DNA of 64,000 nucleotides from Nitrosopumilaceae archaeon (GCA_965200155.1 CBDATR010000010.1:384001-448000); one strand, 5' to 3'. Positions 1 to 64,000 are shown, counted from the stretch's first letter. Numbers and translations are program-made. Notes: a model not told the origin generated them from the sequence alone.

Positions 1-2
1 AG

Positions 3-161
3 GACTCAATAATTATGCATCCGCTACCGCGACTGGATGAAATATCCCACGAGGTGGATGCATCGTCCAAAGCCAGATACTTTGAGCAGGCACAGTATGG
101 AAAAGAGATACGGGCAGCCTTGTTACATCTATTGCTGAACCCGGATGCCGCCAGCAAGTGA
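3..161 (+). CDS. pyrB: Aspartate carbamoyltransferase, C-terminal end (5' truncated by window)
   Basis: Frame 3 reads [41 protein letters not shown]; MHPLPR and YFxQA are ATCase motifs. Confidence 0.85.
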
Positions 162-434
162 CCGTTTGGGTTACCGCCATTTCAGTGTGGCAATCGCGCT
201 GCCACAACCAAAGTCTATTATGGCAGGGACCGGCGTAAGCAAATCTTGCTCTGGTGTCACATGGTGCTTGTGATGCACGGTAGGGAAGCATACGATGGTC
301 ATTTCCGGTATGCTGTGTGTTTGGGTGCCTCCGAGCTTGACCTGTACATTTTATGGAATGGGGATAATCCGGGATGACTGACGGTTACTACCAGAACACT
401 ACAACCCATATATGATGAGAGACACTATGCAGTA

Positions 435-1130
435 ATGACAACTCGCATAATTCCCGTCTTTCCGATGGATCTTGTACTGTTTCCGCGCCAGGATCTATCT
501 CTTCGTATATTTGAGCCGCGATACAAACAATTGGTAGATGACTGCATGCTTGGCGACGGCCTCTTTGGCGTATGTCTGGCTGATAACAGCAAGGTGGCTG
601 GCTGGGAAGCTCCCGTAAACGTTGGGACCATTACTAAAATAGTGCAATGCCAGGATACGGGACTTGACGGGATGCAGCTGCATATAGACACCGTGGGTAG
701 GAATAGGTTCCGTATACTGGAGATTATTCCACCATCCGTAGATGTGCCACCAGACTACGACCCTGTAACAATGGATGGCCATCAAAGGTTCCAAGATCTA
801 TATGATCGCTCTGGTGAGGGTAAGATGTACATACGCGCCAATGTGGAGGTTATTCATGAACTAGATCAGGATATACCCATCTCCGCATGGCTTCACCTGG
901 TAAAAATGTGGAAGGAAAAGACTATGCGTAATTCCACAAAAGTGGATGCGCGTACATTGGACAATATATTGGAACACTATTACCTAAAGACCGATACGCC
1001 CACTCCTGAGTTTGTATATTCGCTGGCGGCACTGGGTGCCGGTTCCCCTCGTGAAATACAACCCATCTTGGAAGCCAATACCACCGGCGAGCTTATAGCT
1101 CGTGTCCAAATGCTAATGGAGAAGGACTAG
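435..1130 (+). CDS. Lon peptidase N-terminal substrate-binding domain protein (stand-alone)
   Basis: IPVFPMDLVLFP..LRIFEPRYKQLVDDC, VGT, G..RFRI motifs of the LON_substr_bdg domain. Confidence 0.85.
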   Translation: MTTRIIPVFPMDLVLFPRQDLSLRIFEPRYKQLVDDCMLGDGLFGVCLADNSKVAGWEAPVNVGTITKIVQCQDTGLDGMQLHIDTVGRNRFRILEIIPPSVDVPPDYDPVTMDGHQRFQDLYDRSGEGKMYIRANVEVIHELDQDIPISAWLHLVKMWKEKTMRNSTKVDARTLDNILEHYYLKTDTPTPEFVYSLAALGAGSPREIQPILEANTTGELIARVQMLMEKD

Positions 1131-1131
1131 A

Positions 1132-2433
1132 TTGCTTCTGCACTGTTACGCGGTTTTGGCGCTTTTGGTATTTGTGGTACCTGTTACCTTCGGGCATGGT
1201 CTGGGTCTGGATACTCTTGATGCCAACATTAATGGCGCTGAGGTGAGGCTGAGCGCCCAGTTGCCCACCAAATTTGAGGATGCAACCAAGCAGCTTACCG
1301 TCATGATTTCCCGCGATGATGAGGGTGTAGATGCGGTGTTCTGGATGGGCGTAAAGTATATGGATGAATATGTAATACAAGACACCTTTACGGCTCCCGG
1401 CGGTACGCTCTATCTGGACATCACAACCGCCGAGGTTGACTACGATATCCAGTCATCCCCCGGCTCGGCACAGATTACGGGGCCTATATTCCATTCTGGC
1501 GGTCTGTACACGGTTCATATGCGCATAGAGTCACTGGATGGTGAAATTATCCCTGATTCTCCGGAGTATCTTTTGGATCTACTGGTAACTGATACCACAA
1601 CGCATATCACAACCGATGCGCAAGGCGCGGCGGCAGAGTTTACAACTGCATCATATTTTGACAGAATACGTGAATTCCGGTACGACTCAACAGTGGGAGT
1701 AGCCACTTTTGTCATCCCATTTGACTGGGGCCTAGATCGTGTATCTCATATACCAGTCATTCATCAAGAGGTGCGCTTTCCGGCAGACTTTGAAGAGTTT
1801 GTCTCCAGGGGATATGTGGGTACGGTCAATGGTGTGGAACTCTTCAGATCCTCGATTACAGTAGATGACTTTTCCACACCAGGGGAGCGAACCGTTCATT
1901 TCGTACTGCTACAAGATCACATCAATCTCATACGGTCTCAGATGGAACGTCCTGCCGGGTCCCTTCCAGATAACATAACCTTTACGCTGGAGAAGGATCA
2001 AGACATACGCAGTCAGCTGAGCACGTATACGAGGAGTGGTGACTATCAGGTGGATATGACTTGGGAACCTGAGGAGATATTACCTGGCCAGAAGACAAAG
2101 TTCATCTTTACAATACGCGATGCGTATACTGGCGAGACCATTCGACAATCCAGTTATGATTTTGCACTGGAACAGGATGGCCGCGAACTATATCGAAGCT
2201 CTGGCGTAGCAGTGGTTGGCGGCGATTTCAGGGAGTATGAGTTTGGTGAGGAACAGGCTGGCGCAGCAACGGTGCGTTTGGAAAATATTCGCGGTACAGG
2301 CGAATATGTCGAGTTTGTATTTGTAGTGGCCCCGGAATTTGAGATTGTGTTGCTCATACTGGCCGTGTCCATATCTGCAAGTGCGCTGATAATCCGGAGT
2401 AGCCTCTTCCGGGGGGTTATGTACCGTGGTTGA
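1132..2433 (+). CDS. Secreted surface protein with PEFG-CTERM-like sorting signal
   Basis: N-terminal signal peptide; C-terminal VAPEF + hydrophobic helix + basic tail. Confidence 0.75.
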   Translation: MLLHCYAVLALLVFVVPVTFGHGLGLDTLDANINGAEVRLSAQLPTKFEDATKQLTVMISRDDEGVDAVFWMGVKYMDEYVIQDTFTAPGGTLYLDITTAEVDYDIQSSPGSAQITGPIFHSGGLYTVHMRIESLDGEIIPDSPEYLLDLLVTDTTTHITTDAQGAAAEFTTASYFDRIREFRYDSTVGVATFVIPFDWGLDRVSHIPVIHQEVRFPADFEEFVSRGYVGTVNGVELFRSSITVDDFSTPGERTVHFVLLQDHINLIRSQMERPAGSLPDNITFTLEKDQDIRSQLSTYTRSGDYQVDMTWEPEEILPGQKTKFIFTIRDAYTGETIRQSSYDFALEQDGRELYRSSGVAVVGGDFREYEFGEEQAGAATVRLENIRGTGEYVEFVFVVAPEFEIVLLILAVSISASALIIRSSLFRGVMYRG

Positions 2434-2598
2434 AGCACACGTCCCCATTCCCTTTGCATTATGCTCCTGAATGCAGAGCTCAACACTGACAGACTTGTGC
2501 AATCTAGTATGTGTTCAAGTTTACGCGCCACATTTTCGTATAATACAAGCTCAACGCGAAGATTCTAAACTTAAATACATTTTCTACCAATAGAGCAC

Positions 2599-3795
2599 AT
2601 GAGCCAAGAGTTACGGCGAAAGAAGCTGAGGGGCTCTGGGGGTTATGTTATGGCAAACGTTACTGATGAGCAACAAAGAAAAGGAAATTTGGGCGGCCCT
2701 GAATTATTCTTGGCTCCAATAGGTCGACTTAGTAATGACTGTATGAGTAAGTACTATTGTAATATGTGTGATAATGAGTATGAGATGGCTCCTAGTGTAG
2801 ATTATGAGAATGTAAATGAGCTAGTCGCAGAGAATCTTTTGCTCACGGAGAGGGGTCAGTACAAGTGTGGGCAGTGTAGCGCTACCATAGCTGAATACAG
2901 GGAATTTAAAAAGCCAAACGAGGCCATGGATGTAGGTGTAGCAAAGCCAGCTGCTGCAGAACCGGTTGTGGAGGTAGCGCCCGAGCCAGCTGCTGCAGAA
3001 CCGGTTGTGGAGGTAGCGCCCGAGCCAGCTGCTGCAGAACCGGTTGTGGAGGTAGCGCCCGAGCCAGCTGCTGCAGAACCGGTTGTGGAGGTAGCGCCCG
3101 AGCCAGCTGCTGCAGAACCGGTTGTGGAGGTAGCGCCCGAGCCAGCTGCTGCAGAACCGGTTGTGGAGGTAGCGCCCGAGCCAGCTGCTGCAGAACCGGT
3201 TGTGGAGGTAGCGCCCGAGCCAGCTGCTGCAGAACCGGTTGTGGAGGTAGCGCCCGAGCCAGCTGCTGCAGAACCGGTTGTGGAGGTAGCGCCCGAGCCA
3301 GCTGCTGCAGAACCGGTTGTGGAGGTAGCGCCCGAGCCAGCTGCTGCAGAACCGGTTGTGGAGGTAGCGCCCGAGCCAGCTGCTGCAGAACCGGTTGTGG
3401 AGGTAGCGCCCGAGCCAGCTGCTGCAGAACCGGTTGTGGAGGTAGCGCCCGAGGTGACGAGTAATGGTATGGACGTAATACGATTACAAGGATTGGTTGT
3501 CTACAACCTTGACGCCCAACAAGTTGGTACTGTATCACAAATCTGCATGGGCTCCAATATGTCGCTCCTACTTGTACTGGATAATCATACCGCTATCCCT
3601 TGGAGTCGCATAACTGCCGTAGGTGATATCATACTGTTGGGCCCCAAAACCCAATCCCAGTCACAAAATGATAATAATACTATACAAGAAGATGTGCAAG
3701 CACTGCCACCCCTTGGTAAGTGCGGTGAATGTGGTAACCAGAACACACCTGACTCTAGGTTCTGCGAAGAATGCGGGAATGGCTTGAGTAAATAA
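2599..3795 (+). CDS. Zn-ribbon / PRC-barrel / Zn-ribbon protein with Pro-Ala-Glu-Val repeat linker
   Basis: CxxC pairs at both ends; G..VYN.DA..VG.V...IPWSRI.AVGDIILL PRC-barrel pattern. Confidence 0.75.
   Translation: MSQELRRKKLRGSGGYVMANVTDEQQRKGNLGGPELFLAPIGRLSNDCMSKYYCNMCDNEYEMAPSVDYENVNELVAENLLLTERGQYKCGQCSATIAEYREFKKPNEAMDVGVAKPAAAEPVVEVAPEPAAAEPVVEVAPEPAAAEPVVEVAPEPAAAEPVVEVAPEPAAAEPVVEVAPEPAAAEPVVEVAPEPAAAEPVVEVAPEPAAAEPVVEVAPEPAAAEPVVEVAPEPAAAEPVVEVAPEPAAAEPVVEVAPEPAAAEPVVEVAPEPAAAEPVVEVAPEVTSNGMDVIRLQGLVVYNLDAQQVGTVSQICMGSNMSLLLVLDNHTAIPWSRITAVGDIILLGPKTQSQSQNDNNTIQEDVQALPPLGKCGECGNQNTPDSRFCEECGNGLSK
2947..3453 (+). repeat. 13 perfect tandem copies of a 39-bp unit (PAAAEPVVEVAPE)
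   Basis: Unit CCAGCTGCTGCAGAACCGGTTGTGGAGGTAGCGCCCGAG; 507 bp = 13 x 39. Confidence 0.97.
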
Positions 3796-3824
3796 TTAAA
3801 CAGGGACAACTGAACCAAGATCTG

Positions 3825-4337
3825 TTGATTACCAAGCGCAAGATCATTATAGATGTCATTATTGTTGTAGTAGGACTTGCCACAATATGGGGTGTCTTCA
3901 TAACTGCTTATGGCACCTTTAATCCGTTTTACGTTGTGGCTAGCGGTAGTATGATTCCCACTTTGGAGGTGTACGATCTACTTGTCATATCTGCACGGGA
4001 AGAATTTACTAGCATAGAACCCGGTGACATTATAGTGTACAATCGTCCATCTGATCATAATCGTGTTATTGTACATCGTATTGTGTCGGTAATAGACGAG
4101 GATCCTTATACGCTAAGAGCCAAGGGTGACAACAATCCGGCATCCATGCCGGGCACAGACTTTCCAATCACCGAGGAAGAGTATTTGGGAAAGGTGGTGA
4201 CCGTAATCCCTGACGTGGGTTTTCTGCCTAGGCTTATACAACCACCTATCAATTATATCATAATAGCTGGAATTGTAGCGTATGTGGCCATTAAATGGTA
4301 CAAAAGTAAGCCCAAACAGAATTCCGATGATGCATAA
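3825..4337 (+). CDS. Signal peptidase I (S26B, Sec11-type)
   Basis: VASGSMIPTL catalytic Ser, GDIIV, IVHR, KGDNN motifs. Confidence 0.92.
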   Translation: MITKRKIIIDVIIVVVGLATIWGVFITAYGTFNPFYVVASGSMIPTLEVYDLLVISAREEFTSIEPGDIIVYNRPSDHNRVIVHRIVSVIDEDPYTLRAKGDNNPASMPGTDFPITEEEYLGKVVTVIPDVGFLPRLIQPPINYIIIAGIVAYVAIKWYKSKPKQNSDDA

Positions 4338-4391
4338 ATACCAATTCTTCTTGAAGTGTGCTATTACTAATTCGAGATAAAGCCCAAACAG

Positions 4392-5888
4392 TCAGTCTAT
4401 TTTAAAGACCCGCTTAAAGTAGTCCGACGGTTCTGTTGGCTCTTCAAGGTCGGTAACTCCTGCCAACTTCTTGGCCAAATTCTTCTTGTATCCTAACTGC
4501 ATCTGCCGTTGTATCTGTATTCGTTGAGCCTGCGGGGATCCGGCACCATGCATGGACTCAGTAAGATATCCTACGGCATTTCTTCCCATAGTCATATTCT
4601 CAATAAGCCTCAGTATGCGCATTCGATTCTCCACATCTGCTCCCTTGCGACCAGCTAGATACTTTTTAAGCATAGGTCCAGTCTCCGGATTCTTAAAGTC
4701 CTTCTCTGAAGGCAGGGTTACCATCAACCCGCCTGCTATGTCTTGTGCTAGCCTGCTAATCTCATATGGGAATCTGGTGACATTGTGCTTACAGACTTGT
4801 GCTAGCATGTCATCATTCAGGTACACGCCGGACTTCATCTTCTGTGCTTGGGCTGAGGAAGCTATGCCATCCGCATATATGTCCTCGTTTAGGTGGGTCA
4901 TTTCTATAATCTTGTCTTTGATATGAGATACTTTGGGCACGCCATTATAATCTGCAATAGTGGCGGCAGCTCCTATTAGTACGTCCCCCAGACCAGTCTT
5001 GCATACATAGCTACGCCTATGATAGCAGGTAAATCTCTCTACCAGCATGGCGGCAAACTCCCATTCACCATTCATGAATACGTACTCCCAAGGTATGAAG
5101 ACTCTATCTAATACCACCAGAGCCTCTTGGCCCCCGAACTTTGCGTTACCCTGATCTATCTCACTCTCTTCCAAACTGCGGGTGTCGCAAGACTGCCTGC
5201 CGTAAATGTATGTCACGCCGGGCGCATCCACCGGGAATGCCCCCACAATAGCATAGTCACGATCGTCCTCGGTTAGTCGTATCGTGGGCATTATGATTAT
5301 CCAGTGTGAGTTTATACAACCTGTTTGGTGTGCCTTGGCCCCCGATACGTATACGCCTTTTTCGTCGGTGTCTACTACATGCGTAAATAGATCAGGATCA
5401 ATCTGTTCAGAGGGTCCCTTACTACGATCTCCTTTAGGATCTGTCATTGCCCCTCCTATTACATAATTATCGGCCTGAACCATTTTTACAAACTTCAAGA
5501 ATCTTTTGTGATATTGTGTGCGATATTTTTCATCAATCTCAAATGTTACTGAATGCAATGAGTTCAGTGCATCCATACCAACACATCTCTGAAAACATGT
5601 TCCCGTATTCTGGCCAAGCTTGCGCTGCATCTTGTTTTGCATAATTAGATCTTGTGCACTCTCTGCTATGTGCAGGAAGCGGTTAACCCTCTCTCCTGTC
5701 AAGGGGGAATGAGCGGTAGCTAGCTCCTCCTCTCTGGTCGCCAAATCATAAGTCTCAGCTACTGCGTTAATGGAAGGGCGTATTATGGGGTGATCTACAG
5801 GATCGTTTACTCTCTCGCCTAACAAGAACACTCTTAGGTTCCGGTTCCTAAGGCTCTCTATATACTCGGCCCCTGTACGTATGGCCAT
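4392..5888 (-). CDS. abfD: 4-hydroxybutyryl-CoA dehydratase (HP/HB carbon fixation cycle)
   Basis: TCFQRCVGMDA and YHRRSYVCK Fe-S ligands, MTDPKGDR, ESMHGAGSPQAQ. Confidence 0.95.
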   Translation of the reverse strand: MAIRTGAEYIESLRNRNLRVFLLGERVNDPVDHPIIRPSINAVAETYDLATREEELATAHSPLTGERVNRFLHIAESAQDLIMQNKMQRKLGQNTGTCFQRCVGMDALNSLHSVTFEIDEKYRTQYHKRFLKFVKMVQADNYVIGGAMTDPKGDRSKGPSEQIDPDLFTHVVDTDEKGVYVSGAKAHQTGCINSHWIIIMPTIRLTEDDRDYAIVGAFPVDAPGVTYIYGRQSCDTRSLEESEIDQGNAKFGGQEALVVLDRVFIPWEYVFMNGEWEFAAMLVERFTCYHRRSYVCKTGLGDVLIGAAATIADYNGVPKVSHIKDKIIEMTHLNEDIYADGIASSAQAQKMKSGVYLNDDMLAQVCKHNVTRFPYEISRLAQDIAGGLMVTLPSEKDFKNPETGPMLKKYLAGRKGADVENRMRILRLIENMTMGRNAVGYLTESMHGAGSPQAQRIQIQRQMQLGYKKNLAKKLAGVTDLEEPTEPSDYFKRVFKID

Positions 5889-5936
5889 AACACTGGTTAC
5901 ATTGTGGGATTATAAAAACTAAAACCATGTGTGTGA

Positions 5937-7111
5937 GAATTTGTTGCATAACTCAATCAAGTTAGGTAGATAAATCGTATTGGGAAAAAATTGTGTATTT
6001 CCGTCACACAACCGTGTGTTAGTGACCATTAGATCCAAGCATTAATATCTGAGATTTTTTAACAAGTTTGATGGTATTCACCGACAATGCCAAGTACGTC
6101 CAGCGGGAGGCTATTTGGCTTTGATCATGCATGGGATTGAAAAGGCTAACCATAACAAGGAGGGTGCTCCCTACCAGTATGCCGTGGGCATGTTACATGA
6201 CACTGAGAACGGCATTAGGTGTGAGATACAGGCAGGTATCCGGATTCCTTGCAGGACTACTGGAAGGGTACCAAACCCCGTACTACTCCACATACATACG
6301 CGGAAGGGATAGACATAGACAAGAAGAACAGTATTTGCCTGCACGGACAAAAAGCTGACTAGAACCATGATTGTGGACTCGACCGGCCTTGAATCGTGGT
6401 GAGTGGATTAGAACCAAATGGAAAAAGAGACGCGGATTCATCAGTGCTCGCGGACTGGGAGTGCATATGCATTTACGGTTACCGGCGAGTGGGTTGGGGA
6501 TACGCGCATGTTAAACAATGCAGTACTGGGCTCGTATGCAGAAGAGCCACAACTGGACAGGGAGCACACCCTGGAATTGGAAAGTTCCGGACCCATTGCA
6601 ACAGTTGCCATCCATGGCAGGATCAACAGATAAGCTACCACCCGGAAACGCGCTGACTAACGGTGTGTCCCCCTTACCGAATAATGATGAGAAGCGCGCA
6701 TGCAACCTCGAGTTGCTTGCGGATGGCGCACACGCGTCCAGGGATAACATGAAATTGTGCAGTGATAATCGCATCCGGACAACCATTCCACTTCATCTAA
6801 ATTCCACCAAAGGAAAGGCGACTCATGGGGACTTGCAGTCTTGGAGGAAGCCCGGAATCGCCCATTTTCCGCCTTTCTGATGAGGAAAAGGTCGAAAACA
6901 AGCAGTACTGGAAGGCGGCAAAAGGGTACAACAGGCGATGGCTAATCGAGATAATCAGAGCCGGTTCCCGTTCAAACGACTATTCGGGCACGGATTAATG
7001 GCGCGGAAATGGGATAACATACGAGTGCAACGAGTGGGCGGACACGGCAGTAACGTAGATTACGACATGGGGGAACCTGTATTCTGTCAAAGTCAGTTAT
7101 GCAACAAACTC
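5937..7111 (+). mobile_element. IS5-family (IS903-group) element, transposase pseudogene, copy 1
   Basis: TIRs GAATTTGTTGCATAAC / GTTATGCAACAAACTC; fragments IVDSTGL..GEWIRTKWKKRRGF, LLADGA, YNRRWLIE..FKRLFG; frameshifted; no TSD seen. Confidence 0.85.
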
Positions 7112-7156
7112 GCTCAACTGAGAGGTTTTTAAGTGCGAATCAAATAAGTTGACACA

Positions 7157-8014
7157 ATGAAAGTTTTAATAGCAGTATCAATGCTTACGCTCTTTGTCGC
7201 GACAGCTGCAACAGCAGTCCCAACGTCTTTTGCTGAAGAGTACCGCGTCACAAACGCAGAGGGTTCCTCAACACCCGGTTGTGAGGCGAATAATGAATGT
7301 TTTGTACCTGCATCGCTCACCATAAACGTGGGTGATATGGTAATCTGGGACAACGTTGACAACGCGGCACACACCATAACCAGCGGAGTTCTTGCAGAAG
7401 GCGGACCTGATGGCATCTTTGACAGCGGTCTTGTCAGCCCGGGAACTGAGTTTTCCCACACCTTTGATGATGAGGGTACATTCCCGTACTTTTGCCTAGT
7501 CCATCCCTGGATGAGCGGCGAGGTGGCTGTGATGGCTGCTGGTGGTTCCATGGAAGATGATGAAATGATGATGGATGGTGACATGATATCACTTGAAGAG
7601 GCTAGTGCGATCTCCATGCTGGAGGATACTGAGGTTCGTATCCGAGCCACAGAGCCAACAGTAGCTGATCAGATGGTGATAGATGTTATGTTTGTGGATT
7701 CGGAGCATGTCAATTATGATATAATGATAGCGCAGGAAGGCGCCATTCTATTGGATGATATGGGTGTCCATACACATACTGGCATGGCAACTCACATGAC
7801 TGAACACTTGGACTCCGATAGTCCAGTTGATATCATAATTACTTTCCAAGGATATGGTATTGATGAGAAGACCGGCCCCATAGGTGTGCAATTGGAGTTT
7901 GCACAAGTAGTTCCAGAGTTTGGTACGCTTGTGGCCATGATACTGGCAATAGCTGTAGTATCGGTAGTGGTATTCTCTGCGAGATCTCGACTAAGCATAA
8001 TCCCTAGGTACTGA
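7157..8014 (+). CDS. Plastocyanin-like blue copper protein with PEFG-CTERM anchor
   Basis: Signal peptide; AHT...YFCLVHPWM type-1 Cu site; C-terminal VPEFG + TM + RY. Confidence 0.92.
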   Translation: MKVLIAVSMLTLFVATAATAVPTSFAEEYRVTNAEGSSTPGCEANNECFVPASLTINVGDMVIWDNVDNAAHTITSGVLAEGGPDGIFDSGLVSPGTEFSHTFDDEGTFPYFCLVHPWMSGEVAVMAAGGSMEDDEMMMDGDMISLEEASAISMLEDTEVRIRATEPTVADQMVIDVMFVDSEHVNYDIMIAQEGAILLDDMGVHTHTGMATHMTEHLDSDSPVDIIITFQGYGIDEKTGPIGVQLEFAQVVPEFGTLVAMILAIAVVSVVVFSARSRLSIIPRY

Positions 8015-8016
8015 GA

Positions 8017-8061
8017 TTTCTTATTTTTTCAACATGCGGCGCCGGAGAGGCGCCGCGTTTT
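8017..8061 (+). terminator. U-rich terminator tract followed by a GC hairpin
   Basis: TTTCTTATTTTTTC right after the stop codon; GCGGCGCC-ggaga-GGCGCCGC then GTTTT. Confidence 0.45.
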
Positions 8062-8591
8062 GGGTATTATTAGACATGCCTGACTCATTGTTGCACTCAT
8101 GTGTTGCATCCATGGACTTGGTCAATGGCATGTTATATTTCGCAAGATTTGCGACCATGACGATGGTGATGACGCCGGATGAGTCACATGTTTATGTATA
8201 TGTGTAGGGCGTAGCATCATTTCACAATACACAAGAGCCCGCCAAGATAAAGGCGGATCCACAGTCATCCTGCATGCATATTGTGGGGCTTATACAAATA
8301 CCTGCTGACGCCCTAATGGAGAATTATATAGTTAAGTTACTTGTTGGAGAGTATGGTGAACCATTCCTGGGAGTGATTCACTCTTATACGTGGTACCCTT
8401 ATTATGAAAGCGCGCCAGGCATTTGATACCATTCTAGTCATGGTTGAATAAAGGGGTAACGACCAAATTTTATCTCATGAATTAGCCATTCAGAGGTAAC
8501 TCAGATATATAATTCCCCCCTAATGGAATAAATTCAGGGAAACATGAATTTCATACCATCCTATATTATGTGCAGATCATATCTCTAGTAT

Positions 8592-9173
8592 GTGATAGTG
8601 GCTATTGAGGGTGTAGACCAGTCCGGAAAGCGAACGCAGACAGAGATGCTGACTTCAAGTCTGCAAAGCGACGGGATAGATACGCGCATGTTTGAGTTTC
8701 CCGATTACAACACCCCTGCTGGTCGTCGTATCCATGATGCATTACATGGGGGTCATGCTTCACTAAAAGAAATACACCAACTACAGGCAGAAAACCGCAG
8801 GGAGAGAGCAGACGACATAAGGGATGCGTTGAAGTGCAATCAAGTCCTAATAATGAATCGGTACTGTGACTCTAATATTGTATATGGACTCGCCAACAAG
8901 ATGGACAGGGAATGGCTAGTAAGTCTAGACTCGGACATGCCTAAGGCAGACATGGTCATACTCTTGGATATAGATGCTGAGGAGTCATTCAGGCGAAAGA
9001 CACGCCGGGACAAATTTGAGTCCAACAAAGATCTCATAAAAATGGTCGTAAATCTATATCGCGACGAGGCAAGGAATGCAGGCTGGATAAGGGTGGACGG
9101 AACTCGCGAACCTGATGTTATACATGCGCAGATTTTGAAGATTGTACACGCCAGCTTGGAAGGTTGCAACTAA
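8592..9173 (+). CDS. tmk: Thymidylate kinase
   Basis: IEGVDQSGKRTQ P-loop, FPDY, MNRY..S..YG. Confidence 0.92.
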   Translation: MIVAIEGVDQSGKRTQTEMLTSSLQSDGIDTRMFEFPDYNTPAGRRIHDALHGGHASLKEIHQLQAENRRERADDIRDALKCNQVLIMNRYCDSNIVYGLANKMDREWLVSLDSDMPKADMVILLDIDAEESFRRKTRRDKFESNKDLIKMVVNLYRDEARNAGWIRVDGTREPDVIHAQILKIVHASLEGCN

Positions 9174-9345
9174 GTCATATGCTAGAGGCTGCCTGTAGTG
9201 TTATCTCCCATACGTACTGATTGGCATTACATTTTGCGGCGCGTATTTACGCCAAGACAATTCTGGACGCACATTGTCGGAATTTGATACTCTGGTTATA
9301 GTCAACTCATCAGGTTTATATGCAAAACCGCCGTTATACCATATT

Positions 9346-9801
9346 ATGGGCATAATACGCGGTATTGCCATGGAGGCCAGTCACAAGGCTCGCCAAAAGA
9401 CTGGCTGTTCTGCATTACCTAAAATAATAGACTTTGCAGGAAAGAATATGGAACAAGTACTGGCATCCCGAACCCAGGAATTTTACGAGTTTATACTGCC
9501 CCCTGTGGACCTACAAAGTGGAGACGGAGTAATCATAGTGAGTGTGGACTTGCCGGGATACAATCGGGATCAAATCAAGATAAGGATGAGTGGCAATGTT
9601 CTCTCCATAAGTGGACAGCGAGATCCCGTTGAAAATACAATATATGCTCAGCGACCTAATGTTATACACAAGGACATACGATTGCCCACTCACATAAAAC
9701 GCGGCGAAGAGCCCGAGTGCTCGGCTAGCCTGGATGATGGGGTACTTCGCGTAACTGTGCCCATACCCCAAAGCGGTATAGATATTTCCATTAACAACTA
9801 A
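9346..9801 (+). CDS. Small heat shock protein (Hsp20 family)
   Basis: PPVD..VDLPG..DDGVLRVTVP alpha-crystallin domain; start chosen at ATG 9346, about 25 nt below TATA-like TTTATATG. Confidence 0.88.
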   Translation: MGIIRGIAMEASHKARQKTGCSALPKIIDFAGKNMEQVLASRTQEFYEFILPPVDLQSGDGVIIVSVDLPGYNRDQIKIRMSGNVLSISGQRDPVENTIYAQRPNVIHKDIRLPTHIKRGEEPECSASLDDGVLRVTVPIPQSGIDISINN

Positions 9802-9839
9802 CTCTTGGTATGTGCAGCATCAATAGTAAGAAAAGTTTC

Positions 9840-9931
9840 GTATGAGTTCACGTCTTCCGGAATCTTGTGCACAAATCATATTAACTGTCGCGATCAGTTG
9901 TGCGTAAATTTAGACACAGGTGAACTCATAC
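9840..9931. mobile_element. IS66-type MITE (92 bp), TSD AAAGTTTC
   Basis: TIR GTATGAGTTCAC...GTGAACTCATAC; identical 8-bp flanks. Confidence 0.95.
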
Positions 9932-9946
9932 AAAGTTTCACCATTT

Positions 9947-11473
9947 TCAGTTATTACTTTTCTGCCTAACAAATAGTGCCATTATTAACAACGATAGAAC
10001 CATTCCAAAAACTCCCTCATACATGCCTACTGCATAGATTAGTGCTGACCCAAAAAATACCGATGCGGAGAATATTCCACCGCCAACTAAGTTACTCTTG
10101 TTGTGTGTCCGGCTCCTGCCCATAAACTCCCGTATCTCCGGAATCAATGTTACTGCCGCGTCCAGCGAGCCCAACAGGCGTCCGAACTGCCCCTTCATCT
10201 CCTCCACATACCCGTCCCATGCCATATTCTCCTGGTCCAGAATATCCCGCAAGACTGTCACAAAACGAAAGTCCACCTTGTGGGTCTTGTATATACCCTC
10301 TATTATGGAGGCCATTCTCATATAGAGCGCCAAATTTTTGGGTAACAGAAACGGAAAGCGGCTCATAGTGCGGTTTGCTAGCTCCATGAGCCCTCTCACC
10401 TCTACCTCGTCCGGCCTTCTGCCATGCATGGCTTCGATGGTAAGTTGCATGGCCTTCTCCATCACACTTCTGTCATATCCGGGAGCAAGCATGCCTAACT
10501 CGTCCATCGCGTTGATAGTGCGTGATGGGTTCCTGTCCACCAGCGCCAAATACAGCCGTATGAGCCTTATCCTAGTTGTCTGGTCCAACCGGCCTACCAT
10601 CCCAAAGTCGTACAGGATTATCCGCCCTTGCGTGTCCACCGATATGTTGCCTGGGTGTGGATCCGCGTGAAATAGCGAATGGCGCAACAACATGGTAAAG
10701 AAAACACGATGAATATCCACTATGAGCGACTTGCGGTCTATACCCCTCTTGTCCAAGGCTTCTACATCGGTGATTTTGATCCCTGGCATGTACTCCATGA
10801 CCAGAACAGATTCTGTAGAGTACGTCTCATACATTTGTGGAATCCGTACATTCTTGTATTCTTGCATGTTCTTCTTTATGGTCTGTAAGTTGGCCGCTTC
10901 CTTAACATAGTCCATCTCTTCCTGTATGGACTCGATAAATTGCGACAGTATGGCTTTGGCGGAGAATCGCAAGTTGGGGTCTACAAACGTCAATGCCCGA
11001 GGCAGGACCCTGCTTAGTACGGCAATGTCCAAGTCCACTACCTTCTTGATACCGGGCCGCCTGATCTTTATCACTACCTCCTTGCCCGCGAGCCTTGCTC
11101 TGTATACCTGCCCTAGGGAAGCTCCGGATATGGCCTCTGCATCTATGCTCTCAAATATATCATCTATGACACCTAACTCCTTCTCCAATATCGACTTTAC
11201 GTCCTTAAACGGAGCAGCAGGAACATTATCCTGTAGCTTGGCTAGCTCTATCATGTATGGCTGTGGGAGTATGTCTGCCCTGGAGGAAAGCCATTGTCCC
11301 AGTTTTATGTAGACCGGGCCCAGTGACACAAAAGCTCTTAGGGCCCTGTTGGCGTTCTTTGTGTACTTGGCATAGCTCCCCCGGTTATGAGACCACCTCT
11401 TCCTGTCCCGGCGCAGGGCCAAAATTACAGGCAAAAGCCGGACTAATACTTGCGCCGTCCTGATGATGGGCAA
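9947..11473 (-). CDS. AarF/UbiB/ABC1 family atypical protein kinase
   Basis: GPVYIKLGQWLSSRAD, ASLGQVYRA, HADPHPGN, DFGM; likely TTG start at 11473. Confidence 0.92.
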   Translation of the reverse strand: MPIIRTAQVLVRLLPVILALRRDRKRWSHNRGSYAKYTKNANRALRAFVSLGPVYIKLGQWLSSRADILPQPYMIELAKLQDNVPAAPFKDVKSILEKELGVIDDIFESIDAEAISGASLGQVYRARLAGKEVVIKIRRPGIKKVVDLDIAVLSRVLPRALTFVDPNLRFSAKAILSQFIESIQEEMDYVKEAANLQTIKKNMQEYKNVRIPQMYETYSTESVLVMEYMPGIKITDVEALDKRGIDRKSLIVDIHRVFFTMLLRHSLFHADPHPGNISVDTQGRIILYDFGMVGRLDQTTRIRLIRLYLALVDRNPSRTINAMDELGMLAPGYDRSVMEKAMQLTIEAMHGRRPDEVEVRGLMELANRTMSRFPFLLPKNLALYMRMASIIEGIYKTHKVDFRFVTVLRDILDQENMAWDGYVEEMKGQFGRLLGSLDAAVTLIPEIREFMGRSRTHNKSNLVGGGIFSASVFFGSALIYAVGMYEGVFGMVLSLLIMALFVRQKSNN

Positions 11474-11475
11474 GC

Positions 11476-11850
11476 CTATTTCCTCTTTAGCGAACTGGCT
11501 GTATCCATTCCAATCTTGAATAATATTGGCACTAGTATTGCTCCTGCAATTATACCTACTAGCAGAGAGCCGGTTTCTTTCCTTACCGCATTTCCGGCAT
11601 ATATGCCAACTGCGCCGCCTAGAATGCCTCCCAGAAACTCTGGCGCATCGTGTACTATGTGCCCCACCGGATCCTGGCGGGGATCCACTGTATCCTCGTG
11701 CATGGTATAATGATCTTTGTATTCTCGTATGTGCATCCTGCCATGTCTGTACTGCTTCATGGCGCCTTGGAGATGTCCCATCCAAGTCTCCTGCATCTTG
11801 TCTAGTATCGGTTCTCCTGCATCTTTGCGAATTATTATCTCTCTTGCCAT
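11476..11850 (-). CDS. Hypothetical membrane protein with glycine-zipper
   Basis: H.REY.DHY..H.D.VDP..DP.GH..HDAPE then GGILGGAVG TM segment; stop abuts the kinase start. Confidence 0.65.
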   Translation of the reverse strand: MAREIIIRKDAGEPILDKMQETWMGHLQGAMKQYRHGRMHIREYKDHYTMHEDTVDPRQDPVGHIVHDAPEFLGGILGGAVGIYAGNAVRKETGSLLVGIIAGAILVPILFKIGMDTASSLKRK

Positions 11851-12470
11851 ATGTGTATGTAAGTTGAGTGTGGTTATAACATGTTTGTGCCAATATCCTG
11901 GAAAATCAAGAGTGTGAGTTCCCCTGTGCTCCACACAATTGAGTAGAGTGTGAACAATGGCAGTGACCCTTTAGGCCAGCCCTAAGATGGTGCCCAGCTC
12001 ACAAATCGTATTGGCGTCGTTGTTCAGTGCGTAAATGTAGAAATAGGCAAGTTCATCTTGTGTGACAATGATGCCCATTCCGGTTTACTGTTAGACGATA
12101 CGTTCAAGCTAGTCGTAAACTTGGAATTTGAGCTACTCAGGTATTGCATAGCTACTTTGGGGGGACTTGAACGGTTACCTCATGATAGTAACCGTTTAGG
12201 TCGCGTTAAAGATCAACACCTAGACGGTAAATTCATGGGCATATGGCAGTCACCATAAGTCTTGACGGTGATTTTCCATAAAATATCACAACAGGGATGG
12301 CAGACAGGCTGAATCAGCAGATGTAAGTAATGTACTCTACCATACTTTATGGACATGGAATACTTCATGATGAGTTTAGCGGCGTATAATGACTGTGCAT
12401 ATGTATGGGCCTCGCGCACAAAAATCCACCACTTATTCCCTGATCAGAGTGACATGAAATGGTGTACCAA

Positions 12471-13254
12471 CTACTTTGTAGGTAACCTAGTTTGGCCTTT
12501 TGTACTATACCGGCCGATACGGATGTGCTTTCCGCACCGCCTGCATTTTTTGAATCGCCTCTTCTGCCTTGGGTAGCTGGGTTCCCCCTTGCGTACTGAT
12601 TCCATGATTGGCAGTATTAATCCATCAGCTGGTTTTCTGTTCCAGAATTTGTTAAAATCATAATCGAACTTATGGCCATCTTTGAAATCATACACTGCCT
12701 GCTTGTGGTAATTGATATCCGAATATCGTATGGAGTGATCCATCCCCCTCTTGAGTAAGCTCCAGAATTCCTCGACCGGATTCAGGTACGGATGTCCAAC
12801 CGGATACTCTATTATGATTGTGTCCCGATCAGCAAAGAATTCTTTGGCCTTCCTTGAGGTGTATCATGTCCACGAATAGTACCATCTTGCCCACCTTGTT
12901 ATGCATGTGATCCAGGAAATTCTCTGTATCTATGACCGTATAATCATCAAGGAATACCCTGCCGTCATTAATCATGGTACCGGTCATGGAGAACCGGTAT
13001 CGCCCGCCGGTTCATACCATGAGTACGCGTCTGCCTGCAGGGGCCCAGAATCGCGCAGATAATCTCTCGGTCTTGAAATAGGATTCATCCGGTAACAATG
13101 GCATAATCCATCTTTATGTAACGTGCAACCTTTTCTGACATTTCTTGCCTCCATTTTTTTACGTCTTCCATTGAATCACGATTCATGTGGATGGGGGATG
13201 ACTTTTTGTTGGGGCAACCCCACTTTTTGTCGTAACGCTTGAACCTGATTTGCG
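12471..13254 (-). pseudogene. IS630-family transposase remnant, 5' end truncated at a MITE
   Basis: Minus strand reads PVGHPYLNPVEEFWSLLKR (IS630 NPxE..W motif) and FSMTGTMINDGR; multiple frameshifts. Confidence 0.75.
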
Positions 13255-13346
13255 GTGTGAGTTCACCTGTGTCTAAATTTACGCATAACTGATCGTGACA
13301 GTTAATGTGATTTGTGCATAAGATTCCAGAAGACGTGAACTCATAC
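13255..13346. mobile_element. IS66-type MITE (92 bp), no TSD
   Basis: GTGTGAGTTCAC...GTGAACTCATAC; flanks GATTTGCG / CATACGTT differ. Confidence 0.93.
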
Positions 13347-13476
13347 CATACGTTAGTGCTGGCAGGTGCCATTAACATTGGTTTGTTCATGCTTGACGGA
13401 TTGTGTGTCATAAAATACACCCCAGTTTGAAGCAACATGGGCTGTTACTGTCAATCATGCGTGTAATGTATGAAAA

Positions 13477-14427
13477 TGTAATGTATGAAAAGTCGGTCCG
13501 CTAGTCATTGGCATCCCGCTCCATCTATTTTGCATCATTTACCCTAATTGTCTGGATCGCCTTTTTATTCCTGAAGCGGCGTTTCGCCGTTATCTATCCA
13601 GTGAGAAGTGCAACCTTCTCTCATTGTAGTAGTCCATATAATCCCGGAGACTGTCATGATGTCCTATCTCATCCTCAATCGTTCTGTGTAAGCGCTCCAG
13701 TTTGCCATTTGTCTGCGGGTGGCATGGTCTGGAACTGATTAGTATGATGTATTGATCCAGCAGTTCTTCCTAGAATAGTGGGCTTCCAGTTCTTTTTGCC
13801 CCTTTATTGTCCTACGAAACACGCGCCGTTATCAGATAGTATGGATGCAGGGGCGCCGAATCTCTTTATCGCCAGTCTCAGTAATAGAGTGGCGTTCTCT
13901 GAGGTTACATGCCCAAATAGTGCCGCCCCGACGATGCACCTAGATGCATCATCTATGAGATTCAGTCCCCTGAAGCGCTCATCTTTCATGACATGTCAAT
14001 GCCACATTGCATTGGAATATTTACGCTCATAGCGTACCCACTCTGACTTTGCAGGTGATGATCCTGCCGTACCGTTCTTTTTCATTATGCGATATACTGC
14101 GCGATATGATATATTGTAATTCTGTCTAAGTCTCTTTGCAATACGTACTACTCCGGCGGGATCCTTGTGATATGCTTCCGTTACCATTCGTATCTGGGTG
14201 GCGGTGATTGGTATCATGGGCCCGCCCATCTTTACTCGAGTCGTTCCCGTTTTCTGGTTCACAATATTCGTACGTGTCTTGTTTCAGGTCTTGAGCTATT
14301 TTGGTGGCGGCAACGCCTCTTTTGTCTTGATTCCTCTGTTATTCTCTCTACCATATCATTTCGTGGCTTGTGCAATCTGAACTACTGTACGCCGGATCCT
14401 GATCGGACTTACTTTTCGTACTATTGA
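13477..14427 (-). mobile_element. IS481-family element, defective copy A
   Basis: Ends TGTAATGTATGAAAAGT / TCAATAGTACGAAAAGT; RYERKYSNAMWH, IDDASR, ILSDNG, PQTNGKLER motifs; frameshifts. Confidence 0.88.
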
Positions 14428-14481
14428 ACCACGCCCATGATACTCAAAGTTAAAATTTGACATGAATTACATCCGCAAGTA

Positions 14482-14838
14482 GTGTCTACTGATAATGCGG
14501 ATGAGAAACCCAAGCCTCGGGAATACACCAAAGAGGAGATTGCAGATATTGCCCGTAAGGTAGAGCTGTTCCAGGACCAGACTCCCGAGTATAATCCCAG
14601 TCATATACTAAGCCCCGAGTACAAGGGTACCTCCAACTATGAGGAGGGTATCCGTCTGGTACGTAAGGAGACCGTTGCACTCTTGGAGTCCCTACAGGAG
14701 AATCCTGATGGTAATGCACAAAGGATACGGCTGGCACAGGAAGATCTCAAGACCCTAGATCACCTGTATGAGAATTATCACATAGGCATGAACGTCTTTC
14801 GTACAGCTACAGGCGGGCGCAGCAAACTCCGCAAGTAG
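14482..14838 (+). CDS. Hypothetical protein
   Basis: 118-aa ORF with charged helical composition, ending GMNVFRTATGGRSK. Confidence 0.7.
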   Translation: MSTDNADEKPKPREYTKEEIADIARKVELFQDQTPEYNPSHILSPEYKGTSNYEEGIRLVRKETVALLESLQENPDGNAQRIRLAQEDLKTLDHLYENYHIGMNVFRTATGGRSKLRK

Positions 14839-15319
14839 CTTATGAGTAGGGTGATGACTAAAGTTTGGTCATCTCACGGTATGCATTTGTGTATATTTGT
14901 AGTGGCGTACCTGCATTGTGTCCCATATGGCATGAATCGTAAACGTTTATGCCGTTCCGAATTGATTCATGGTACAAAATCCGGTAAGAAATGATCCCAC
15001 GTCAATCCTAACCCTGCCTTGTAAACGAAGCGGCAGGATTTAGTCTCTGTTGGTGTATACCGGAAAATTGCTTGAGCGACCTACATGAACTCACCAATCA
15101 CGTGACAAATATCAACTCCGTACGATTTGTATATAAAATTGGTGAATACATGAGTGAATAGCATTATGTGGTCTTGCCAGTGACATGTTGCGGTACCATA
15201 ATACCACTACCCTGGTATCACATCGTGATTCCAGCGTTCAAAAGCGTACTATCATCTATTTTCTGTCAAGTCCGATTCCTGGTGTTATTTGTCTGACTGC
15301 CTATTTTGCATCTTTAGTG

Positions 15320-15420
15320 GTATGAGTTCACCTGTGTCTAAATTTACGCATAACTGATGGAACAGGTTGTTCTAGTTAATGTGATTTGTGCATAAGATTC
15401 CGGAAGACGTGAACTCATAC
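15320..15420. mobile_element. IS66-type MITE (101-bp variant), TSD CTTTAGTG
   Basis: TIRs intact; identical 8-bp flanks. Confidence 0.95.
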
Positions 15421-15476
15421 CTTTAGTGACGTAACGACGTCCCTGATATACTGCTTAAACCACTTGACTCTCTCTT

Positions 15477-15577
15477 GTATGAGTTCACCTGTGTCTAAAT
15501 TTACGCACAACTGATGGAACAGGTTGTTCTAGTTAATGTGATTTGTGCATAAGATTCCGGAAGACGTGAACTCATAC
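15477..15577. mobile_element. IS66-type MITE (101-bp variant), no TSD
   Basis: TIRs intact; flanks TCTCTCTT / AAGTATTT differ. Confidence 0.93.
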
Positions 15578-15582
15578 AAGTA

Positions 15583-15590
15583 TTTTATAA
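15583..15590 (+). promoter_or_regulatory. Putative TATA box of the cbiG-cbiX-cbiC operon
   Basis: TTTTATAA about 20 nt upstream of ATG 15611 (leaderless geometry). Confidence 0.5.
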
Positions 15591-15610
15591 TCCGCGCGAC
15601 ACTGTTAATC

Positions 15611-16657
15611 ATGAATGTCGCCATACTTGCCATAACAAAAAATGGTGTAAATATTGCCATTGATTTGGCACAAAAATTCACAAACATGACCGTTTTTGCC
15701 CCAAAAAAGCTGGATAATGGCGCACCTCATATTCAGTGGTACAGCGACTCCACCCCTGACATACTGGGCAGGCTATTCTCCCGGTATCCGGGAATTGTTT
15801 GTATATTTTCATTAGGCGCCGTCGTGCGACTTATTGCACCACACTTGAAAAGCAAAAAGGTGGATCCCGCCATACTAGTAATCGATGATAAACTCAATTA
15901 TGTCATTAGTGTATTATCGGGCCACATAGGCGGAGCCAACCAGCTAGCCCGGGATATGGCAAGCCGGACCGGTGCCATACCAGTAATAACTACTGCCGCG
16001 GATGTGAACAATACCATAGCCGTAGATTTGGTGGGGAGAGACTTGGGGTGGCGCATAGAGGATGACTCAACAGTAACCGCTACCAGCGCACACATGGTAA
16101 ATAATGACAAAATAGGTCTATACCAGGATGCCGGTGAGCGAAACTGGTGGCCCGGCTCACTGCCTGGCAACGTCCATGTATATGATAACATTGATACCCT
16201 CCGTCAGTCAAACTGTAGTGCCTTTCTTGTAATAACTGACGGGCTACTACCAGATGATTTAATGAAGAAAAGCGTAGTGTACCGGCCGCCGTCTTTGGTT
16301 GTGGGTGTGGGCCTCCACCATGACACTACGGCGCATACAATTATACGCGGGCTTGAGACATCACTGTACAAGTACAATATGAGCATGTTGTCTGTAGCAA
16401 AACTGGTCTCGGTGAAAAAACCCAAACCCGTCAAGGGACTACAGGAGGCTGGTCAAATCCTGAATGTGCCCGTGGAACTGTTGGATAGGGAGTCCTTGGC
16501 AAAGGTGGCCACGCCAAACCCCTCTGCGGTGGTTGAGCGTTTTGAGGGTACGCCCAGTGTATCCGAAGCTGCTGCCCTCCTAGTATCTGGGGGTGATTTG
16601 ATTATAAAAAAGCAAAAATTCCCTCCGAATCTTACTATTGCGGTGGCCAGTAAATGA
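15611..16657 (+). CDS. cbiG: Cobalt-precorrin-5A hydrolase
   Basis: GAVVRLIAPHL.SK..DPA, SGHIGGAN, VITTA, SVSEAAAL; ORF-track extension to 15545 is MITE sequence. Confidence 0.93.
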   Translation: MNVAILAITKNGVNIAIDLAQKFTNMTVFAPKKLDNGAPHIQWYSDSTPDILGRLFSRYPGIVCIFSLGAVVRLIAPHLKSKKVDPAILVIDDKLNYVISVLSGHIGGANQLARDMASRTGAIPVITTAADVNNTIAVDLVGRDLGWRIEDDSTVTATSAHMVNNDKIGLYQDAGERNWWPGSLPGNVHVYDNIDTLRQSNCSAFLVITDGLLPDDLMKKSVVYRPPSLVVGVGLHHDTTAHTIIRGLETSLYKYNMSMLSVAKLVSVKKPKPVKGLQEAGQILNVPVELLDRESLAKVATPNPSAVVERFEGTPSVSEAAALLVSGGDLIIKKQKFPPNLTIAVASK

Positions 16658-17406
16658 GGCGCGGATTACTTATCATAGACAGGGGGAGTCGCGAGAAAGA
16701 AGCTCACGATGAAATGCGCGTAATAACTCAGCGGGCCATGTCTGGAGGTCAGTATGACTACGCGGACTATTGCTTTTTGGAAGTTTTGCCCCCCTTCATA
16801 GATGATGCCATGAAAAAATGCCTGACACAAAAACTCGATACACTGACCATTGTGCCCTACTTTCTTTATCCGGGCAAAAAGGTAAAGGTAGCAGTTCGGG
16901 ATGCCATGAAATACCAGGAAAAGACAGAGATAAAATTTCTGGTAACAAGACCCATGAGTATGCATCCAACTATGGTCCAATTGGTGGATAATCGTGTTCA
17001 GGCTGCTCTACTAGAGTATGGTCATACCATTCCGCGTCAAGATACTGACGTACTCATAATTGGACACGGCAGCACTGATATCAATGCCCAAATGTCCATC
17101 AACTACGTGGTAAAGAATCTGCAACAGACGTACCGTCGAGTCTCCCGCTGCTTCTTGGAGATAGAGCAGCCAGACATAAACGCGGGCATCCAGTCATGCC
17201 AGAAAGATAATCCCAAAGTCTTGGCGGTAGTCTTTTACTTTCTACATGAGGGCGCTCATGTTAAGCGGGACATAAATGCGGATTTATTACCTGCACTGGA
17301 AAAATCAACCATCCAAAATGTCTGTATAACAAAACACTTGGGTACAGATGACAAAATGATCAACTTGATACTTGAGCGCGCACGGGAGGTAGAGGGTGCA
17401 GACTAG
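16654..17406 (+). CDS. cbiX: Sirohydrochlorin cobaltochelatase (two CbiX domains)
   Basis: RGSR...FLE..P, IGHGS, FLHEGAHVKRDI, HLG motifs. Confidence 0.9.
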   Translation: MRRGLLIIDRGSREKEAHDEMRVITQRAMSGGQYDYADYCFLEVLPPFIDDAMKKCLTQKLDTLTIVPYFLYPGKKVKVAVRDAMKYQEKTEIKFLVTRPMSMHPTMVQLVDNRVQAALLEYGHTIPRQDTDVLIIGHGSTDINAQMSINYVVKNLQQTYRRVSRCFLEIEQPDINAGIQSCQKDNPKVLAVVFYFLHEGAHVKRDINADLLPALEKSTIQNVCITKHLGTDDKMINLILERAREVEGAD

Positions 17407-18034
17407 AAAGGGTCAATCCATAGAGGATGCTAGCATGGCCATAATCGATGATGAGATAGGCTCCCATCCATACAGTCAAGAAGAGTGGCCAATTGTGCGC
17501 CGAATAATACATTCGACTGCGGATTTTGACTTTGCCCGGGAGGGTGGTATTTTATTTCATGAATCTGCAATACATAATGGAATGGAATCTCTCAAGAACG
17601 GCTGCAACATAATCTGTGATGTAAATGGTGTCCTGGGTCTGCTCAACAAGCAGAACCTTGCGGAGTTTGGAAATGATGCCTTCTGCCGCATATCTGATCC
17701 CGCGGTGGTAAAGATTGCCCATGAACAGAATATTACCCGTGCCAAGGCATCCATGCGATACAGCGTAAATGAAATGGATAATGCAGTGGCTGTCATTGGT
17801 AACGCGCCCACTGCACTATTGGAGTTAATATCAATGATGCGAGATGACTTAACACATCCGTCCCTTGTGGTTGGCTTGCCTGTGGGGTTCATACAGGCAG
17901 CCGAGTCCAAGGCTGAGCTTGCTGCGCTATCTGGCGCTGCTCCATATGTGACAAATCGCGGTAGGAAGGGCGGTAGCGCCGCGGCCGCCGCAGTAATTAA
18001 TGCACTCTTTAAGATTATACGCTCATCTTCTTGA
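17396..18034 (+). CDS. cbiC: Precorrin-8X methylmutase
   Basis: IHSTADFD, IGNAPTALL, GLPVGF, GRKGGS. Confidence 0.95.
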   Translation: MQTRKGQSIEDASMAIIDDEIGSHPYSQEEWPIVRRIIHSTADFDFAREGGILFHESAIHNGMESLKNGCNIICDVNGVLGLLNKQNLAEFGNDAFCRISDPAVVKIAHEQNITRAKASMRYSVNEMDNAVAVIGNAPTALLELISMMRDDLTHPSLVVGLPVGFIQAAESKAELAALSGAAPYVTNRGRKGGSAAAAAVINALFKIIRSSS

Positions 18035-19369
18035 GTATGAGACACACCGGTGTATCATATTTTGTGCCATACCTTTGCCTAGGTATAGGTGCCCGTATGA
18101 TGCCATGGCTTCGTGTGATATGATGCCGTCCTTTCCGTCTATAATACCAGTACCCATACTCAGTTCTTGTGCAAATCTTGAATCCTCTGACACACCTTCT
18201 AGCGCGGAGTAGTGGAACTCGTGACCCCGGAAGGTCGCATGTGATGTTACCAGCGGTCCCTCGCTCATTATGCCCTGCGTGTATCCTAGGGTTGCCTTAT
18301 TCTTCATGACCGTGGTAACATCAAAGATGCCTGTCATGCGGAACTTCTTGCCATCATGTGTTATGTCCTTGGCCAGGTACATCAGCCCACCACACTCAGC
18401 ATATGTGGGGGCCCCGTCCTGTATGATTTTCTTTATTGCGTGCAACATGGCATCATTATTCTGTAATATGTCTCCCCGCACCTCTGGAAAGCCTCCTCCG
18501 ATATAGAGTCCGTCCACCTCCGGCAAGGATCCTGTCTCGGGACTAAAGAGATGAATCTCCGCTCCTGAATTTCTTAGCCGCTCCAGATTGTCCTTGTAGT
18601 AAAAGTTAAAGCTGCCGTCTAGCGCCACACCAATCCTAGTTTTGGCTTCCATAACTTTGGCTGTCTTGGGCGCCTTGATGGGTTCTGCTGATTTTGCCAG
18701 ATGCAGTATGTGCGCCATATCTAGGTGATCCATTATAAAACTGGCTTGCCTCATTACGTCCTTCTGAACTTCCATATCATGGGTGGCTGGAGCCAGCCCC
18801 AGGTGTCGCGACTTGAGTGCAATGTCTGGATTGCGCGGTATGACCCCTACTACCGGTACTCCCAGGGGAGCAATGGCTTTCACACACATCTCCTTGTGTC
18901 TACTGCTTCCTATATTGTTCAGAATTATGGCACTAATCCCGGACTTGGCAGAGAATCTAATAAAACCCAGAATGGTGGCAGCAACCGAGCGAGCCGCTCC
19001 CCGTGCATCGACAACAAGTATTACGGGGGAGCCAGTTATCTGCGCTATATGGTGAGTACTGGCCAAATTCCGGTTCCCCTCCAAGCCGTCATAGTATCCC
19101 ATAACGCCCTCGATGACTGATATGTCACGATTCGCATTACGGGAAAAGCTCTTGGCAACCCCACTCCTTCCCATTATCCACGCATCTAGGTTGTGTGCCT
19201 CTATACCCGCGGCGGCAGCTAGGTGCCCGGGATCTATATAGTCCGGTCCTGCCTTGAATGGCTGCACCGAGTATCCCATTGTAACAAGACCTCGTATTAT
19301 ACCACAGGTTACGCTGGTCTTTCCAACTCCGCTGCCGGTTCCAGCTATGACAAGTCTGTGGGCCTTCAA
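18023..19369 (-). CDS. cbiA: Cobyrinate a,c-diamide synthase
   Basis: SGVGKT, FKAGPDYIDP, EGVMG, AECGGLMYL, GHEFHYS. Confidence 0.95.
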   Translation of the reverse strand: MKAHRLVIAGTGSGVGKTSVTCGIIRGLVTMGYSVQPFKAGPDYIDPGHLAAAAGIEAHNLDAWIMGRSGVAKSFSRNANRDISVIEGVMGYYDGLEGNRNLASTHHIAQITGSPVILVVDARGAARSVAATILGFIRFSAKSGISAIILNNIGSSRHKEMCVKAIAPLGVPVVGVIPRNPDIALKSRHLGLAPATHDMEVQKDVMRQASFIMDHLDMAHILHLAKSAEPIKAPKTAKVMEAKTRIGVALDGSFNFYYKDNLERLRNSGAEIHLFSPETGSLPEVDGLYIGGGFPEVRGDILQNNDAMLHAIKKIIQDGAPTYAECGGLMYLAKDITHDGKKFRMTGIFDVTTVMKNKATLGYTQGIMSEGPLVTSHATFRGHEFHYSALEGVSEDSRFAQELSMGTGIIDGKDGIISHEAMASYGHLYLGKGMAQNMIHRCVSYSRR

Positions 19370-20406
19370 TCTGTCCTCTTTTTGATAAAATTGATGGGGC
19401 GTACAGGTGTGGGATCAACCTGATTCAGGACTGCAAGATAAATCGAGGTGTAGTCCAATGTGTATATGAGCCCAACCAACTTTGATATTATGTGCCCTTT
19501 TTGGGCGCGTACTATTCTATATTGTATGGAGTTCTCATCAAAGTATTCTGAGAAAATGTCCCACCTCTCCTTGGTCTTGGGGTTGTCATCGGGCCCACTT
19601 ATCATGATGGGACACACGGGCGCAGTTCTCTCCCATGCCACCAATCCGTTGTGACTGGCTTCCAGGACATCTTCGGTCATGGCGTGATTTTTGGCGTTCT
19701 CCTGCAGCGAGTTCTTGAACCGGGTGGCTGCTGCCTTGAATCCCCATGGATAATAGATTATTGGTATGCCCCGTATCCACTGTGCCAACTCCAAGGCTGG
19801 GTTACTATGCGTCATGTTCTGTGATCCTATCTGTGCATGAATTCGTACAATTTCCGCTATGGAATGGCGTACCTGAGTACGAGATACTATATCCTGACCC
19901 AATACCCCCAGCATGGTATACAGGAATGATACAAAGGATGCCCTCGGCGAGTGGATGAAACTTGCAACATGGCATGGAATGTTATTTCTGTCACAGTATT
20001 TAGATAGTTTCCCTCCAGAAGTGAATGCCACTTTATGGCACGGGGTCTCAGATGCCTTCCCCATGACACTCAGTGTCTCCGCGGTATCTCCGGATACACT
20101 ACTACACACAAGAAGCGTGTTGGCGTCGACAGTCTTGGGCAGGTTATATCCCTTGATCAGGCTTACGTGCTTGTCCGTACCTGATAGCAGGGCGGCAAAA
20201 AAGTCTCCCAAGGCTCCGGATCCACCCATGCCCACAAATACAATGTGGTTTATGTCCTCAATATCCATGGTTGTGGTGTTCCTCTCATAGGATTCCGCGG
20301 CAATCTTGGGCCATTGGTCGTATGCATGATGCATATGGGCTCTATCATACTTGGCAAGCATCTCGTAGTATGGCATCTCCTTGGATCCCAACGATGTGCA
20401 TACCAT
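19366..20406 (-). CDS. Bifunctional phosphoglucose/phosphomannose isomerase (SIS domain)
   Basis: GMGGSG, SVSGDTAET, TSGG, LQENAK, EASHN; start uncertain. Confidence 0.88.
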   Translation of the reverse strand: MVCTSLGSKEMPYYEMLAKYDRAHMHHAYDQWPKIAAESYERNTTTMDIEDINHIVFVGMGGSGALGDFFAALLSGTDKHVSLIKGYNLPKTVDANTLLVCSSVSGDTAETLSVMGKASETPCHKVAFTSGGKLSKYCDRNNIPCHVASFIHSPRASFVSFLYTMLGVLGQDIVSRTQVRHSIAEIVRIHAQIGSQNMTHSNPALELAQWIRGIPIIYYPWGFKAAATRFKNSLQENAKNHAMTEDVLEASHNGLVAWERTAPVCPIMISGPDDNPKTKERWDIFSEYFDENSIQYRIVRAQKGHIISKLVGLIYTLDYTSIYLAVLNQVDPTPVRPINFIKKRTD

Positions 20407-20443
20407 ATACCCTGTTTAAATATGGACCGGGAGTCCTTCAAGC

Positions 20444-21484
20444 ATGGCTGATTTACTTACCGTAAAATGGGAGGATGGCAAGGTGGTAATGATAGACCAG
20501 ACCAAGCTCCCTAACCAGCTAGAATATGTCAAGTATGATAACTATGAGGGTGTTGCCGAGGCCATACGTACACTGGTTGTCCGTGGCGCCCCCGCGATTG
20601 GTGTGTCCGCGGCATTCGGGATGGCGCTTGCTGCTAAGAATAGTGCTAGCACTACACTGTCCGGTATCCTGCATGATATGGACGTGGCTAGGGATGCTCT
20701 ACAGGCTACTAGGCCTACGGCAATAAACTTGGTTTGGGCACTGAACCGTGTATATGACTCCGTTGCCGAATGTGATACGATACAAGAGGTGCGGCAGGGC
20801 GCCTTGGATGAGGCGCTGAAGATGGCCCAAGAAGACATTCAGACCAACATGACAATGGGGCAGAATGGTGCCGTATTATTCCAGGATGGTGACTGCATAA
20901 TGACTCACTGCAATGCCGGTGCCCTAGCTACGGTTGCCTATGGTACGGCGCTAGGGGTGATACGCGCCAGTCGGGAATCGGGGAAAAATGTCCGTGTAGT
21001 GGCGACTGAGACAAGACCGGTACAGCAGGGGTCGCGTCTTACAGCGTTTGAGTTGAAGCATGACGGGTTTGATGTGAGCCTGATACCTGATACCGCAGTA
21101 GGTTATACCATGACTACTGGCATGGTGGACAAGGTAGTGGTAGGAGCCGACCGTATTTTATCAACTGGTCACGTATTCAACAAGATAGGCACCTATCAGG
21201 TTGCAGTAATGGCCAACCTTCACAATATACCATTCTACGTGGCCGCCCCCCTGTCTACATTCGACATGAAGAGCGAACCAAATAATGTTACCATAGAGAT
21301 GAGGCAGGGCGCCGAGGTGGCGGGACCCGATGATAGAAGGACGGCTCCCCCGGATATAAACGTGATAAACCCGGCCTTTGACATGACGCCGCCCGAACTC
21401 ATATCTGGTATCATCACCGAGGCTGGCGTAGCTAGACCTCCCTATGAGACTTCGATAAAAGAATTATTCAAAGCTAATTTTTAA
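20444..21484 (+). CDS. mtnA: Methylthioribose-1-phosphate isomerase
   Basis: VRGAPAIG, TRPTAINL, THCNAGALAT, ETRP..QG.RLT, NKIGT, NPAFD.TP. Confidence 0.95.
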   Translation: MADLLTVKWEDGKVVMIDQTKLPNQLEYVKYDNYEGVAEAIRTLVVRGAPAIGVSAAFGMALAAKNSASTTLSGILHDMDVARDALQATRPTAINLVWALNRVYDSVAECDTIQEVRQGALDEALKMAQEDIQTNMTMGQNGAVLFQDGDCIMTHCNAGALATVAYGTALGVIRASRESGKNVRVVATETRPVQQGSRLTAFELKHDGFDVSLIPDTAVGYTMTTGMVDKVVVGADRILSTGHVFNKIGTYQVAVMANLHNIPFYVAAPLSTFDMKSEPNNVTIEMRQGAEVAGPDDRRTAPPDINVINPAFDMTPPELISGIITEAGVARPPYETSIKELFKANF

Positions 21485-21518
21485 AACCTTTTTATGGTTT
21501 TTAGTCAATTGCAATCCC

Positions 21519-22154
21519 GTGACAGTAAACAGTACAGATGTTGTGAAGTCATTGAGGCAGTGTATGGACCCCGAAGTCCCTCTTAACATAGTGGAGATGG
21601 GTCTTATCTACGGTGTTGATGTTCAATCCAATAACGATGTCAATATCACCATGACCATGACCACTAGGGGATGTCCGTTACACGATACCCTGGTACAGGA
21701 TGTGACCAGGTATGCCAAGAAGGTTCCCGGAGTGAATAATGTGGATGTCAAGATAGTTTGGGATCCCCCCTGGTCCATGGACAGGATGACCGAGGAGGCA
21801 CGGGCAAAGATAAAAGATATGGCCAACGGTGGAAATGGTCCGGCCCCCATGAATTATGAGACTGCAATGCCCCAGGGTGTGGGAAAACTGGTAAAACAGG
21901 AAGACAATTCCCTAGTGCTGGTGAATGAACACGAACAGGGCTTTATGGTGAATCAGGCCATAGTTGACTTTTGGCGATGCTGTAACGGGAAGCGAAAGCT
22001 TACTGATTTGGTGGACGTATTTGCAAAACAGACCGGCCTACAGCGCAGTCAGGTAGAGAAGGAAGTGACCCAACTGATACAGCAATTGCGCGACGGAGGC
22101 TTGGTGGCTATATCTGACCAGCCAGAAGTACCCAACGTATATTTCCGTAGCTAG
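21519..22154 (+). CDS. DUF59/SufT Fe-S assembly domain fused to a PqqD-like C-terminal domain
   Basis: DPE..NIVEMGLIY, TT.GCP, VWDPPW; C-terminal N.A..FW..CNG.R...L.....L..LR..GL pattern. Confidence 0.82.
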   Translation: MTVNSTDVVKSLRQCMDPEVPLNIVEMGLIYGVDVQSNNDVNITMTMTTRGCPLHDTLVQDVTRYAKKVPGVNNVDVKIVWDPPWSMDRMTEEARAKIKDMANGGNGPAPMNYETAMPQGVGKLVKQEDNSLVLVNEHEQGFMVNQAIVDFWRCCNGKRKLTDLVDVFAKQTGLQRSQVEKEVTQLIQQLRDGGLVAISDQPEVPNVYFRS

Positions 22155-22795
22155 AACAGATGGGCCGAGCTGGCACCGTCAAAGGTTATGGTAATGCCGG
22201 AGAGATATTTGATGTTTTTCTGCACTATTGTGGCAACAAAGTCTCCTATCTCCCGGGGTTCGCCCATGCGCCCCATGGGTAACTGGCTCACATTCACTCC
22301 CATGTCCTTGACAACCTCTTTTGCGCGGTCTGTGGCTATGAGGCCCGGAGCTATGTCTATACAACTAATGTTACTGGCCGCGGCAACCTTGCTGTATATC
22401 TTGAGTACTTCCACAAAGGCTGCCCTATACGCACTGGACAGCACAAGTACCGGATTGGGCTCCTTCACCACTGATGAACTAATGAGAAAGATGTACCCTC
22501 CGGGATTTACCTTAATTTCACGCAACAGTATGACTAATCCCTTGAAGAGCTGGTCGTGATACCGGTCCCACTCATGATCCGCGACATCATTGAGGGTCTT
22601 GGGAGGGGGACCGCCTGTATTCAGTACCAGAATGTCCGTACTCTTCTGAGTAGTGGCGAACTGTCTCACCGAGTCCATGTCTGCCGTATCTACCTGTTGG
22701 CGTCCTGTAGCTACAACCGTGTAACCTGTATTCTCCAAAGATTCCGCAATGGCCTTGCCTATTCCCTTTGTACCACCCAGAACGATTGCCTTCAT
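22151..22795 (-). CDS. Short-chain dehydrogenase/reductase
   Basis: GGTKGIG, LNTGGP, PG.I.TDR, PMGRMG.P. Confidence 0.9.
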   Translation of the reverse strand: MKAIVLGGTKGIGKAIAESLENTGYTVVATGRQQVDTADMDSVRQFATTQKSTDILVLNTGGPPPKTLNDVADHEWDRYHDQLFKGLVILLREIKVNPGGYIFLISSSVVKEPNPVLVLSSAYRAAFVEVLKIYSKVAAASNISCIDIAPGLIATDRAKEVVKDMGVNVSQLPMGRMGEPREIGDFVATIVQKNIKYLSGITITFDGASSAHLF

Positions 22796-22923
22796 GCTCG
22801 TGTACTGACTTTGTGTTTTTAAATTTCTTTGCCGTGTGAGTTCATCTACATCACACTATTGCACGACAGATGGTGAAGATTTAGACATGAATTCATACAT
22901 TAGTTTAATGTGACACAAGACGG

Positions 22924-23166
22924 TCAGTCTTCAATCTTTTTTATGTCTGTGGTGGTTGCCAGTACTGAATCCATCTGGACTACCACTCTCGTACTGTCCC
23001 ACCCCAAGGCTACATACCAATCCCCTGCATCTAGGTGGAACTTGGTCTCCAGGGTCTGTACCATATCTGGTGTGACGTCGTATTTTTTTATCACCGCGGA
23101 TATGGCCAGCGCTATGGCATCGCTCTCCTTCTCCAGTCGGCGCTTCATTAATCCTATGCCTGGCAT
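22924..23166 (-). CDS. Hypothetical protein
   Basis: Compact ORF MPGIGLMKRRLEKE..WYVALGW. Confidence 0.65.
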   Translation of the reverse strand: MPGIGLMKRRLEKESDAIALAISAVIKKYDVTPDMVQTLETKFHLDAGDWYVALGWDSTRVVVQMDSVLATTTDIKKIED

Positions 23167-23226
23167 GGTAATATCATGAGTGAGGGTGCATATATGTTTG
23201 AGCAAATTCTTGCGTTCTAATACAGA

Positions 23227-23301
23227 AGGGCCCGGAGGGCTTCGATCCCTCGACCTGGCGGTCCGAAGCCGCCTGCACTGTCCAGGCTATGCTACGGGCC
23301 C
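23227..23301 (-). tRNA. tRNA-Arg(TCG)
   Basis: Reverse complement GGGCCCG..GGCGG-CTTCGGA-CCGCC..GAGGG-ATCGAAG-CCCTC-CGGGCCC folds as a cloverleaf. Confidence 0.93.
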
Positions 23302-23345
23302 AATCACCTAGTTAATTAACCGGTCTAAATATCTGTCTTGATACA

Positions 23346-24524
23346 TTGAAAGTGTCAAAGAAGGTGGCCGGAGTAGAATATGCCATACGGGATATAGTAG
23401 CCGCCGCCAGAAAAGTAGAGGATAGCGGCAAGCAGGTGGAGTATCTCAATATCGGGGATCCCGCACAGTATGGTTATCAGCCCCCTTCCAATGTCATAGA
23501 CGCGTACATAGACGCCATCAGGGGCGGGAAAAATTTCTATGCGCCATCTGAGGGGTTGCCAGCTCTCCGCGAAGAGATATGCAAAAAGGAGCGCGCCAAG
23601 GGATTGCGTATGATGCCAGAGGACGTGATTGTAACTAATGGTCTCTCCGAGGCGCTGGATATGGTGACTGCCTCCATAATAGAGTCCAGCGATGAAGTGT
23701 TGTTACCGGGTCCCTACTACCCTCCATATTCCTCGTATGTCAAGCTGCACGGCGGGGTACCTGTGGAGTTTCACGTGGACTTGTTCACAGGAAAGCCCGA
23801 CATGGATGACATGCGCTCAAAGATAACTAGTAAAACCATCGCCATCTGCCTGATAAATCCCAACAACCCCACCGGAATGGTGCTTGATCAAAAGTCCCTG
23901 ACAGACATAGTGAACCTGGCCAACGAGTATGGTCTGTATGTAATATGTGATGAGATATACGACAGTATAACGTATGATAAGCCCTTTGTGGGTATGGGGA
24001 AGGTGGCGGGCGACTCGCCGGTCATAATACTCAACGGGTTCTCCAAAGTGAACCTAATGACCGGATGGCGCCTGGGATATATTGCATTCTCTGACTCGCC
24101 CCATCTGGATAATATAAAGCGGTATCTGCCACAACTGGCTCGTGTCCGCATTGCATCCAACATGCCTGCACAGTATGCCGCCATAGAGTCATTGCGCGGC
24201 CCCCAGACGTATGTGGATAATTTTGTTAACGAGATGCGTAAACACCGGGATATGGTGGTAAGGCGCCTAAACTCCATGCCCGGCATATCCTGCCCTAACG
24301 TCAGTGGGGCATTCTACGTGTTTCCCCGAATAGATGATAACCCGTATGATAGCGATCATGAGTTTGTGCTTAAACTGCTGGAGCGTCAGGGGGTTCTTAC
24401 TGTTCACGGCTCCGGGTTTGGTAACACCTACGGGACGGGCCATTTCCGGCTGGTCTTTCTGCCTCCCCTAAGTACGCTGGAGTCCGCCTTGGACAAGATA
24501 GAGTCATTTATGACCACTGGCTGA
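23346..24524 (+). CDS. Class I/II PLP-dependent aminotransferase (AlaA-like)
   Basis: LNIGDP, INPNNPTG, DEIYD, NGFSK..MTGWRLG. Confidence 0.92.
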   Translation: MKVSKKVAGVEYAIRDIVAAARKVEDSGKQVEYLNIGDPAQYGYQPPSNVIDAYIDAIRGGKNFYAPSEGLPALREEICKKERAKGLRMMPEDVIVTNGLSEALDMVTASIIESSDEVLLPGPYYPPYSSYVKLHGGVPVEFHVDLFTGKPDMDDMRSKITSKTIAICLINPNNPTGMVLDQKSLTDIVNLANEYGLYVICDEIYDSITYDKPFVGMGKVAGDSPVIILNGFSKVNLMTGWRLGYIAFSDSPHLDNIKRYLPQLARVRIASNMPAQYAAIESLRGPQTYVDNFVNEMRKHRDMVVRRLNSMPGISCPNVSGAFYVFPRIDDNPYDSDHEFVLKLLERQGVLTVHGSGFGNTYGTGHFRLVFLPPLSTLESALDKIESFMTTG

Positions 24525-24900
24525 GGCCCTGAACCTGTATGGCTATGATGCAGTCCGTATCCTCCAGTAATGATTGGGCGGAGGGGTCCTGTATAGAATC
24601 AAAGTATCTCAAAAGGATGGCCTGCGCCGTCTCCCGTACTGTATCCCGGTCGGTGATTAGGGCTGCCGCACCCTTTCCCATTATGCCGTATAGTGGCGAG
24701 CGTATGCCCTTGTCCACACAGAACGCGGCCTGATGTGAACGGCGTATATTCACCGCTTTTGCAGTACGGGTGTTTGTGCCAATGTATATGGTGTCTCCCC
24801 TGTACATGTACCATACCGGCACCACGTGGGGCATTCCGTGCTGATCCGCGGTAGCCAGGTGCAGTATCTTTTGCCCTCTCAGAAATTCATGCGGGTCCAT
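24508..24900 (-). CDS. Pyridoxamine 5'-phosphate oxidase-like (possibly F420-binding) protein
   Basis: LAT..G.PHVVPVWY, K..NI.R motif. Confidence 0.85.
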   Translation of the reverse strand: MDPHEFLRGQKILHLATADQHGMPHVVPVWYMYRGDTIYIGTNTRTAKAVNIRRSHQAAFCVDKGIRSPLYGIMGKGAAALITDRDTVRETAQAILLRYFDSIQDPSAQSLLEDTDCIIAIQVQGLSQWS

Positions 24901-25117
24901 TCTTTCTGTATCCCAGTGCTATCATTATGCCACCAAAACATATCATGGCTAGTGATACCTTCTCATTCGTAAAGTCTCCGCTAATGATAAAATCTCCCAC
25001 AAACTCAAACCCCCACAGCGCTACCTGCCGGATAAAAACTATGAGCGCCACTACAATAAACAAAACTCCTATGGCCGTATACCAGTTACGACCACGTCTA
25101 TAGTATAGGGGACTCAA
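24887..25117 (-). CDS. Small two-TM membrane protein
   Basis: Two hydrophobic segments; overlaps both neighbours in an operon. Confidence 0.65.
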   Translation of the reverse strand: MSPLYYRRGRNWYTAIGVLFIVVALIVFIRQVALWGFEFVGDFIISGDFTNEKVSLAMICFGGIMIALGYRKNGPA

Positions 25118-25785
25118 ATTATCTTTATGCCTGGATTCTTTATCTTGTTACGGATCATGGCGTTGAGGAGTATTGGGGTTGCTATCTCTGCCATATATGC
25201 AAGACTTCCGCCTCCCAGATATATGGGCCTTAGTCCCTCTATCTCGTTTATAAGCCCGTTCACGGTCTTGACTGCATCCTTGTTGTCCCCACACACGAAT
25301 ATGTCATAATCCAGGCTACGGTGAGGGTCGGCCAGCTTCTTTTCTGATATTACATGAAATGCCGAGACCAACCTTTGCGGGTTATTCATATGGGCGGCGA
25401 TCATCTGGTGTGCGTAACCCTTGCCGTCCCTGAATGGTACAAACTCAAACCCGGTCGAGGTCTTTTCCATGGGGACTACAGGCGAGACCACTATACACTC
25501 TGAGGGTGCCGCGGAGAGTACGTCTGGACATATTGAATCTATATTTTCGTACGGTATGGAAAGTAGCAATACATCGCTCTCTCTGGCCGCAGATAAATTG
25601 TCCGTACCTCGTATCGTACCATTTATGTTATCATATGACTGGTCGGCAAAGTCCGTATATTCCTTGGCAGCCTGCTCTGCGCGCGAGGCACTGCGTGATC
25701 CAACTATTACATTATGATTCCTGCACCAGCGTATGGCGTAACCCTTGCCCATACCGCCTGTGCCACCTATAATGCCAATGTTCAA
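25114..25785 (-). CDS. npdG: NADPH-dependent F420 reductase
   Basis: IGIIGGTGGMGKG, VGSR, SPVVP, VSAFH, VCGD; TTG start 25785. Confidence 0.88.
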   Translation of the reverse strand: MNIGIIGGTGGMGKGYAIRWCRNHNVIVGSRSASRAEQAAKEYTDFADQSYDNINGTIRGTDNLSAARESDVLLLSIPYENIDSICPDVLSAAPSECIVVSPVVPMEKTSTGFEFVPFRDGKGYAHQMIAAHMNNPQRLVSAFHVISEKKLADPHRSLDYDIFVCGDNKDAVKTVNGLINEIEGLRPIYLGGGSLAYMAEIATPILLNAMIRNKIKNPGIKII

Positions 25786-25834
25786 TACGGCTAATCTGAC
25801 AATGTTCTTATTATCTCTATTCATTAATGGCGCC

Positions 25835-26458
25835 GTGTCCTCTTTGATATTCCTGCGTCATGGTCAGGCGCAAAATAACGTGGAGCAACGCCTAGTTGGC
25901 CGAATGCCAAACATTCCCCTGACTGAGTTGGGTGCACAACAGGCAAGGTATGCTGCAGACTATTTATCGGAGATGAATATATCCAAAATCTATTCCAGTC
26001 CCATACAGCGAACTGTCCAAACTGCACAGATAGTCTCTGAACGCTGTTCTGTGGATATCATACAGGATGACAGGCTTATCGAGATAGATATGGCAAAATT
26101 TGCCGGTATGAAGTATCAGAGTATGTTGCAAAAGTATGGTAACATGTTTCTCAAGTTTTACCAAGGTGATGCACTATTTGATAATGATGACACCGAAACC
26201 TTCAAGAGCGTACAGACAAGAGTCGCTGACTTGGTAAAAGATGTTCTTGAGATGCATCCTGGTGAGAATGTGGTTTTGGTAACTCATATGGATCCCATCA
26301 AGGCTATGCTAACATCTGTGATTAACCTCACTCCCGATAATCTACAAAATCTAATAATTGCCAACGCATCAATAAACATATTTCAGGTATACCAGAACCA
26401 GATCTCGCTGGGTGGCATAAACATAATGGCTCCCTCAAGATTCCGGCATACATGGTGA
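25835..26458 (+). CDS. Histidine phosphatase family protein
   Basis: LRHGQ, YSSP..RT.QTA, VTH.D motifs. Confidence 0.9.
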   Translation: MSSLIFLRHGQAQNNVEQRLVGRMPNIPLTELGAQQARYAADYLSEMNISKIYSSPIQRTVQTAQIVSERCSVDIIQDDRLIEIDMAKFAGMKYQSMLQKYGNMFLKFYQGDALFDNDDTETFKSVQTRVADLVKDVLEMHPGENVVLVTHMDPIKAMLTSVINLTPDNLQNLIIANASINIFQVYQNQISLGGINIMAPSRFRHTW

Positions 26459-26602
26459 TGCCTAGCGGTTTTAGATGAACCGCGTACTAGTATGAGTTTG
26501 CATCTTACACAACTTTAGACTCAAACCATATCAATACTGGGGGGCATCGTGCACAAATTCATAGATAAACAATAATCTGCGCAGAAATATGGCTAAAATT
26601 CG

Positions 26603-26701
26603 GTATGAGTTCACGTCTTCCGGAATCTTGTGCACAAAAGAACCGGTTCTTTAACTGTCGCGATCAGTTATGCGTAAATTTAGACACAGGTGAACTCATA
26701 C
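26603..26701. mobile_element. IS66-type MITE (99-bp variant), left arm of a composite unit
   Basis: TIRs intact; left flank AAAATTCG. Confidence 0.93.
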
Positions 26702-26867
26702 CTTAACTTTTCTGTTTCACACGAGTCTGTGTGGGAAAACCCATGATACTAGGTCAATTACTCGTATCTAACAACTTGGTTTAGAGGTGCAGGGTGGGAG
26801 AGGTGATTCTGCGCATACGGTCTAATGGAAGACGTGAAAAAATGGAGGCAAGAAATGTCAGAAAAGG

Positions 26868-26966
26868 GTATGAGTTCACGTCTTCCGGAATATTGTGCAC
26901 AAAAGAACCGGTTCTTTAACTGTCGCGATCAGTTGTGCGTAAATTTAGACACAGGTGAACTCACAC
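26868..26966. mobile_element. IS66-type MITE (99-bp variant), right arm of a composite unit
   Basis: TIRs intact; right flank AAAATTCG. Confidence 0.93.
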
Positions 26967-27064
26967 AAAATTCGGTCATAATGAGGCGGCAATCCACACT
27001 TTGGCGTGACTATCCTCCTACTAATGGTAAACTGGCGATTTTGTAAACCATTAAATAGAATCTA

Positions 27065-27334
27065 TTGGGATTTGCAATGTACATGCGGCTCATAACCTGC
27101 ATCCTAATCTTGACGTTTGCGGTATTCCCAATAGGTATGGCTTATGCGGCAACTGATGAGCCCGGGGAGTATTTGGACCGCCGAGCGGAGATATGGAATC
27201 TGTTCTTTAGGATGATGGTTGTGGCATTCACTATAGGCGCAGTGGTAACTGGAACGCTTATCTGGCTCATATGGAGATTCAGGGAGTCCAATCCCAAAGC
27301 TACGCCGACAGAGTTTGAGGGGTCTGATTGGTGA
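27065..27334 (+). CDS. Small membrane protein of the cox operon (resembles the TM part of oxidase subunit II)
   Basis: IWNLF...VV.G.L....WRFRE pattern; overlaps coxB. Confidence 0.7.
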   Translation: MGFAMYMRLITCILILTFAVFPIGMAYAATDEPGEYLDRRAEIWNLFFRMMVVAFTIGAVVTGTLIWLIWRFRESNPKATPTEFEGSDW

Positions 27335-27759
27335 TGACCCACTCGACTTGGTCCGAATGGATATACATAGGCGTAGTGGTTGCGCTACTCTGTTGGGTAG
27401 GTGCCGAGGCATGGAACGTAGAGCGGCTGGTGGAGCACATACCCGAGGATGCAGAGACAATCAAGGTGACTGGGGCACAGTGGTTCTGGACATTTGAACA
27501 TGAGGATGGTACAAAGGAGATCGGAGAGCTCCACTTGGAGACTGGCAAGGCTTATCGCTTTGAAATCACCTCCACTGATGTGATACACTCTTTCAACATA
27601 CATGACTATGTGGTATTGCTGGACGCGGTACCGGGACGGGTCAATACTGTGTGGTTTGCACCCACTGAGGCAGGTGTTTATGACATACAGTGTCGTGAGT
27701 ATTGTGGACTACTGCACTATTCCATGCGTGGAACAGTATTTGTGGAGGATCCAACTTGA
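27328..27759 (+). CDS. coxB: Heme-copper oxidase subunit II (CuA)
   Basis: QWFWTF, DVIHSF, DAVPGR, CREYCGLLHYSM. Confidence 0.95.
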   Translation: MVMTHSTWSEWIYIGVVVALLCWVGAEAWNVERLVEHIPEDAETIKVTGAQWFWTFEHEDGTKEIGELHLETGKAYRFEITSTDVIHSFNIHDYVVLLDAVPGRVNTVWFAPTEAGVYDIQCREYCGLLHYSMRGTVFVEDPT

Positions 27760-27801
27760 AAACAATTTTAAATCGTATATCGATAGGAGCATCTGATTAA
27801 T

Positions 27802-29328
27802 TTGGTTCTTGAGCTTCACAAGCCTCGCCCTATTTGGCAGATTATGTTCTCTACCCACCATACCGATGTTGGGTTACTATACCTCATTACGTCGTTGGCT
27901 TTCCTGTTTCTGGGTGGTAGCCTTGCTTTGGCCATAAGAGCAGAACTGTTCTTTCCGGGCGCTCAGATAATTGGCGACTCGATGACGTTTAATCGTATGT
28001 TCACTGTCCATGGTACTACGCTGATATTTCTGTTCATACTACCATCAGCGTCTGCAGTAGGAAATTACTTTGTTCCAATCATGGTTCGTTACAAGGATAT
28101 GGCATACCCCAAACTTAACGCCATCGCCTTCTGGATGATTCCTCCGGGTGGGGCCCTGATATGGTTGGGCTTTGCCGACTTTACATGGTACGCCAACCCT
28201 CCCTACTCCATAATCAGTGCCCCGGGACCCGCGGCAGACATGTGGATATTCGGGCTCAAGATATTGGGTGTCTCCTCCATACTGGGAGCGATTAATTTTG
28301 TAGTCACAATAATGAAGTGTAAGCATCCGGACATGTCCCTGGGACAAGTTCCCCTCTTGGCATGGTCTTTTCTTTCATCATCACTAATCATACTTGTGGC
28401 ACTACCTACATTTGCAGCAGCACTGCTTATGCTACTTACCGACAGGCTGGGCGTATCGGGCTTCTTTAACCCAGCCATGGGTGGTGATCCCATTGCATAC
28501 GCGCACCTGTTCTGGTTTACATTCCACCCCGAGGTGTATGTCTTGGTCATACCTGCTATTGGAATGATGTACGAGATTGTACCGCGCTTCTCTCGAAGGC
28601 CTATACGAGTATATTCCTCAGGTATTGCAGCATTTGTTCTGCTCTCTATAGTGGGTTTTGCCTCTTGGGCTCACCACATGTATGCCACAGGAATGTCATT
28701 TACCGAGAAGACGGTATTCATGGTAGGAACATTGGCTGCGGTGCCCGCTTCGGCAATGCACGTATTCAACTTGTTGGGCAGTATGTGGAGTGGCCGCATT
28801 CGTTTTGCAACACCCATGATGTGGGCTGTAGGCGGAATAGCACTGTTCTTTTCTGCTGGGGCAGGCGGTGTGGTGAACAGCGCCATGCCACTGGACTTTG
28901 TTACCCACGACTCATACTGGGTTGTAGGGCACTTCCATCTCTTTGTTATGGGTACCATAGCCTTCGGGACTATTGGCTATGTCTACTACATGTTCCCATA
29001 TGTTACTGGTCGTATGTACAACGAGGCCTTGGGCAAGATACACTTTATTCTGTCCATGGTAGGCGCAGTCATGATATTCTTCACACAACACGTGCTTGGC
29101 TTGTACGGTATGCCCCGCCGTGTTTATGATTATCCTCCAATCCCGGAATGGATTGTCATGAACCAGATTGCTACAATAGGCGCAATGCTTATCGGTGTAG
29201 GCATGGTCGTGTGGCTTGCCAATCTCATACACAGCTCCGCCAAGGGTGACGAGGCCAATATGGACGACCCCTTTGGTTTGGGCGGTAAGTACTACTACCC
29301 GCACCAGCAGAAGAACCCCCATCATTAG
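27802..29328 (+). CDS. coxA: Heme-copper oxidase subunit I
   Basis: FTVHG, FWFTFHPEVY, WAHHMY, VVGHFH, GMPRR. Confidence 0.97.
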   Translation: MVLELHKPRPIWQIMFSTHHTDVGLLYLITSLAFLFLGGSLALAIRAELFFPGAQIIGDSMTFNRMFTVHGTTLIFLFILPSASAVGNYFVPIMVRYKDMAYPKLNAIAFWMIPPGGALIWLGFADFTWYANPPYSIISAPGPAADMWIFGLKILGVSSILGAINFVVTIMKCKHPDMSLGQVPLLAWSFLSSSLIILVALPTFAAALLMLLTDRLGVSGFFNPAMGGDPIAYAHLFWFTFHPEVYVLVIPAIGMMYEIVPRFSRRPIRVYSSGIAAFVLLSIVGFASWAHHMYATGMSFTEKTVFMVGTLAAVPASAMHVFNLLGSMWSGRIRFATPMMWAVGGIALFFSAGAGGVVNSAMPLDFVTHDSYWVVGHFHLFVMGTIAFGTIGYVYYMFPYVTGRMYNEALGKIHFILSMVGAVMIFFTQHVLGLYGMPRRVYDYPPIPEWIVMNQIATIGAMLIGVGMVVWLANLIHSSAKGDEANMDDPFGLGGKYYYPHQQKNPHH

Positions 29329-29333
29329 GTGAT

Positions 29334-29912
29334 ATGAAAATGGATACAGAAAATACACCAATAATGAGAACAAGTGCCGCTAGGACGGGTAAGATGATGG
29401 CCATACTTGTGGGCATTTGTGTTGCAGGTGGCGGCGTATTCTTTGGATTATGGGATTACTGGATATCTGAACCACCTCCAGTACTGGAAGTGATGGGTAT
29501 AGAACCTCCTGCCGTAATGGGTGTGCATACAGGTGATGAAATAGACATCAGGCTCGCCTTTATTGAGGCTTCAAACTTTATTGATTTATCATTCAATGAA
29601 GTTCTTGGGGAGCCCGGTGCCAACCCTGACATATTCGTAAACCCCGGTGACAAGATAAACTTTGAGATAGTTCATGAGGGTGTACTACTACATGCCTTTG
29701 GCGTTACCGGCGTGGACAGTGGTGTTGCAGGCATCTTCCAGGGCTCAGAGGTCGCCTCGGCAGCCAGTCCGCTGACTGCCGGTCAGTCTGGTAACTCCAT
29801 ATTCATACCGCCGGAAGAGGGCATATACTACTACATCTGCACTGTTGCCGGTCATAGGGAACAGGGAATGGTAGGCCGAATAATCGTGGGCGATGTGGAA
29901 ATTCCGGAATAA
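29334..29912 (+). CDS. Membrane-anchored blue copper (cupredoxin) protein
   Basis: N-terminal TM; H..., YYICTVAGHREQGM type-1 Cu site. Confidence 0.9.
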   Translation: MKMDTENTPIMRTSAARTGKMMAILVGICVAGGGVFFGLWDYWISEPPPVLEVMGIEPPAVMGVHTGDEIDIRLAFIEASNFIDLSFNEVLGEPGANPDIFVNPGDKINFEIVHEGVLLHAFGVTGVDSGVAGIFQGSEVASAASPLTAGQSGNSIFIPPEEGIYYYICTVAGHREQGMVGRIIVGDVEIPE

Positions 29913-30042
29913 GCCCAGTTAATTCCACAATACTATTACAATTATGGGCAATGGCCCAGTCCTTGGATACTATAATATTACACTGCGTATATTGTATGTC
30001 TGTGCGCTTGCCGGAAGCAGACTATGAGGCGATGATATAGTC

Positions 30043-30492
30043 TTGGCCATCCAGTACCTGGCTCTGTCTACCATGATAGTATTGTACTCCTTGATGTTTA
30101 TTGGCGGGTACATATCCGCGGCGGGTCTTGGACTGACTTGTCCGGAATGGCCACTCTGCCCCAACGGCATTATGCCCTCAGAGGAGTATCTTATTGAATG
30201 GGTGCACCGGCTGATAGCTGCCACCACCGGAGCTCTGGTACTGGCAACTATGGTAGCTTCCTACTTGAACCGCAATGCTGACATAAAGATCAAGGTAACC
30301 AGCTCCATGGCTTCGGTATTTGTTGTTACACAGATAACATTGGGGGCGCTGGTGATAGATCTTAAACTCCACGCGGTTCTGGTAGCTGTACATCTTGGCA
30401 TAGGCATACTACTCTTTTCCATGGTGCTGCTTACGACGCTCTATGCGTTCCGGATTGCTCGCGCTAAGAAACTGAGCGCTGGCGTTTCATAA
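30043..30492 (+). CDS. ctaA: Heme A synthase (short CtaA/COX15)
   Basis: GLTCPEWPLC, EWVHR, QITLG, VHL. Confidence 0.9.
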   Translation: MAIQYLALSTMIVLYSLMFIGGYISAAGLGLTCPEWPLCPNGIMPSEEYLIEWVHRLIAATTGALVLATMVASYLNRNADIKIKVTSSMASVFVVTQITLGALVIDLKLHAVLVAVHLGIGILLFSMVLLTTLYAFRIARAKKLSAGVS

Positions 30493-30973
30493 TCTTTGGC
30501 GCATAAATGTAAATCATTATCCCAGTAAATGTCAGGGCACCCGTGGTTATGGCGAATATGAAGATGTATCCAAATGGGCTCTGCGTTCCCATGTTGAACG
30601 TATATGTAAGCGTCTGCCCGTCATCGCTCATTTCATAGAGATCCACTATGACTATATGATTTCCCTCCTGCTCCCACGTGTATGAAATGTCCCAATGTGC
30701 GCCTTCGTTATACGTGGGCGGGATTGCCGATATTTGCTGGTCATCGTAAAAGAACCTAATGCCCATGGTAAATTCGTCTACCTCTACAAAATCCCGGTCA
30801 GTCACTCTTATGAGTATGTTGGATGGCTCTCCTATGGGCGGAAATTCCGGTGTTGTGGCAACTTGGACCCTGTACCCGCCATAGAACTTTTCCGCGGAGT
30901 TAAACAGGGAGTGGGCATGCGCATCGGCGCCGAACAGTGTTACAACCAGAACCAGTACAGCATACTTCATCAT
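30464..30973 (-). CDS. Secreted, membrane-anchored hypothetical protein
   Basis: Signal peptide (AHAH), C-terminal TM. Confidence 0.7.
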   Translation of the reverse strand: MMKYAVLVLVVTLFGADAHAHSLFNSAEKFYGGYRVQVATTPEFPPIGEPSNILIRVTDRDFVEVDEFTMGIRFFYDDQQISAIPPTYNEGAHWDISYTWEQEGNHIVIVDLYEMSDDGQTLTYTFNMGTQSPFGYIFIFAITTGALTFTGIMIYIYAPKIMKRQRSVS

Positions 30974-31099
30974 ATACTGAATGGGTGATGCCGAATATAT
31001 CCTATGGTGCCCACTGTATGTCTAATTCGTCGTGCAAGCAAACATGAATTTGTGTCACCAATTTATGATTTATAAGTAGACCAAGATGAATCACCATAC

Positions 31100-31552
31100 A
31101 TGGCTAAGGTTTACGATGTGCCCCCAAATGTGCTGATAGAGCGGTTGGCCGTATACCTCAAAGAGAATGGCATGATTGTCCCTTCGTGGGCTCCCTTTGT
31201 AAAGACGGGATCACATGCGGACAAGCCGCCACAGCAAAGTGACTGGTGGTATACCCGTTGCGCCTCCATACTGCGAAAGATATACCTTTCCGGGCCTGTG
31301 GGGGTAAGTGAGTTGTGTGTAGTATATGGTGGCGGTAAGCCGTCAGGATATGGCGCGGCACATCATCGACCGGCCGGTGGGGCCATAATACGCAATGCCA
31401 TACACGGCTTGGAGGATATGGGACTTGTGAAGCGGATGGATAGAAGGGGTCGCGTAGTTACAAGTAAGGGCATGAAGGAGCTTGACGGTATGGCCACCGA
31501 GATATTAAAAGAGATGGTATCTACAAATCCTGCCCTAAGGGTATACCTATGA
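31100..31552 (+). CDS. rps19e: 30S ribosomal protein S19e
   Basis: WAPFVKTG, DWWYTRCASILRK, G.IIR..L..LE. Confidence 0.96.
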   Translation: MAKVYDVPPNVLIERLAVYLKENGMIVPSWAPFVKTGSHADKPPQQSDWWYTRCASILRKIYLSGPVGVSELCVVYGGGKPSGYGAAHHRPAGGAIIRNAIHGLEDMGLVKRMDRRGRVVTSKGMKELDGMATEILKEMVSTNPALRVYL

Positions 31553-31821
31553 GCATCCCTCCGGAATTTGATGATGGAAAGGAGCGTGAGATCGCTGCCC
31601 AAAAAGACACACTGTTGCGCCAAATACTCTCCCCGGAAGCTAGGATGCGTTTGGGTAATGTTCGCATGGTACGAAAGGATCTGGCTACCAGTGTGGAGAA
31701 CTATCTGATGAACATGTTCAGCCAGGGCCGCATTCAGCCTCCGGTCTCTGATGATCAGCTCAAGCAGATACTGATATCCATGCAGCAGCCCCGCCGGGGC
31801 TTCAAGATGAACCGTGTTTGA
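31549..31821 (+). CDS. PDCD5-like DNA-binding protein
   Basis: LRQILSPEARMRL.NVRMV, VENYL; adjacent to rps19e. Confidence 0.92.
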   Translation: MSIPPEFDDGKEREIAAQKDTLLRQILSPEARMRLGNVRMVRKDLATSVENYLMNMFSQGRIQPPVSDDQLKQILISMQQPRRGFKMNRV

Positions 31822-33715
31822 TAATGGTAAAACCAAACCTACCTGTCATACTCTTTATGGACTCCTCTATGTCTGTAGTTGCCGTATCCTGGTGAATGTG
31901 CAGACAGGTCTGTAGTCCACCCTTTAGTGCCTCCCCCATCTCCCCTGTGTTAAGTGGAATGCAATCGTCTATGGTTGATACGTCACGTACATCTATGACA
32001 CTTCCCTGTGTATATTGCCTGTCATGTACTAGTTTAGGAACACTTGTCCTACCATAACGTGCCTCGTCTAGTTCCACCAGCCTGCCGGATCCGGGGCTGG
32101 CGCTCATGCATATGGTTACCGGCAGATTAAGGTAACGATCATTTTTAACAACCCTGCGTGCTGCCGTATTTATCACTCTCATGGCCACTTTATGCGCCTC
32201 CTTGTCCGCATATCCCATTATATCATATATGGCCTCCTTGAGTCCAACTAGGTTTAGCGTAATTCCCAGTGACTCTGTCCTATTCTGTCCCAGTGTCTTT
32301 TTTAGAAACGGGTTCATTCCGTGACTGGTCATGTCCGAGACATCCTTCCACCTGTTTTCCAACGCCATTGTGACAGAATCTATGTGCATGGCCAGCTTTA
32401 CGCGCAGATATGACTCGTCCTGGCCTGATTCCCTGGCTAACCGTGGTAGATTAACGCCAACCGCGTGCATCTTGGCCGAGGTGAGTGGTGTGGCGCCTGT
32501 GATGCCGTTTGATCCCGTCTGGCCCGTATAAATGGAGATACTGCCCCCTTGTGCAGATATTGCTGCTAGGCTCTTGGCGAACTTATCTATGTCCTGGCCA
32601 TCGGGGTCCAATACAAGACCAACACGGGATCGCGGAATTATCCTGGTATACTTGTAGTATGCATCTATGACATCTGCAGCCCTGTCCCAAGATAGTGGCA
32701 CACCCAACGAAATGGTGGGGCCGCGCCTGTCTTCATGCATGAAAACCAGCATGTCGTATACGTCACTGCCGTCTATGTCTATCTGGGCGAATCCAGACAC
32801 AACGCATTCTTGTGATGTCTCCTCCGCTATCTCCTGTAGTGCAGTAGCCAGGCGCAGTGTTGTGTCTCCGGTGGGCATGCGGTTTCTGGGATACCAGTCC
32901 TCATTCAGTATGGCAGACACATTGGCAAATGTGGTATCCGGCATAAGTGACCATCGATGCAGGTTTGATATGTGAATATACCCCCTCATGTGCATATCTG
33001 TCACGTCCCTTGGTAGTATGTTGGAGAGAGCATACTCTGTGAATACATTCTCCCCCACATCCATCATGAGCGACTTCGCACTGCCGCCATTTGTGTTGTT
33101 AATCATCTTGTACACGTCATGGGCGGGCACGCCTATGCGATTCATGTTATTCCTATAGTCCTCGTGGCCTTCCTCTATCAATATCATGTTTGCAATATCC
33201 CTGATGAGCGGACCTGTGAGATGGGTTATCTTGTACTTGTGTATCCGTGCCTCCACTTCGTCAGTTATCTTCTGGGCAGACTCTATGGGGAGACGGCCTT
33301 CCCTTACAAGAGAGTTGGTTATCTTGGTGGGGTTGAACTCCTCTATGGATTGTTGTGAGGTTCGTACGTGAATGTGTCCGCTATCCATAATGGAATGCTC
33401 CTCCATCTGGGCATGCAGCTTTAATGCCCAGCGACCCAGGTTTGTTATGCCGTACCTGGCCCCGCTTGTGTTATGATTTACCAGCGCCAATTTGCGCAGG
33501 GTACGCAGATGATATGAGAACTTGCCGCTCTCCCTTTTGGTCTTGAATCCGGTGGTGGCCTTCAATTCACTAAATTGTAAGGCGCCCTTGCTGTTCAGGA
33601 CGCGCAGTATCTCCATGCGATCATTACTGGACATGGCTCCGAAGATCTTTTGAACCCGGCCTGAATTGACATACTCTGCATCATCCCTGCCGTGTTCCAC
33701 GACTGGAGGGTACAT
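31802..33715 (-). CDS. ArsR-type wHTH + ATP-cone + degenerate class III ribonucleotide reductase-like domain
   Basis: R.EILR.L..G...FSELK..SGKFSYHL; VRTS..IEEF..KI..SL; H.RGYIHI, VNLPRLA, GL.EA, R..LD..RYG, YT.G; no RxxGY. Confidence 0.8.
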   Translation of the reverse strand: MYPPVVEHGRDDAEYVNSGRVQKIFGAMSSNDRMEILRVLNSKGALQFSELKATTGFKTKRESGKFSYHLRTLRKLALVNHNTSGARYGITNLGRWALKLHAQMEEHSIMDSGHIHVRTSQQSIEEFNPTKITNSLVREGRLPIESAQKITDEVEARIHKYKITHLTGPLIRDIANMILIEEGHEDYRNNMNRIGVPAHDVYKMINNTNGGSAKSLMMDVGENVFTEYALSNILPRDVTDMHMRGYIHISNLHRWSLMPDTTFANVSAILNEDWYPRNRMPTGDTTLRLATALQEIAEETSQECVVSGFAQIDIDGSDVYDMLVFMHEDRRGPTISLGVPLSWDRAADVIDAYYKYTRIIPRSRVGLVLDPDGQDIDKFAKSLAAISAQGGSISIYTGQTGSNGITGATPLTSAKMHAVGVNLPRLARESGQDESYLRVKLAMHIDSVTMALENRWKDVSDMTSHGMNPFLKKTLGQNRTESLGITLNLVGLKEAIYDIMGYADKEAHKVAMRVINTAARRVVKNDRYLNLPVTICMSASPGSGRLVELDEARYGRTSVPKLVHDRQYTQGSVIDVRDVSTIDDCIPLNTGEMGEALKGGLQTCLHIHQDTATTDIEESIKSMTGRFGFTIIKHGSS

Positions 33716-33743
33716 CTACAACTAATTAATGATTAATCTACAC

Positions 33744-33926
33744 TCATACGGCGCGATCAGTACCTGACTTCTCTGTGGCCTCCAAATTAAAGTCTGCTGC
33801 GGCAACACGGTGTCCGCAGGATGGGCACTTGGTATCCACAAGACCGGCCGCTTCCTTGATTGACTTGAGTGTTCTTGTACTACTCAGTACTGTGTCACAC
33901 TTGCCGCAGACTATCTTTATTGTCAT
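33744..33926 (-). CDS. Small zinc-finger protein
   Basis: CGKC ... CPSCG. Confidence 0.7.
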   Translation of the reverse strand: MTIKIVCGKCDTVLSSTRTLKSIKEAAGLVDTKCPSCGHRVAAADFNLEATEKSGTDRAV

Positions 33927-33953
33927 GTTAATAGTAACGGGGAGGGGGCGTAT

Positions 33954-34319
33954 TTACAACTTTTCAATGAGGAGTCCGCGTTCGTCATATCCGTATATCC
34001 GGGCCTTGGAGCCCATCGGCAAGTCTTGGGGTTTTGCTATGCCTCCCATGAATCCGGATATGCGAAGATCTGCATCCTCTAGGGACATCACTACAAAAGC
34101 ATAGGGTGTGTACTCCTCAAAACCCGCGGGTGGCACCGTTATTATGGTATATGTCGCTACTGTTCCCCTTCCCGAAACGGTGTGATTCTCAAACTGCGCT
34201 CCGCCACAATTGCTACAAAAGTATATGGTATATGGGTGCAACATTTGGCAGCCTATGCATCTGCGCACCATCAACATTCCCTCGCATGCGGCCTTGATGA
34301 ACTCCTCCTTGCCTGACAT
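33954..34319 (-). CDS. DUF35 Zn-ribbon/OB-fold protein (thiolase partner)
   Basis: C..C..C..C plus G.V.TYTII.VPP.GF...PY. Confidence 0.9.
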   Translation of the reverse strand: MSGKEEFIKAACEGMLMVRRCIGCQMLHPYTIYFCSNCGGAQFENHTVSGRGTVATYTIITVPPAGFEEYTPYAFVVMSLEDADLRISGFMGGIAKPQDLPMGSKARIYGYDERGLLIEKL

Positions 34320-34321
34320 CA

Positions 34322-35476
34322 CTAAACACTTTCGAATATGTGGACGGCACAACTGGCCCCGGTAGCGCCAAAGTTGTGGGTCAGTCCTATGTGTGCGTCT
34401 CGTACGGTTCTCTCTCCGGCCTGACCAGTAAGCTGATCGTATACCTCTACTACTTGGCCAACACCCGTAGCTCCGATGGGATGACCTTTGGATTTTAGCC
34501 CGCCTGATGGATTAACCGATACCTGGGAGTTGAGGGCAGTAAGTCCCTCTCGGGCAGCCTCTACGCCCTGGCCCTTCTCAAAGAATCCCAAATCCTCGGT
34601 ATCCACTATCTCCGCAATGGTAAAGCAGTCATGCACTTCTGCCAAGTCTATATCTTTTGGTGTTACCCTGGCCATCTTATAGGCTGCCTGTGCGGCGATC
34701 TTGGTACTGGGTATTGTGGTAAGGTGTTCTCGTCCCTGTAGTGCCGCCGGTGAGCCGCCACGACCGGATCCAATTACCCTAACATAGTCACCACCGGTCT
34801 TTTTTGCAAACTTTTCATTACACAGTATCACGGCGCTGGCGCCATCAGAGAAAGGACAGCAGTCGTAGAGTTTTAGGGGACTGGCCACTACCGCGGAGTT
34901 CATTACATCATCGACGGTTATCTTCTTGCGTAGGTGGGCCTTGGGGTTGAGCAGCCCATTATCATGATTCTTTACTGCAACCTTTGCAAAGTCTTCCTCG
35001 GTTGCTCCAAACTCACTCAGGTATGCGCGAGCCATGGATGCAAAGAGGCCAGGAAAGGAGGCCCCGGCAGAGCCCTCGTGGAAGAAGTCCGAGCAGTACG
35101 CAAAGTAAGTAGTGGTCCATCCGGTTCCCGTATGTGTTACCTTTTCGGTTCCCACCGCCAATAGGCAATCGTAAAAACCTGCTGCCACATTGGCATATGC
35201 TTCCCTAAAGGAGACGGATCCGCTACCACATGCAGACTCTATGGAGAGTGACGGCCTGTCTGATATGCCCAGATTACTCATCACCACCGGACCCAAGTGT
35301 ACCTGCTTGTCCGCTATGCCAAAGACATTGGATATGTATCCTGCCTCTATATCCTTTGGCGTTATCCCTGCACTGCGTATGGCATCCGCGGAAGCCTGTA
35401 CTGTGATATCCACTATACTATCTTCCAGCTTGCCATACTTTGTACTACCTGCGCCAAGCACGCACACAGTTTCCAT
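34322..35476 (-). CDS. Acetyl-CoA acetyltransferase (thiolase)
   Basis: ESACGSG, KNH, DCCPFSDGA, EVHDCF, NPSGGL..KGHPIGATG. Confidence 0.94.
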   Translation of the reverse strand: METVCVLGAGSTKYGKLEDSIVDITVQASADAIRSAGITPKDIEAGYISNVFGIADKQVHLGPVVMSNLGISDRPSLSIESACGSGSVSFREAYANVAAGFYDCLLAVGTEKVTHTGTGWTTTYFAYCSDFFHEGSAGASFPGLFASMARAYLSEFGATEEDFAKVAVKNHDNGLLNPKAHLRKKITVDDVMNSAVVASPLKLYDCCPFSDGASAVILCNEKFAKKTGGDYVRVIGSGRGGSPAALQGREHLTTIPSTKIAAQAAYKMARVTPKDIDLAEVHDCFTIAEIVDTEDLGFFEKGQGVEAAREGLTALNSQVSVNPSGGLKSKGHPIGATGVGQVVEVYDQLTGQAGERTVRDAHIGLTHNFGATGASCAVHIFESV

Positions 35477-35602
35477 GTTACAACAGATTGATTTTCCATA
35501 TAAAAACTGTATATTGCAAGGATGGGGGTATCCGGGTTTCTGACTCAATCAGCGCATGGCTAAGCGCCCATTCACAATTGGTGAAGAACTAGTAAAACTG
35601 AA

Positions 35603-36654
35603 GTATGGGTTCACCTGTGTCTAAATTTACGCATAACTGATGGAACCGGTTACCAGTTAATGTGATTTGTGCATAAGATTCCGGAAGTCAATAGTACGAA
35701 AAGTAAGTCCGCTTAGGATCCGGTGTACAGTAGTTCAGATTGCGCAAACCACGAAAGGCTATGGTAAATAGAATAACAGAGGAATCAAGACAAAAGAGGC
35801 GTTGCCGCTACCAAAATAGCTCAAGACCTGAAACAAGACACGTACGAAGATTGTGAACCAGAGGACGGGAACGACTCGAGTAAAGATAGGCAGGCTCATG
35901 ATACCAATCACCGCCACCCAGATACGAATGGTAACTGAAGCATACAGCAAGGATCCCGCCGGAGTAGTACGTATTGCAAAGAGGCTTAGACAGAATTACA
36001 ATATATCGCGCAGTATATCGCATAATGAAAAAGAACGGTACAGCAGGATCATCACCTGCAGAGTGGGTACGCTATGAGCGTAAATATTCCAATGCAATGT
36101 GGCACTGGCATGTCATGAAAGATGAGCGCTTCAGGGGACTGAATCTCATAGATGATGCATCCAGGTGTATAGTCGGAGCGGCACTATTTGAGCATGCAAC
36201 CTCAGAGAACGCCGTTCTATTACTGAGACTGGCAATGAAACGATTCGGCGCCACTGCATCTCGGATAACGGCGCGTGTTTCGTAGGACAATAAAAGGGCA
36301 AAAAGAACTGGAAACCCACACTATTCGAGGAAGAACTGCTGGATCAAGACATCATACTAATCAATTTCAGACCATACCACCCGCAGACAAATGGCAAACG
36401 GGGGCGCTTCCATGGAATGATTGAGGACGAGATATGGTATTATGACAGTCTCCGGGATTATGTGGACTACTACAATGAGAGAAGGTTGCACGTCTCACTG
36501 GATATAGATAACGGCGAAACGCCGCTTCAGGAATAAAAAGGCGACCCAGACAATTAGGGCAAATGATGCAAAATGGATGGAGCGGGATGCCAATGACTAG
36601 CGGACCGACTTTTCACACATTACACACAAGATTCCGGAAGACGTGAACTCATAC
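35603..36654. mobile_element. IS66-type MITE, TSD AAACTGAA, interrupted by an IS481 copy
   Basis: Left part 35603-35687, right part 36625-36654; identical outer 8-bp flanks. Confidence 0.92.
35688..36624 (+). mobile_element. IS481-family element, defective copy B, 16-bp TSD CA(T/C)AAGATTCCGGAAG
   Basis: Same ends and motifs as copy A; duplicated 16 bp of MITE sequence. Confidence 0.9.
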
Positions 36655-36881
36655 AAACTGAATCGCTACCATTTGCCCACAAATATGATTATGGGTGATA
36701 TCATATGGAACGGGCGCTTGGTACACACACTCCATCATTTTGCGGGGTCTTACAGTGCCATTTTGTGCCGCATCTCGTGTTTTATTGAGTGATTTTTAAT
36801 TATTTATTATATTATTAATACTATGAATACTAACAATACTATGTAAGTAATGAATAATAACTATATCATCATACCATTATC

Positions 36882-37292
36882 ATGAAAATAGCCTTTGACA
36901 CATGCGTTGTAATAGACATAATGGAGAGCGCCTCGGTCGCCCGTAAACTGCGAACCAATCTTAGTGGCAAGCAATACAAGATAGTGCTGTGTCGCCAAGT
37001 ATTACGGGAGCTCAGACGGGTACATAACCTGACAGTTGATGCAATTCTTGGTAGCCTGCGCAAGATATTTGGTGAGAGACGCGTCGGCATAATATCGGAT
37101 CCCACAGATCTTGAGGATACCGCCCAAATGCTACGTAACCAGTATCACTATGCACATAATGGTGATCACCGCATTCTGGCCACGTGCCGCATACATGGAA
37201 TTGGCCTGATTACGCTTGATCGGGGAATGCTTAAGGTGGCCACCATGGTGGGAATTCCGGCATTTCACCCTAAATATGCAGGTGGGATATAA
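36882..37292 (+). CDS. PIN-domain (VapC-like) protein
   Basis: FDTCVVID, E.RR, D.RILA, LITLD acidic tetrad pattern. Confidence 0.85.
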   Translation: MKIAFDTCVVIDIMESASVARKLRTNLSGKQYKIVLCRQVLRELRRVHNLTVDAILGSLRKIFGERRVGIISDPTDLEDTAQMLRNQYHYAHNGDHRILATCRIHGIGLITLDRGMLKVATMVGIPAFHPKYAGGI

Positions 37293-37385
37293 TGGCCAGG
37301 GCGTATCCGGTTATAGTACGATTTGACGATGACAACGAGGATCCCATGGTATATGGCAACTAGTTGATTACTCGCTAGGTATAAT

Positions 37386-37838
37386 TTGGAAAAGGGCTCA
37401 TCCCGTATGTTGGGCACAACCGAAGACAAGTCTGTTCACAAAGTGAGGGTCACAAAGTCCGTTGTAAAGTCTCTGCGTGAGGAGATTTTGCAGTATATGG
37501 ATGGTGGCGGATACCTGGCGTGGTCTGAGAAGGATCACAAGTACCTACTATTGGGTACTAACTCGCCCCGTACCGGTTTGGTGAACTGTCCGGAGTGCGG
37601 CATAGGGAGGCTTATGGTTATACGTTCACGCGCTACTGGCAAGCGCTTTATTGGCTGCTCCAACTATGCCCAAGGGTGTACTGCCACATCCCCGCTTCTG
37701 CAACGAGCCCGTCTACGCGCCATAAAACAGTCATGCCCGGAATGCGGATGGCCAATAGTACTGTTCAGGTATTCCAGAGATCAAAAATGGTCCCGGCAGT
37801 GCTCTAACATATCCTGCACTACCAGGAATAAAGGCTAG
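37386..37838 (+). CDS. Topoisomerase C4 zinc-finger domain protein
   Basis: CPECG.G.L..R....RFIGCSNY..C, CPECG. Confidence 0.82.
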   Translation: MEKGSSRMLGTTEDKSVHKVRVTKSVVKSLREEILQYMDGGGYLAWSEKDHKYLLLGTNSPRTGLVNCPECGIGRLMVIRSRATGKRFIGCSNYAQGCTATSPLLQRARLRAIKQSCPECGWPIVLFRYSRDQKWSRQCSNISCTTRNKG

Positions 37839-38647
37839 CGCCGCTGTGGTCCGTGATACAAATCCAGGCGCCGATTCCTTAACAGGGGGAGCTTCTCTCT
37901 GGTGTCTGTGACTGCATCACAGTCTATGTCTGCGTATGCAATGCCCTCCTCGGTGCCCATATCCCGCAGTATGTCGCCAAAGGGGGAGACTACCAAACTT
38001 CTGCCACAGTATATGTTTCCTGTATGATCCGGGGCTATAACATAACACCCGTTCTCTATTGCCCTTGCCCGGTTCATTGTAATCCAGTGCTCTTCCTTTT
38101 TTTCGCCTTTCACCCAAGCCGATGGGGCAATCAGGGTGTGCGATCCTGCCTCGGCTAGTATGCGTGACATCTCGGGAAATCGTAAATCATAGCATACCAT
38201 CATTCCCGCGGTACCTATGGTGGTGGGAATGGGCTCGGATATGGCATCTCCCGGTTCCATCTTGGCAGATTCCCTAAATCCCAATGCGTCATACAGGTGT
38301 ATCTTGCGATATGATGTCTTTATGGCGCCAGAATCGCTAACCAGAAAGGCCGTGTCATACACGCGATCCCGTTGTGGACTCTTCTCGTAAATTGTTCCCA
38401 CCACCTCTATGTGGTTCCTTTTGGCTGCCTGGCATATGGCAGTCACAAACGGGCCGGTTATCTCCTCTGCCTGCTGTGCAAGTTTCGCACCACTCTGGGT
38501 ACTTGTAGTGTATAGCATCATGAACTCGGGAAAGGCGCACAGGCTGGCTCCTGCATCTGCCGCCTCCTCTATGTAGTCCTCGATCCGTTGAAGATTGTCT
38601 GCCTTGCTGATTGATGCACAAAACTGTACCACTGCGACGGTATTCAT
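37835..38647 (-). CDS. Carbon-nitrogen hydrolase (nitrilase/Nit family)
   Basis: FPE, YRKIHLYD, CYDLRFPE, RARAIEN. Confidence 0.93.
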   Translation of the reverse strand: MNTVAVVQFCASISKADNLQRIEDYIEEAADAGASLCAFPEFMMLYTTSTQSGAKLAQQAEEITGPFVTAICQAAKRNHIEVVGTIYEKSPQRDRVYDTAFLVSDSGAIKTSYRKIHLYDALGFRESAKMEPGDAISEPIPTTIGTAGMMVCYDLRFPEMSRILAEAGSHTLIAPSAWVKGEKKEEHWITMNRARAIENGCYVIAPDHTGNIYCGRSLVVSPFGDILRDMGTEEGIAYADIDCDAVTDTREKLPLLRNRRLDLYHGPQRR

Positions 38648-38655
38648 GAGTCTTC

Positions 38656-38832
38656 CTATAGTGGACTGCCCGCCTGGAACCAGTTCTCTTTGGGTTTTTC
38701 ATCAAAGACGACTATGATGTGCTCTTTCTTTGTGTTGAGTATGTTAATGGCAGCCTCGGTTATGGCCTGCGCAAATTCCCGCTTCTGTTCTGTACTTCTT
38801 CCGGGGTACATGGATACTGTTATCAGGGGCAT
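38656..38832 (-). CDS. 4-oxalocrotonate tautomerase family protein
   Basis: MPLITV..GRS.EQK...W..AG with N-terminal Pro. Confidence 0.9.
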   Translation of the reverse strand: MPLITVSMYPGRSTEQKREFAQAITEAAINILNTKKEHIIVVFDEKPKENWFQAGSPL

Positions 38833-38866
38833 GACAGTCCTTGTTGGAGGAAGTATAATAATTCTG

Positions 38867-39694
38867 CTAGTAGTAACGCCTGTCGTAGTAGTCCCGGTCG
38901 CCATAACCCTTGTCATAGGGATCATAACCGTAACGCGTTCCGTACATGTAGTCTCCCCGATGGGTAATCTTGTAGAGGTATCCTGTTCCCAGGCCTATGG
39001 CAAACCCGCCTATGTGGGCTAGGTACGCTACTCCGCCGCCGGCCACACCAAAACCGAAGTTGTTTATGAATAGGGGAAGTATGTTCTGAAATATCAGCCA
39101 GAACGGGAGGAACCATCTTGCCTGTATGTGCATCATGCGCCAGAATATGAACAACATCATTATGGTTAGTATACGCGCCTTTGGAAACAGTATGAGATAT
39201 GCCCCCAGTACTCCGGAGACGGCACCGGATGCCCCTACCGCAGGTATGGCGCTGCTGGGATCCCCCGCTATGTGTGCCAGTCCGGCAATTATGCCCCATC
39301 CCAGATATATGCCCAGATACTTTAGCCTACCGAACTTTAACTCAATGTTGTCACCAAATATCCACAGGAAAAGCATGTTGCCTCCCAAGTGAAGGGCTCC
39401 GCCATGGAGAAAAGTGGATGTCAGTAACGTGAGCAGGGAATTTGACGGGCAGTTTACCTGAAATGCACCATTTCCGAAATCTATATTCAAAATGTCGGCT
39501 CCCATTACGCACTGGGGCACGGCCCCCCAGCTGTAGAATAGGGCGAACGCATTGTTGTTTGTGAATTCCAGGAACTGGCCTGTTATAATGACCTCTATGA
39601 AGAACGCCGCGACATTGACGATTATTAGGCCATATGTCACTATGGGCCTCCAGCCTTGGGGATGGGGGTTTTCATCACGGATTGGTAGTAGCAC
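38867..39694 (-). CDS. Rhomboid intramembrane serine protease
   Basis: HLGGNMLFLWIFG, GASGA, AHIGG. Confidence 0.95.
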   Translation of the reverse strand: MLLPIRDENPHPQGWRPIVTYGLIIVNVAAFFIEVIITGQFLEFTNNNAFALFYSWGAVPQCVMGADILNIDFGNGAFQVNCPSNSLLTLLTSTFLHGGALHLGGNMLFLWIFGDNIELKFGRLKYLGIYLGWGIIAGLAHIAGDPSSAIPAVGASGAVSGVLGAYLILFPKARILTIMMLFIFWRMMHIQARWFLPFWLIFQNILPLFINNFGFGVAGGGVAYLAHIGGFAIGLGTGYLYKITHRGDYMYGTRYGYDPYDKGYGDRDYYDRRYY

Positions 39695-39946
39695 TGAACC
39701 TGTCTGGGTAGTAATTTTTGTATAAGTATTCCGCATCTAATCATGGTGGCCATTATGTCATCCCTGGCTCCATCCGACTTTGTGTTCCAGATGATCAGTG
39801 CATAGACGAACATGTCTTGAAATTGGCAAGCCTTATCCCAATGATCACAACAAGACCATACCCAGACTTGTAATCTCCTGTGCGACCAAACGGTTATCTA
39901 ATCATGGTAAAACGTTGGCATTATGCACGAGAACTTTCTGTGATTA

Positions 39947-41167
39947 TTATCCCGGGATTATAATATCTCTCTGGGTCATGTATGATATCATGCCCAGGAA
40001 AGTGTCATTATCAATGATGCCCTGCCCGTACCAACCCAGAGCCGGCCTCATCCATGAGGGTATGTGGGCCTCGCCGTCAAGATCTGATAGTATCATGTTC
40101 CTGTCTACCAGCAGCCACAGGTCTTCCAGTATGACACTATCGTCTATGGCGCCCGCTGCCCACAGGGCTGCGTTGTCCCGGATAAATGCAGGTACGTTTG
40201 GCGGCATGGGTTCTCCGGGCACGAATCCCTGTACTTCTATCACATCCTGTGATCTCTCTCTTATGCCAAAGGCCAGGTGCCAGAGGCCCATGTCGTCCTT
40301 GCTCTGGATGTAATCTATGGACTCACCGTTCCTGTATACCGTAAAGGTCTCCTCTCCAGTCACCGCGGGTATCTCTAGATTGGCAAAAGTCTCCAGGGGG
40401 AAGCTGTTGATGGTTTGTATGGTTATTGATGTACCATTGTGTCCGAAGGTGGGTGCGTAAAGTGCGGCCCCTGATTCGTACCGGAAGTCATATGTTATTC
40501 CCTCCCATTCCCCCTTCATGATGTAATAGCTCTTGGCGGCGGGCCCAAAGCAGCTATACCATTCTACCATGTGGGCAATAGAGGGGTCCGGATACATTAC
40601 AAATTCCGCAGTCCCGTTTGCCTCTAAATATTTGATATGGTTATGATTCCGTGATACGTCCAGCGGCCCCTGTTCTCCGTGTATCACTGCCCATATGGAT
40701 GGATTCTCTACCATTTCATCGCCCACATTTTTTATCACTCCAGTCAGGTGCCCGTCCGGATGCAGTACTAGTGTCTCATCATATAGTACTATGATGTCGG
40801 TGTTTGGGGTGGGGGCCCTTACATACGACAATATGGGCTCCAGTAGTGTGGCGTTACCGATATGGGGGATTTTGACTATGAATGGCAACTCGCCTTTTGA
40901 GGGTACTATATTGTGCTGGTGCAGTATGTTCTGGGTCTGCCCCTCATGCAGTATCTGTATGTGTATTGTGGGGGATATGGCCCAGTCCAGCTCGTTTTTT
41001 ACGTTGCCTATAACTGTGTATATGCCACCAGAGTCCGTATATGCAATGTACTCGTCTGCAGGTATGTATGCGGCGTAGGCTGCCGGTACTGCCAGTACTG
41101 TGCAACAGAGAGTAGATATTACCTTCCAATCAAGATATTGATTACTACTTGGGGCTGTATACCTCAA
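39947..41167 (-). CDS. Secreted surface protein with C-terminal 'VP.W.R..A.WW..G.I.D..F' domain
   Basis: Signal-like N-terminus; VPAFIRDNAALWAAGAIDD and IPSWMR..GWY..G.IDNDTF repeats; start uncertain. Confidence 0.7.
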   Translation of the reverse strand: MRYTAPSSNQYLDWKVISTLCCTVLAVPAAYAAYIPADEYIAYTDSGGIYTVIGNVKNELDWAISPTIHIQILHEGQTQNILHQHNIVPSKGELPFIVKIPHIGNATLLEPILSYVRAPTPNTDIIVLYDETLVLHPDGHLTGVIKNVGDEMVENPSIWAVIHGEQGPLDVSRNHNHIKYLEANGTAEFVMYPDPSIAHMVEWYSCFGPAAKSYYIMKGEWEGITYDFRYESGAALYAPTFGHNGTSITIQTINSFPLETFANLEIPAVTGEETFTVYRNGESIDYIQSKDDMGLWHLAFGIRERSQDVIEVQGFVPGEPMPPNVPAFIRDNAALWAAGAIDDSVILEDLWLLVDRNMILSDLDGEAHIPSWMRPALGWYGQGIIDNDTFLGMISYMTQRDIIIPG

Positions 41168-41288
41168 CTAACCTGTATATGTTGCCTTGGCAATTTAAGT
41201 AGTGTCACCAGATATCTGCATCCATTCACACGTGTCACTCAAAGAGACATATAGCTTGTGCGGTTCCGGACAGTGCCATGACTTGGTG

Positions 41289-42770
41289 TTATTCTGTGCC
41301 CAGCCGTATTATGCCCTGCTCCACCAGATATGTAATGCCCTGTAGAAACTCCCTGTCGCTTGTCTGCCCTTCTGCCCACCATTCTATACTGGTACGTATC
41401 CAGTCCTCTATGCCGGTATTCGTATACTGCTGTGGCTGTCCGGACTGGACGCGTATGATATCGTGGTTTGCCAGATATGCTATGGCGTCTATGAATGCAT
41501 CATCCGGGATGTCGCCATTGACCCACCATGCCGCGGTGGTTCTCACCCATGAGGGTACGGACTGATCCTGTGCGCGTAATATGATGGGCATGGATGCAGA
41601 AGCCAGAGTGTTTCCGCCCAATTCATAATAGTTTATGGTTATCAACTGCGAGGCTGCCGGTACTGTGAACTGTGCACTGGTGGATGTGTCGATACTGGAG
41701 ACCCCACTCTGGGTGTGTATGACTGTACCGTCTTGTGTAACGTCCATTCGGTAGGGCTCTTCCACCACAATGCTTCGCAGGTATACATCGGTCACGTTGA
41801 AGGATATGGTGGTCATGCTCTGTTCATCCTGGTATGCATGGGCAAGTATACGAAACTGTGCATTGCCGGTGACTGCGCTATACGGCGCCTGGGGGGCCGG
41901 TTCCAGCACAAACTCCATGATGTCTGTTTCCTCTATGGCTCGGTATATCTCCATCAGATTCTTTTGCAATAGTACGATGTGTATTACGCGACTGTCCTCA
42001 AAATAGTCGTCTATGGCTATGCGGTCTTGCGGTAGTGCAATGCCATTAACAGTTGCCTGAAATTCCGATAGTAGTAAGTCCCCGTATGTCTGGGGTACAA
42101 ACATCTCCACGTGGACTGCCTCTATCTCCTGTATTATTTCGGGATCCCATTCAAAGGGCATGGCAAAGGATGCAATTCTGGAGCTGGTATCGTATGATAT
42201 GTGGGACATCTCATCATAATATGTGCGCAGGGTCATGTTTTGCCGTCCCCAATCCGGGTCTTGTATGATGATGTCATATGATATGGGAATGGATATGGCG
42301 GATCTGAATAACGGGGGGGTGTCTACGTCTCGGCCATTCAGCGTTAACACCCGTATGTCAAAAGAGTACAGGCCACCGCCACCCAGATCCGGACTCGTCA
42401 TGCGGAATCTCTGCTCTTCCAATATGCCAAAGAGTCCGCCCTGACGTATCTCGGTCAGCGGGGTAGGCTCGCCTGACGCAAACTCAAACAGTATCCGGCC
42501 GTCTCCCTGCCGGAATGTCTCTGAGAACAAGTGCGTACGACCATGCATGGCCGTTATTTCATATGTGGCATCATTTATGCGGGTCTGGTCTTCTACACGT
42601 ATCATTCCCATGTCTATACGTACCATGTCATCCTCCTGTGCCGAGTCAACCTGTATAGTCGCCAGTATGTCTCCTATGAGTACCGGCGGTAGTGTCTCAC
42701 TTCCGGTACCGTGACCATATACAACTCCTGCCGTTGTTACCAGTAGAATAATGGCAAGCCACCATGTCAT
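41289..42770 (-). CDS. Secreted surface protein, paralog of 1132..2433, with C-terminal WW-repeat domain
   Basis: Signal peptide + HG.G.ETL; YYD...YD...F.MPFEW core; VPSWVRTTAAWW tail. Confidence 0.75.
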   Translation of the reverse strand: MTWWLAIILLVTTAGVVYGHGTGSETLPPVLIGDILATIQVDSAQEDDMVRIDMGMIRVEDQTRINDATYEITAMHGRTHLFSETFRQGDGRILFEFASGEPTPLTEIRQGGLFGILEEQRFRMTSPDLGGGGLYSFDIRVLTLNGRDVDTPPLFRSAISIPISYDIIIQDPDWGRQNMTLRTYYDEMSHISYDTSSRIASFAMPFEWDPEIIQEIEAVHVEMFVPQTYGDLLLSEFQATVNGIALPQDRIAIDDYFEDSRVIHIVLLQKNLMEIYRAIEETDIMEFVLEPAPQAPYSAVTGNAQFRILAHAYQDEQSMTTISFNVTDVYLRSIVVEEPYRMDVTQDGTVIHTQSGVSSIDTSTSAQFTVPAASQLITINYYELGGNTLASASMPIILRAQDQSVPSWVRTTAAWWVNGDIPDDAFIDAIAYLANHDIIRVQSGQPQQYTNTGIEDWIRTSIEWWAEGQTSDREFLQGITYLVEQGIIRLGTE

Positions 42771-42825
42771 GCATATGATGGAGTGGGTGTTTTGGATAAA
42801 AATCTAGACGGTACTGGAGTGTTCT

Positions 42826-43730
42826 TGTAATGTATGAAAAGTCGGTCCGCTAGTCATTGGCATCCCACTCCATCCATTTTGCATCATTTGCCCTAATTGT
42901 CTGGGTCGCCTTTTTATTCCTGAAGCGGTGTTTCGCCGTTATCTATCCAGTGAGAAGTGCAATCTTCTCTCATTGTGGTAGTCCACATAATCCCGGAGAC
43001 TGTCATAATGCCATATCTCCTCCTCAATCGTTCTGTGGAAGCGCTCCAGTTTGCCATTTGTCTGCGGGCGGTATGGTCTGGAATTGATTAGTACGATGTC
43101 TTGATCCAGCAGTTCTTCCTAGAATAGTGGGTTTCCAGTTCTTTTTGTCCTTTTATTGTCCTACGAAACACGCGCCGTTATCCATGCAGGGGCGCCGAAT
43201 CGTTTCATTGCCAGTCTCAGTAGAGTGGTGTTCTCTGAGGTTGCATGCTAGAATAGTGCCGCTCCGACTACACCTGGATGCATCATCTATGAGATTCAGT
43301 CCCCTGAAGCGCTCATCTTTCATTGCATGCCAGTGCCACATTGCATTGGAATATTTACGCTCATAGCGTACCCACTCTGCAGGTGATGAGACTGTCGTGC
43401 CGTTCTTTTTCATTATGCGATATACTGTAATTCTGTCTAAAGCCTCTTTGCAATACGTACTACTCTGGCGGGATCCTTGCTGTATGCTTCAGTTACCATT
43501 CGTATCTGGGTGGCGGTGATTGGTATCATGGACTGCCCATCTTTACTCGAGTCGTTCCCGTTCTCTGGTTCACAATCTTCGTACGTGTCTTGTTTCAGGT
43601 CTTGAGCTATGTTGGTTGCGGCAACGCCTCTTTTGTCTTGATTCCTCTGTTATTCTCTTTACCATCTGGCTTGTGCAATCTGAACTACTGTACGCCGGAT
43701 CCTAAGCGGACTTACTTTTCGTACTATTGA
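42826..43730 (-). mobile_element. IS481-family element, defective copy C, 16-bp TSD GGTACTGGAGTGTTCT
   Basis: Perfect 16-bp direct repeats at 42810-42825 and 43731-43746. Confidence 0.92.
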
Positions 43731-43783
43731 GGTACTGGAGTGTTCTTTGACTATTTTTAAGCCGGTGGTGTGCTACGGCGCCC

Positions 43784-44404
43784 GTGCTGAGGACTGGGAT
43801 GAAAAAACTGGACAGCTTTTTGGGTGGTTCTATGAGGCGCGGTACTATCACCGACATATATGGGCCCAGCGGATCTGGCAAGACCCAGCTACTACATCAA
43901 ATATGTGCATTGGCTGCCGATGCTGGAGTCAGTGTGGCATATGTGGACACTACCGGTAACTTTAGGCCCGAGCGCGTTCTGCAGATGTGCCGCCGTCCCG
44001 AATCATTGGAGCGGATCGCAACATTCCGTGCAATGTGCATATCTGATCAAATGTCTGTCCACCGTACGGTGGGGGACGTCTCTCTGCTGGCAGTGGACAA
44101 TATTACGGATCTATTCTTGTACGAGTATGGGGACGAGTCCTTTACTAGGAACCGCTTGTTTATGCGACACATGCTGGATCTCTCATACCTTGCCTTGAAT
44201 CGTGGGATGCCAGTGATTGTGACAAATATGATACGCCAACATGATGATTCCATGCATGAGAGTATGTACTGGGCCGCGGATGTGTACACACATATCAAGG
44301 TCCGTCTCTCTGGATACCCGGATTATACTGCCGAATGCCAGTACGCTGGCTCCAAGTCAACCTTTGGGTATGTTCTGGAGTCTTCTGGGGTATTGTCCAT
44401 CTGA
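43784..44404 (+). CDS. RadB/Rad51-paralog RecA-family ATPase
   Basis: TG...LD..LGG, GPSGSGKT, YVDT.G.FRPER, VIVTN. Confidence 0.85.
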   Translation: MLRTGMKKLDSFLGGSMRRGTITDIYGPSGSGKTQLLHQICALAADAGVSVAYVDTTGNFRPERVLQMCRRPESLERIATFRAMCISDQMSVHRTVGDVSLLAVDNITDLFLYEYGDESFTRNRLFMRHMLDLSYLALNRGMPVIVTNMIRQHDDSMHESMYWAADVYTHIKVRLSGYPDYTAECQYAGSKSTFGYVLESSGVLSI

Positions 44405-44500
44405 TTGGCATTTGGGTGAGTCCATAATGCCTGCCGCATGAGATGCGCTAGAATATTCGAAATTTTGTCATATTAAATATCACCGTGCAACAGGTTTGGT

Positions 44501-45136
44501 ATGGATCCGGTATCTATACTGCCATTTAGTGAGGATCTTGGATACACTCTGCTGGCACTACTCAGCTTCTTTGGGTCCTTGGTACCATTCATTCCTGTTC
44601 CCTCATTTATACTGCTGGCAACAATGTCTGTTGGCGACACCTTCAATCTTCACGTGCTTGCCATACTCTCGGCCCTGCTCTCTACAGGGGCCAAGCAGAT
44701 AATATTCTATGTAAGCTATGGCGCCCGCCGCATCATGAAGAAAAAGACCCGTGCCCGTATGGCGCCATTCCAGAGACTGGTGAAGCGTTATGGTGCTACC
44801 GCGGCCTTTGTGGCTGCGGCCACTCCAATTCCGGATGATATAGTTTACGTTCCCCTAGGTCTGGCAAAATACAACCCCTTGCGTTTCTTTATAGCCACCC
44901 TCTCGGGGAAACTGGTCTTGCACTATATCATAGTGGTGATTTCCCATTATCTGGGAGCCTCGATTATAGAGCCATACCTTGAGAATGTGACAGATCCAAC
45001 CAGCGTATACATCGGAGTGGTAGTGTTTGGGGTTATGATGACGGTGGTCGTGGTACTCATGTTACGAATGGACTGGGAACGTGTACTGGGCAGGATAGCC
45101 CCCTGGACACTGGATGACTCTGACTCTAAATCCTGA
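44501..45136 (+). CDS. VTT/DedA (SNARE-associated) membrane protein
   Basis: PF.P.P, AATPIPDD...PLGL.KY, GK motifs. Confidence 0.85.
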   Translation: MDPVSILPFSEDLGYTLLALLSFFGSLVPFIPVPSFILLATMSVGDTFNLHVLAILSALLSTGAKQIIFYVSYGARRIMKKKTRARMAPFQRLVKRYGATAAFVAAATPIPDDIVYVPLGLAKYNPLRFFIATLSGKLVLHYIIVVISHYLGASIIEPYLENVTDPTSVYIGVVVFGVMMTVVVVLMLRMDWERVLGRIAPWTLDDSDSKS

Positions 45137-45166
45137 GTGGTATTATTTGCCAATATTCTGTTGCTA

Positions 45167-45736
45167 TTATGCGTGAGTGTGGACTGTTGCAATCCGAAAA
45201 TTCCATTCTCTTGTATCCCTGACTCCTATACGCGGTCCCGCTACTATGTCAGAGTTAATGGGCGGCGCGTCCGCTATGTACAGATCACTTTGCTGTGTAA
45301 GGTCATGACCATACTGTTTTTTATCTATCGAAAGTGCCTTGGTAAGTTTGGCAGGGCCGTCGGTCAGTCCCTTGCTAATCTGCCGGTTACGATTCGACAT
45401 CATGACGCTGACTCCCGTCTGGGGTTGTATGGCGCGTATAAGTACCGCCCCCGCCGCTTGTGTGGAATGGCGCGCCACCACGTTGAAGCAGTAATGCATT
45501 CCATATGTGAAGTAGACGTATGCCCGGCCTGTCTCCCCAAACATTGCCCTGTTCCGCTGCGTCATTTTGCGGTGGGCGTGGCTGGCGGGATCCTCGGAGT
45601 GTCCGTATGCCTCGGTTTCCATTATGGTTCCAGTTAGGATATGTCCATCTATCCTTCTGACAAGACACTTTCCCAACAGTTCTGTCGCCACTGTGGTGAC
45701 TGGGCGACTATAGAAATCTCTAGGCAGGGGATTCAT
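45167..45736 (-). CDS. mpg: DNA-3-methyladenine glycosylase
   Basis: ETEAY, YVYFTYGMHYCFN, AVLIRA, GP.KL, PRIG. Confidence 0.95.
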   Translation of the reverse strand: MNPLPRDFYSRPVTTVATELLGKCLVRRIDGHILTGTIMETEAYGHSEDPASHAHRKMTQRNRAMFGETGRAYVYFTYGMHYCFNVVARHSTQAAGAVLIRAIQPQTGVSVMMSNRNRQISKGLTDGPAKLTKALSIDKKQYGHDLTQQSDLYIADAPPINSDIVAGPRIGVRDTREWNFRIATVHTHA

Positions 45737-46298
45737 GGGCCGTCTCCATGTCGTGTATCATGGCAGAGATTCTCCCTATGTCTTCTGTCAGTACGCCCTC
45801 AAGATCCCTGTTGTATATGGCCGCTGCGGGGTGTACCGTGATATAGTATGTATGCCCGTCACGCTGTATTGTCTTGCCACGATTACTGGTTATGCCGGTA
45901 CCGCCCAGCAGGGATCTATATGCAGTATTGCCCATGACGCATATTATGTATGGATTTATGGCCTGAATCTCCCGCTCTAGATGTATGCGACATGCCTCCC
46001 GCTCTGACTGGTGGGGCACACGATTCTTGGGCGGCCTACACTTTACTATGTTGGTTATGTATACTGATTCTCTGGTGATGCCGGACCTTTCCAGTGCCTG
46101 GCCTAAAATCTGGCCTGCCCGCCCCACAAAAGGCCGCCCCCGCAGATCCTCGCTACGGCCAGGTGCCTCGCCCACAAACATTATCCTGGCTCTTCCTGTA
46201 CCTATGCCCGGCACTGCATTAGTCCGGCTCTCGCACAGGGCGCAGCGAGTACATTCCCGAACCGCCGACTCCATTACATCACGGTCCATGTGGACCAT
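45720..46298 (-). CDS. udg: Uracil-DNA glycosylase family 4
   Basis: C..C.L, GEAPG..ED..G.PFVG, KCRPP.NR, HPAA. Confidence 0.95.
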   Translation of the reverse strand: MVHMDRDVMESAVRECTRCALCESRTNAVPGIGTGRARIMFVGEAPGRSEDLRGRPFVGRAGQILGQALERSGITRESVYITNIVKCRPPKNRVPHQSEREACRIHLEREIQAINPYIICVMGNTAYRSLLGGTGITSNRGKTIQRDGHTYYITVHPAAAIYNRDLEGVLTEDIGRISAMIHDMETAHESPA

Positions 46299-46384
46299 GC
46301 GCAGACCGCTTTAAAATATGTGATAGCCTCATTTCATCTCCGGCATGTTGCCGTGGGGTTCTCGTGTGTGCCAATCTGCACTGA

Positions 46385-46522
46385 CTATCTTCCGGTAGCC
46401 GGGATTGTGTAAAAGAACTCATCCACAAAGCTGTGGTCGTTCTCGCCTCGGTGGCGCAGCGAATCAAAGTATTTGGCACATTGTGTGTAAAAGTCTGGGT
46501 TTCTTTCTGTTGACTCTTCCAT
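46385..46522 (-). CDS. Small hypothetical protein (45 aa, not in ORF track)
   Basis: MEESTERNPDFYTQCAKYFDSLRHRGENDHSFVDEFFYTIPATGR, with an AT-rich promoter-like sequence upstream. Confidence 0.55.
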   Translation of the reverse strand: MEESTERNPDFYTQCAKYFDSLRHRGENDHSFVDEFFYTIPATGR

Positions 46523-47119
46523 GATGTGTGTTACATTTTTAGTATTTAGGGGCTCGGTATCGTTTAGGTCTCATAACCTGTCCACCGGACATACCAGCCA
46601 GGCCGAATATCCGAAAGTCAGGATGTTACGTGATAATGATGCCAAGCGCATTAACAATGTCGTGATTAGCTAACCTGAATCAGGGGGCTGAAGGCATAGT
46701 GAAGTATAAAGTTGCTGGATGAACGTTTAGCTAACGCAAAGGAATGGTTTGACTGCAAGCATAATTGATCGATGACCGACGAATGGCAAACTTGGGCATG
46801 ACAGGTACGCGAATCTTATGGGCGCATAAGTGGTTGGGATCAGTAACAAGTACCATGTTACCTAGGCCAGAAATCTGGAGACAGTAATTGACATGCCGGT
46901 TCAAAAATTGAAAAGACAATAGTCTCTGGTATTGTGATAACCCGTATGCCCCTCCATCACAAACCGCTACGCAAAGAAATGCGAAAGCCACTGACAAGCT
47001 CTCTACTCTCCAAAAACACACATGATTAAACTAGTGGTTGATCTTGCAATCGACCCATATCTTTTTGGGCAAGTAGTGTACCATTCTGCTCAATTAGTGT
47101 GTCGTTCTGCTTCGAGTTG

Positions 47120-47211
47120 GTATGAGTTCACGTCTTCCGGAATCTTGTGCACAAATCACATTAACTGTCGCGATCAGTTGTGCGTAAATTTAGACACAGG
47201 TGAACTCATAC
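47120..47211. mobile_element. IS66-type MITE (92 bp), TSD TCGAGTTG
   Basis: TIRs intact; identical 8-bp flanks. Confidence 0.95.
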
Positions 47212-47271
47212 TCGAGTTGTGCTTTGCATAATCTATGAGATAATCTGTGTTCTTTGCAATTTTCTTGGTGC

Positions 47272-47529
47272 TTAGTGATGTCTCCTACTTCTTGATATGT
47301 CCTTGATCTCGGCTAACATTCTATCAATACTCTCTAATGTACTCTCATCGTTCTCCAACATCTTGTTGACACTCGATATTTCCTTGAGTTTGTTTTCCAT
47401 TCTTTTTTGACCCTCCACAATAAGGTCTAGAGAGGATGCTCCCGCCATAATCGCGATGAGCGTTTCTTCTTGTATATCCTCTATTATCTTCTCTAAGCAG
47501 GAGCACTCTCCAGTGGCAGCAGTATATTC
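47272..47529 (-). pseudogene. 3' part of a coiled-coil gene cut off by the IS66 end
   Basis: Open frame runs up to the IS66 TIR; its predicted start lies inside the TIR. Confidence 0.4.
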
Positions 47530-48403
47530 GTATGAGTTCACGTGTTTTGATCACATAATAAGATAGAATGCATCCCAGTTTTTTTAATTATAACTGCATT
47601 CTGGCAGCAACCTCGTTCATAACAGAAAGGCCTTGAGCCCTCCATGTCTGAACACATGATACGAATGTGGACATGCGGCGCATTGCCCTTTCGCCACCCT
47701 TTATCTGGCCACTAATCTTGCGGAATACCACTGCGTATCGCAAAGCCTGCTCCGCTGGATTGTTGGTGGGCTCTACACTGTCATATTCTAAGAATACGAA
47801 CATGCCGGGTATGGCCTTATTCAATCCTTTTACCTTCTTTTGCAGTTCAGTATCATCAACATCACAGTACTGATGCATCTGCTCCTGTCTCAAATGAGTG
47901 TCGTAATTGCGCGGACGGCCCGCAGTGATTCAGGGATTCCCGTGCGCTCCGGAACAATCCTTTCAGGTCGTTGTCAAGTTTGATCCGGGCGTCCTGATCA
48001 CCGGGATCAATATAGAATCCTGCATGTAATATACTGGTATCGCGCAATAAATGCGCCCAACACAACTGGTGCTTCCCACCGTCATCAAACCGGCGGTACA
48101 CAACGTACCTGTCCGTTACTATCGCTCCCTGGTAACCGTTCAGGTATTTGTTCACTACATTTGAACTCCTACTTTTGTCATATATGGACATCATCCACTC
48201 TTCGGCTCGCATCCCCCATACCCAGCCACGCCTACCCGCCAGTGATATACCAGTTTCGTCCACATGAATGCTGGGTGATTTTATTATATTTTCATGAATT
48301 GTTTCCATAAATGATTCACATGCATCGGCGGCCCTGGCAATTATGTTGTTTACTGCACCCACCGATATATTTAGGCCGAAGAGATCCTTCGAAATTACAG
48401 GTA
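47530..48403 (-). mobile_element. IS66-family element A, 3' half; transposase pseudogene truncated by a MITE
   Basis: IHVDETG, IVTDRY..Y, HQLCWAHLLR, PTNNPAEQALR..V..RK; TIR GTATGAGTTCACGTGTTTTGATCA. Confidence 0.9.
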
Positions 48404-48504
48404 GTATGAGTTCACCTGTGTCTAAATGGAACGGGTCATTCTATAACTGATCGCGACAGTTAATGTGATTTGTGCACAAGATTCCGGAAGACGTGAACTC
48501 ATAC
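48404..48504. mobile_element. IS66-type MITE (101-bp variant), no TSD
   Basis: TIRs intact; flanks TACAGGTA / AATGGTTT differ. Confidence 0.93.
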
Positions 48505-48928
48505 AATGGTTTTACTCTAGTTGTTCTATATAAGTACGGTCCTATACCCGGCAAAGACTTATGGTGGGCGCTATACATCCTGAATTTCTCCATAGACATC
48601 AATGATTGTTCTATATTTTATCATAATATATAGATATATATACAATTAAACTATGCAATATAAAACATGTAAATTAACAATAGTATGTGCAATATTGTGA
48701 CTTGGGCGTACTATTGCCAGGGACATGGGCGAATGTATTTACCATATTCGACTCGGCCATATTCTACTTCGGTAGCCCGCGTTCAGGTCATGTTTTATGA
48801 CGTCACAAATGCTCACGTTTGGATATCTGATCTTTTACTCGATCTAAACGGTTACACTCGGCAGAGTCTGATCGTGTATGATGTTGTCTCATTTCACGGT
48901 ATATGGAAATTAATCTGGAGAAACAGGC

Positions 48929-50495
48929 GAGTTTGTTGCATAACTGACTTTGACAGAATACAGGTTCCCCATGTCGTAATCTACGTTGCTACCGCGTCCA
49001 CCCACTCGTTGTACTCGTATGTTATCCCATTTCCGCGCCATTAATCCGTGTCCGAATAATCGTTTGAACGGGAACCGGCTCTGATTATCTAGATTATCCA
49101 TCGCCTGTTGTACCCTTTTACCGCCTTCTAGGTATGAGTTCACGTGTTTTGATCATACGATGAAACTTGATATGACAATATTTGGTTAAATTGTAGTATG
49201 AGCAGACGCCGGCCATGAGGAACTGCAAATCTCCGGATACCCTTGCGTCTACCAAGAGAGATCTTGCACACTACAAGGAACGTGTAAGAAGCAGACATAA
49301 CATAGAAAAAATGCGTTTAGAAATTATGTAAATGAATTGGAAGGAAAACAAGGGAAAATTGCGGTAATCATGGCTCGGCTTATATGAGAATGCTCACTCT
49401 CCACCATCCCTCCAGTACAAGCATGAGGTTGCTATAAGAATGCAGTTATAATTAAAAAAACTCGGATGCATTCTATCATATCATATGATCAAAACACGTG
49501 AACTCATACCCTTCTAGTACTGCTTGTTTTTGGCCTTTTCCTCATCAGAAAGGCGGAAAATGGGCGATTCCGGGCTTCCTCCAAGACTGCAAGTCCCCAT
49601 GAGTCGCCTCTCCTTTGGTGGAATTTAGCTGAAGTGGAATGGTTGTTCGGATTCGATTATGACTGCACAATTTCATGTTATGCCTGGACGCGTATACTCC
49701 ATCTGCAAGCAACTCGAGGTTGCATGCGCGCTTGTCATCATTATTCGGTAAGGGGGACACACCGTTAGTCAGCGCGTTTCCGGGTGGTGACTTATCTGTT
49801 GATCCTGCCAGAGATGACAACTGTTGCAATGGGTCCGGAACTTTCCAATTCCAGGGTGTGCTCCCTGTCCAGTTGTGGCTCTTCTGCATACGAGCCCAGT
49901 ACTGCATTGTTTAACATGCGCGTATCCCCAACCCACTCGCCGGTAACCCTAAATGCATATGCTCTCCCAGTCCGCGAGCACTGATGAATCCGCGTCTCTT
50001 TTTCCATTTGGCTCTTATCCACTCACCACGATTCAGGGCCGGTCGAGTCCACAATCATTGGCCCTCGTCAGCTTTTTGTCTGTGCCGACAATCATGCCAT
50101 TCCCCTTGTTAATGTCAAGATCTTTTCCGCGTCTGTATATTGTGGAGTAGTGCGGGGTTTGATGCCCTTCTAGTAGTCCTGCAAGGAATCCGGATACCTG
50201 CCTGTATCTCATACCTAATGCCGTTCTCAGTATCATGTAACATGTCCACGACATACCGGTAGGGAGCACCCTCCTTGTTATGGTTGGCCTTTTCAATTCC
50301 ACGCATGATCAAAGCCAAATAGCCTTCCGCTGGACGTACTTGGCATTGTCGGTGAATACCATCAAGTTTGTTTAAAAAATCTCAGATATTAATGCTTGGA
50401 TCCAAGTTAGTAATCACTGACAGAATAAACGAAAATACTCAAACCTTTTCACATACATTTTTGATCTAACTTGTTTGGAGTTATGCAGCAAACTA
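48929..50495 (-). mobile_element. IS5-family (IS903-group) element, defective copy 2, TSD AAACAGGC
   Basis: Highly similar to the reverse complement of 5937-7111; TIR GAGTTTGTTGCATAAC; carries a 378-bp insertion. Confidence 0.88.
49132..49509 (+). mobile_element. Internally deleted IS66-A derivative (378 bp), TSD CCTTCTAG
   Basis: 26-bp TIR GTATGAGTTCACGTGTTTTGATCATA; right end matches 47530-47610; YENAHSPP N-terminal remnant. Confidence 0.92.
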
Positions 50496-50884
50496 AAACA
50501 GGCGCAGTTTTATTTACCAATAAGGAATATGATACCGTGGAGCACGAGTTGGAGGAGGCAACCCGCATTCTCTGGTTTGTTGGTTTGGCGGCCGGTATTG
50601 CCATCCTGTTCTATGTGATGCGTGTGCGGCGTTATCCCAAGGATCCCAAATGATATAGTAACCGTTTAGCCCCCTAGAGTTATGCGAATCTTGTATGACG
50701 GGGCTGTGTAACATGTGTTAGGGTTGAGGTGCTGCAGGAACAGATCCAATGTGACTTGCCTATTACAATGGTTGCGTGTGCGTCACCGTTTATGCGCGGC
50801 AGATTACGATTATTGGAACTGACAAGGTGTGATATGATACGTGACTTGCGTGTGCGTCTAAAATTCATAGACAAGAGTTGGTGT

Positions 50885-52723
50885 GTAACCGTTTAGGTCG
50901 CACCATGACTTAACCATATATTCTGATTAGTCCAATACACGACATATGGAAGACCCCGAGGTTGAGATTCTACGGGACAAGTTAGCCAAGGTCATGGCTG
51001 AATAAGAAAGAAACACCAAAATGAAGAGAAAGATTTGATTATCCGCCGGTTGTCTTAGAGGGAGGATCTGGAGTCAACCAATGCGAGGAAACGTAAAGAA
51101 TTGGCATTGCGTGAGGAATATTTAGCTCAACTAAGGTAGCAGCTCAACCGCAAGCACATACTAATTTGCTCAATAACTGACGGATGGTACATCCAGAAGT
51201 CAAAATACTGCGAGACAAACTAGCCGGATCTATAGGCGCTAACGGTAAACTGATCAGAATAATCAAAGGGAAAGACATGATCATCGAGATACAATCAGAG
51301 AGGATTACAAGGTTGGAGACAGACAAGACAGAATTGAAGATAATACTCGCAGCGAGGGATGTGGAAGTAAAATCATTAAAGAATCGTCTCCGATACTATG
51401 AAAGCCCGCATACCCCAACCATCACAGAACTCCATTCAGAAGATGAAAAAAGCCGCAAAGAAAAAGGTAAACGCCACTCAAGCGAGGCCGGAGGAGCGGG
51501 CACCCAGGAAAATCCCACAACAGAAGGCCTGGCAAAATAGTCCGCAAGACCCCTGACAGGTGTTCAAAATGCGGCTCTAAAAACCTGGAAAAGACCGGCA
51601 ACACCACAACAGACATACCCGTTATTCCGAAAGCCGAGGTTACCGCGCACATAATAGAGGAGTGCCGGTGCCTAGAAGTCATAACATTACGGATATGGTA
51701 CATGAACCCGGAGTGATCCCGGGCACACAATTTGGACCCAACTTATTGACCATGATCACCACTGCATATTACAATGGTTCCACACTGCAGGGTATCGCGT
51801 ACACCATGAAAATGTACGATGCAGGCTCCTGCAAGGCAGCAATACAGCACACCATGGAAGCTGCATCTGAAAAAATGGAGAAAGAGGTGGGAAAAATCCG
51901 GGAGGATTTGGCCAAATCCTAGACCATACTGATGGACGAGACCCCCCTCTCGCTGAACGGCAAGACTGTATACGCGTGGGCGTGCAGTGGAAATGACAGC
52001 ATAGCATACAAGCTGGCCACCTCACGCTCATCGGAGATAATCAAAATGTACTATTCAGACATACTGGACAAGCTAATCACGTGTGACGGATATGCCGGAT
52101 ATAACATATTTTACAATATACGAGGTGCTGGGCACATATTACGGGAATCAAAAGATGCATCCGAGGCCCGGCCCACCGGAAACATTACATAAAATGCTTC
52201 AGGATATACGCCGAGGCCCGGGACTTGAATCCTGAAGAGACGACTCCGGATATCCTAGATTCGTTCGAGATACGTGTGCTCTCCATAGCCACCCGGTGGC
52301 AAAAGCTGGGTGTAAAATTCGGCAATAAGCTGGAAGGGCATCTCCAAATCTGTTTACATTCCTGCGCTACCCCGGAATGGCACCCACTAATAACGAGTCT
52401 GAGCGCGTGCTGCGCCGCTTCGTCATACATCGCAAGATACGCATGTCTTGGGGCTCATACAAGGGTATGAAGGTAGTAGAGAACATCCTGACCTGCATGA
52501 GTATGAGTTCACCTGTGTCTAAATTTACGCATAACTGATCGTGACAGTTAATGTGATTTGTGCACAAGATTCCGGAAGACGTGAACTCATACCTGCATGA
52601 TGACGTGGAGAAAGCGCGGACTCAACACAGATACTGTCCATACTTGGGGCAAGTTAAACGACCATACCAAGAACAATCTGGTGTAGTGCATTTCTCTTTG
52701 CTAAGGGTGACCTAAACGGTTAC
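50885..52723 (+). mobile_element. IS66-family element B, transposase pseudogene
   Basis: TIR GTAACCGTTTAGGTC / GACCTAAACGGTTAC; flanks (A/G)GTTGGTGT; YESPHTP, PGTQFGPNL, MDET, TCDGYAGY, TNNESER.LR. Confidence 0.88.
52501..52592. mobile_element. IS66-type MITE (92 bp), TSD CTGCATGA, inserted in IS66-B
   Basis: TIRs intact; identical 8-bp flanks. Confidence 0.95.
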
Positions 52724-52773
52724 GGTTGGTGTCATCTGTCAACCTTTAAAATATGGTCCGCATTGCCGACCAT

Positions 52774-53268
52774 ATGCACGGAGCCAATTATAGATTAGGA
52801 TCTGGCCAGCCTTTTACACGCAAGAAGTACATAAAGGGAAAGCCTCAACCCAAGATAGCCAAGTTCCACGGGGGTAAGCGTGGAGACTATGAGTATTCTG
52901 TACAATTACTGATAAATGAAAAAGTTCAGATAAGGCACATGGCAATTGAGGCATGCCGCTTGACTGCAAACAAGGCGCTAGAAAAGACTACAGGCGAGTC
53001 TGCCTACTTCTCCAAGCTCCGTATATACCCACATAACCTGCTCCGGGAGAACAAAATGATAGCAACTGCGGGAGCCGACAGACTTCAGGAGGGGATGCGC
53101 CGGGCTTGGGGTAAGGCAGTAAGTCTTGCGGCTCGGGTGAACCGGGGCCAGATAATAATGGAAATGCACGTGGACGGGCAGCATGTGGATGCAGCCAAAA
53201 AGGCGCTAAAGAACGCCTGCGTAAAGCTTCCGGGCACTCCTACCATTAAGGTAGTATCACTCAAGTGA
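52774..53268 (+). CDS. rpl10e: 50S ribosomal protein L10e/L16
   Basis: QIRH.AIEACR, YPH..LRENKM...AGADRLQEGMR.AWGK, KLP. Confidence 0.96.
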   Translation: MHGANYRLGSGQPFTRKKYIKGKPQPKIAKFHGGKRGDYEYSVQLLINEKVQIRHMAIEACRLTANKALEKTTGESAYFSKLRIYPHNLLRENKMIATAGADRLQEGMRRAWGKAVSLAARVNRGQIIMEMHVDGQHVDAAKKALKNACVKLPGTPTIKVVSLK

Positions 53269-53514
53269 TGAATGCCTTTTTTGATTGGCCAGAAATAGCT
53301 CAAAAAACTCCTCTGTCTCTTGTAGTGTGGGGTCTCTTCTGCATATTCTCCTGTACTGGTAATGAAACGAGTTGTACAGACGTCCGGCTATAACACCGGC
53401 CATGAAAGGCTCAGGATCCCAGTCCAACTTGTGCGCCATGTCTAAGAACAGATCAGTACGTACCTCTTCCTGCATTTTTTTGTGTATTTTTTCTAGTACT
53501 CGGGAGTCCATCAT
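53257..53514 (-). CDS. Hypothetical protein
   Basis: G...GRLYNSFHYQ.RRI..R.PT..E..EF pattern. Confidence 0.65.
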   Translation of the reverse strand: MMDSRVLEKIHKKMQEEVRTDLFLDMAHKLDWDPEPFMAGVIAGRLYNSFHYQYRRICRRDPTLQETEEFFELFLANQKRHSSLE

Positions 53515-53665
53515 GCGTATTGGTGATCGGTATGAATATTGTATGTTTTGGTATGGTTTTGTAAAGAAACGGTGCCATTACCGCTTATGGGCAGAACTGA
53601 ATGGCTAATACAGGCATGGCTACATGCGCATAAGATAATTAAGTGACTGCATAGTTGATCCTGAC

Positions 53666-53833
53666 ATGGCAGAGTGCACCGAATGTGATGCTGCTATCCC
53701 AATACCTAGTGATGCGTTGGTGGGTGAGATAATCACATGTGCTGACTGCGGGTCCAGCTTTGAGCTGGTAGGTGGTCCTGACTCGTTCAGTCTCAAACCC
53801 GCCCAAACAGTAGGCGAGGATTGGGGGCAGTGA
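53666..53833 (+). CDS. lysW: Amino-group carrier protein LysW (55 aa, ends EDWGQ; not in ORF track)
   Basis: MAECTECDA...GEIITCADCG..FEL...EDWGQ, directly upstream of lysX. Confidence 0.93.
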   Translation: MAECTECDAAIPIPSDALVGEIITCADCGSSFELVGGPDSFSLKPAQTVGEDWGQ

Positions 53834-54672
53834 CATCTGATATCACCATACTTTATGACGCCATACGGTGGGAAGAAAAATCACTGCGCGATGCCGCTAA
53901 CCGACTTGATGTCCCAATACGGATGACCGACTGTAGGGGGTTGCATCTAGATCTTGGCGGTAATGCACCGGTGTCCGGAGTAGTTCTCCAGAGATGTGTT
54001 AGTTACTATAGAAACGTACACTCCACGGCTGCCCTTGAGGGTATGGGAGCTGATGTGATAAACTGCCACAAGACCGGCGTACAGGCTGGTAACAAGTTAT
54101 ATGCTCATATGCTACTAAAGAAAGCTGGCGTACCCACGCCACGAGCTGGTGTAGCGTTCTCCAAGGATTCTGCCCTGCAGATGCTGGATGACATGGGGTA
54201 TCCTGCGGTCATAAAACCAACCGTGGGCAGTTGGGGACGGCTTATTTCAAAGATTAATGACGAGGAGGCGGCTAGCGGTATACTTGAGAATCGCGAGCGT
54301 ATGTATCCTATATACCAGATACACTATATGGAAGAGTTTGTACAAAGACCGCCTAGGGACATTCGTGCCATAATGGTGGGCGGCGAAGTGGTGGCCGCCA
54401 TATATCGCAACTCAACGGAGTGGAAGACCAATACTGCATTGGGCGGCGTAGCAGAGCCGTGCCCTGTATCTTCTGAGATGTCCGAGATGTGTATACGCGC
54501 GTCAGATGCAGTGAGCGGACAGATAGTGGGTGTGGATCTAATGGAGAGTGACCACGGGTTGGTAGTGCATGAGGTAAATAATACCACGGAGTTTAAGAAT
54601 ACTGTCCGGGTTACCGGCGTCGATATACCCGGTGCCATGATATTGTATGCTAGGGACCGGGTAAGACGATGA
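53830..54672 (+). CDS. lysX: LysW ligase (ATP-grasp, LysX/ArgX)
   Basis: IRWEEK, QRCVSY, KP.VGSWGR, RDIR, W.TN.ALGG, HEVNNTTEFKN. Confidence 0.93.
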   Translation: MTSDITILYDAIRWEEKSLRDAANRLDVPIRMTDCRGLHLDLGGNAPVSGVVLQRCVSYYRNVHSTAALEGMGADVINCHKTGVQAGNKLYAHMLLKKAGVPTPRAGVAFSKDSALQMLDDMGYPAVIKPTVGSWGRLISKINDEEAASGILENRERMYPIYQIHYMEEFVQRPPRDIRAIMVGGEVVAAIYRNSTEWKTNTALGGVAEPCPVSSEMSEMCIRASDAVSGQIVGVDLMESDHGLVVHEVNNTTEFKNTVRVTGVDIPGAMILYARDRVRR

Positions 54673-55799
54673 GCGACTTCAAGGTTACGCCGCGATACGC
54701 GATCAAGATGCTGGAGAAGGCACTGAGATTGTACACTCCCTCGCTTAGCGAAAAACCCATGACCGAGTTTCTGGCGGACAAGTGCGATGATTTGGGATTT
54801 GAGAACATACGCATAGATGGAGTGGGAAATGTTATAGCTACCCGGGGGTCTGGCTCACCGGTCATAATGCTGTGCGGACATGTGGATACAGTACCTGGCA
54901 AGATACGGGTGCGAAGGGATGGTGACCGACTGTACGGTCGAGGGGCATCTGATGCCAAGGCGCCATTAATGGCCATGCTCTTTGCCGCTGCATCGGCCCC
55001 GGAGGATAACGGGACAATAATATTTGTCGGAGCCGTTGACGAGGAAGGTAATGCCACCGGTATAAAGCATTTGGTTAAAAAGAAGATGAATGTGGATTAT
55101 GCCATATTTGGAGAGCCCAGCGGCTTGGATCAGGTAACTATCGCCTACAAGGGCAGATTGGCCATTAGCCTTAGAATAGATGTCAAGGACAGCTCCCATG
55201 CCAGTGCCCCATGGCTATCCAAGAATGCCATAGAGGAGTCTGCACTATTTACATCGCGTCTCAAGGAGTCACTGGAGACGCGGCCGGAGAATCAAAGGCG
55301 TAGTATGCAATTAACCGTGGCCATAACCGAAGTACGGGGCGGTTCCAGTCACAATGTAACACCCCGGGAGTGCACTACTACCATGGATATTCGTATACCC
55401 GTCACCATGAACTGCAAGATGATCGAGGAGAAGATATCGGATCTTGTTAGACAGATAGGGGAGGAGCGTAATGTGGAAGCCTTCTATTCAATACTGGATG
55501 AGACTGAGCCATTCGAGGCTCCACTAAACTCTCCGCTGGTACGCGCCTTTACCTTGGGTATACTAAACAGCCGCGGGGATAGACCTGCCCTGATACGAAA
55601 GACAGGTACAGGCGATATGAACGTCTTGGGTAGTAGATGGAACATACCAGTCATAACATATGGACCCGGTGACCCACATGCCTCACATACCATCAACGAG
55701 TGCGTGTCCATATCAGAGTACCTGGAGGGCATAGATGTACTTGGAAAGTCGCTGATTCAGCTAAAGCGACTTCACGACAAGATGCAGAAAAAGCCATGA
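54669..55799 (+). CDS. lysK: [LysW]-lysine/ornithine hydrolase (M20)
   Basis: GHVDTVPG, GRGASDAK, DEEG, GEPS, GTGDMN, YGPGD..SH. Confidence 0.92.
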   Translation: MSDFKVTPRYAIKMLEKALRLYTPSLSEKPMTEFLADKCDDLGFENIRIDGVGNVIATRGSGSPVIMLCGHVDTVPGKIRVRRDGDRLYGRGASDAKAPLMAMLFAAASAPEDNGTIIFVGAVDEEGNATGIKHLVKKKMNVDYAIFGEPSGLDQVTIAYKGRLAISLRIDVKDSSHASAPWLSKNAIEESALFTSRLKESLETRPENQRRSMQLTVAITEVRGGSSHNVTPRECTTTMDIRIPVTMNCKMIEEKISDLVRQIGEERNVEAFYSILDETEPFEAPLNSPLVRAFTLGILNSRGDRPALIRKTGTGDMNVLGSRWNIPVITYGPGDPHASHTINECVSISEYLEGIDVLGKSLIQLKRLHDKMQKKP

Positions 55800-56815
55800 C
55801 TCTGTGGCTGGTGGGTCTGGGTATATCTGGAAGGGAATCCGTTCCTGATGCTACGTCTGGCGCCCTCTCAATGTGTGATGTGGTGTACTTGGAGACCTTT
55901 ACCAGTCCGGATATTGACACCACATGGATACGGGAGGTAAATCCCAATGTAATACAGGCCAAACGCTGGATGGTGGAGGATGGTAAAAGAATACTGGATG
56001 ATGCCCGGAATCGCGAGACGGCCCTGGTATCTTATGGTGATCCACTGGTCGCCACAACCCATACAGACTTGCTGGTTCGTGCCGCAGCCGGGGGCATACC
56101 CACCAGGGTGGTACACGCCTCCTCTGCCGTGTCCAGCATAGTGGGTCAGTGCGGCCTGCATCACTACAAGATGGGGCGCATGGCTACAATAATGGATGAT
56201 GCCAAGTCCCTGTCTACCCCATACTATGTCACGTATCGCAATGCAGTACGGGGCAGTCACACCCTGCTGTTGCTGGAGTATAATCAGGACGGCGGCTTTT
56301 TTCTGGATCCTGCCGGGGCCCTGGATCTCCTGCTAAAAACAGAGACTGGTCAGAATCGCGGTGTCTTTACACCTAGCTCATTCTGCATTGTGGCATCCAG
56401 AGTGGGATTGCCAGATCAGACCCTGATATCAGGTAATATATCCAGCATGGTGCGGCGGGATTTTGGTCCTCCACCACATTCGATAATTGTGCCCGGCGGC
56501 CTGCATTTTACCGAGAGGGATGCATTACTGGCGCTGACCCAGTGTGTGGACGAACCGCCACCGGAAGATACCTACATTACCTCAATACCGCAACAAATGC
56601 TGAGGCGTTATATACCCATGATACATAAATCAATATCCGAAATACAGGTGACTTCGGAGAATGTTGACATAATACAAAACGCGCAGTTATACGTACAAGA
56701 CGCGGAGCGGGCACTGGATAGTGGCCAGGACGAGGTGGCCGTACTCAGTATAGGATACGCGGACGGACTGGTGGATGCAATAAGGATTATGAAGGGAATG
56801 GATCCCAAGCTATAA
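55796..56815 (+). CDS. dph5: Diphthine synthase with C-terminal DUF357-like domain
   Basis: YLETFTS, GDPLVATTH, HT.LLL, PPH.IIVPG.LHF.E; Y..DA....D..A..SIGYA.G..DA tail. Confidence 0.9.
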   Translation: MTLWLVGLGISGRESVPDATSGALSMCDVVYLETFTSPDIDTTWIREVNPNVIQAKRWMVEDGKRILDDARNRETALVSYGDPLVATTHTDLLVRAAAGGIPTRVVHASSAVSSIVGQCGLHHYKMGRMATIMDDAKSLSTPYYVTYRNAVRGSHTLLLLEYNQDGGFFLDPAGALDLLLKTETGQNRGVFTPSSFCIVASRVGLPDQTLISGNISSMVRRDFGPPPHSIIVPGGLHFTERDALLALTQCVDEPPPEDTYITSIPQQMLRRYIPMIHKSISEIQVTSENVDIIQNAQLYVQDAERALDSGQDEVAVLSIGYADGLVDAIRIMKGMDPKL

Positions 56816-56829
56816 TATTTCCCGCAATC

Positions 56830-57447
56830 ATGTGTGGTGCTGTGGATGCAATCAGGAATGATATACTAATGGCCGCCTACATCGCACATATATCCGGCGT
56901 CTCACTCCGTGATACCTGTACCGCCCGCGGCATAGTGATACATGAGCCCCACCTTGATATCATGATACGTGATGGCCTACTACATGATAATTACACCCTG
57001 ACTACATTGGGCAGGCAGTCAATACGGGTGGTGCTGGCTGGCGGGGTATTTGACATAATACATCCCGGTCATATACACACGCTGGAGTCTGCCCGCCGTC
57101 TCGGTGATGTTTTGGTAGTGGTTCTTGCCACCGACTCTACGGCCATACGTATGAAGAGACGCTCCCCGTTACACTCTGCACAGCAGCGACGCACCTTGGT
57201 GGGTTCCCTTCGTATGGTCGATATGGCTATGGTGGGAAGCCATGAAAGTATATTCAAAACAGTGGAAGCGGTAAAACCGGATGTGGTTGCCTTGGGATAC
57301 GATCAGGTCCATCATGAAAAATACATATCTGACGGTTGCCGCAAGATTAATCCCAGCATTCAGGTGGCGCGTCTACAGTCCCCGGTCCCGGACATATCAA
57401 GCTCAGATATAGAGCGTCAGTATGCCCAAAGCATACACGGTATCTAG
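56830..57447 (+). CDS. ribL: FAD synthetase (cytidylyltransferase family)
   Basis: GGVFDIIHPGH, LVVV.A.D, PD.VALGYDQ, SSS; next to ribK. Confidence 0.85.
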   Translation: MCGAVDAIRNDILMAAYIAHISGVSLRDTCTARGIVIHEPHLDIMIRDGLLHDNYTLTTLGRQSIRVVLAGGVFDIIHPGHIHTLESARRLGDVLVVVLATDSTAIRMKRRSPLHSAQQRRTLVGSLRMVDMAMVGSHESIFKTVEAVKPDVVALGYDQVHHEKYISDGCRKINPSIQVARLQSPVPDISSSDIERQYAQSIHGI

Positions 57448-57866
57448 GGCAGTGATATGGTGACCGGTGAGCCATCTACAAGTGCGGCCTCTTTCCTTAT
57501 GTTTGTGCCTGATATGATTTCCGCTATGTCATTTTTGTGATGCGTCTTCTCCAACTGTATGTAGTAGCAGGGTATGTCTGGCTCCAGTGCCCCGGCAAAA
57601 CAGCGTACCCATCCATAGTCTCGCCCGTCTCGGGTAAATCCCGGTAACAGTATACTCCTACTCACATCCAAATCCTGTATCATTATCGCTGATGACTGAT
57701 CAAGTCTTATGTTCAAAGTTCCGGGAAAAGGTACCAGATTCAGATATTGCCTGAACTGTGTTTCATATAGTGACATGTATTGCGCTCCCTCACCTTTTCC
57801 CTGCGACACCACTCCATTCAAGATGGTGTGACTTTCTGAATCATTTTTTGCGGTCATACCTGACAT
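57444..57866 (-). CDS. ribK: CTP-dependent riboflavin kinase
   Basis: G.V..G.GEG..Y, PFPGTLNI, THH...EIIS. Confidence 0.9.
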   Translation of the reverse strand: MSGMTAKNDSESHTILNGVVSQGKGEGAQYMSLYETQFRQYLNLVPFPGTLNIRLDQSSAIMIQDLDVSRSILLPGFTRDGRDYGWVRCFAGALEPDIPCYYIQLEKTHHKNDIAEIISGTNIRKEAALVDGSPVTISLP

Positions 57867-58024
57867 ACCCTTGGTTGTAAATAATGTCCTTTGGGCGTGT
57901 CATGGTGGGGAAACTTTTGGGTCATGCATGTTGGGCCGGGATGACTCTGCAATGACTCATGGGTGGGATCAATCTGCGGACTACTGACCCGCATGAATAT
58001 TAAATAAAATAATGTCAAGTGTTA

Positions 58025-59167
58025 TCATGGTATGTTAAGATCCGAGAACGTTGCAAGAAATACTCCGTCCGTATTACTCACTTTGGATATGCGATGACCT
58101 ACCAAATACTTGATACCGGAACTCTTGGCGTTGTCCAACAATCTTTGTGTAACTATGCCGTCCAGCAACAGAAAGGTAATTCCGCTCTGCTCTGAGATTT
58201 TGTTTACAAGCTCGCTTATGGGCACACGGAATACCTGCTTATGTTGATCATCAAAGGCTACGGCCTCTAGAGTCTCAGATAGTTTTGGATAGATATTTGC
58301 TACTAGGTCTCGTACAGCCTTCTCAGTTGAGTCCAGCTCCCTAAGTGGAGCGTCTCCTGCCTCTATCTGTTTTGCAATGGGGCGCAGTATCTCGTCAATG
58401 CGCTGTGGCGTCAATTCTTCAACTTCTATGCCGGGATCTGCCCGTATCTCATAGTCTACAGAGACCACGGACTTTAATCCCTTCAGGATGAAACCGCCCG
58501 CGCGATCCCCGTCGGTAAATGCTACTATCTTGTCTTTGGAAGAGCACAAGTCTCGTATAGACTCATCTATCTTTGCTCCCTCGATGGCTATTGCGTTGTC
58601 ATAACCGGCTCTGAGCAGATTAATGACGTCTGCACGTCCTTCTACCAATATTATCCAGCTATTCTCGTATACTCCCAATCCACAGGCCAGCCTAGACGGT
58701 CCATAGGCGCCAAGCTTACCAGTGGAGCCTTGGTGTACATCCTTGAGCATGGATTCACCTTCGCTCACGGTTTTGGTAGCCCAGCGTTGTTTTATCTCCT
58801 TGGCCCGCTTAACTATGTCATCCTTCTTTGCCGCGCGTATGTCATCGATGGATTCCAGCCTGTAACTACAATCAAAGGGACCCACCTTGTCTATACTTTC
58901 TATAGCAGCTGCTATGAGTGCGCATGTGTCTATGTCGGTACCCATTGGTATGGCTACTTCGCCTGCGGTCGAGTTCGATGAAGAGCGAGAGTTCACCTCT
59001 ATACGACCGACCTTGGAAACTCGTTGTAACTCGTTGAGATTCATCTCTGGACCCAGCAAACCCTCGGTCTGACCGAAGATTGAACCTATTACATCGGTTC
59101 TTTCAACAAGTCCGTCCACATTGAATGAGAGCCTAACATTATATTTGATGATGCCAGTTTGTGGCAT
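58025..59167 (-). CDS. dnaG: Archaeal DnaG-type primase (exosome-associated)
   Basis: DVIG.IFGQTEGLLG, VEGRADVINLL, DGDRAG TOPRIM. Confidence 0.95.
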   Translation of the reverse strand: MPQTGIIKYNVRLSFNVDGLVERTDVIGSIFGQTEGLLGPEMNLNELQRVSKVGRIEVNSRSSSNSTAGEVAIPMGTDIDTCALIAAAIESIDKVGPFDCSYRLESIDDIRAAKKDDIVKRAKEIKQRWATKTVSEGESMLKDVHQGSTGKLGAYGPSRLACGLGVYENSWIILVEGRADVINLLRAGYDNAIAIEGAKIDESIRDLCSSKDKIVAFTDGDRAGGFILKGLKSVVSVDYEIRADPGIEVEELTPQRIDEILRPIAKQIEAGDAPLRELDSTEKAVRDLVANIYPKLSETLEAVAFDDQHKQVFRVPISELVNKISEQSGITFLLLDGIVTQRLLDNAKSSGIKYLVGHRISKVSNTDGVFLATFSDLNIP

Positions 59168-59505
59168 AAATCTATCAACTCCTGATTTATCACATTTGAA
59201 TTTGTCATACTGCCTTATATGAGGCTATCGTTTTTATGATATTTGTTAATCCAAGATTCTATTTCATATGTAATGGCTTGTAATATTTTATAATTAAAAC
59301 AGCAAAATTATATAACCTAATTTTTGTACATGATTTAGCCAGAATGATAAAGCCTGCTCCATGAAAAATTAATGTGTTATCTAGTGTACAAATTATTGAT
59401 CATTGCTCGCTGTCGCGCGTAAATGTGGATCAAGTGAATTATACGAGTTTGAAATAATAGGATCCATATAATACACGGGAATATAAAAAGCGAAATAATA
59501 TGATT

Positions 59506-59856
59506 TTATTCCGTACTAAAGGAATGTCCACAGGAGCAGGATTTTACCACGTTGGGATTGTTTATTTTGAAGCCGGATCCCATGAGACTTTCTATATAGT
59601 CTACGTTGGCTCCCTTTAGATGATCTATGCTGTAGCTGTCTACCAATAGTTTGACACCGGCTTCTTCTATTACCAAGTCATCATCCTCTGGTGCTTTTTC
59701 AAAACCCATGCCATAAGAGAGACCAGAACAGCCGCCGCCCTGCACATAGACGCGCAGGTACCCCGGTTTTTCCGACTCCTCTGCCATGAACTCTTTGATC
59801 TTGGTTGCAGCTTTCTCTGTTACTGTGACAATTTTTTGTGTCTGTTCAACTGACAT
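59506..59856 (-). CDS. HesB/IscA/ErpA Fe-S carrier protein
   Basis: GGGCSG.SY, NPN...CSCGHSF. Confidence 0.95.
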   Translation of the reverse strand: MSVEQTQKIVTVTEKAATKIKEFMAEESEKPGYLRVYVQGGGCSGLSYGMGFEKAPEDDDLVIEEAGVKLLVDSYSIDHLKGANVDYIESLMGSGFKINNPNVVKSCSCGHSFSTE

Positions 59857-60062
59857 TATGTATCCCATTTACACCTCTAAATATAATAACCTTATCCATT
59901 GGACAATGGACAATATTCAAATAGGCAGGTAAAACAGCAACACACAAAATAATTACGTATAAAATCCATAGAAATAGCATATCCCTAATCAAAAACAGGC
60001 AAAGCATTCCCGGTTAACATGAGGTATGATCACAATTACAACAGTAAAACACAAGATTTAGG

Positions 60063-60154
60063 GTATGAGTTCACCTGTGTCTAAATTTACGCATAACTGA
60101 TCGTGACAGTTAATGTGATTTGTGCATAAGATTCCGGAAGACGTGAACTCATAC
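60063..60154. mobile_element. IS66-type MITE (92 bp), no TSD
   Basis: TIRs intact; flanks GATTTAGG / GCTGGTTT differ. Confidence 0.93.
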
Positions 60155-60327
60155 GCTGGTTTTCCTGCCTCAATTCCCCGTAGGTCAGGCGTCTGACCAT
60201 CATACACCACTTAAAAATTTGGTATTTAAGCACTCGGTCAATATTTAATTAAAACATATCAACTTTCACAATCTTCCGGAGAGATCGACCTATTTGAATC
60301 GTCTCCATTATGTTGAATAGTATTTTT

Positions 60328-60428
60328 GTATGAGTTCACCTGTGTCTAAATTTACGCACAACTGATGGAACAGGTTGTTCTAGTTAATGTGATTTGTGCA
60401 CAAGATTCCGGAAGATGTGAACTCATAC
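60328..60428. mobile_element. IS66-type MITE (101-bp variant), TSD GTATTTTT
   Basis: TIRs intact; identical 8-bp flanks. Confidence 0.95.
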
Positions 60429-60667
60429 GTATTTTTAGCTTTAAACGTTACTTTTGAAATAATTAATTTGTCACTAGAAATCTAGATAATTAAGTCCACT
60501 AACACCATTTAAGTATTTAATTAAAAATTACTGTGTCTAGAAATATATGACAGTAAATATGTCTGAGTTTTAATTGCGCATATAACTTTAAAATTAAAAA
60601 TATTCTTAAGCATACCGGAATTTTAGCATATTGCAGATACCACTACATTTATTTCCTTATTGGACAC

Positions 60668-62026
60668 ATGGAGTACATGGCTATACTGCCTATAGATGGT
60701 GGGAGGTATGGATCACCAAAGATGCTGGCCATATTCGAGAGTCAGCGTAAGATTGACTATCAGATACAGATAGAGGGCGCGGTAGCCTTGGCTCAGGGGG
60801 AACTGGGAATAATACCAAAAAAAGCGGCCTCAGAGATAGCCTATGCAGCAGTGCCCGGTGAGATATCTGAGCAAAGGATTGCCGAGCTGGAGGCTGCAAG
60901 TGATCATGACACCGCGGCGTTGGTGGAGGCGCTGGCCGAAAAGTGTACGCCCGATGCTAGACCCTGGATTCATTATGGTCTAACCAGTAATGATTTGGTA
61001 GACACAAGCAACTCCATGCAGATGCGTGATGCCATGAAAATAATTCTGCCAAAGATTGGACAGTTGGCATTTGTACTGGCGCAAAGAGCGCAGCAATACT
61101 CACAATTGCCCTCGGTGGGACGAACGCATGGTCAACATGCCAGTGTGGTGTCTTTTGGTCTAAAGTTTGCCAATTGGGCAGAAGAGATGCTGCAGCATAT
61201 GCGCCGTATGCGCCAAATGGCTCCCCGCACACTAATGTGCAAAACGCTGGGTGTGGTAGGTACGGGCTCCTTGATGGGTCATAAAGCCGTACAGGTACAG
61301 AGTATTGTGGCCAAAAAGCTGGATCTCCCGCCGGCCGTGGTAACTACACAAGTAATAGCCAGGGAACGATACGCGGAGTTTGTATTCACACACGCATTGC
61401 TGGGCTCTACCCTGGACAAGATGGCAGTAGAAATACGTAACCTGCAGAGAACGGAGATAGGTGAGGTATCTGAGCGTTTCCGCAAGGGACAGATGGGGAG
61501 TAGTGCCGTTCCTGTCAAGCGTAATCCAATAAAGAGCGAGCGCATATCCTCCTTGGCCCGGCTGTTGCGTAGCCACGTTAGTATGGCCTTTGAGAATATA
61601 CCTCTCTGGCATGAAAGGGACCTTTCAAATTCTGCCAATGAACGATTCATCCTCCCTCTTGTGCCAACAATAACTGATGAAATACTCCAGACGATGATTA
61701 ATGTGATAAGTCACTTGGTAGTACACGAGGATCGCGTAAGGGCTAACCTGAATATCACCGCGGGTCAGATTTATGCTGAGTTTGTTCTGGACGCAATGAT
61801 CAAGTCGGGAATTCCGCGATTCAAGGCATACCGTGATGTTCAAAGAGTCGCCTTTGCGGCCAGGGAGAGTGGTACTGACTTTCAAAGCGCGATAATGGCC
61901 GATGAGGCCATATCATCTAATCTAAGCGGGGAGCAAATTGGCGCCATATTCAAACCGGAGAGTCATCTGGGCGCATCATCTGCCATTATACGTTCTGTAG
62001 TGGATGTGGTCAACTCAGAAACTTGA
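60668..62026 (+). CDS. purB: Adenylosuccinate lyase
   Basis: HYGLTSND, GRTHGQHA, GSSAVPVKRNP, WHERDLSNS. Confidence 0.96.
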   Translation: MEYMAILPIDGGRYGSPKMLAIFESQRKIDYQIQIEGAVALAQGELGIIPKKAASEIAYAAVPGEISEQRIAELEAASDHDTAALVEALAEKCTPDARPWIHYGLTSNDLVDTSNSMQMRDAMKIILPKIGQLAFVLAQRAQQYSQLPSVGRTHGQHASVVSFGLKFANWAEEMLQHMRRMRQMAPRTLMCKTLGVVGTGSLMGHKAVQVQSIVAKKLDLPPAVVTTQVIARERYAEFVFTHALLGSTLDKMAVEIRNLQRTEIGEVSERFRKGQMGSSAVPVKRNPIKSERISSLARLLRSHVSMAFENIPLWHERDLSNSANERFILPLVPTITDEILQTMINVISHLVVHEDRVRANLNITAGQIYAEFVLDAMIKSGIPRFKAYRDVQRVAFAARESGTDFQSAIMADEAISSNLSGEQIGAIFKPESHLGASSAIIRSVVDVVNSET

Positions 62027-62759
62027 TTACGTTTCGGTGTATGCGTGTTCCATACTGCATGGCCTTCTTTTTGCGCCAGCACACGGTGGGTGGAATTCCA
62101 AGACTCTCCGCGGCCGACCGTATGGCATGTTTTCGTATATAGTCGTTGGATCCCCGTATCTTCTGGTGTAATGGTACGCTCCATGAATATCTCACAAACT
62201 CCGTAGATAGTAGTGGCTGCATCATCCTGACCCCGTTGTCTTTCACTACTCGCTCTATGGCTGCCAACATGGCAATCTCGTTTACAGTCTTTGCATGCAT
62301 GGCGGAGTATATTGCACTGCTCCCATTGTGGTATATGCGTCTGTATAGGTCATACCCGCAAAACAGCTCATCTATACCATTTGCTGTTACCACCACATCG
62401 AATCTCTTCTGATATGCCAGCGCCGTTATGAAGTGAAATGCAATGCAGTTCTCGTGCCATGATAATATGTCTGTGTGAAGGGCGTCTCTCACTTTGCGAA
62501 CAGTCTTGTGCAGCATGTCTTGTTCCAGTGTGAGGGTGTGATGGGGCAGGCCCAGCATTCCGGAGACCTCTGTCGCAACACTAACATCGTGGCTTCCCTC
62601 AAAACCTATTGTTAGTAGCGTAACTTCATGAGAGTCGCGACAAATCTGCGCCACAAGGCTACTGTCCACCCCTCCGGAGAATGCCACTGCCACCCTTTGT
62701 GGCATATCACAGGCACTAATACTACATCTCATGTGCCGCAGTAAACTGGCACTGTCCAT
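62010..62759 (-). CDS. Asparagine synthase C-terminal domain protein (no glutaminase domain)
   Basis: AFSGGVDSS PP-loop, NG.DELFCGY, K..IR, R.KKAMQYG. Confidence 0.85.
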   Translation of the reverse strand: MDSASLLRHMRCSISACDMPQRVAVAFSGGVDSSLVAQICRDSHEVTLLTIGFEGSHDVSVATEVSGMLGLPHHTLTLEQDMLHKTVRKVRDALHTDILSWHENCIAFHFITALAYQKRFDVVVTANGIDELFCGYDLYRRIYHNGSSAIYSAMHAKTVNEIAMLAAIERVVKDNGVRMMQPLLSTEFVRYSWSVPLHQKIRGSNDYIRKHAIRSAAESLGIPPTVCWRKKKAMQYGTRIHRNVIKFLS

Positions 62760-62817
62760 GAAAGGGAATATTCCTGTTTTGGCAATTATGTTTTTGCAGA
62801 TTATGCTTGTGCATGAA

Positions 62818-63618
62818 TCACTTGGATAGCCAGTGACGGGCTGCCAATATGCCTGGCACAGATGCCGCAAGTACCAGGATTATGGCGTCAAACTCTGGTA
62901 TTGCGTGGGTACCGGTAATCCTGACTTCCCCATATTCGGCTGGCGGATATGTTATGCGGATTGTGCGCATCTGTGTGTCCTCCTGTGTTTCCTGGAATGG
63001 CACCATTACATCATTGTTGTCAGTTACCGCAAAGGGTGCATCAAAGTCCCCGTTCTTGGAGTCTAGCAGATATCTTGGAATTTGCACGGTCAGTATGCCG
63101 TCATCTGTACCGTCTACTGTCATTATGATGGTGTGTTCGTGTAGTTGGGCGGAGATGGGAACAGCTCCCCCACTCTGGGTTACTTGCATGCAATGGGAGC
63201 CGTGAACTCCTGCGTCTAGTGTCACAAAGCCGTTCCCGCACTGGCCTATCAGAACTCTTATGGTGTGTGGCGTGGAGTCCGGACCGGCGCGTGCGGTGAT
63301 TGTATAGGTGCCCTCTGTCTTCCAATAGGGACCGCTGGCTTGCATGTTGGTCCGGAACATGCCCTCCTGGTCTGGATACACCTGTTCCACCGCGGCTATG
63401 TTTCCCATGGGGTTCAGTACAAGTATGGTTACTTCATTGCCTGTGTTCTGGGTATATCCGTTTATGAAAATCACCGAGTCCGGATCAAATTTGGTATCAT
63501 CAGTCCATATGGCGACGCCATTACTGGTGCCAATATCCTGCATGCCATCAGGACACTCATTGCAGGATGCCCACGCCAGCGGCACGTACAGTACTAGTGC
63601 CAGCAACAATACCTTCAA
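62818..63618 (-). CDS. Secreted protein with PEFG-CTERM-like anchor (IPEFD)
   Basis: Signal peptide; IPR.LLDS, I.GT.AIPEF + TM. Confidence 0.8.
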   Translation of the reverse strand: MKVLLLALVLYVPLAWASCNECPDGMQDIGTSNGVAIWTDDTKFDPDSVIFINGYTQNTGNEVTILVLNPMGNIAAVEQVYPDQEGMFRTNMQASGPYWKTEGTYTITARAGPDSTPHTIRVLIGQCGNGFVTLDAGVHGSHCMQVTQSGGAVPISAQLHEHTIIMTVDGTDDGILTVQIPRYLLDSKNGDFDAPFAVTDNNDVMVPFQETQEDTQMRTIRITYPPAEYGEVRITGTHAIPEFDAIILVLAASVPGILAARHWLSK

Positions 63619-63759
63619 CGGATATTTATAATCGGTGTCATATTAAACGCCTTGCTCATACGGGATAATTTGCGCCCTAAATGACCGGGTCTGTCGGACA
63701 AGACCGGGGAGATTCAATCTATAAGATTCATAAAGCAAATAGACACAACACCAAAAAAC

Positions 63760-64000
63760 ATGGTCGCCACCGCGGACTCTTTTGGATCCCTAGAGTATGT
63801 GCTGGATGAGTTTTCCAACGCATGGAGCTGGAAGATCACCGGGTCTCGTGCAGTGAGCATGATCTCGAATTTGGTGCCTGAGGCGTGGTATGGGTACAAT
63901 GACAACGAAGCAATAATACCGGATAACACCGAGTGTGTAGAAAAGATACGGTGGATGGTGGAACGCTATCCATTGGAGATACTCTCCAAATCCGCATGGC
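63760..64000 (+). CDS. N-terminus of a probable SNF2/DEAD-box helicase (3' truncated)
   Basis: Open frame MVATADSFGSLEYVLDEFSNAWSWKITG...RYPLEILSK; resembles the N-terminus of thaumarchaeal helicases from memory; no helicase motif inside the window. Confidence 0.5.
   Translation, partial: MVATADSFGSLEYVLDEFSNAWSWKITGSRAVSMISNLVPEAWYGYNDNEAIIPDNTECVEKIRWMVERYPLEILSKSAW

Follow-up and report, generated by a model that had tools for sequence, protein, structure and literature searches.

Short self-complementary cassettes that replace a few bases inside mobile elements of a sponge-dwelling Nitrosopumilaceae archaeon

The window analysed here is a 64-kb stretch (64,000 nucleotides) of a Nitrosopumilaceae genome which was assembled in 51 contigs from sponge metagenome data and is 87.6% complete. 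It carries 12 copies of a MITE, two dead copies of an IS5-family (IS903-type) element and a partial IS66-family transposase. Seven of the 12 MITE copies, and both IS5-type copies, contain a cassette of self-complementary DNA, 12–15 nt long, with the pattern RGAAC-(N)-GG-T..GTTCY and a CCGG or ACCGGT core. The features, with the cassette type (A1, A2, B or C) given for the MITEs, are:

5940..7111, + strand: heavily frameshifted, dead IS5-family (IS903-type) copy; cassette AGAGCCGGTTCC at 6957-6968, between RWLIEII and FKRLFG
9840..9931, - strand: canonical 92-bp MITE, sites empty
13255..13346, + strand: canonical 92-bp MITE
15320..15420, + strand: 101-bp MITE, A1; cassette GGAACAGGTTGTTCT at 15359-15373 over the 6-nt CGCGAC, in the loop of the central hairpin
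15477..15577, + strand: 101-bp MITE, A1; the same cassette at 15516-15530
26603..26701, - strand: 99-bp MITE, B; cassette AGAACCGGTTCT at 26639-26650 over TGTGA, at the 3' base of the central hairpin
26868..26966, - strand: 99-bp MITE, B; the same cassette at 26904-26915
35603..36654, + strand: MITE with an A2-type cassette, GGAACCGGTTACC, at 35642-35654; right end at 36625-36654
47120..47211, - strand: canonical 92-bp MITE
47530..48403, - strand: partial IS66-family transposase, its site empty (TATCGCAAAGCCTGC, 47736-47750)
48404..48504, + strand: 101-bp MITE with the C cassette only, GGAACGGGTCATTCT, at 48428-48442, overwriting TTACGC at the 5' base of the hairpin
48927..50492, - strand: second dead IS5-type copy; cassette AGAGCCGGTTCC at 49071-49082 on the - strand
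52501..52592, + strand: canonical 92-bp MITE
60063..60154, + strand: canonical 92-bp MITE, the reference copy
60328..60428, + strand: 101-bp MITE, A1; cassette GGAACAGGTTGTTCT at 60367-60381

Several of these elements are further altered. An element of approximately 1 kb (family f4) is nested in the MITE at 35603..36654 and splits it after about its position 78; the second IS5-type copy is split by a 378-bp element, which has MITE ends and occupies 49132-49509. In the IS66 copy an 8-nt deletion ends the ORF at ..ETGADASVL*. The MITE at 48404..48504 is the sole C-only copy among the 567 full copies of the genome. For each of these cassette sequences the number expected in shuffled sequence is 0 to 0.05. 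A sequence-only reading of this DNA had already placed the cassettes and counted them in seven of 12 MITEs, and on re-check its coordinates were all correct and the count was the same.

At each site the cassette stands in place of target bases, which have been lost, and no target duplication is present. The bases overwritten in the MITE are CGCGAC or CGTGAC (6 nt), TGTGA (5 nt) and TTACGC (6 nt) and, at a fourth site seen outside the window only, CCGG (4 nt). The number deleted varies with the site: 4 (D), 5 (B), 6 (A and C), 7 (IS66) and 8 (the C43 copy). The end bases of the cassette also vary (A/G...C/T, in all four combinations), and its length reaches 18 nt in the grown form B2. Among the MITE copies of the genome no intermediates were found between empty and filled alleles. 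The canonical bases are absent as substrings from the cassettes, and derivation of either allele from the other by simple deletion was therefore rejected. Neither slippage nor transposition of the kind that forms duplications accounts for the pattern, as had been argued from the window.

The exact motif occurs 110 times in this genome as against 0–7 times in each of 400 other genomes of the class, and GAACCGGTTC is its second commonest palindromic 10-mer. The suspected preference for mobile DNA is borne out, 107 of the 110 exact motifs falling in repeats, which constitute 28.4% of the genome; the other three lie in unique DNA (72% of the genome) and are at chance level (control count 1). The palindrome is borne at unrelated sites: four positions of the MITE, the IS66 transposase gene, family f3 and, twice, the IS5-type element. 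That the cassettes are an artefact of adapter sequence or misassembly might be thought of with a 51-contig assembly of sponge metagenome data, but the probability is negligible: more than 200 copies lie in distinct unique flanks, the subfamilies are consistent, and position 26647, within a B cassette, is covered by contigs (Logan) of four runs from two studies, at depths of 260.7, 3376.8, 7902.3 and 89. The B1 variant was found in two runs from different studies.

Throughout the genome at least 139 of the 567 full-length MITEs have from one to three cassettes, located at four fixed positions (A1, 67+2 copies; B, 43+7; A2, 19; C, 13; D, 8), and copies with two and with three cassettes exist. 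Because they are regionally clustered and less diverse, most of the cassette copies are inherited subfamily markers and not independent events. A1 accounts for 28 of the 69 MITEs on contig C34 and for none of the 36 on contig C31, neighbouring copies agree in cassette class with a concordance of 0.72 versus 0.59 expected (sd 0.034), and diversity is 2.3–2.7% in the cassette classes versus 3.7% in canonical MITEs. Target duplications of 8 bp (at most one mismatch in 8) flank 39/63 A1, 27/37 B and 262/419 canonical copies, rates which are similar in cassette-bearing and canonical MITEs. The same palindrome does lie at unrelated sites, as the sequence-only reading had it; its seven separate events within the window are, however, members of amplified subfamilies that go back to about ten founding events. 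Every common cassette is present on all the main SNP haplotypes of the MITE, roughly in haplotype proportions, and cassette state is nearly independent of two linked SNPs only 8–20 nt away, a finding that site-specific insertion explains more readily than ordinary conversion does.

The carrier is an IS66-derived MITE, with terminal inverted repeats and 8-bp target duplications. Its ends are the terminal 12–14 nt (GTATGAGTTCAC) of a 1674-bp IS66 copy, and only that stretch is common to the two. It resembles the MITE subfamilies of the IS66 family (ISBst12 group) in being an ordinary 92-bp carrier in which the cassette types act as subfamily markers. Unlike ordinary MITE subfamilies, which differ by point changes or internal deletions, these are set apart by a stereotyped palindrome at four positions, and this palindrome is common to unrelated IS families.

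All of the MITE sites are related to hairpins. The element has a central hairpin, TAACTG/CAGTTA, whose loop is site A; C and B flank the base of this hairpin in mirror-image positions, and D lies at the centre of TTCCGGAA. The C and B cassettes pair with each other, C matching the reverse complement of B1 at 11 of 15 positions, and B has been lengthened by symmetric 3-nt additions, giving B1 and B2. With RNA parameters serving as a proxy, the predicted fold energy goes from -29.5 to -47.9 kcal/mol, and with the same parameters A1 is the only cassette predicted to fold alone (-3.3 kcal/mol). Between A1 and C there is one A-T to G-C double change, and variants are few. The IS66, IS5, f3 and C43 sites also fall between short inverted repeats, but this was seen post hoc; placement at hairpin loops and stem bases, plain in the MITE, is as a general rule something noticed after the fact.

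In 39 of 68 IS66 transposase copies 7 nt of a conserved motif have given way to the RGAACCGGTTCY core, which makes a stop codon; the other 29 copies are empty. The empty allele reads ..NNPAEQALRY.. within an intact 473-aa ORF possessing a PF03050 match at positions 14-277. In its filled form the site gives ..AEQWNRF*, with a PF03050 match that covers only 14-264. The empty allele holds the functional codons that are conserved, and is the ancestral one. In the young IS66 clade seven filled copies are scattered among 18 empty ones (7/25 filled), while in the older lineages all of the copies (13/13) are filled. The young filled copies retain young-clade SNPs at -46 and +33 nt. Given that the flanks of donor and recipient copies are identical, the filled copies may also have arisen by de novo insertion that recurred at one site.

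The sequence-only reading was right that the RW[LI]IEII..FKRLFG motif is broken in both IS5/IS903-type copies of the window. Genome-wide the Y-R-E-K motif of this dead element is interrupted in each of the 28 copies which span the site, with a spacer of 14, 16, 17 or 20 nt versus 9 nt in relatives (an extra 5, 7, 8 or 11 nt). Intact homologues of related genera have exactly three codons there (ISA, FSA or FSI; 9 nt): six loci in other genera were examined, and the five open-frame IS5-type homologues all possess the three codons. As the outgroup homologues conserve this three-codon string, the empty state is ancestral here also. The change can be read as well as a pure insertion of 7–11 nt upstream of a pre-existing TTC, without deletion. 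The element has two cassette sites. One longer ancestral MITE as the source of all variants is excluded by the empty allele being conserved codons in IS66 and in the IS5 outgroups. An archaeal bulge-helix-bulge mini-intron was rejected, the extra length in the IS5-type copies being 5, 7, 8 or 11 nt and the MITE bases being replaced, not added to. In consequence of the cassettes two transposase genes are broken, and the hairpin of a miniature transposon is lengthened, in one sponge-dwelling archaeon.

Tentatively, and at somewhat less than an even chance, we would ascribe the cassettes to one-step repair of a break or stalled fork, in which a self-complementary patch was copied, to be spread afterwards through transposition and gene conversion; of this scheme we infer the break, the copying from a template, and the conversion. 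Each patch would have been written in a single step over 4–8 bases already lying in a hairpin loop or stem base inside a mobile element. At such a small hairpin a break or stalled fork would lose a few bases, and the gap might then be filled from an existing cassette elsewhere or from the opposite hairpin arm, either by template switching or by very-short-patch conversion, which would involve no transposase and no target duplication. The new palindrome would lengthen the local hairpin. Cassette-bearing MITEs and, in trans, dead IS copies would presumably be mobilised by the IS66 transposase, giving rise to the MITE subfamilies, and gene conversion between copies could carry the cassette to other haplotypes and to other IS66 copies; some ten founding events have led to about 250 cassette copies. 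A one-step, imprecise-ended and duplication-free replacement fits repair junctions and not those of a recombinase or transposase, because the deleted length, the cassette length and the end bases vary. Break repair had also been offered by the sequence-only reading as an alternative, and is compatible with the data. Against the repair model, generic template switching copies nearby sequence, whereas the same approximately 12-mer is found at eight or more unrelated sites, and the founding events in MITE B, MITE A and IS66 had no cis template. Such stereotypy at unrelated sites points to a preferred donor or to a specific activity outside the repair model.

One might instead suggest, although we consider it unlikely, that the palindrome is itself a propagating unit, a mobile “nano-element” of 12–15 nt which homes site-specifically to the single-stranded hairpin tips or stem bases of transposons and overwrites a few bases each time. 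It would act through an enzyme or an RNA/oligonucleotide intermediate, and would spread either as the very small dispersed repeats known from Nostoc do or by homing to alleles that are empty. The recurrence of one sequence at no fewer than eight unrelated sites, the interspersion of filled and empty alleles in the IS66 tree, the presence of cassettes on all MITE haplotypes in near haplotype proportions, and the compensatory double change seen once, between A1 and C, would all agree with such a unit, and the filling of every older IS66 copy as against 7/25 young ones would fit progressive conversion. However, its junctions are imprecise, its exact motifs in unique DNA are at chance level, and regional clustering with reduced class diversity fits inheritance. 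Nor is there a candidate enzyme in this genome: PF01797 (Y1/HUH transposase) gave 0 matches, the control being positive in 6/14 genomes, the one Cas1 adjoins a CRISPR array, and reverse transcriptase is represented by a fragment only. At 87.6% completeness the assembly could lack an enzyme that the genome has. CRISPR targeting was looked for and none was found. If homing were true, the palindrome would be the smallest mobile DNA described, progressively knocking out the IS66 and IS5-type transposases while stiffening the hairpin of its carrier MITE, and might be seen as a parasite of parasites or as a host device against transposons.

It is rather improbable that nothing special has occurred, and that a few old, unrelated complex indels happened to make alike GC-cored palindromes whose number was then inflated by multicopy carriers and gene conversion. 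Self-comparison of the repeats did yield 1832 distinct replacement-type indels, 338 of them with a hairpin of at least 5 bp, and GAACCGGTT is ordinary Glu-Pro-Val coding sequence of host genes, as in the 39-bp tandem repeat that spans 2828-3570 in the window and in the G222 repeats. But at least eight sites have 10–12 identical bases in common, for which chance convergence is very unlikely, and the excess of the motif over the 400 class genomes, like the rank of GAACCGGTTC, is also against it. The longer element whose footprint the sequence-only reading had proposed finds no counterpart, since no repeat family has GGAAC.../...GTTCT termini. An excision footprint in which a transposon with RGAACC.../...GGTTCY termini left both its tips is in general highly improbable. 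Two inverted tips are the palindromic scar expected of an element with terminal inverted repeats, and other IS nest repeatedly in the MITE near the cassette sites; yet no repeat family in the genome starts with the motif in varied upstream contexts, the ends of IS66 (GTATGAGTTCAC), the IS5-type element (GAGTTTGTTGCATAACT) and the nested IS (AGACCTTATGCGCA) differ from the cassette, and the scars have lost target bases and lack a flanking target duplication. Equally doubtful is a defence-like host activity that recognises hairpins and inactivates transposons by writing in a stop-bearing palindrome. Both protein-coding targets do lose catalytic-domain motifs (AEQALR to WNRF-stop in 39/68 IS66 copies; Y-R-E-K spacing frameshifted in 28/28 IS5 copies), and a 27-nt hairpin insert with an in-frame TAA divides another IS family into 45 filled and 39 empty copies. 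The spread of the MITE was not stopped, however, its cassette classes being young and having target duplications; an associated gene was not found in the genome, and survivorship bias accounts for insertions being observed in places where they do the host no harm.

Among known systems the small dispersed repeats of the Nostocaceae (SDR1-8) reportedly are hairpin-shaped sequences of 21–27 nt found in many contexts, nested in MITEs and in their own copies, within one lineage, and are said to be presumed mobile without a known enzyme, their conserved hairpin being backed by compensatory changes. The cassettes are likewise very short, hairpin-shaped, restricted to one lineage and nested in MITEs and other repeats. 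Unlike the SDRs with their varied contexts, they are of 12–15 nt, overwrite 4–8 bases and lie in transposable elements in 107 of 110 cases. In homing, or biased gene conversion between repeated alleles, an endonuclease acts on filled and empty alleles and flanks are co-converted. Filled and empty alleles in otherwise identical copies, with the filled ones polyphyletic in the IS66 tree and on all MITE haplotypes, resemble such conversion; the insert is, in contrast, non-coding and of 12–13 nt, no nuclease was found in the genome, and co-conversion of flanking markers was not seen in the young filled IS66 copies.

REP and REPIN elements (Bertels and Rainey 2011, PMC3116915) are extragenic, as singlets or inverted doublets, 20–40 nt long and accompanied by a Y1/HUH RAYT gene. 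Like the cassettes, they are short GC-rich palindromes in many copies without target duplication; the cassettes differ in lying within the MITE, within transposase ORFs and in further repeats of a genome without a PF01797 match. Template-switch mutations have arm-to-arm copying as a known signature (Monttinen and Loytynoja 2022, PMC8794818). Classically they copy cis sequence from a few to a few hundred bases away, whereas the cassettes recur at unrelated loci without a local template, and no cis template was found for the founding cassettes. They nevertheless share with the cassettes a short one-step replacement that creates or perfects an inverted repeat without duplication, and the symmetrised hairpin arms of the MITE, that is, C relative to B or B1 and the series B to B1 to B2, have the form expected of template-switch (quasi-palindrome) mutation.

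The assembly containing the window comprises 2.38 Mb in 51 contigs with a G+C content of about 47%, and repeats (MITE or self-matches of at least 150 bp) make up 28.4% of it. The public runs which contain this stretch are of sponge metagenomes and belong to at least two studies. Seven of the window's 12 copies of the MITE, a 92-bp miniature transposon with IS66-type ends, carry a cassette, that is, a 12-15-nt self-complementary patch written over a few target bases. All nine cassette coordinates of the sequence-only reading proved exact when the window was searched again. The cassettes of the MITE copies, relative to the canonical form in which the sites are empty, are as follows:

Cassettes in MITE copies of the window
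Type A1, three copies: GGAACAGGTTGTTCT replaces CGCGAC
Type A2, one copy: GGAACCGGTTACC at the A1 position
Type B, two copies: AGAACCGGTTCT replaces TGTGA
Type C, one copy: GGAACGGGTCATTCT replaces TTACGC

No duplication of target bases accompanies any of them, and deletion cannot turn either the filled or the empty form into the other. The seven copies had been taken for separate events; they are instead members of amplified subfamilies, since the length and cassette classes of the MITE hold many copies genome-wide. A blastn search with a reference copy gave 631 matches, 567 of them full length, falling into classes of 92 bp (399 copies), 99 (59), 101 (66), 107/108 (4), 116 (1), 119 (5) and 122 (2). 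Exact cassettes, distributed over four sites, are present in at least 139 of the 567:

Cassette sites and classes of full-length MITEs in the source genome
Site A, the loop of the central hairpin: A1 in 67 copies (plus 2 with one change), A2 in 19
Site B, MITE positions 52-56, directly outside the central stem base: B alone in 38 copies
Site C, MITE positions 25-30, the mirror position of B outside the stem base: C alone in 1 copy, C+B in 4
Site D, in the middle of the 8-nt palindrome TTCCGGAA, where CCGG becomes GGAACCGGTTCC: C+B+D in 1 copy, C+B1+D in 5, C+B2+D in 2
B1 (AGAGTAACCGGTTCT) and B2 (AGAGTAACCGGTTACTAT): grown forms of B

The grown forms differ from B by 3-nt additions, to the left arm first and to the right arm next. 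Cassette classes show a mean pairwise difference of 2.3-2.7%, against 3.7% for canonical MITEs, and 8-bp target duplications are found at similar frequency in both. Their distribution is uneven: A1 makes up 28 of the 69 MITEs on contig C34, against 10 of 149 on C10 and none of 36 on C31, and adjacent MITEs agree in cassette state in 72% of 219 pairs versus 59% expected (sd 3.4%). The MITE was not found in the 30 relatives searched, and wider scans of genomes and metagenome contigs, with the source genome's own records excluded, yielded no usable locus.

When the commonest copy of each class was folded with ViennaRNA, using RNA parameters as a proxy for DNA, the predicted central hairpin was TAACTG-ATCGCGA-CAGTTA. 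In MITEs possessing both C and B the predicted fold pairs one cassette with the other, C agreeing with the reverse complement of B1 at 11 of 15 positions. Folding energy is predicted at -29.5 kcal/mol for the canonical form and drops to -37.6 (C+B), -43.6 (C+B+D) and -47.9 (C+B1+D). The cassette sites in the IS66, IS5-type, f3 and C43 repeats described below also lie between short inverted repeats, this hairpin-site rule being a post hoc one and such repeats being common anyway.

The MITE is also a site of larger rearrangements. In some copies (G000:C5:9177-9311, C24:4448-4582 and C5:89735-89881; G000 is the source genome) the right part is duplicated from MITE position 50/51, which is the left edge of site B; in a B-type copy the duplicate begins precisely with the cassette. 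A hot-spot for breakage, or for pseudo-ends, is suggested at that edge. An element of about 1 kb (repeat family f4) has inserted around MITE positions 63-78 at window 35688-36624 and at 11 further loci, striking MITEs of every cassette state, and a DDE_Tnp_1 IS with ends AGACCTTATGCGCA occupies MITE positions 46-48 (AGT) in at least three copies. Both elements thus use the MITE as an insertion hot-spot.

The palindrome is not confined to the MITE. With 113 occurrences, GAACCGGTTC ranks second among the genome's palindromic 10-mers. In the IS66 transposase gene 29 of 68 copies read ..TATC GCAAAGC CTGC.. (empty) and the other 39 ..TATC AGAACCGGTTCCA CTGC.. (filled). In the coding direction the empty allele reads ..NNPAEQALRYAVVFRK.. 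inside an intact 473-aa ORF, versus ..NNPAEQWNRF-stop for the filled allele, and alignment to PF03050 covers profile positions 14-277 in an empty copy versus 14-264 in a filled one. In the window, the partial IS66 copy has the empty allele, at 47736-47750. A separate lesion of this gene is an 8-nt deletion in the natural quasi-palindrome AGAATCCATTCT, by which ..ETGAESILHQ.. becomes ..ETGADASVL-stop; it ends the ORF at window 47862-48362 (-), and about 20 copies of each form exist genome-wide.

The label "IS903 group", previously given to a dead IS5-family element, is reasonable because intact relatives match PF01609 and PF13737. Pfam searches of the broken ORF pieces gave no match, and the PF01609 matches in the source genome belong to another IS family, which is intact. 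The spacer between RW[LI]IEII and FKRLFG measures 14-20 nt in each of the 28 copies that span the site; it includes AGAGCCGGTTCC or AGAACCGGTTCC in most copies and AGAATAGGGTTCT, AGAATAGTGTTCT or AAAGCGGTGTTCT in three diverged subfamilies. Homologs were found in 31 of the 300 genomes of the class searched; at six loci examined there were five open frames (242-411 aa), each having exactly three codons (ISA, FSA or FSI) at this place. The copies in the source genome bear many further frameshifts. A mini-intron or recoding in this element is excluded by the lengths. Near its right end (window 7080-7100, and in other copies) lies a cassette-like GGAACC(T/G)GTATTCT for which no empty allele was seen, and the second copy is interrupted at window 49132-49509, some 50 nt away from the cassette, by an element of 378 bp whose ends are of the MITE type.

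A diverged IS5-type copy on contig C43 has AGAACCGGTTCT at another place, where 15 nt stand against 8 in the main family. In repeat family f3 six copies have AGAACCGGTTCC versus GACGGT in six diverged paralogues, an in-frame difference. Cassette-like motifs also occur in families f2 (5 of 5 copies) and f4 (about 90 copies), no empty allele having been seen in either. Family f4 has in addition a second small hairpin insert, the 27-nt GGGACTCTTATTTAAGAGTCCAATGAG following ..ATTGAGGACGAG, present in 45 copies and missing from 39; it adds TAA in the frame read, and its site is empty at window 36420 (+) and 43012 (-).

The motif RGAACCGGTTCY occurs 110 times in the source genome as against once for the control, the same pattern read backwards. 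Counts were 0-2 in 30 relatives and 0-7 in 400 other genomes of the class, a sample which takes in three unpublished genomes that have 2, 1 and 1. The genome that reaches seven does not represent a second instance, its motifs being Pro/Glu-rich coding repeats. Of the 110, the MITE holds 56 and other repeats 51; three lie in unique DNA, one of them simply encoding MNRFY at the start of an ordinary ORF. The suspected restriction to mobile DNA is therefore real, 107 motifs lying in repeats. The count is mostly the product of amplification from about ten founding events.

Two strongly linked T/C polymorphisms, at MITE positions 32 and 65, allow the cassettes to be set against the background on which they sit. 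Canonical copies are TT (107), CC (97), TC (22) and CT (12). A1 is found on all four haplotypes (TT 24, CC 13, TC 5, CT 6), as is B (TT 18, CC 12, TC 2, CT 2), and A2 on two (CC 10, TT 5). The polymorphisms lack regional clustering (neighbor concordance 0.54-0.56 versus 0.50-0.52 expected); the cassettes between them are clustered. Logan contigs end about 27-30 nt inside every MITE, cassette state thus not being readable per locus. When 38 long IS66 copies were placed in a FastTree phylogeny with the cassette site masked, the older lineages were filled in 13 of 13 cases, and in the young clade seven filled copies were scattered among 18 empty ones. At 46 nt upstream and at 33 nt downstream of the cassette, the young filled copies still have the young-clade bases. 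To account for this, either conversion tracts must span less than about 80 nt, or the young copies must have passed the cassette among themselves, or the site must have received insertions repeatedly.

Several sources for the cassette were considered. The sequence-only reading allowed that it was the footprint of a longer element; a genome-wide scan of RGARCNG occurrences for repeated downstream with varied upstream sequence gave no long donor, no repeat family starts with the motif, and the cassette does not resemble the termini of IS66, of the IS5-type element or of the nested DDE_Tnp_1 IS, so that such a footprint is not supported. Error in assembly or from adapters is ruled out by hundreds of copies in distinct flanks, and by contigs from four runs in two studies which cover a B cassette, two of them carrying B1. 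Among profile searches of the genome PF01797 (Y1/HUH transposase) gave no match, PF00078 a broken fragment on contig C50 only, and PF01867 one Cas1 adjoining a CRISPR array. Escape from CRISPR is not indicated, as the MITE and IS66 sites are matched by none of the 287 spacers. Some 30 TnpB-type matches turned up, and GGAACCGGTTACT lies near three of them; a link was dropped because the sequence there is ordinary coding sequence at the TnpB C-terminus.

We tentatively favor one-step replacement at hairpin loops and stem bases, with a copied patch, IS66-driven amplification and shuffling by gene conversion. A few bases would be lost at a hairpin loop or stem base in a single step and their place taken by a self-complementary patch, copied by template switching or very-short-patch conversion with another cassette or the opposite arm as its source; IS66-driven transposition would multiply the carriers, and gene conversion would move cassettes among copies. 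We prefer this because the junctions are imprecise (4-8 bases lost, 12-15 written, variable end bases), because there is neither duplication nor a candidate enzyme, and because the sites sit on a hairpin whose arms mirror each other. Template switching, moreover, is known to create and perfect hairpins in one step (PMC8794818). What weakens the proposal is that eight or more unrelated sites received one and the same 12-mer without a local template, which generic template switching does not predict. It is this recurrence which keeps alive the idea that the cassette itself is a mobile or homing unit, one that we regard as unlikely. The small dispersed repeats of Nostoc, reportedly 21-27 nt long, are the closest described relatives of such a unit.

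The carriers, an IS66 MITE and dead IS copies, are ordinary. What is out of the ordinary is a stereotyped 12-15-nt palindrome overwriting target bases at many transposon sites, where it cuts short the transposase gene in 39 of 68 IS66 copies and extends the MITE hairpin. Our literature search found no description of 12-15-nt palindromes replacing target bases in archaeal transposons; the phenomenon is akin either to very small palindromic repeats or to template-switch hairpin mutations. If its spread is directed, it would represent the movement of DNA on a scale smaller than that of any known mobile element and the natural silencing of a transposase by a stereotyped 13-base stop-bearing patch. 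Even on the conservative reading some 570 MITE and 68 IS66 copies, with filled and empty alleles, constitute a countable natural record of the single-step creation and lengthening of DNA hairpins and of patch travel between repeats, which bears on the origin of REP-like palindromes, MITE hairpins and structured RNAs.

Some further features of the genome deserve mention. A 39-bp tandem repeat (window 2828-3570, 14 copies) lies in ORF 2599-3795 and encodes a repeat rich in Ala, Glu, Pro and Val. It contains AGAACCGGTTGT, the first 10 bases of which equal the cassette core; this is possibly a natural source sequence, or a coincidence. The roughly 30 TnpB/Cas12f zinc-ribbon matches (e.g. G000:C10:489795-490355) are mostly C-terminal fragments of about 430 bp, approximately 80% alike, and point to a TnpB-derived repeat family that has decayed or been miniaturised. 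The CRISPR array (G000:C9:71030-92100) has 288 repeats of 37 nt with spacers of 34-38 nt, only 3 of the 287 spacers having matches elsewhere in the genome, and the single Cas1 (C9:69442-70278) lies in a 555-aa open frame. In a dead IS5-type copy at G000:C25:4690-4890 there is a 36-nt foreign insert flanked by a 36-bp direct duplication, which ends exactly at the cassette boundary; 27 nt of the insert match spacer 57 of this array, offset by 9 nt. To judge from these matches it looks like an ectopic Cas1-Cas2 spacer integration beside the palindrome.
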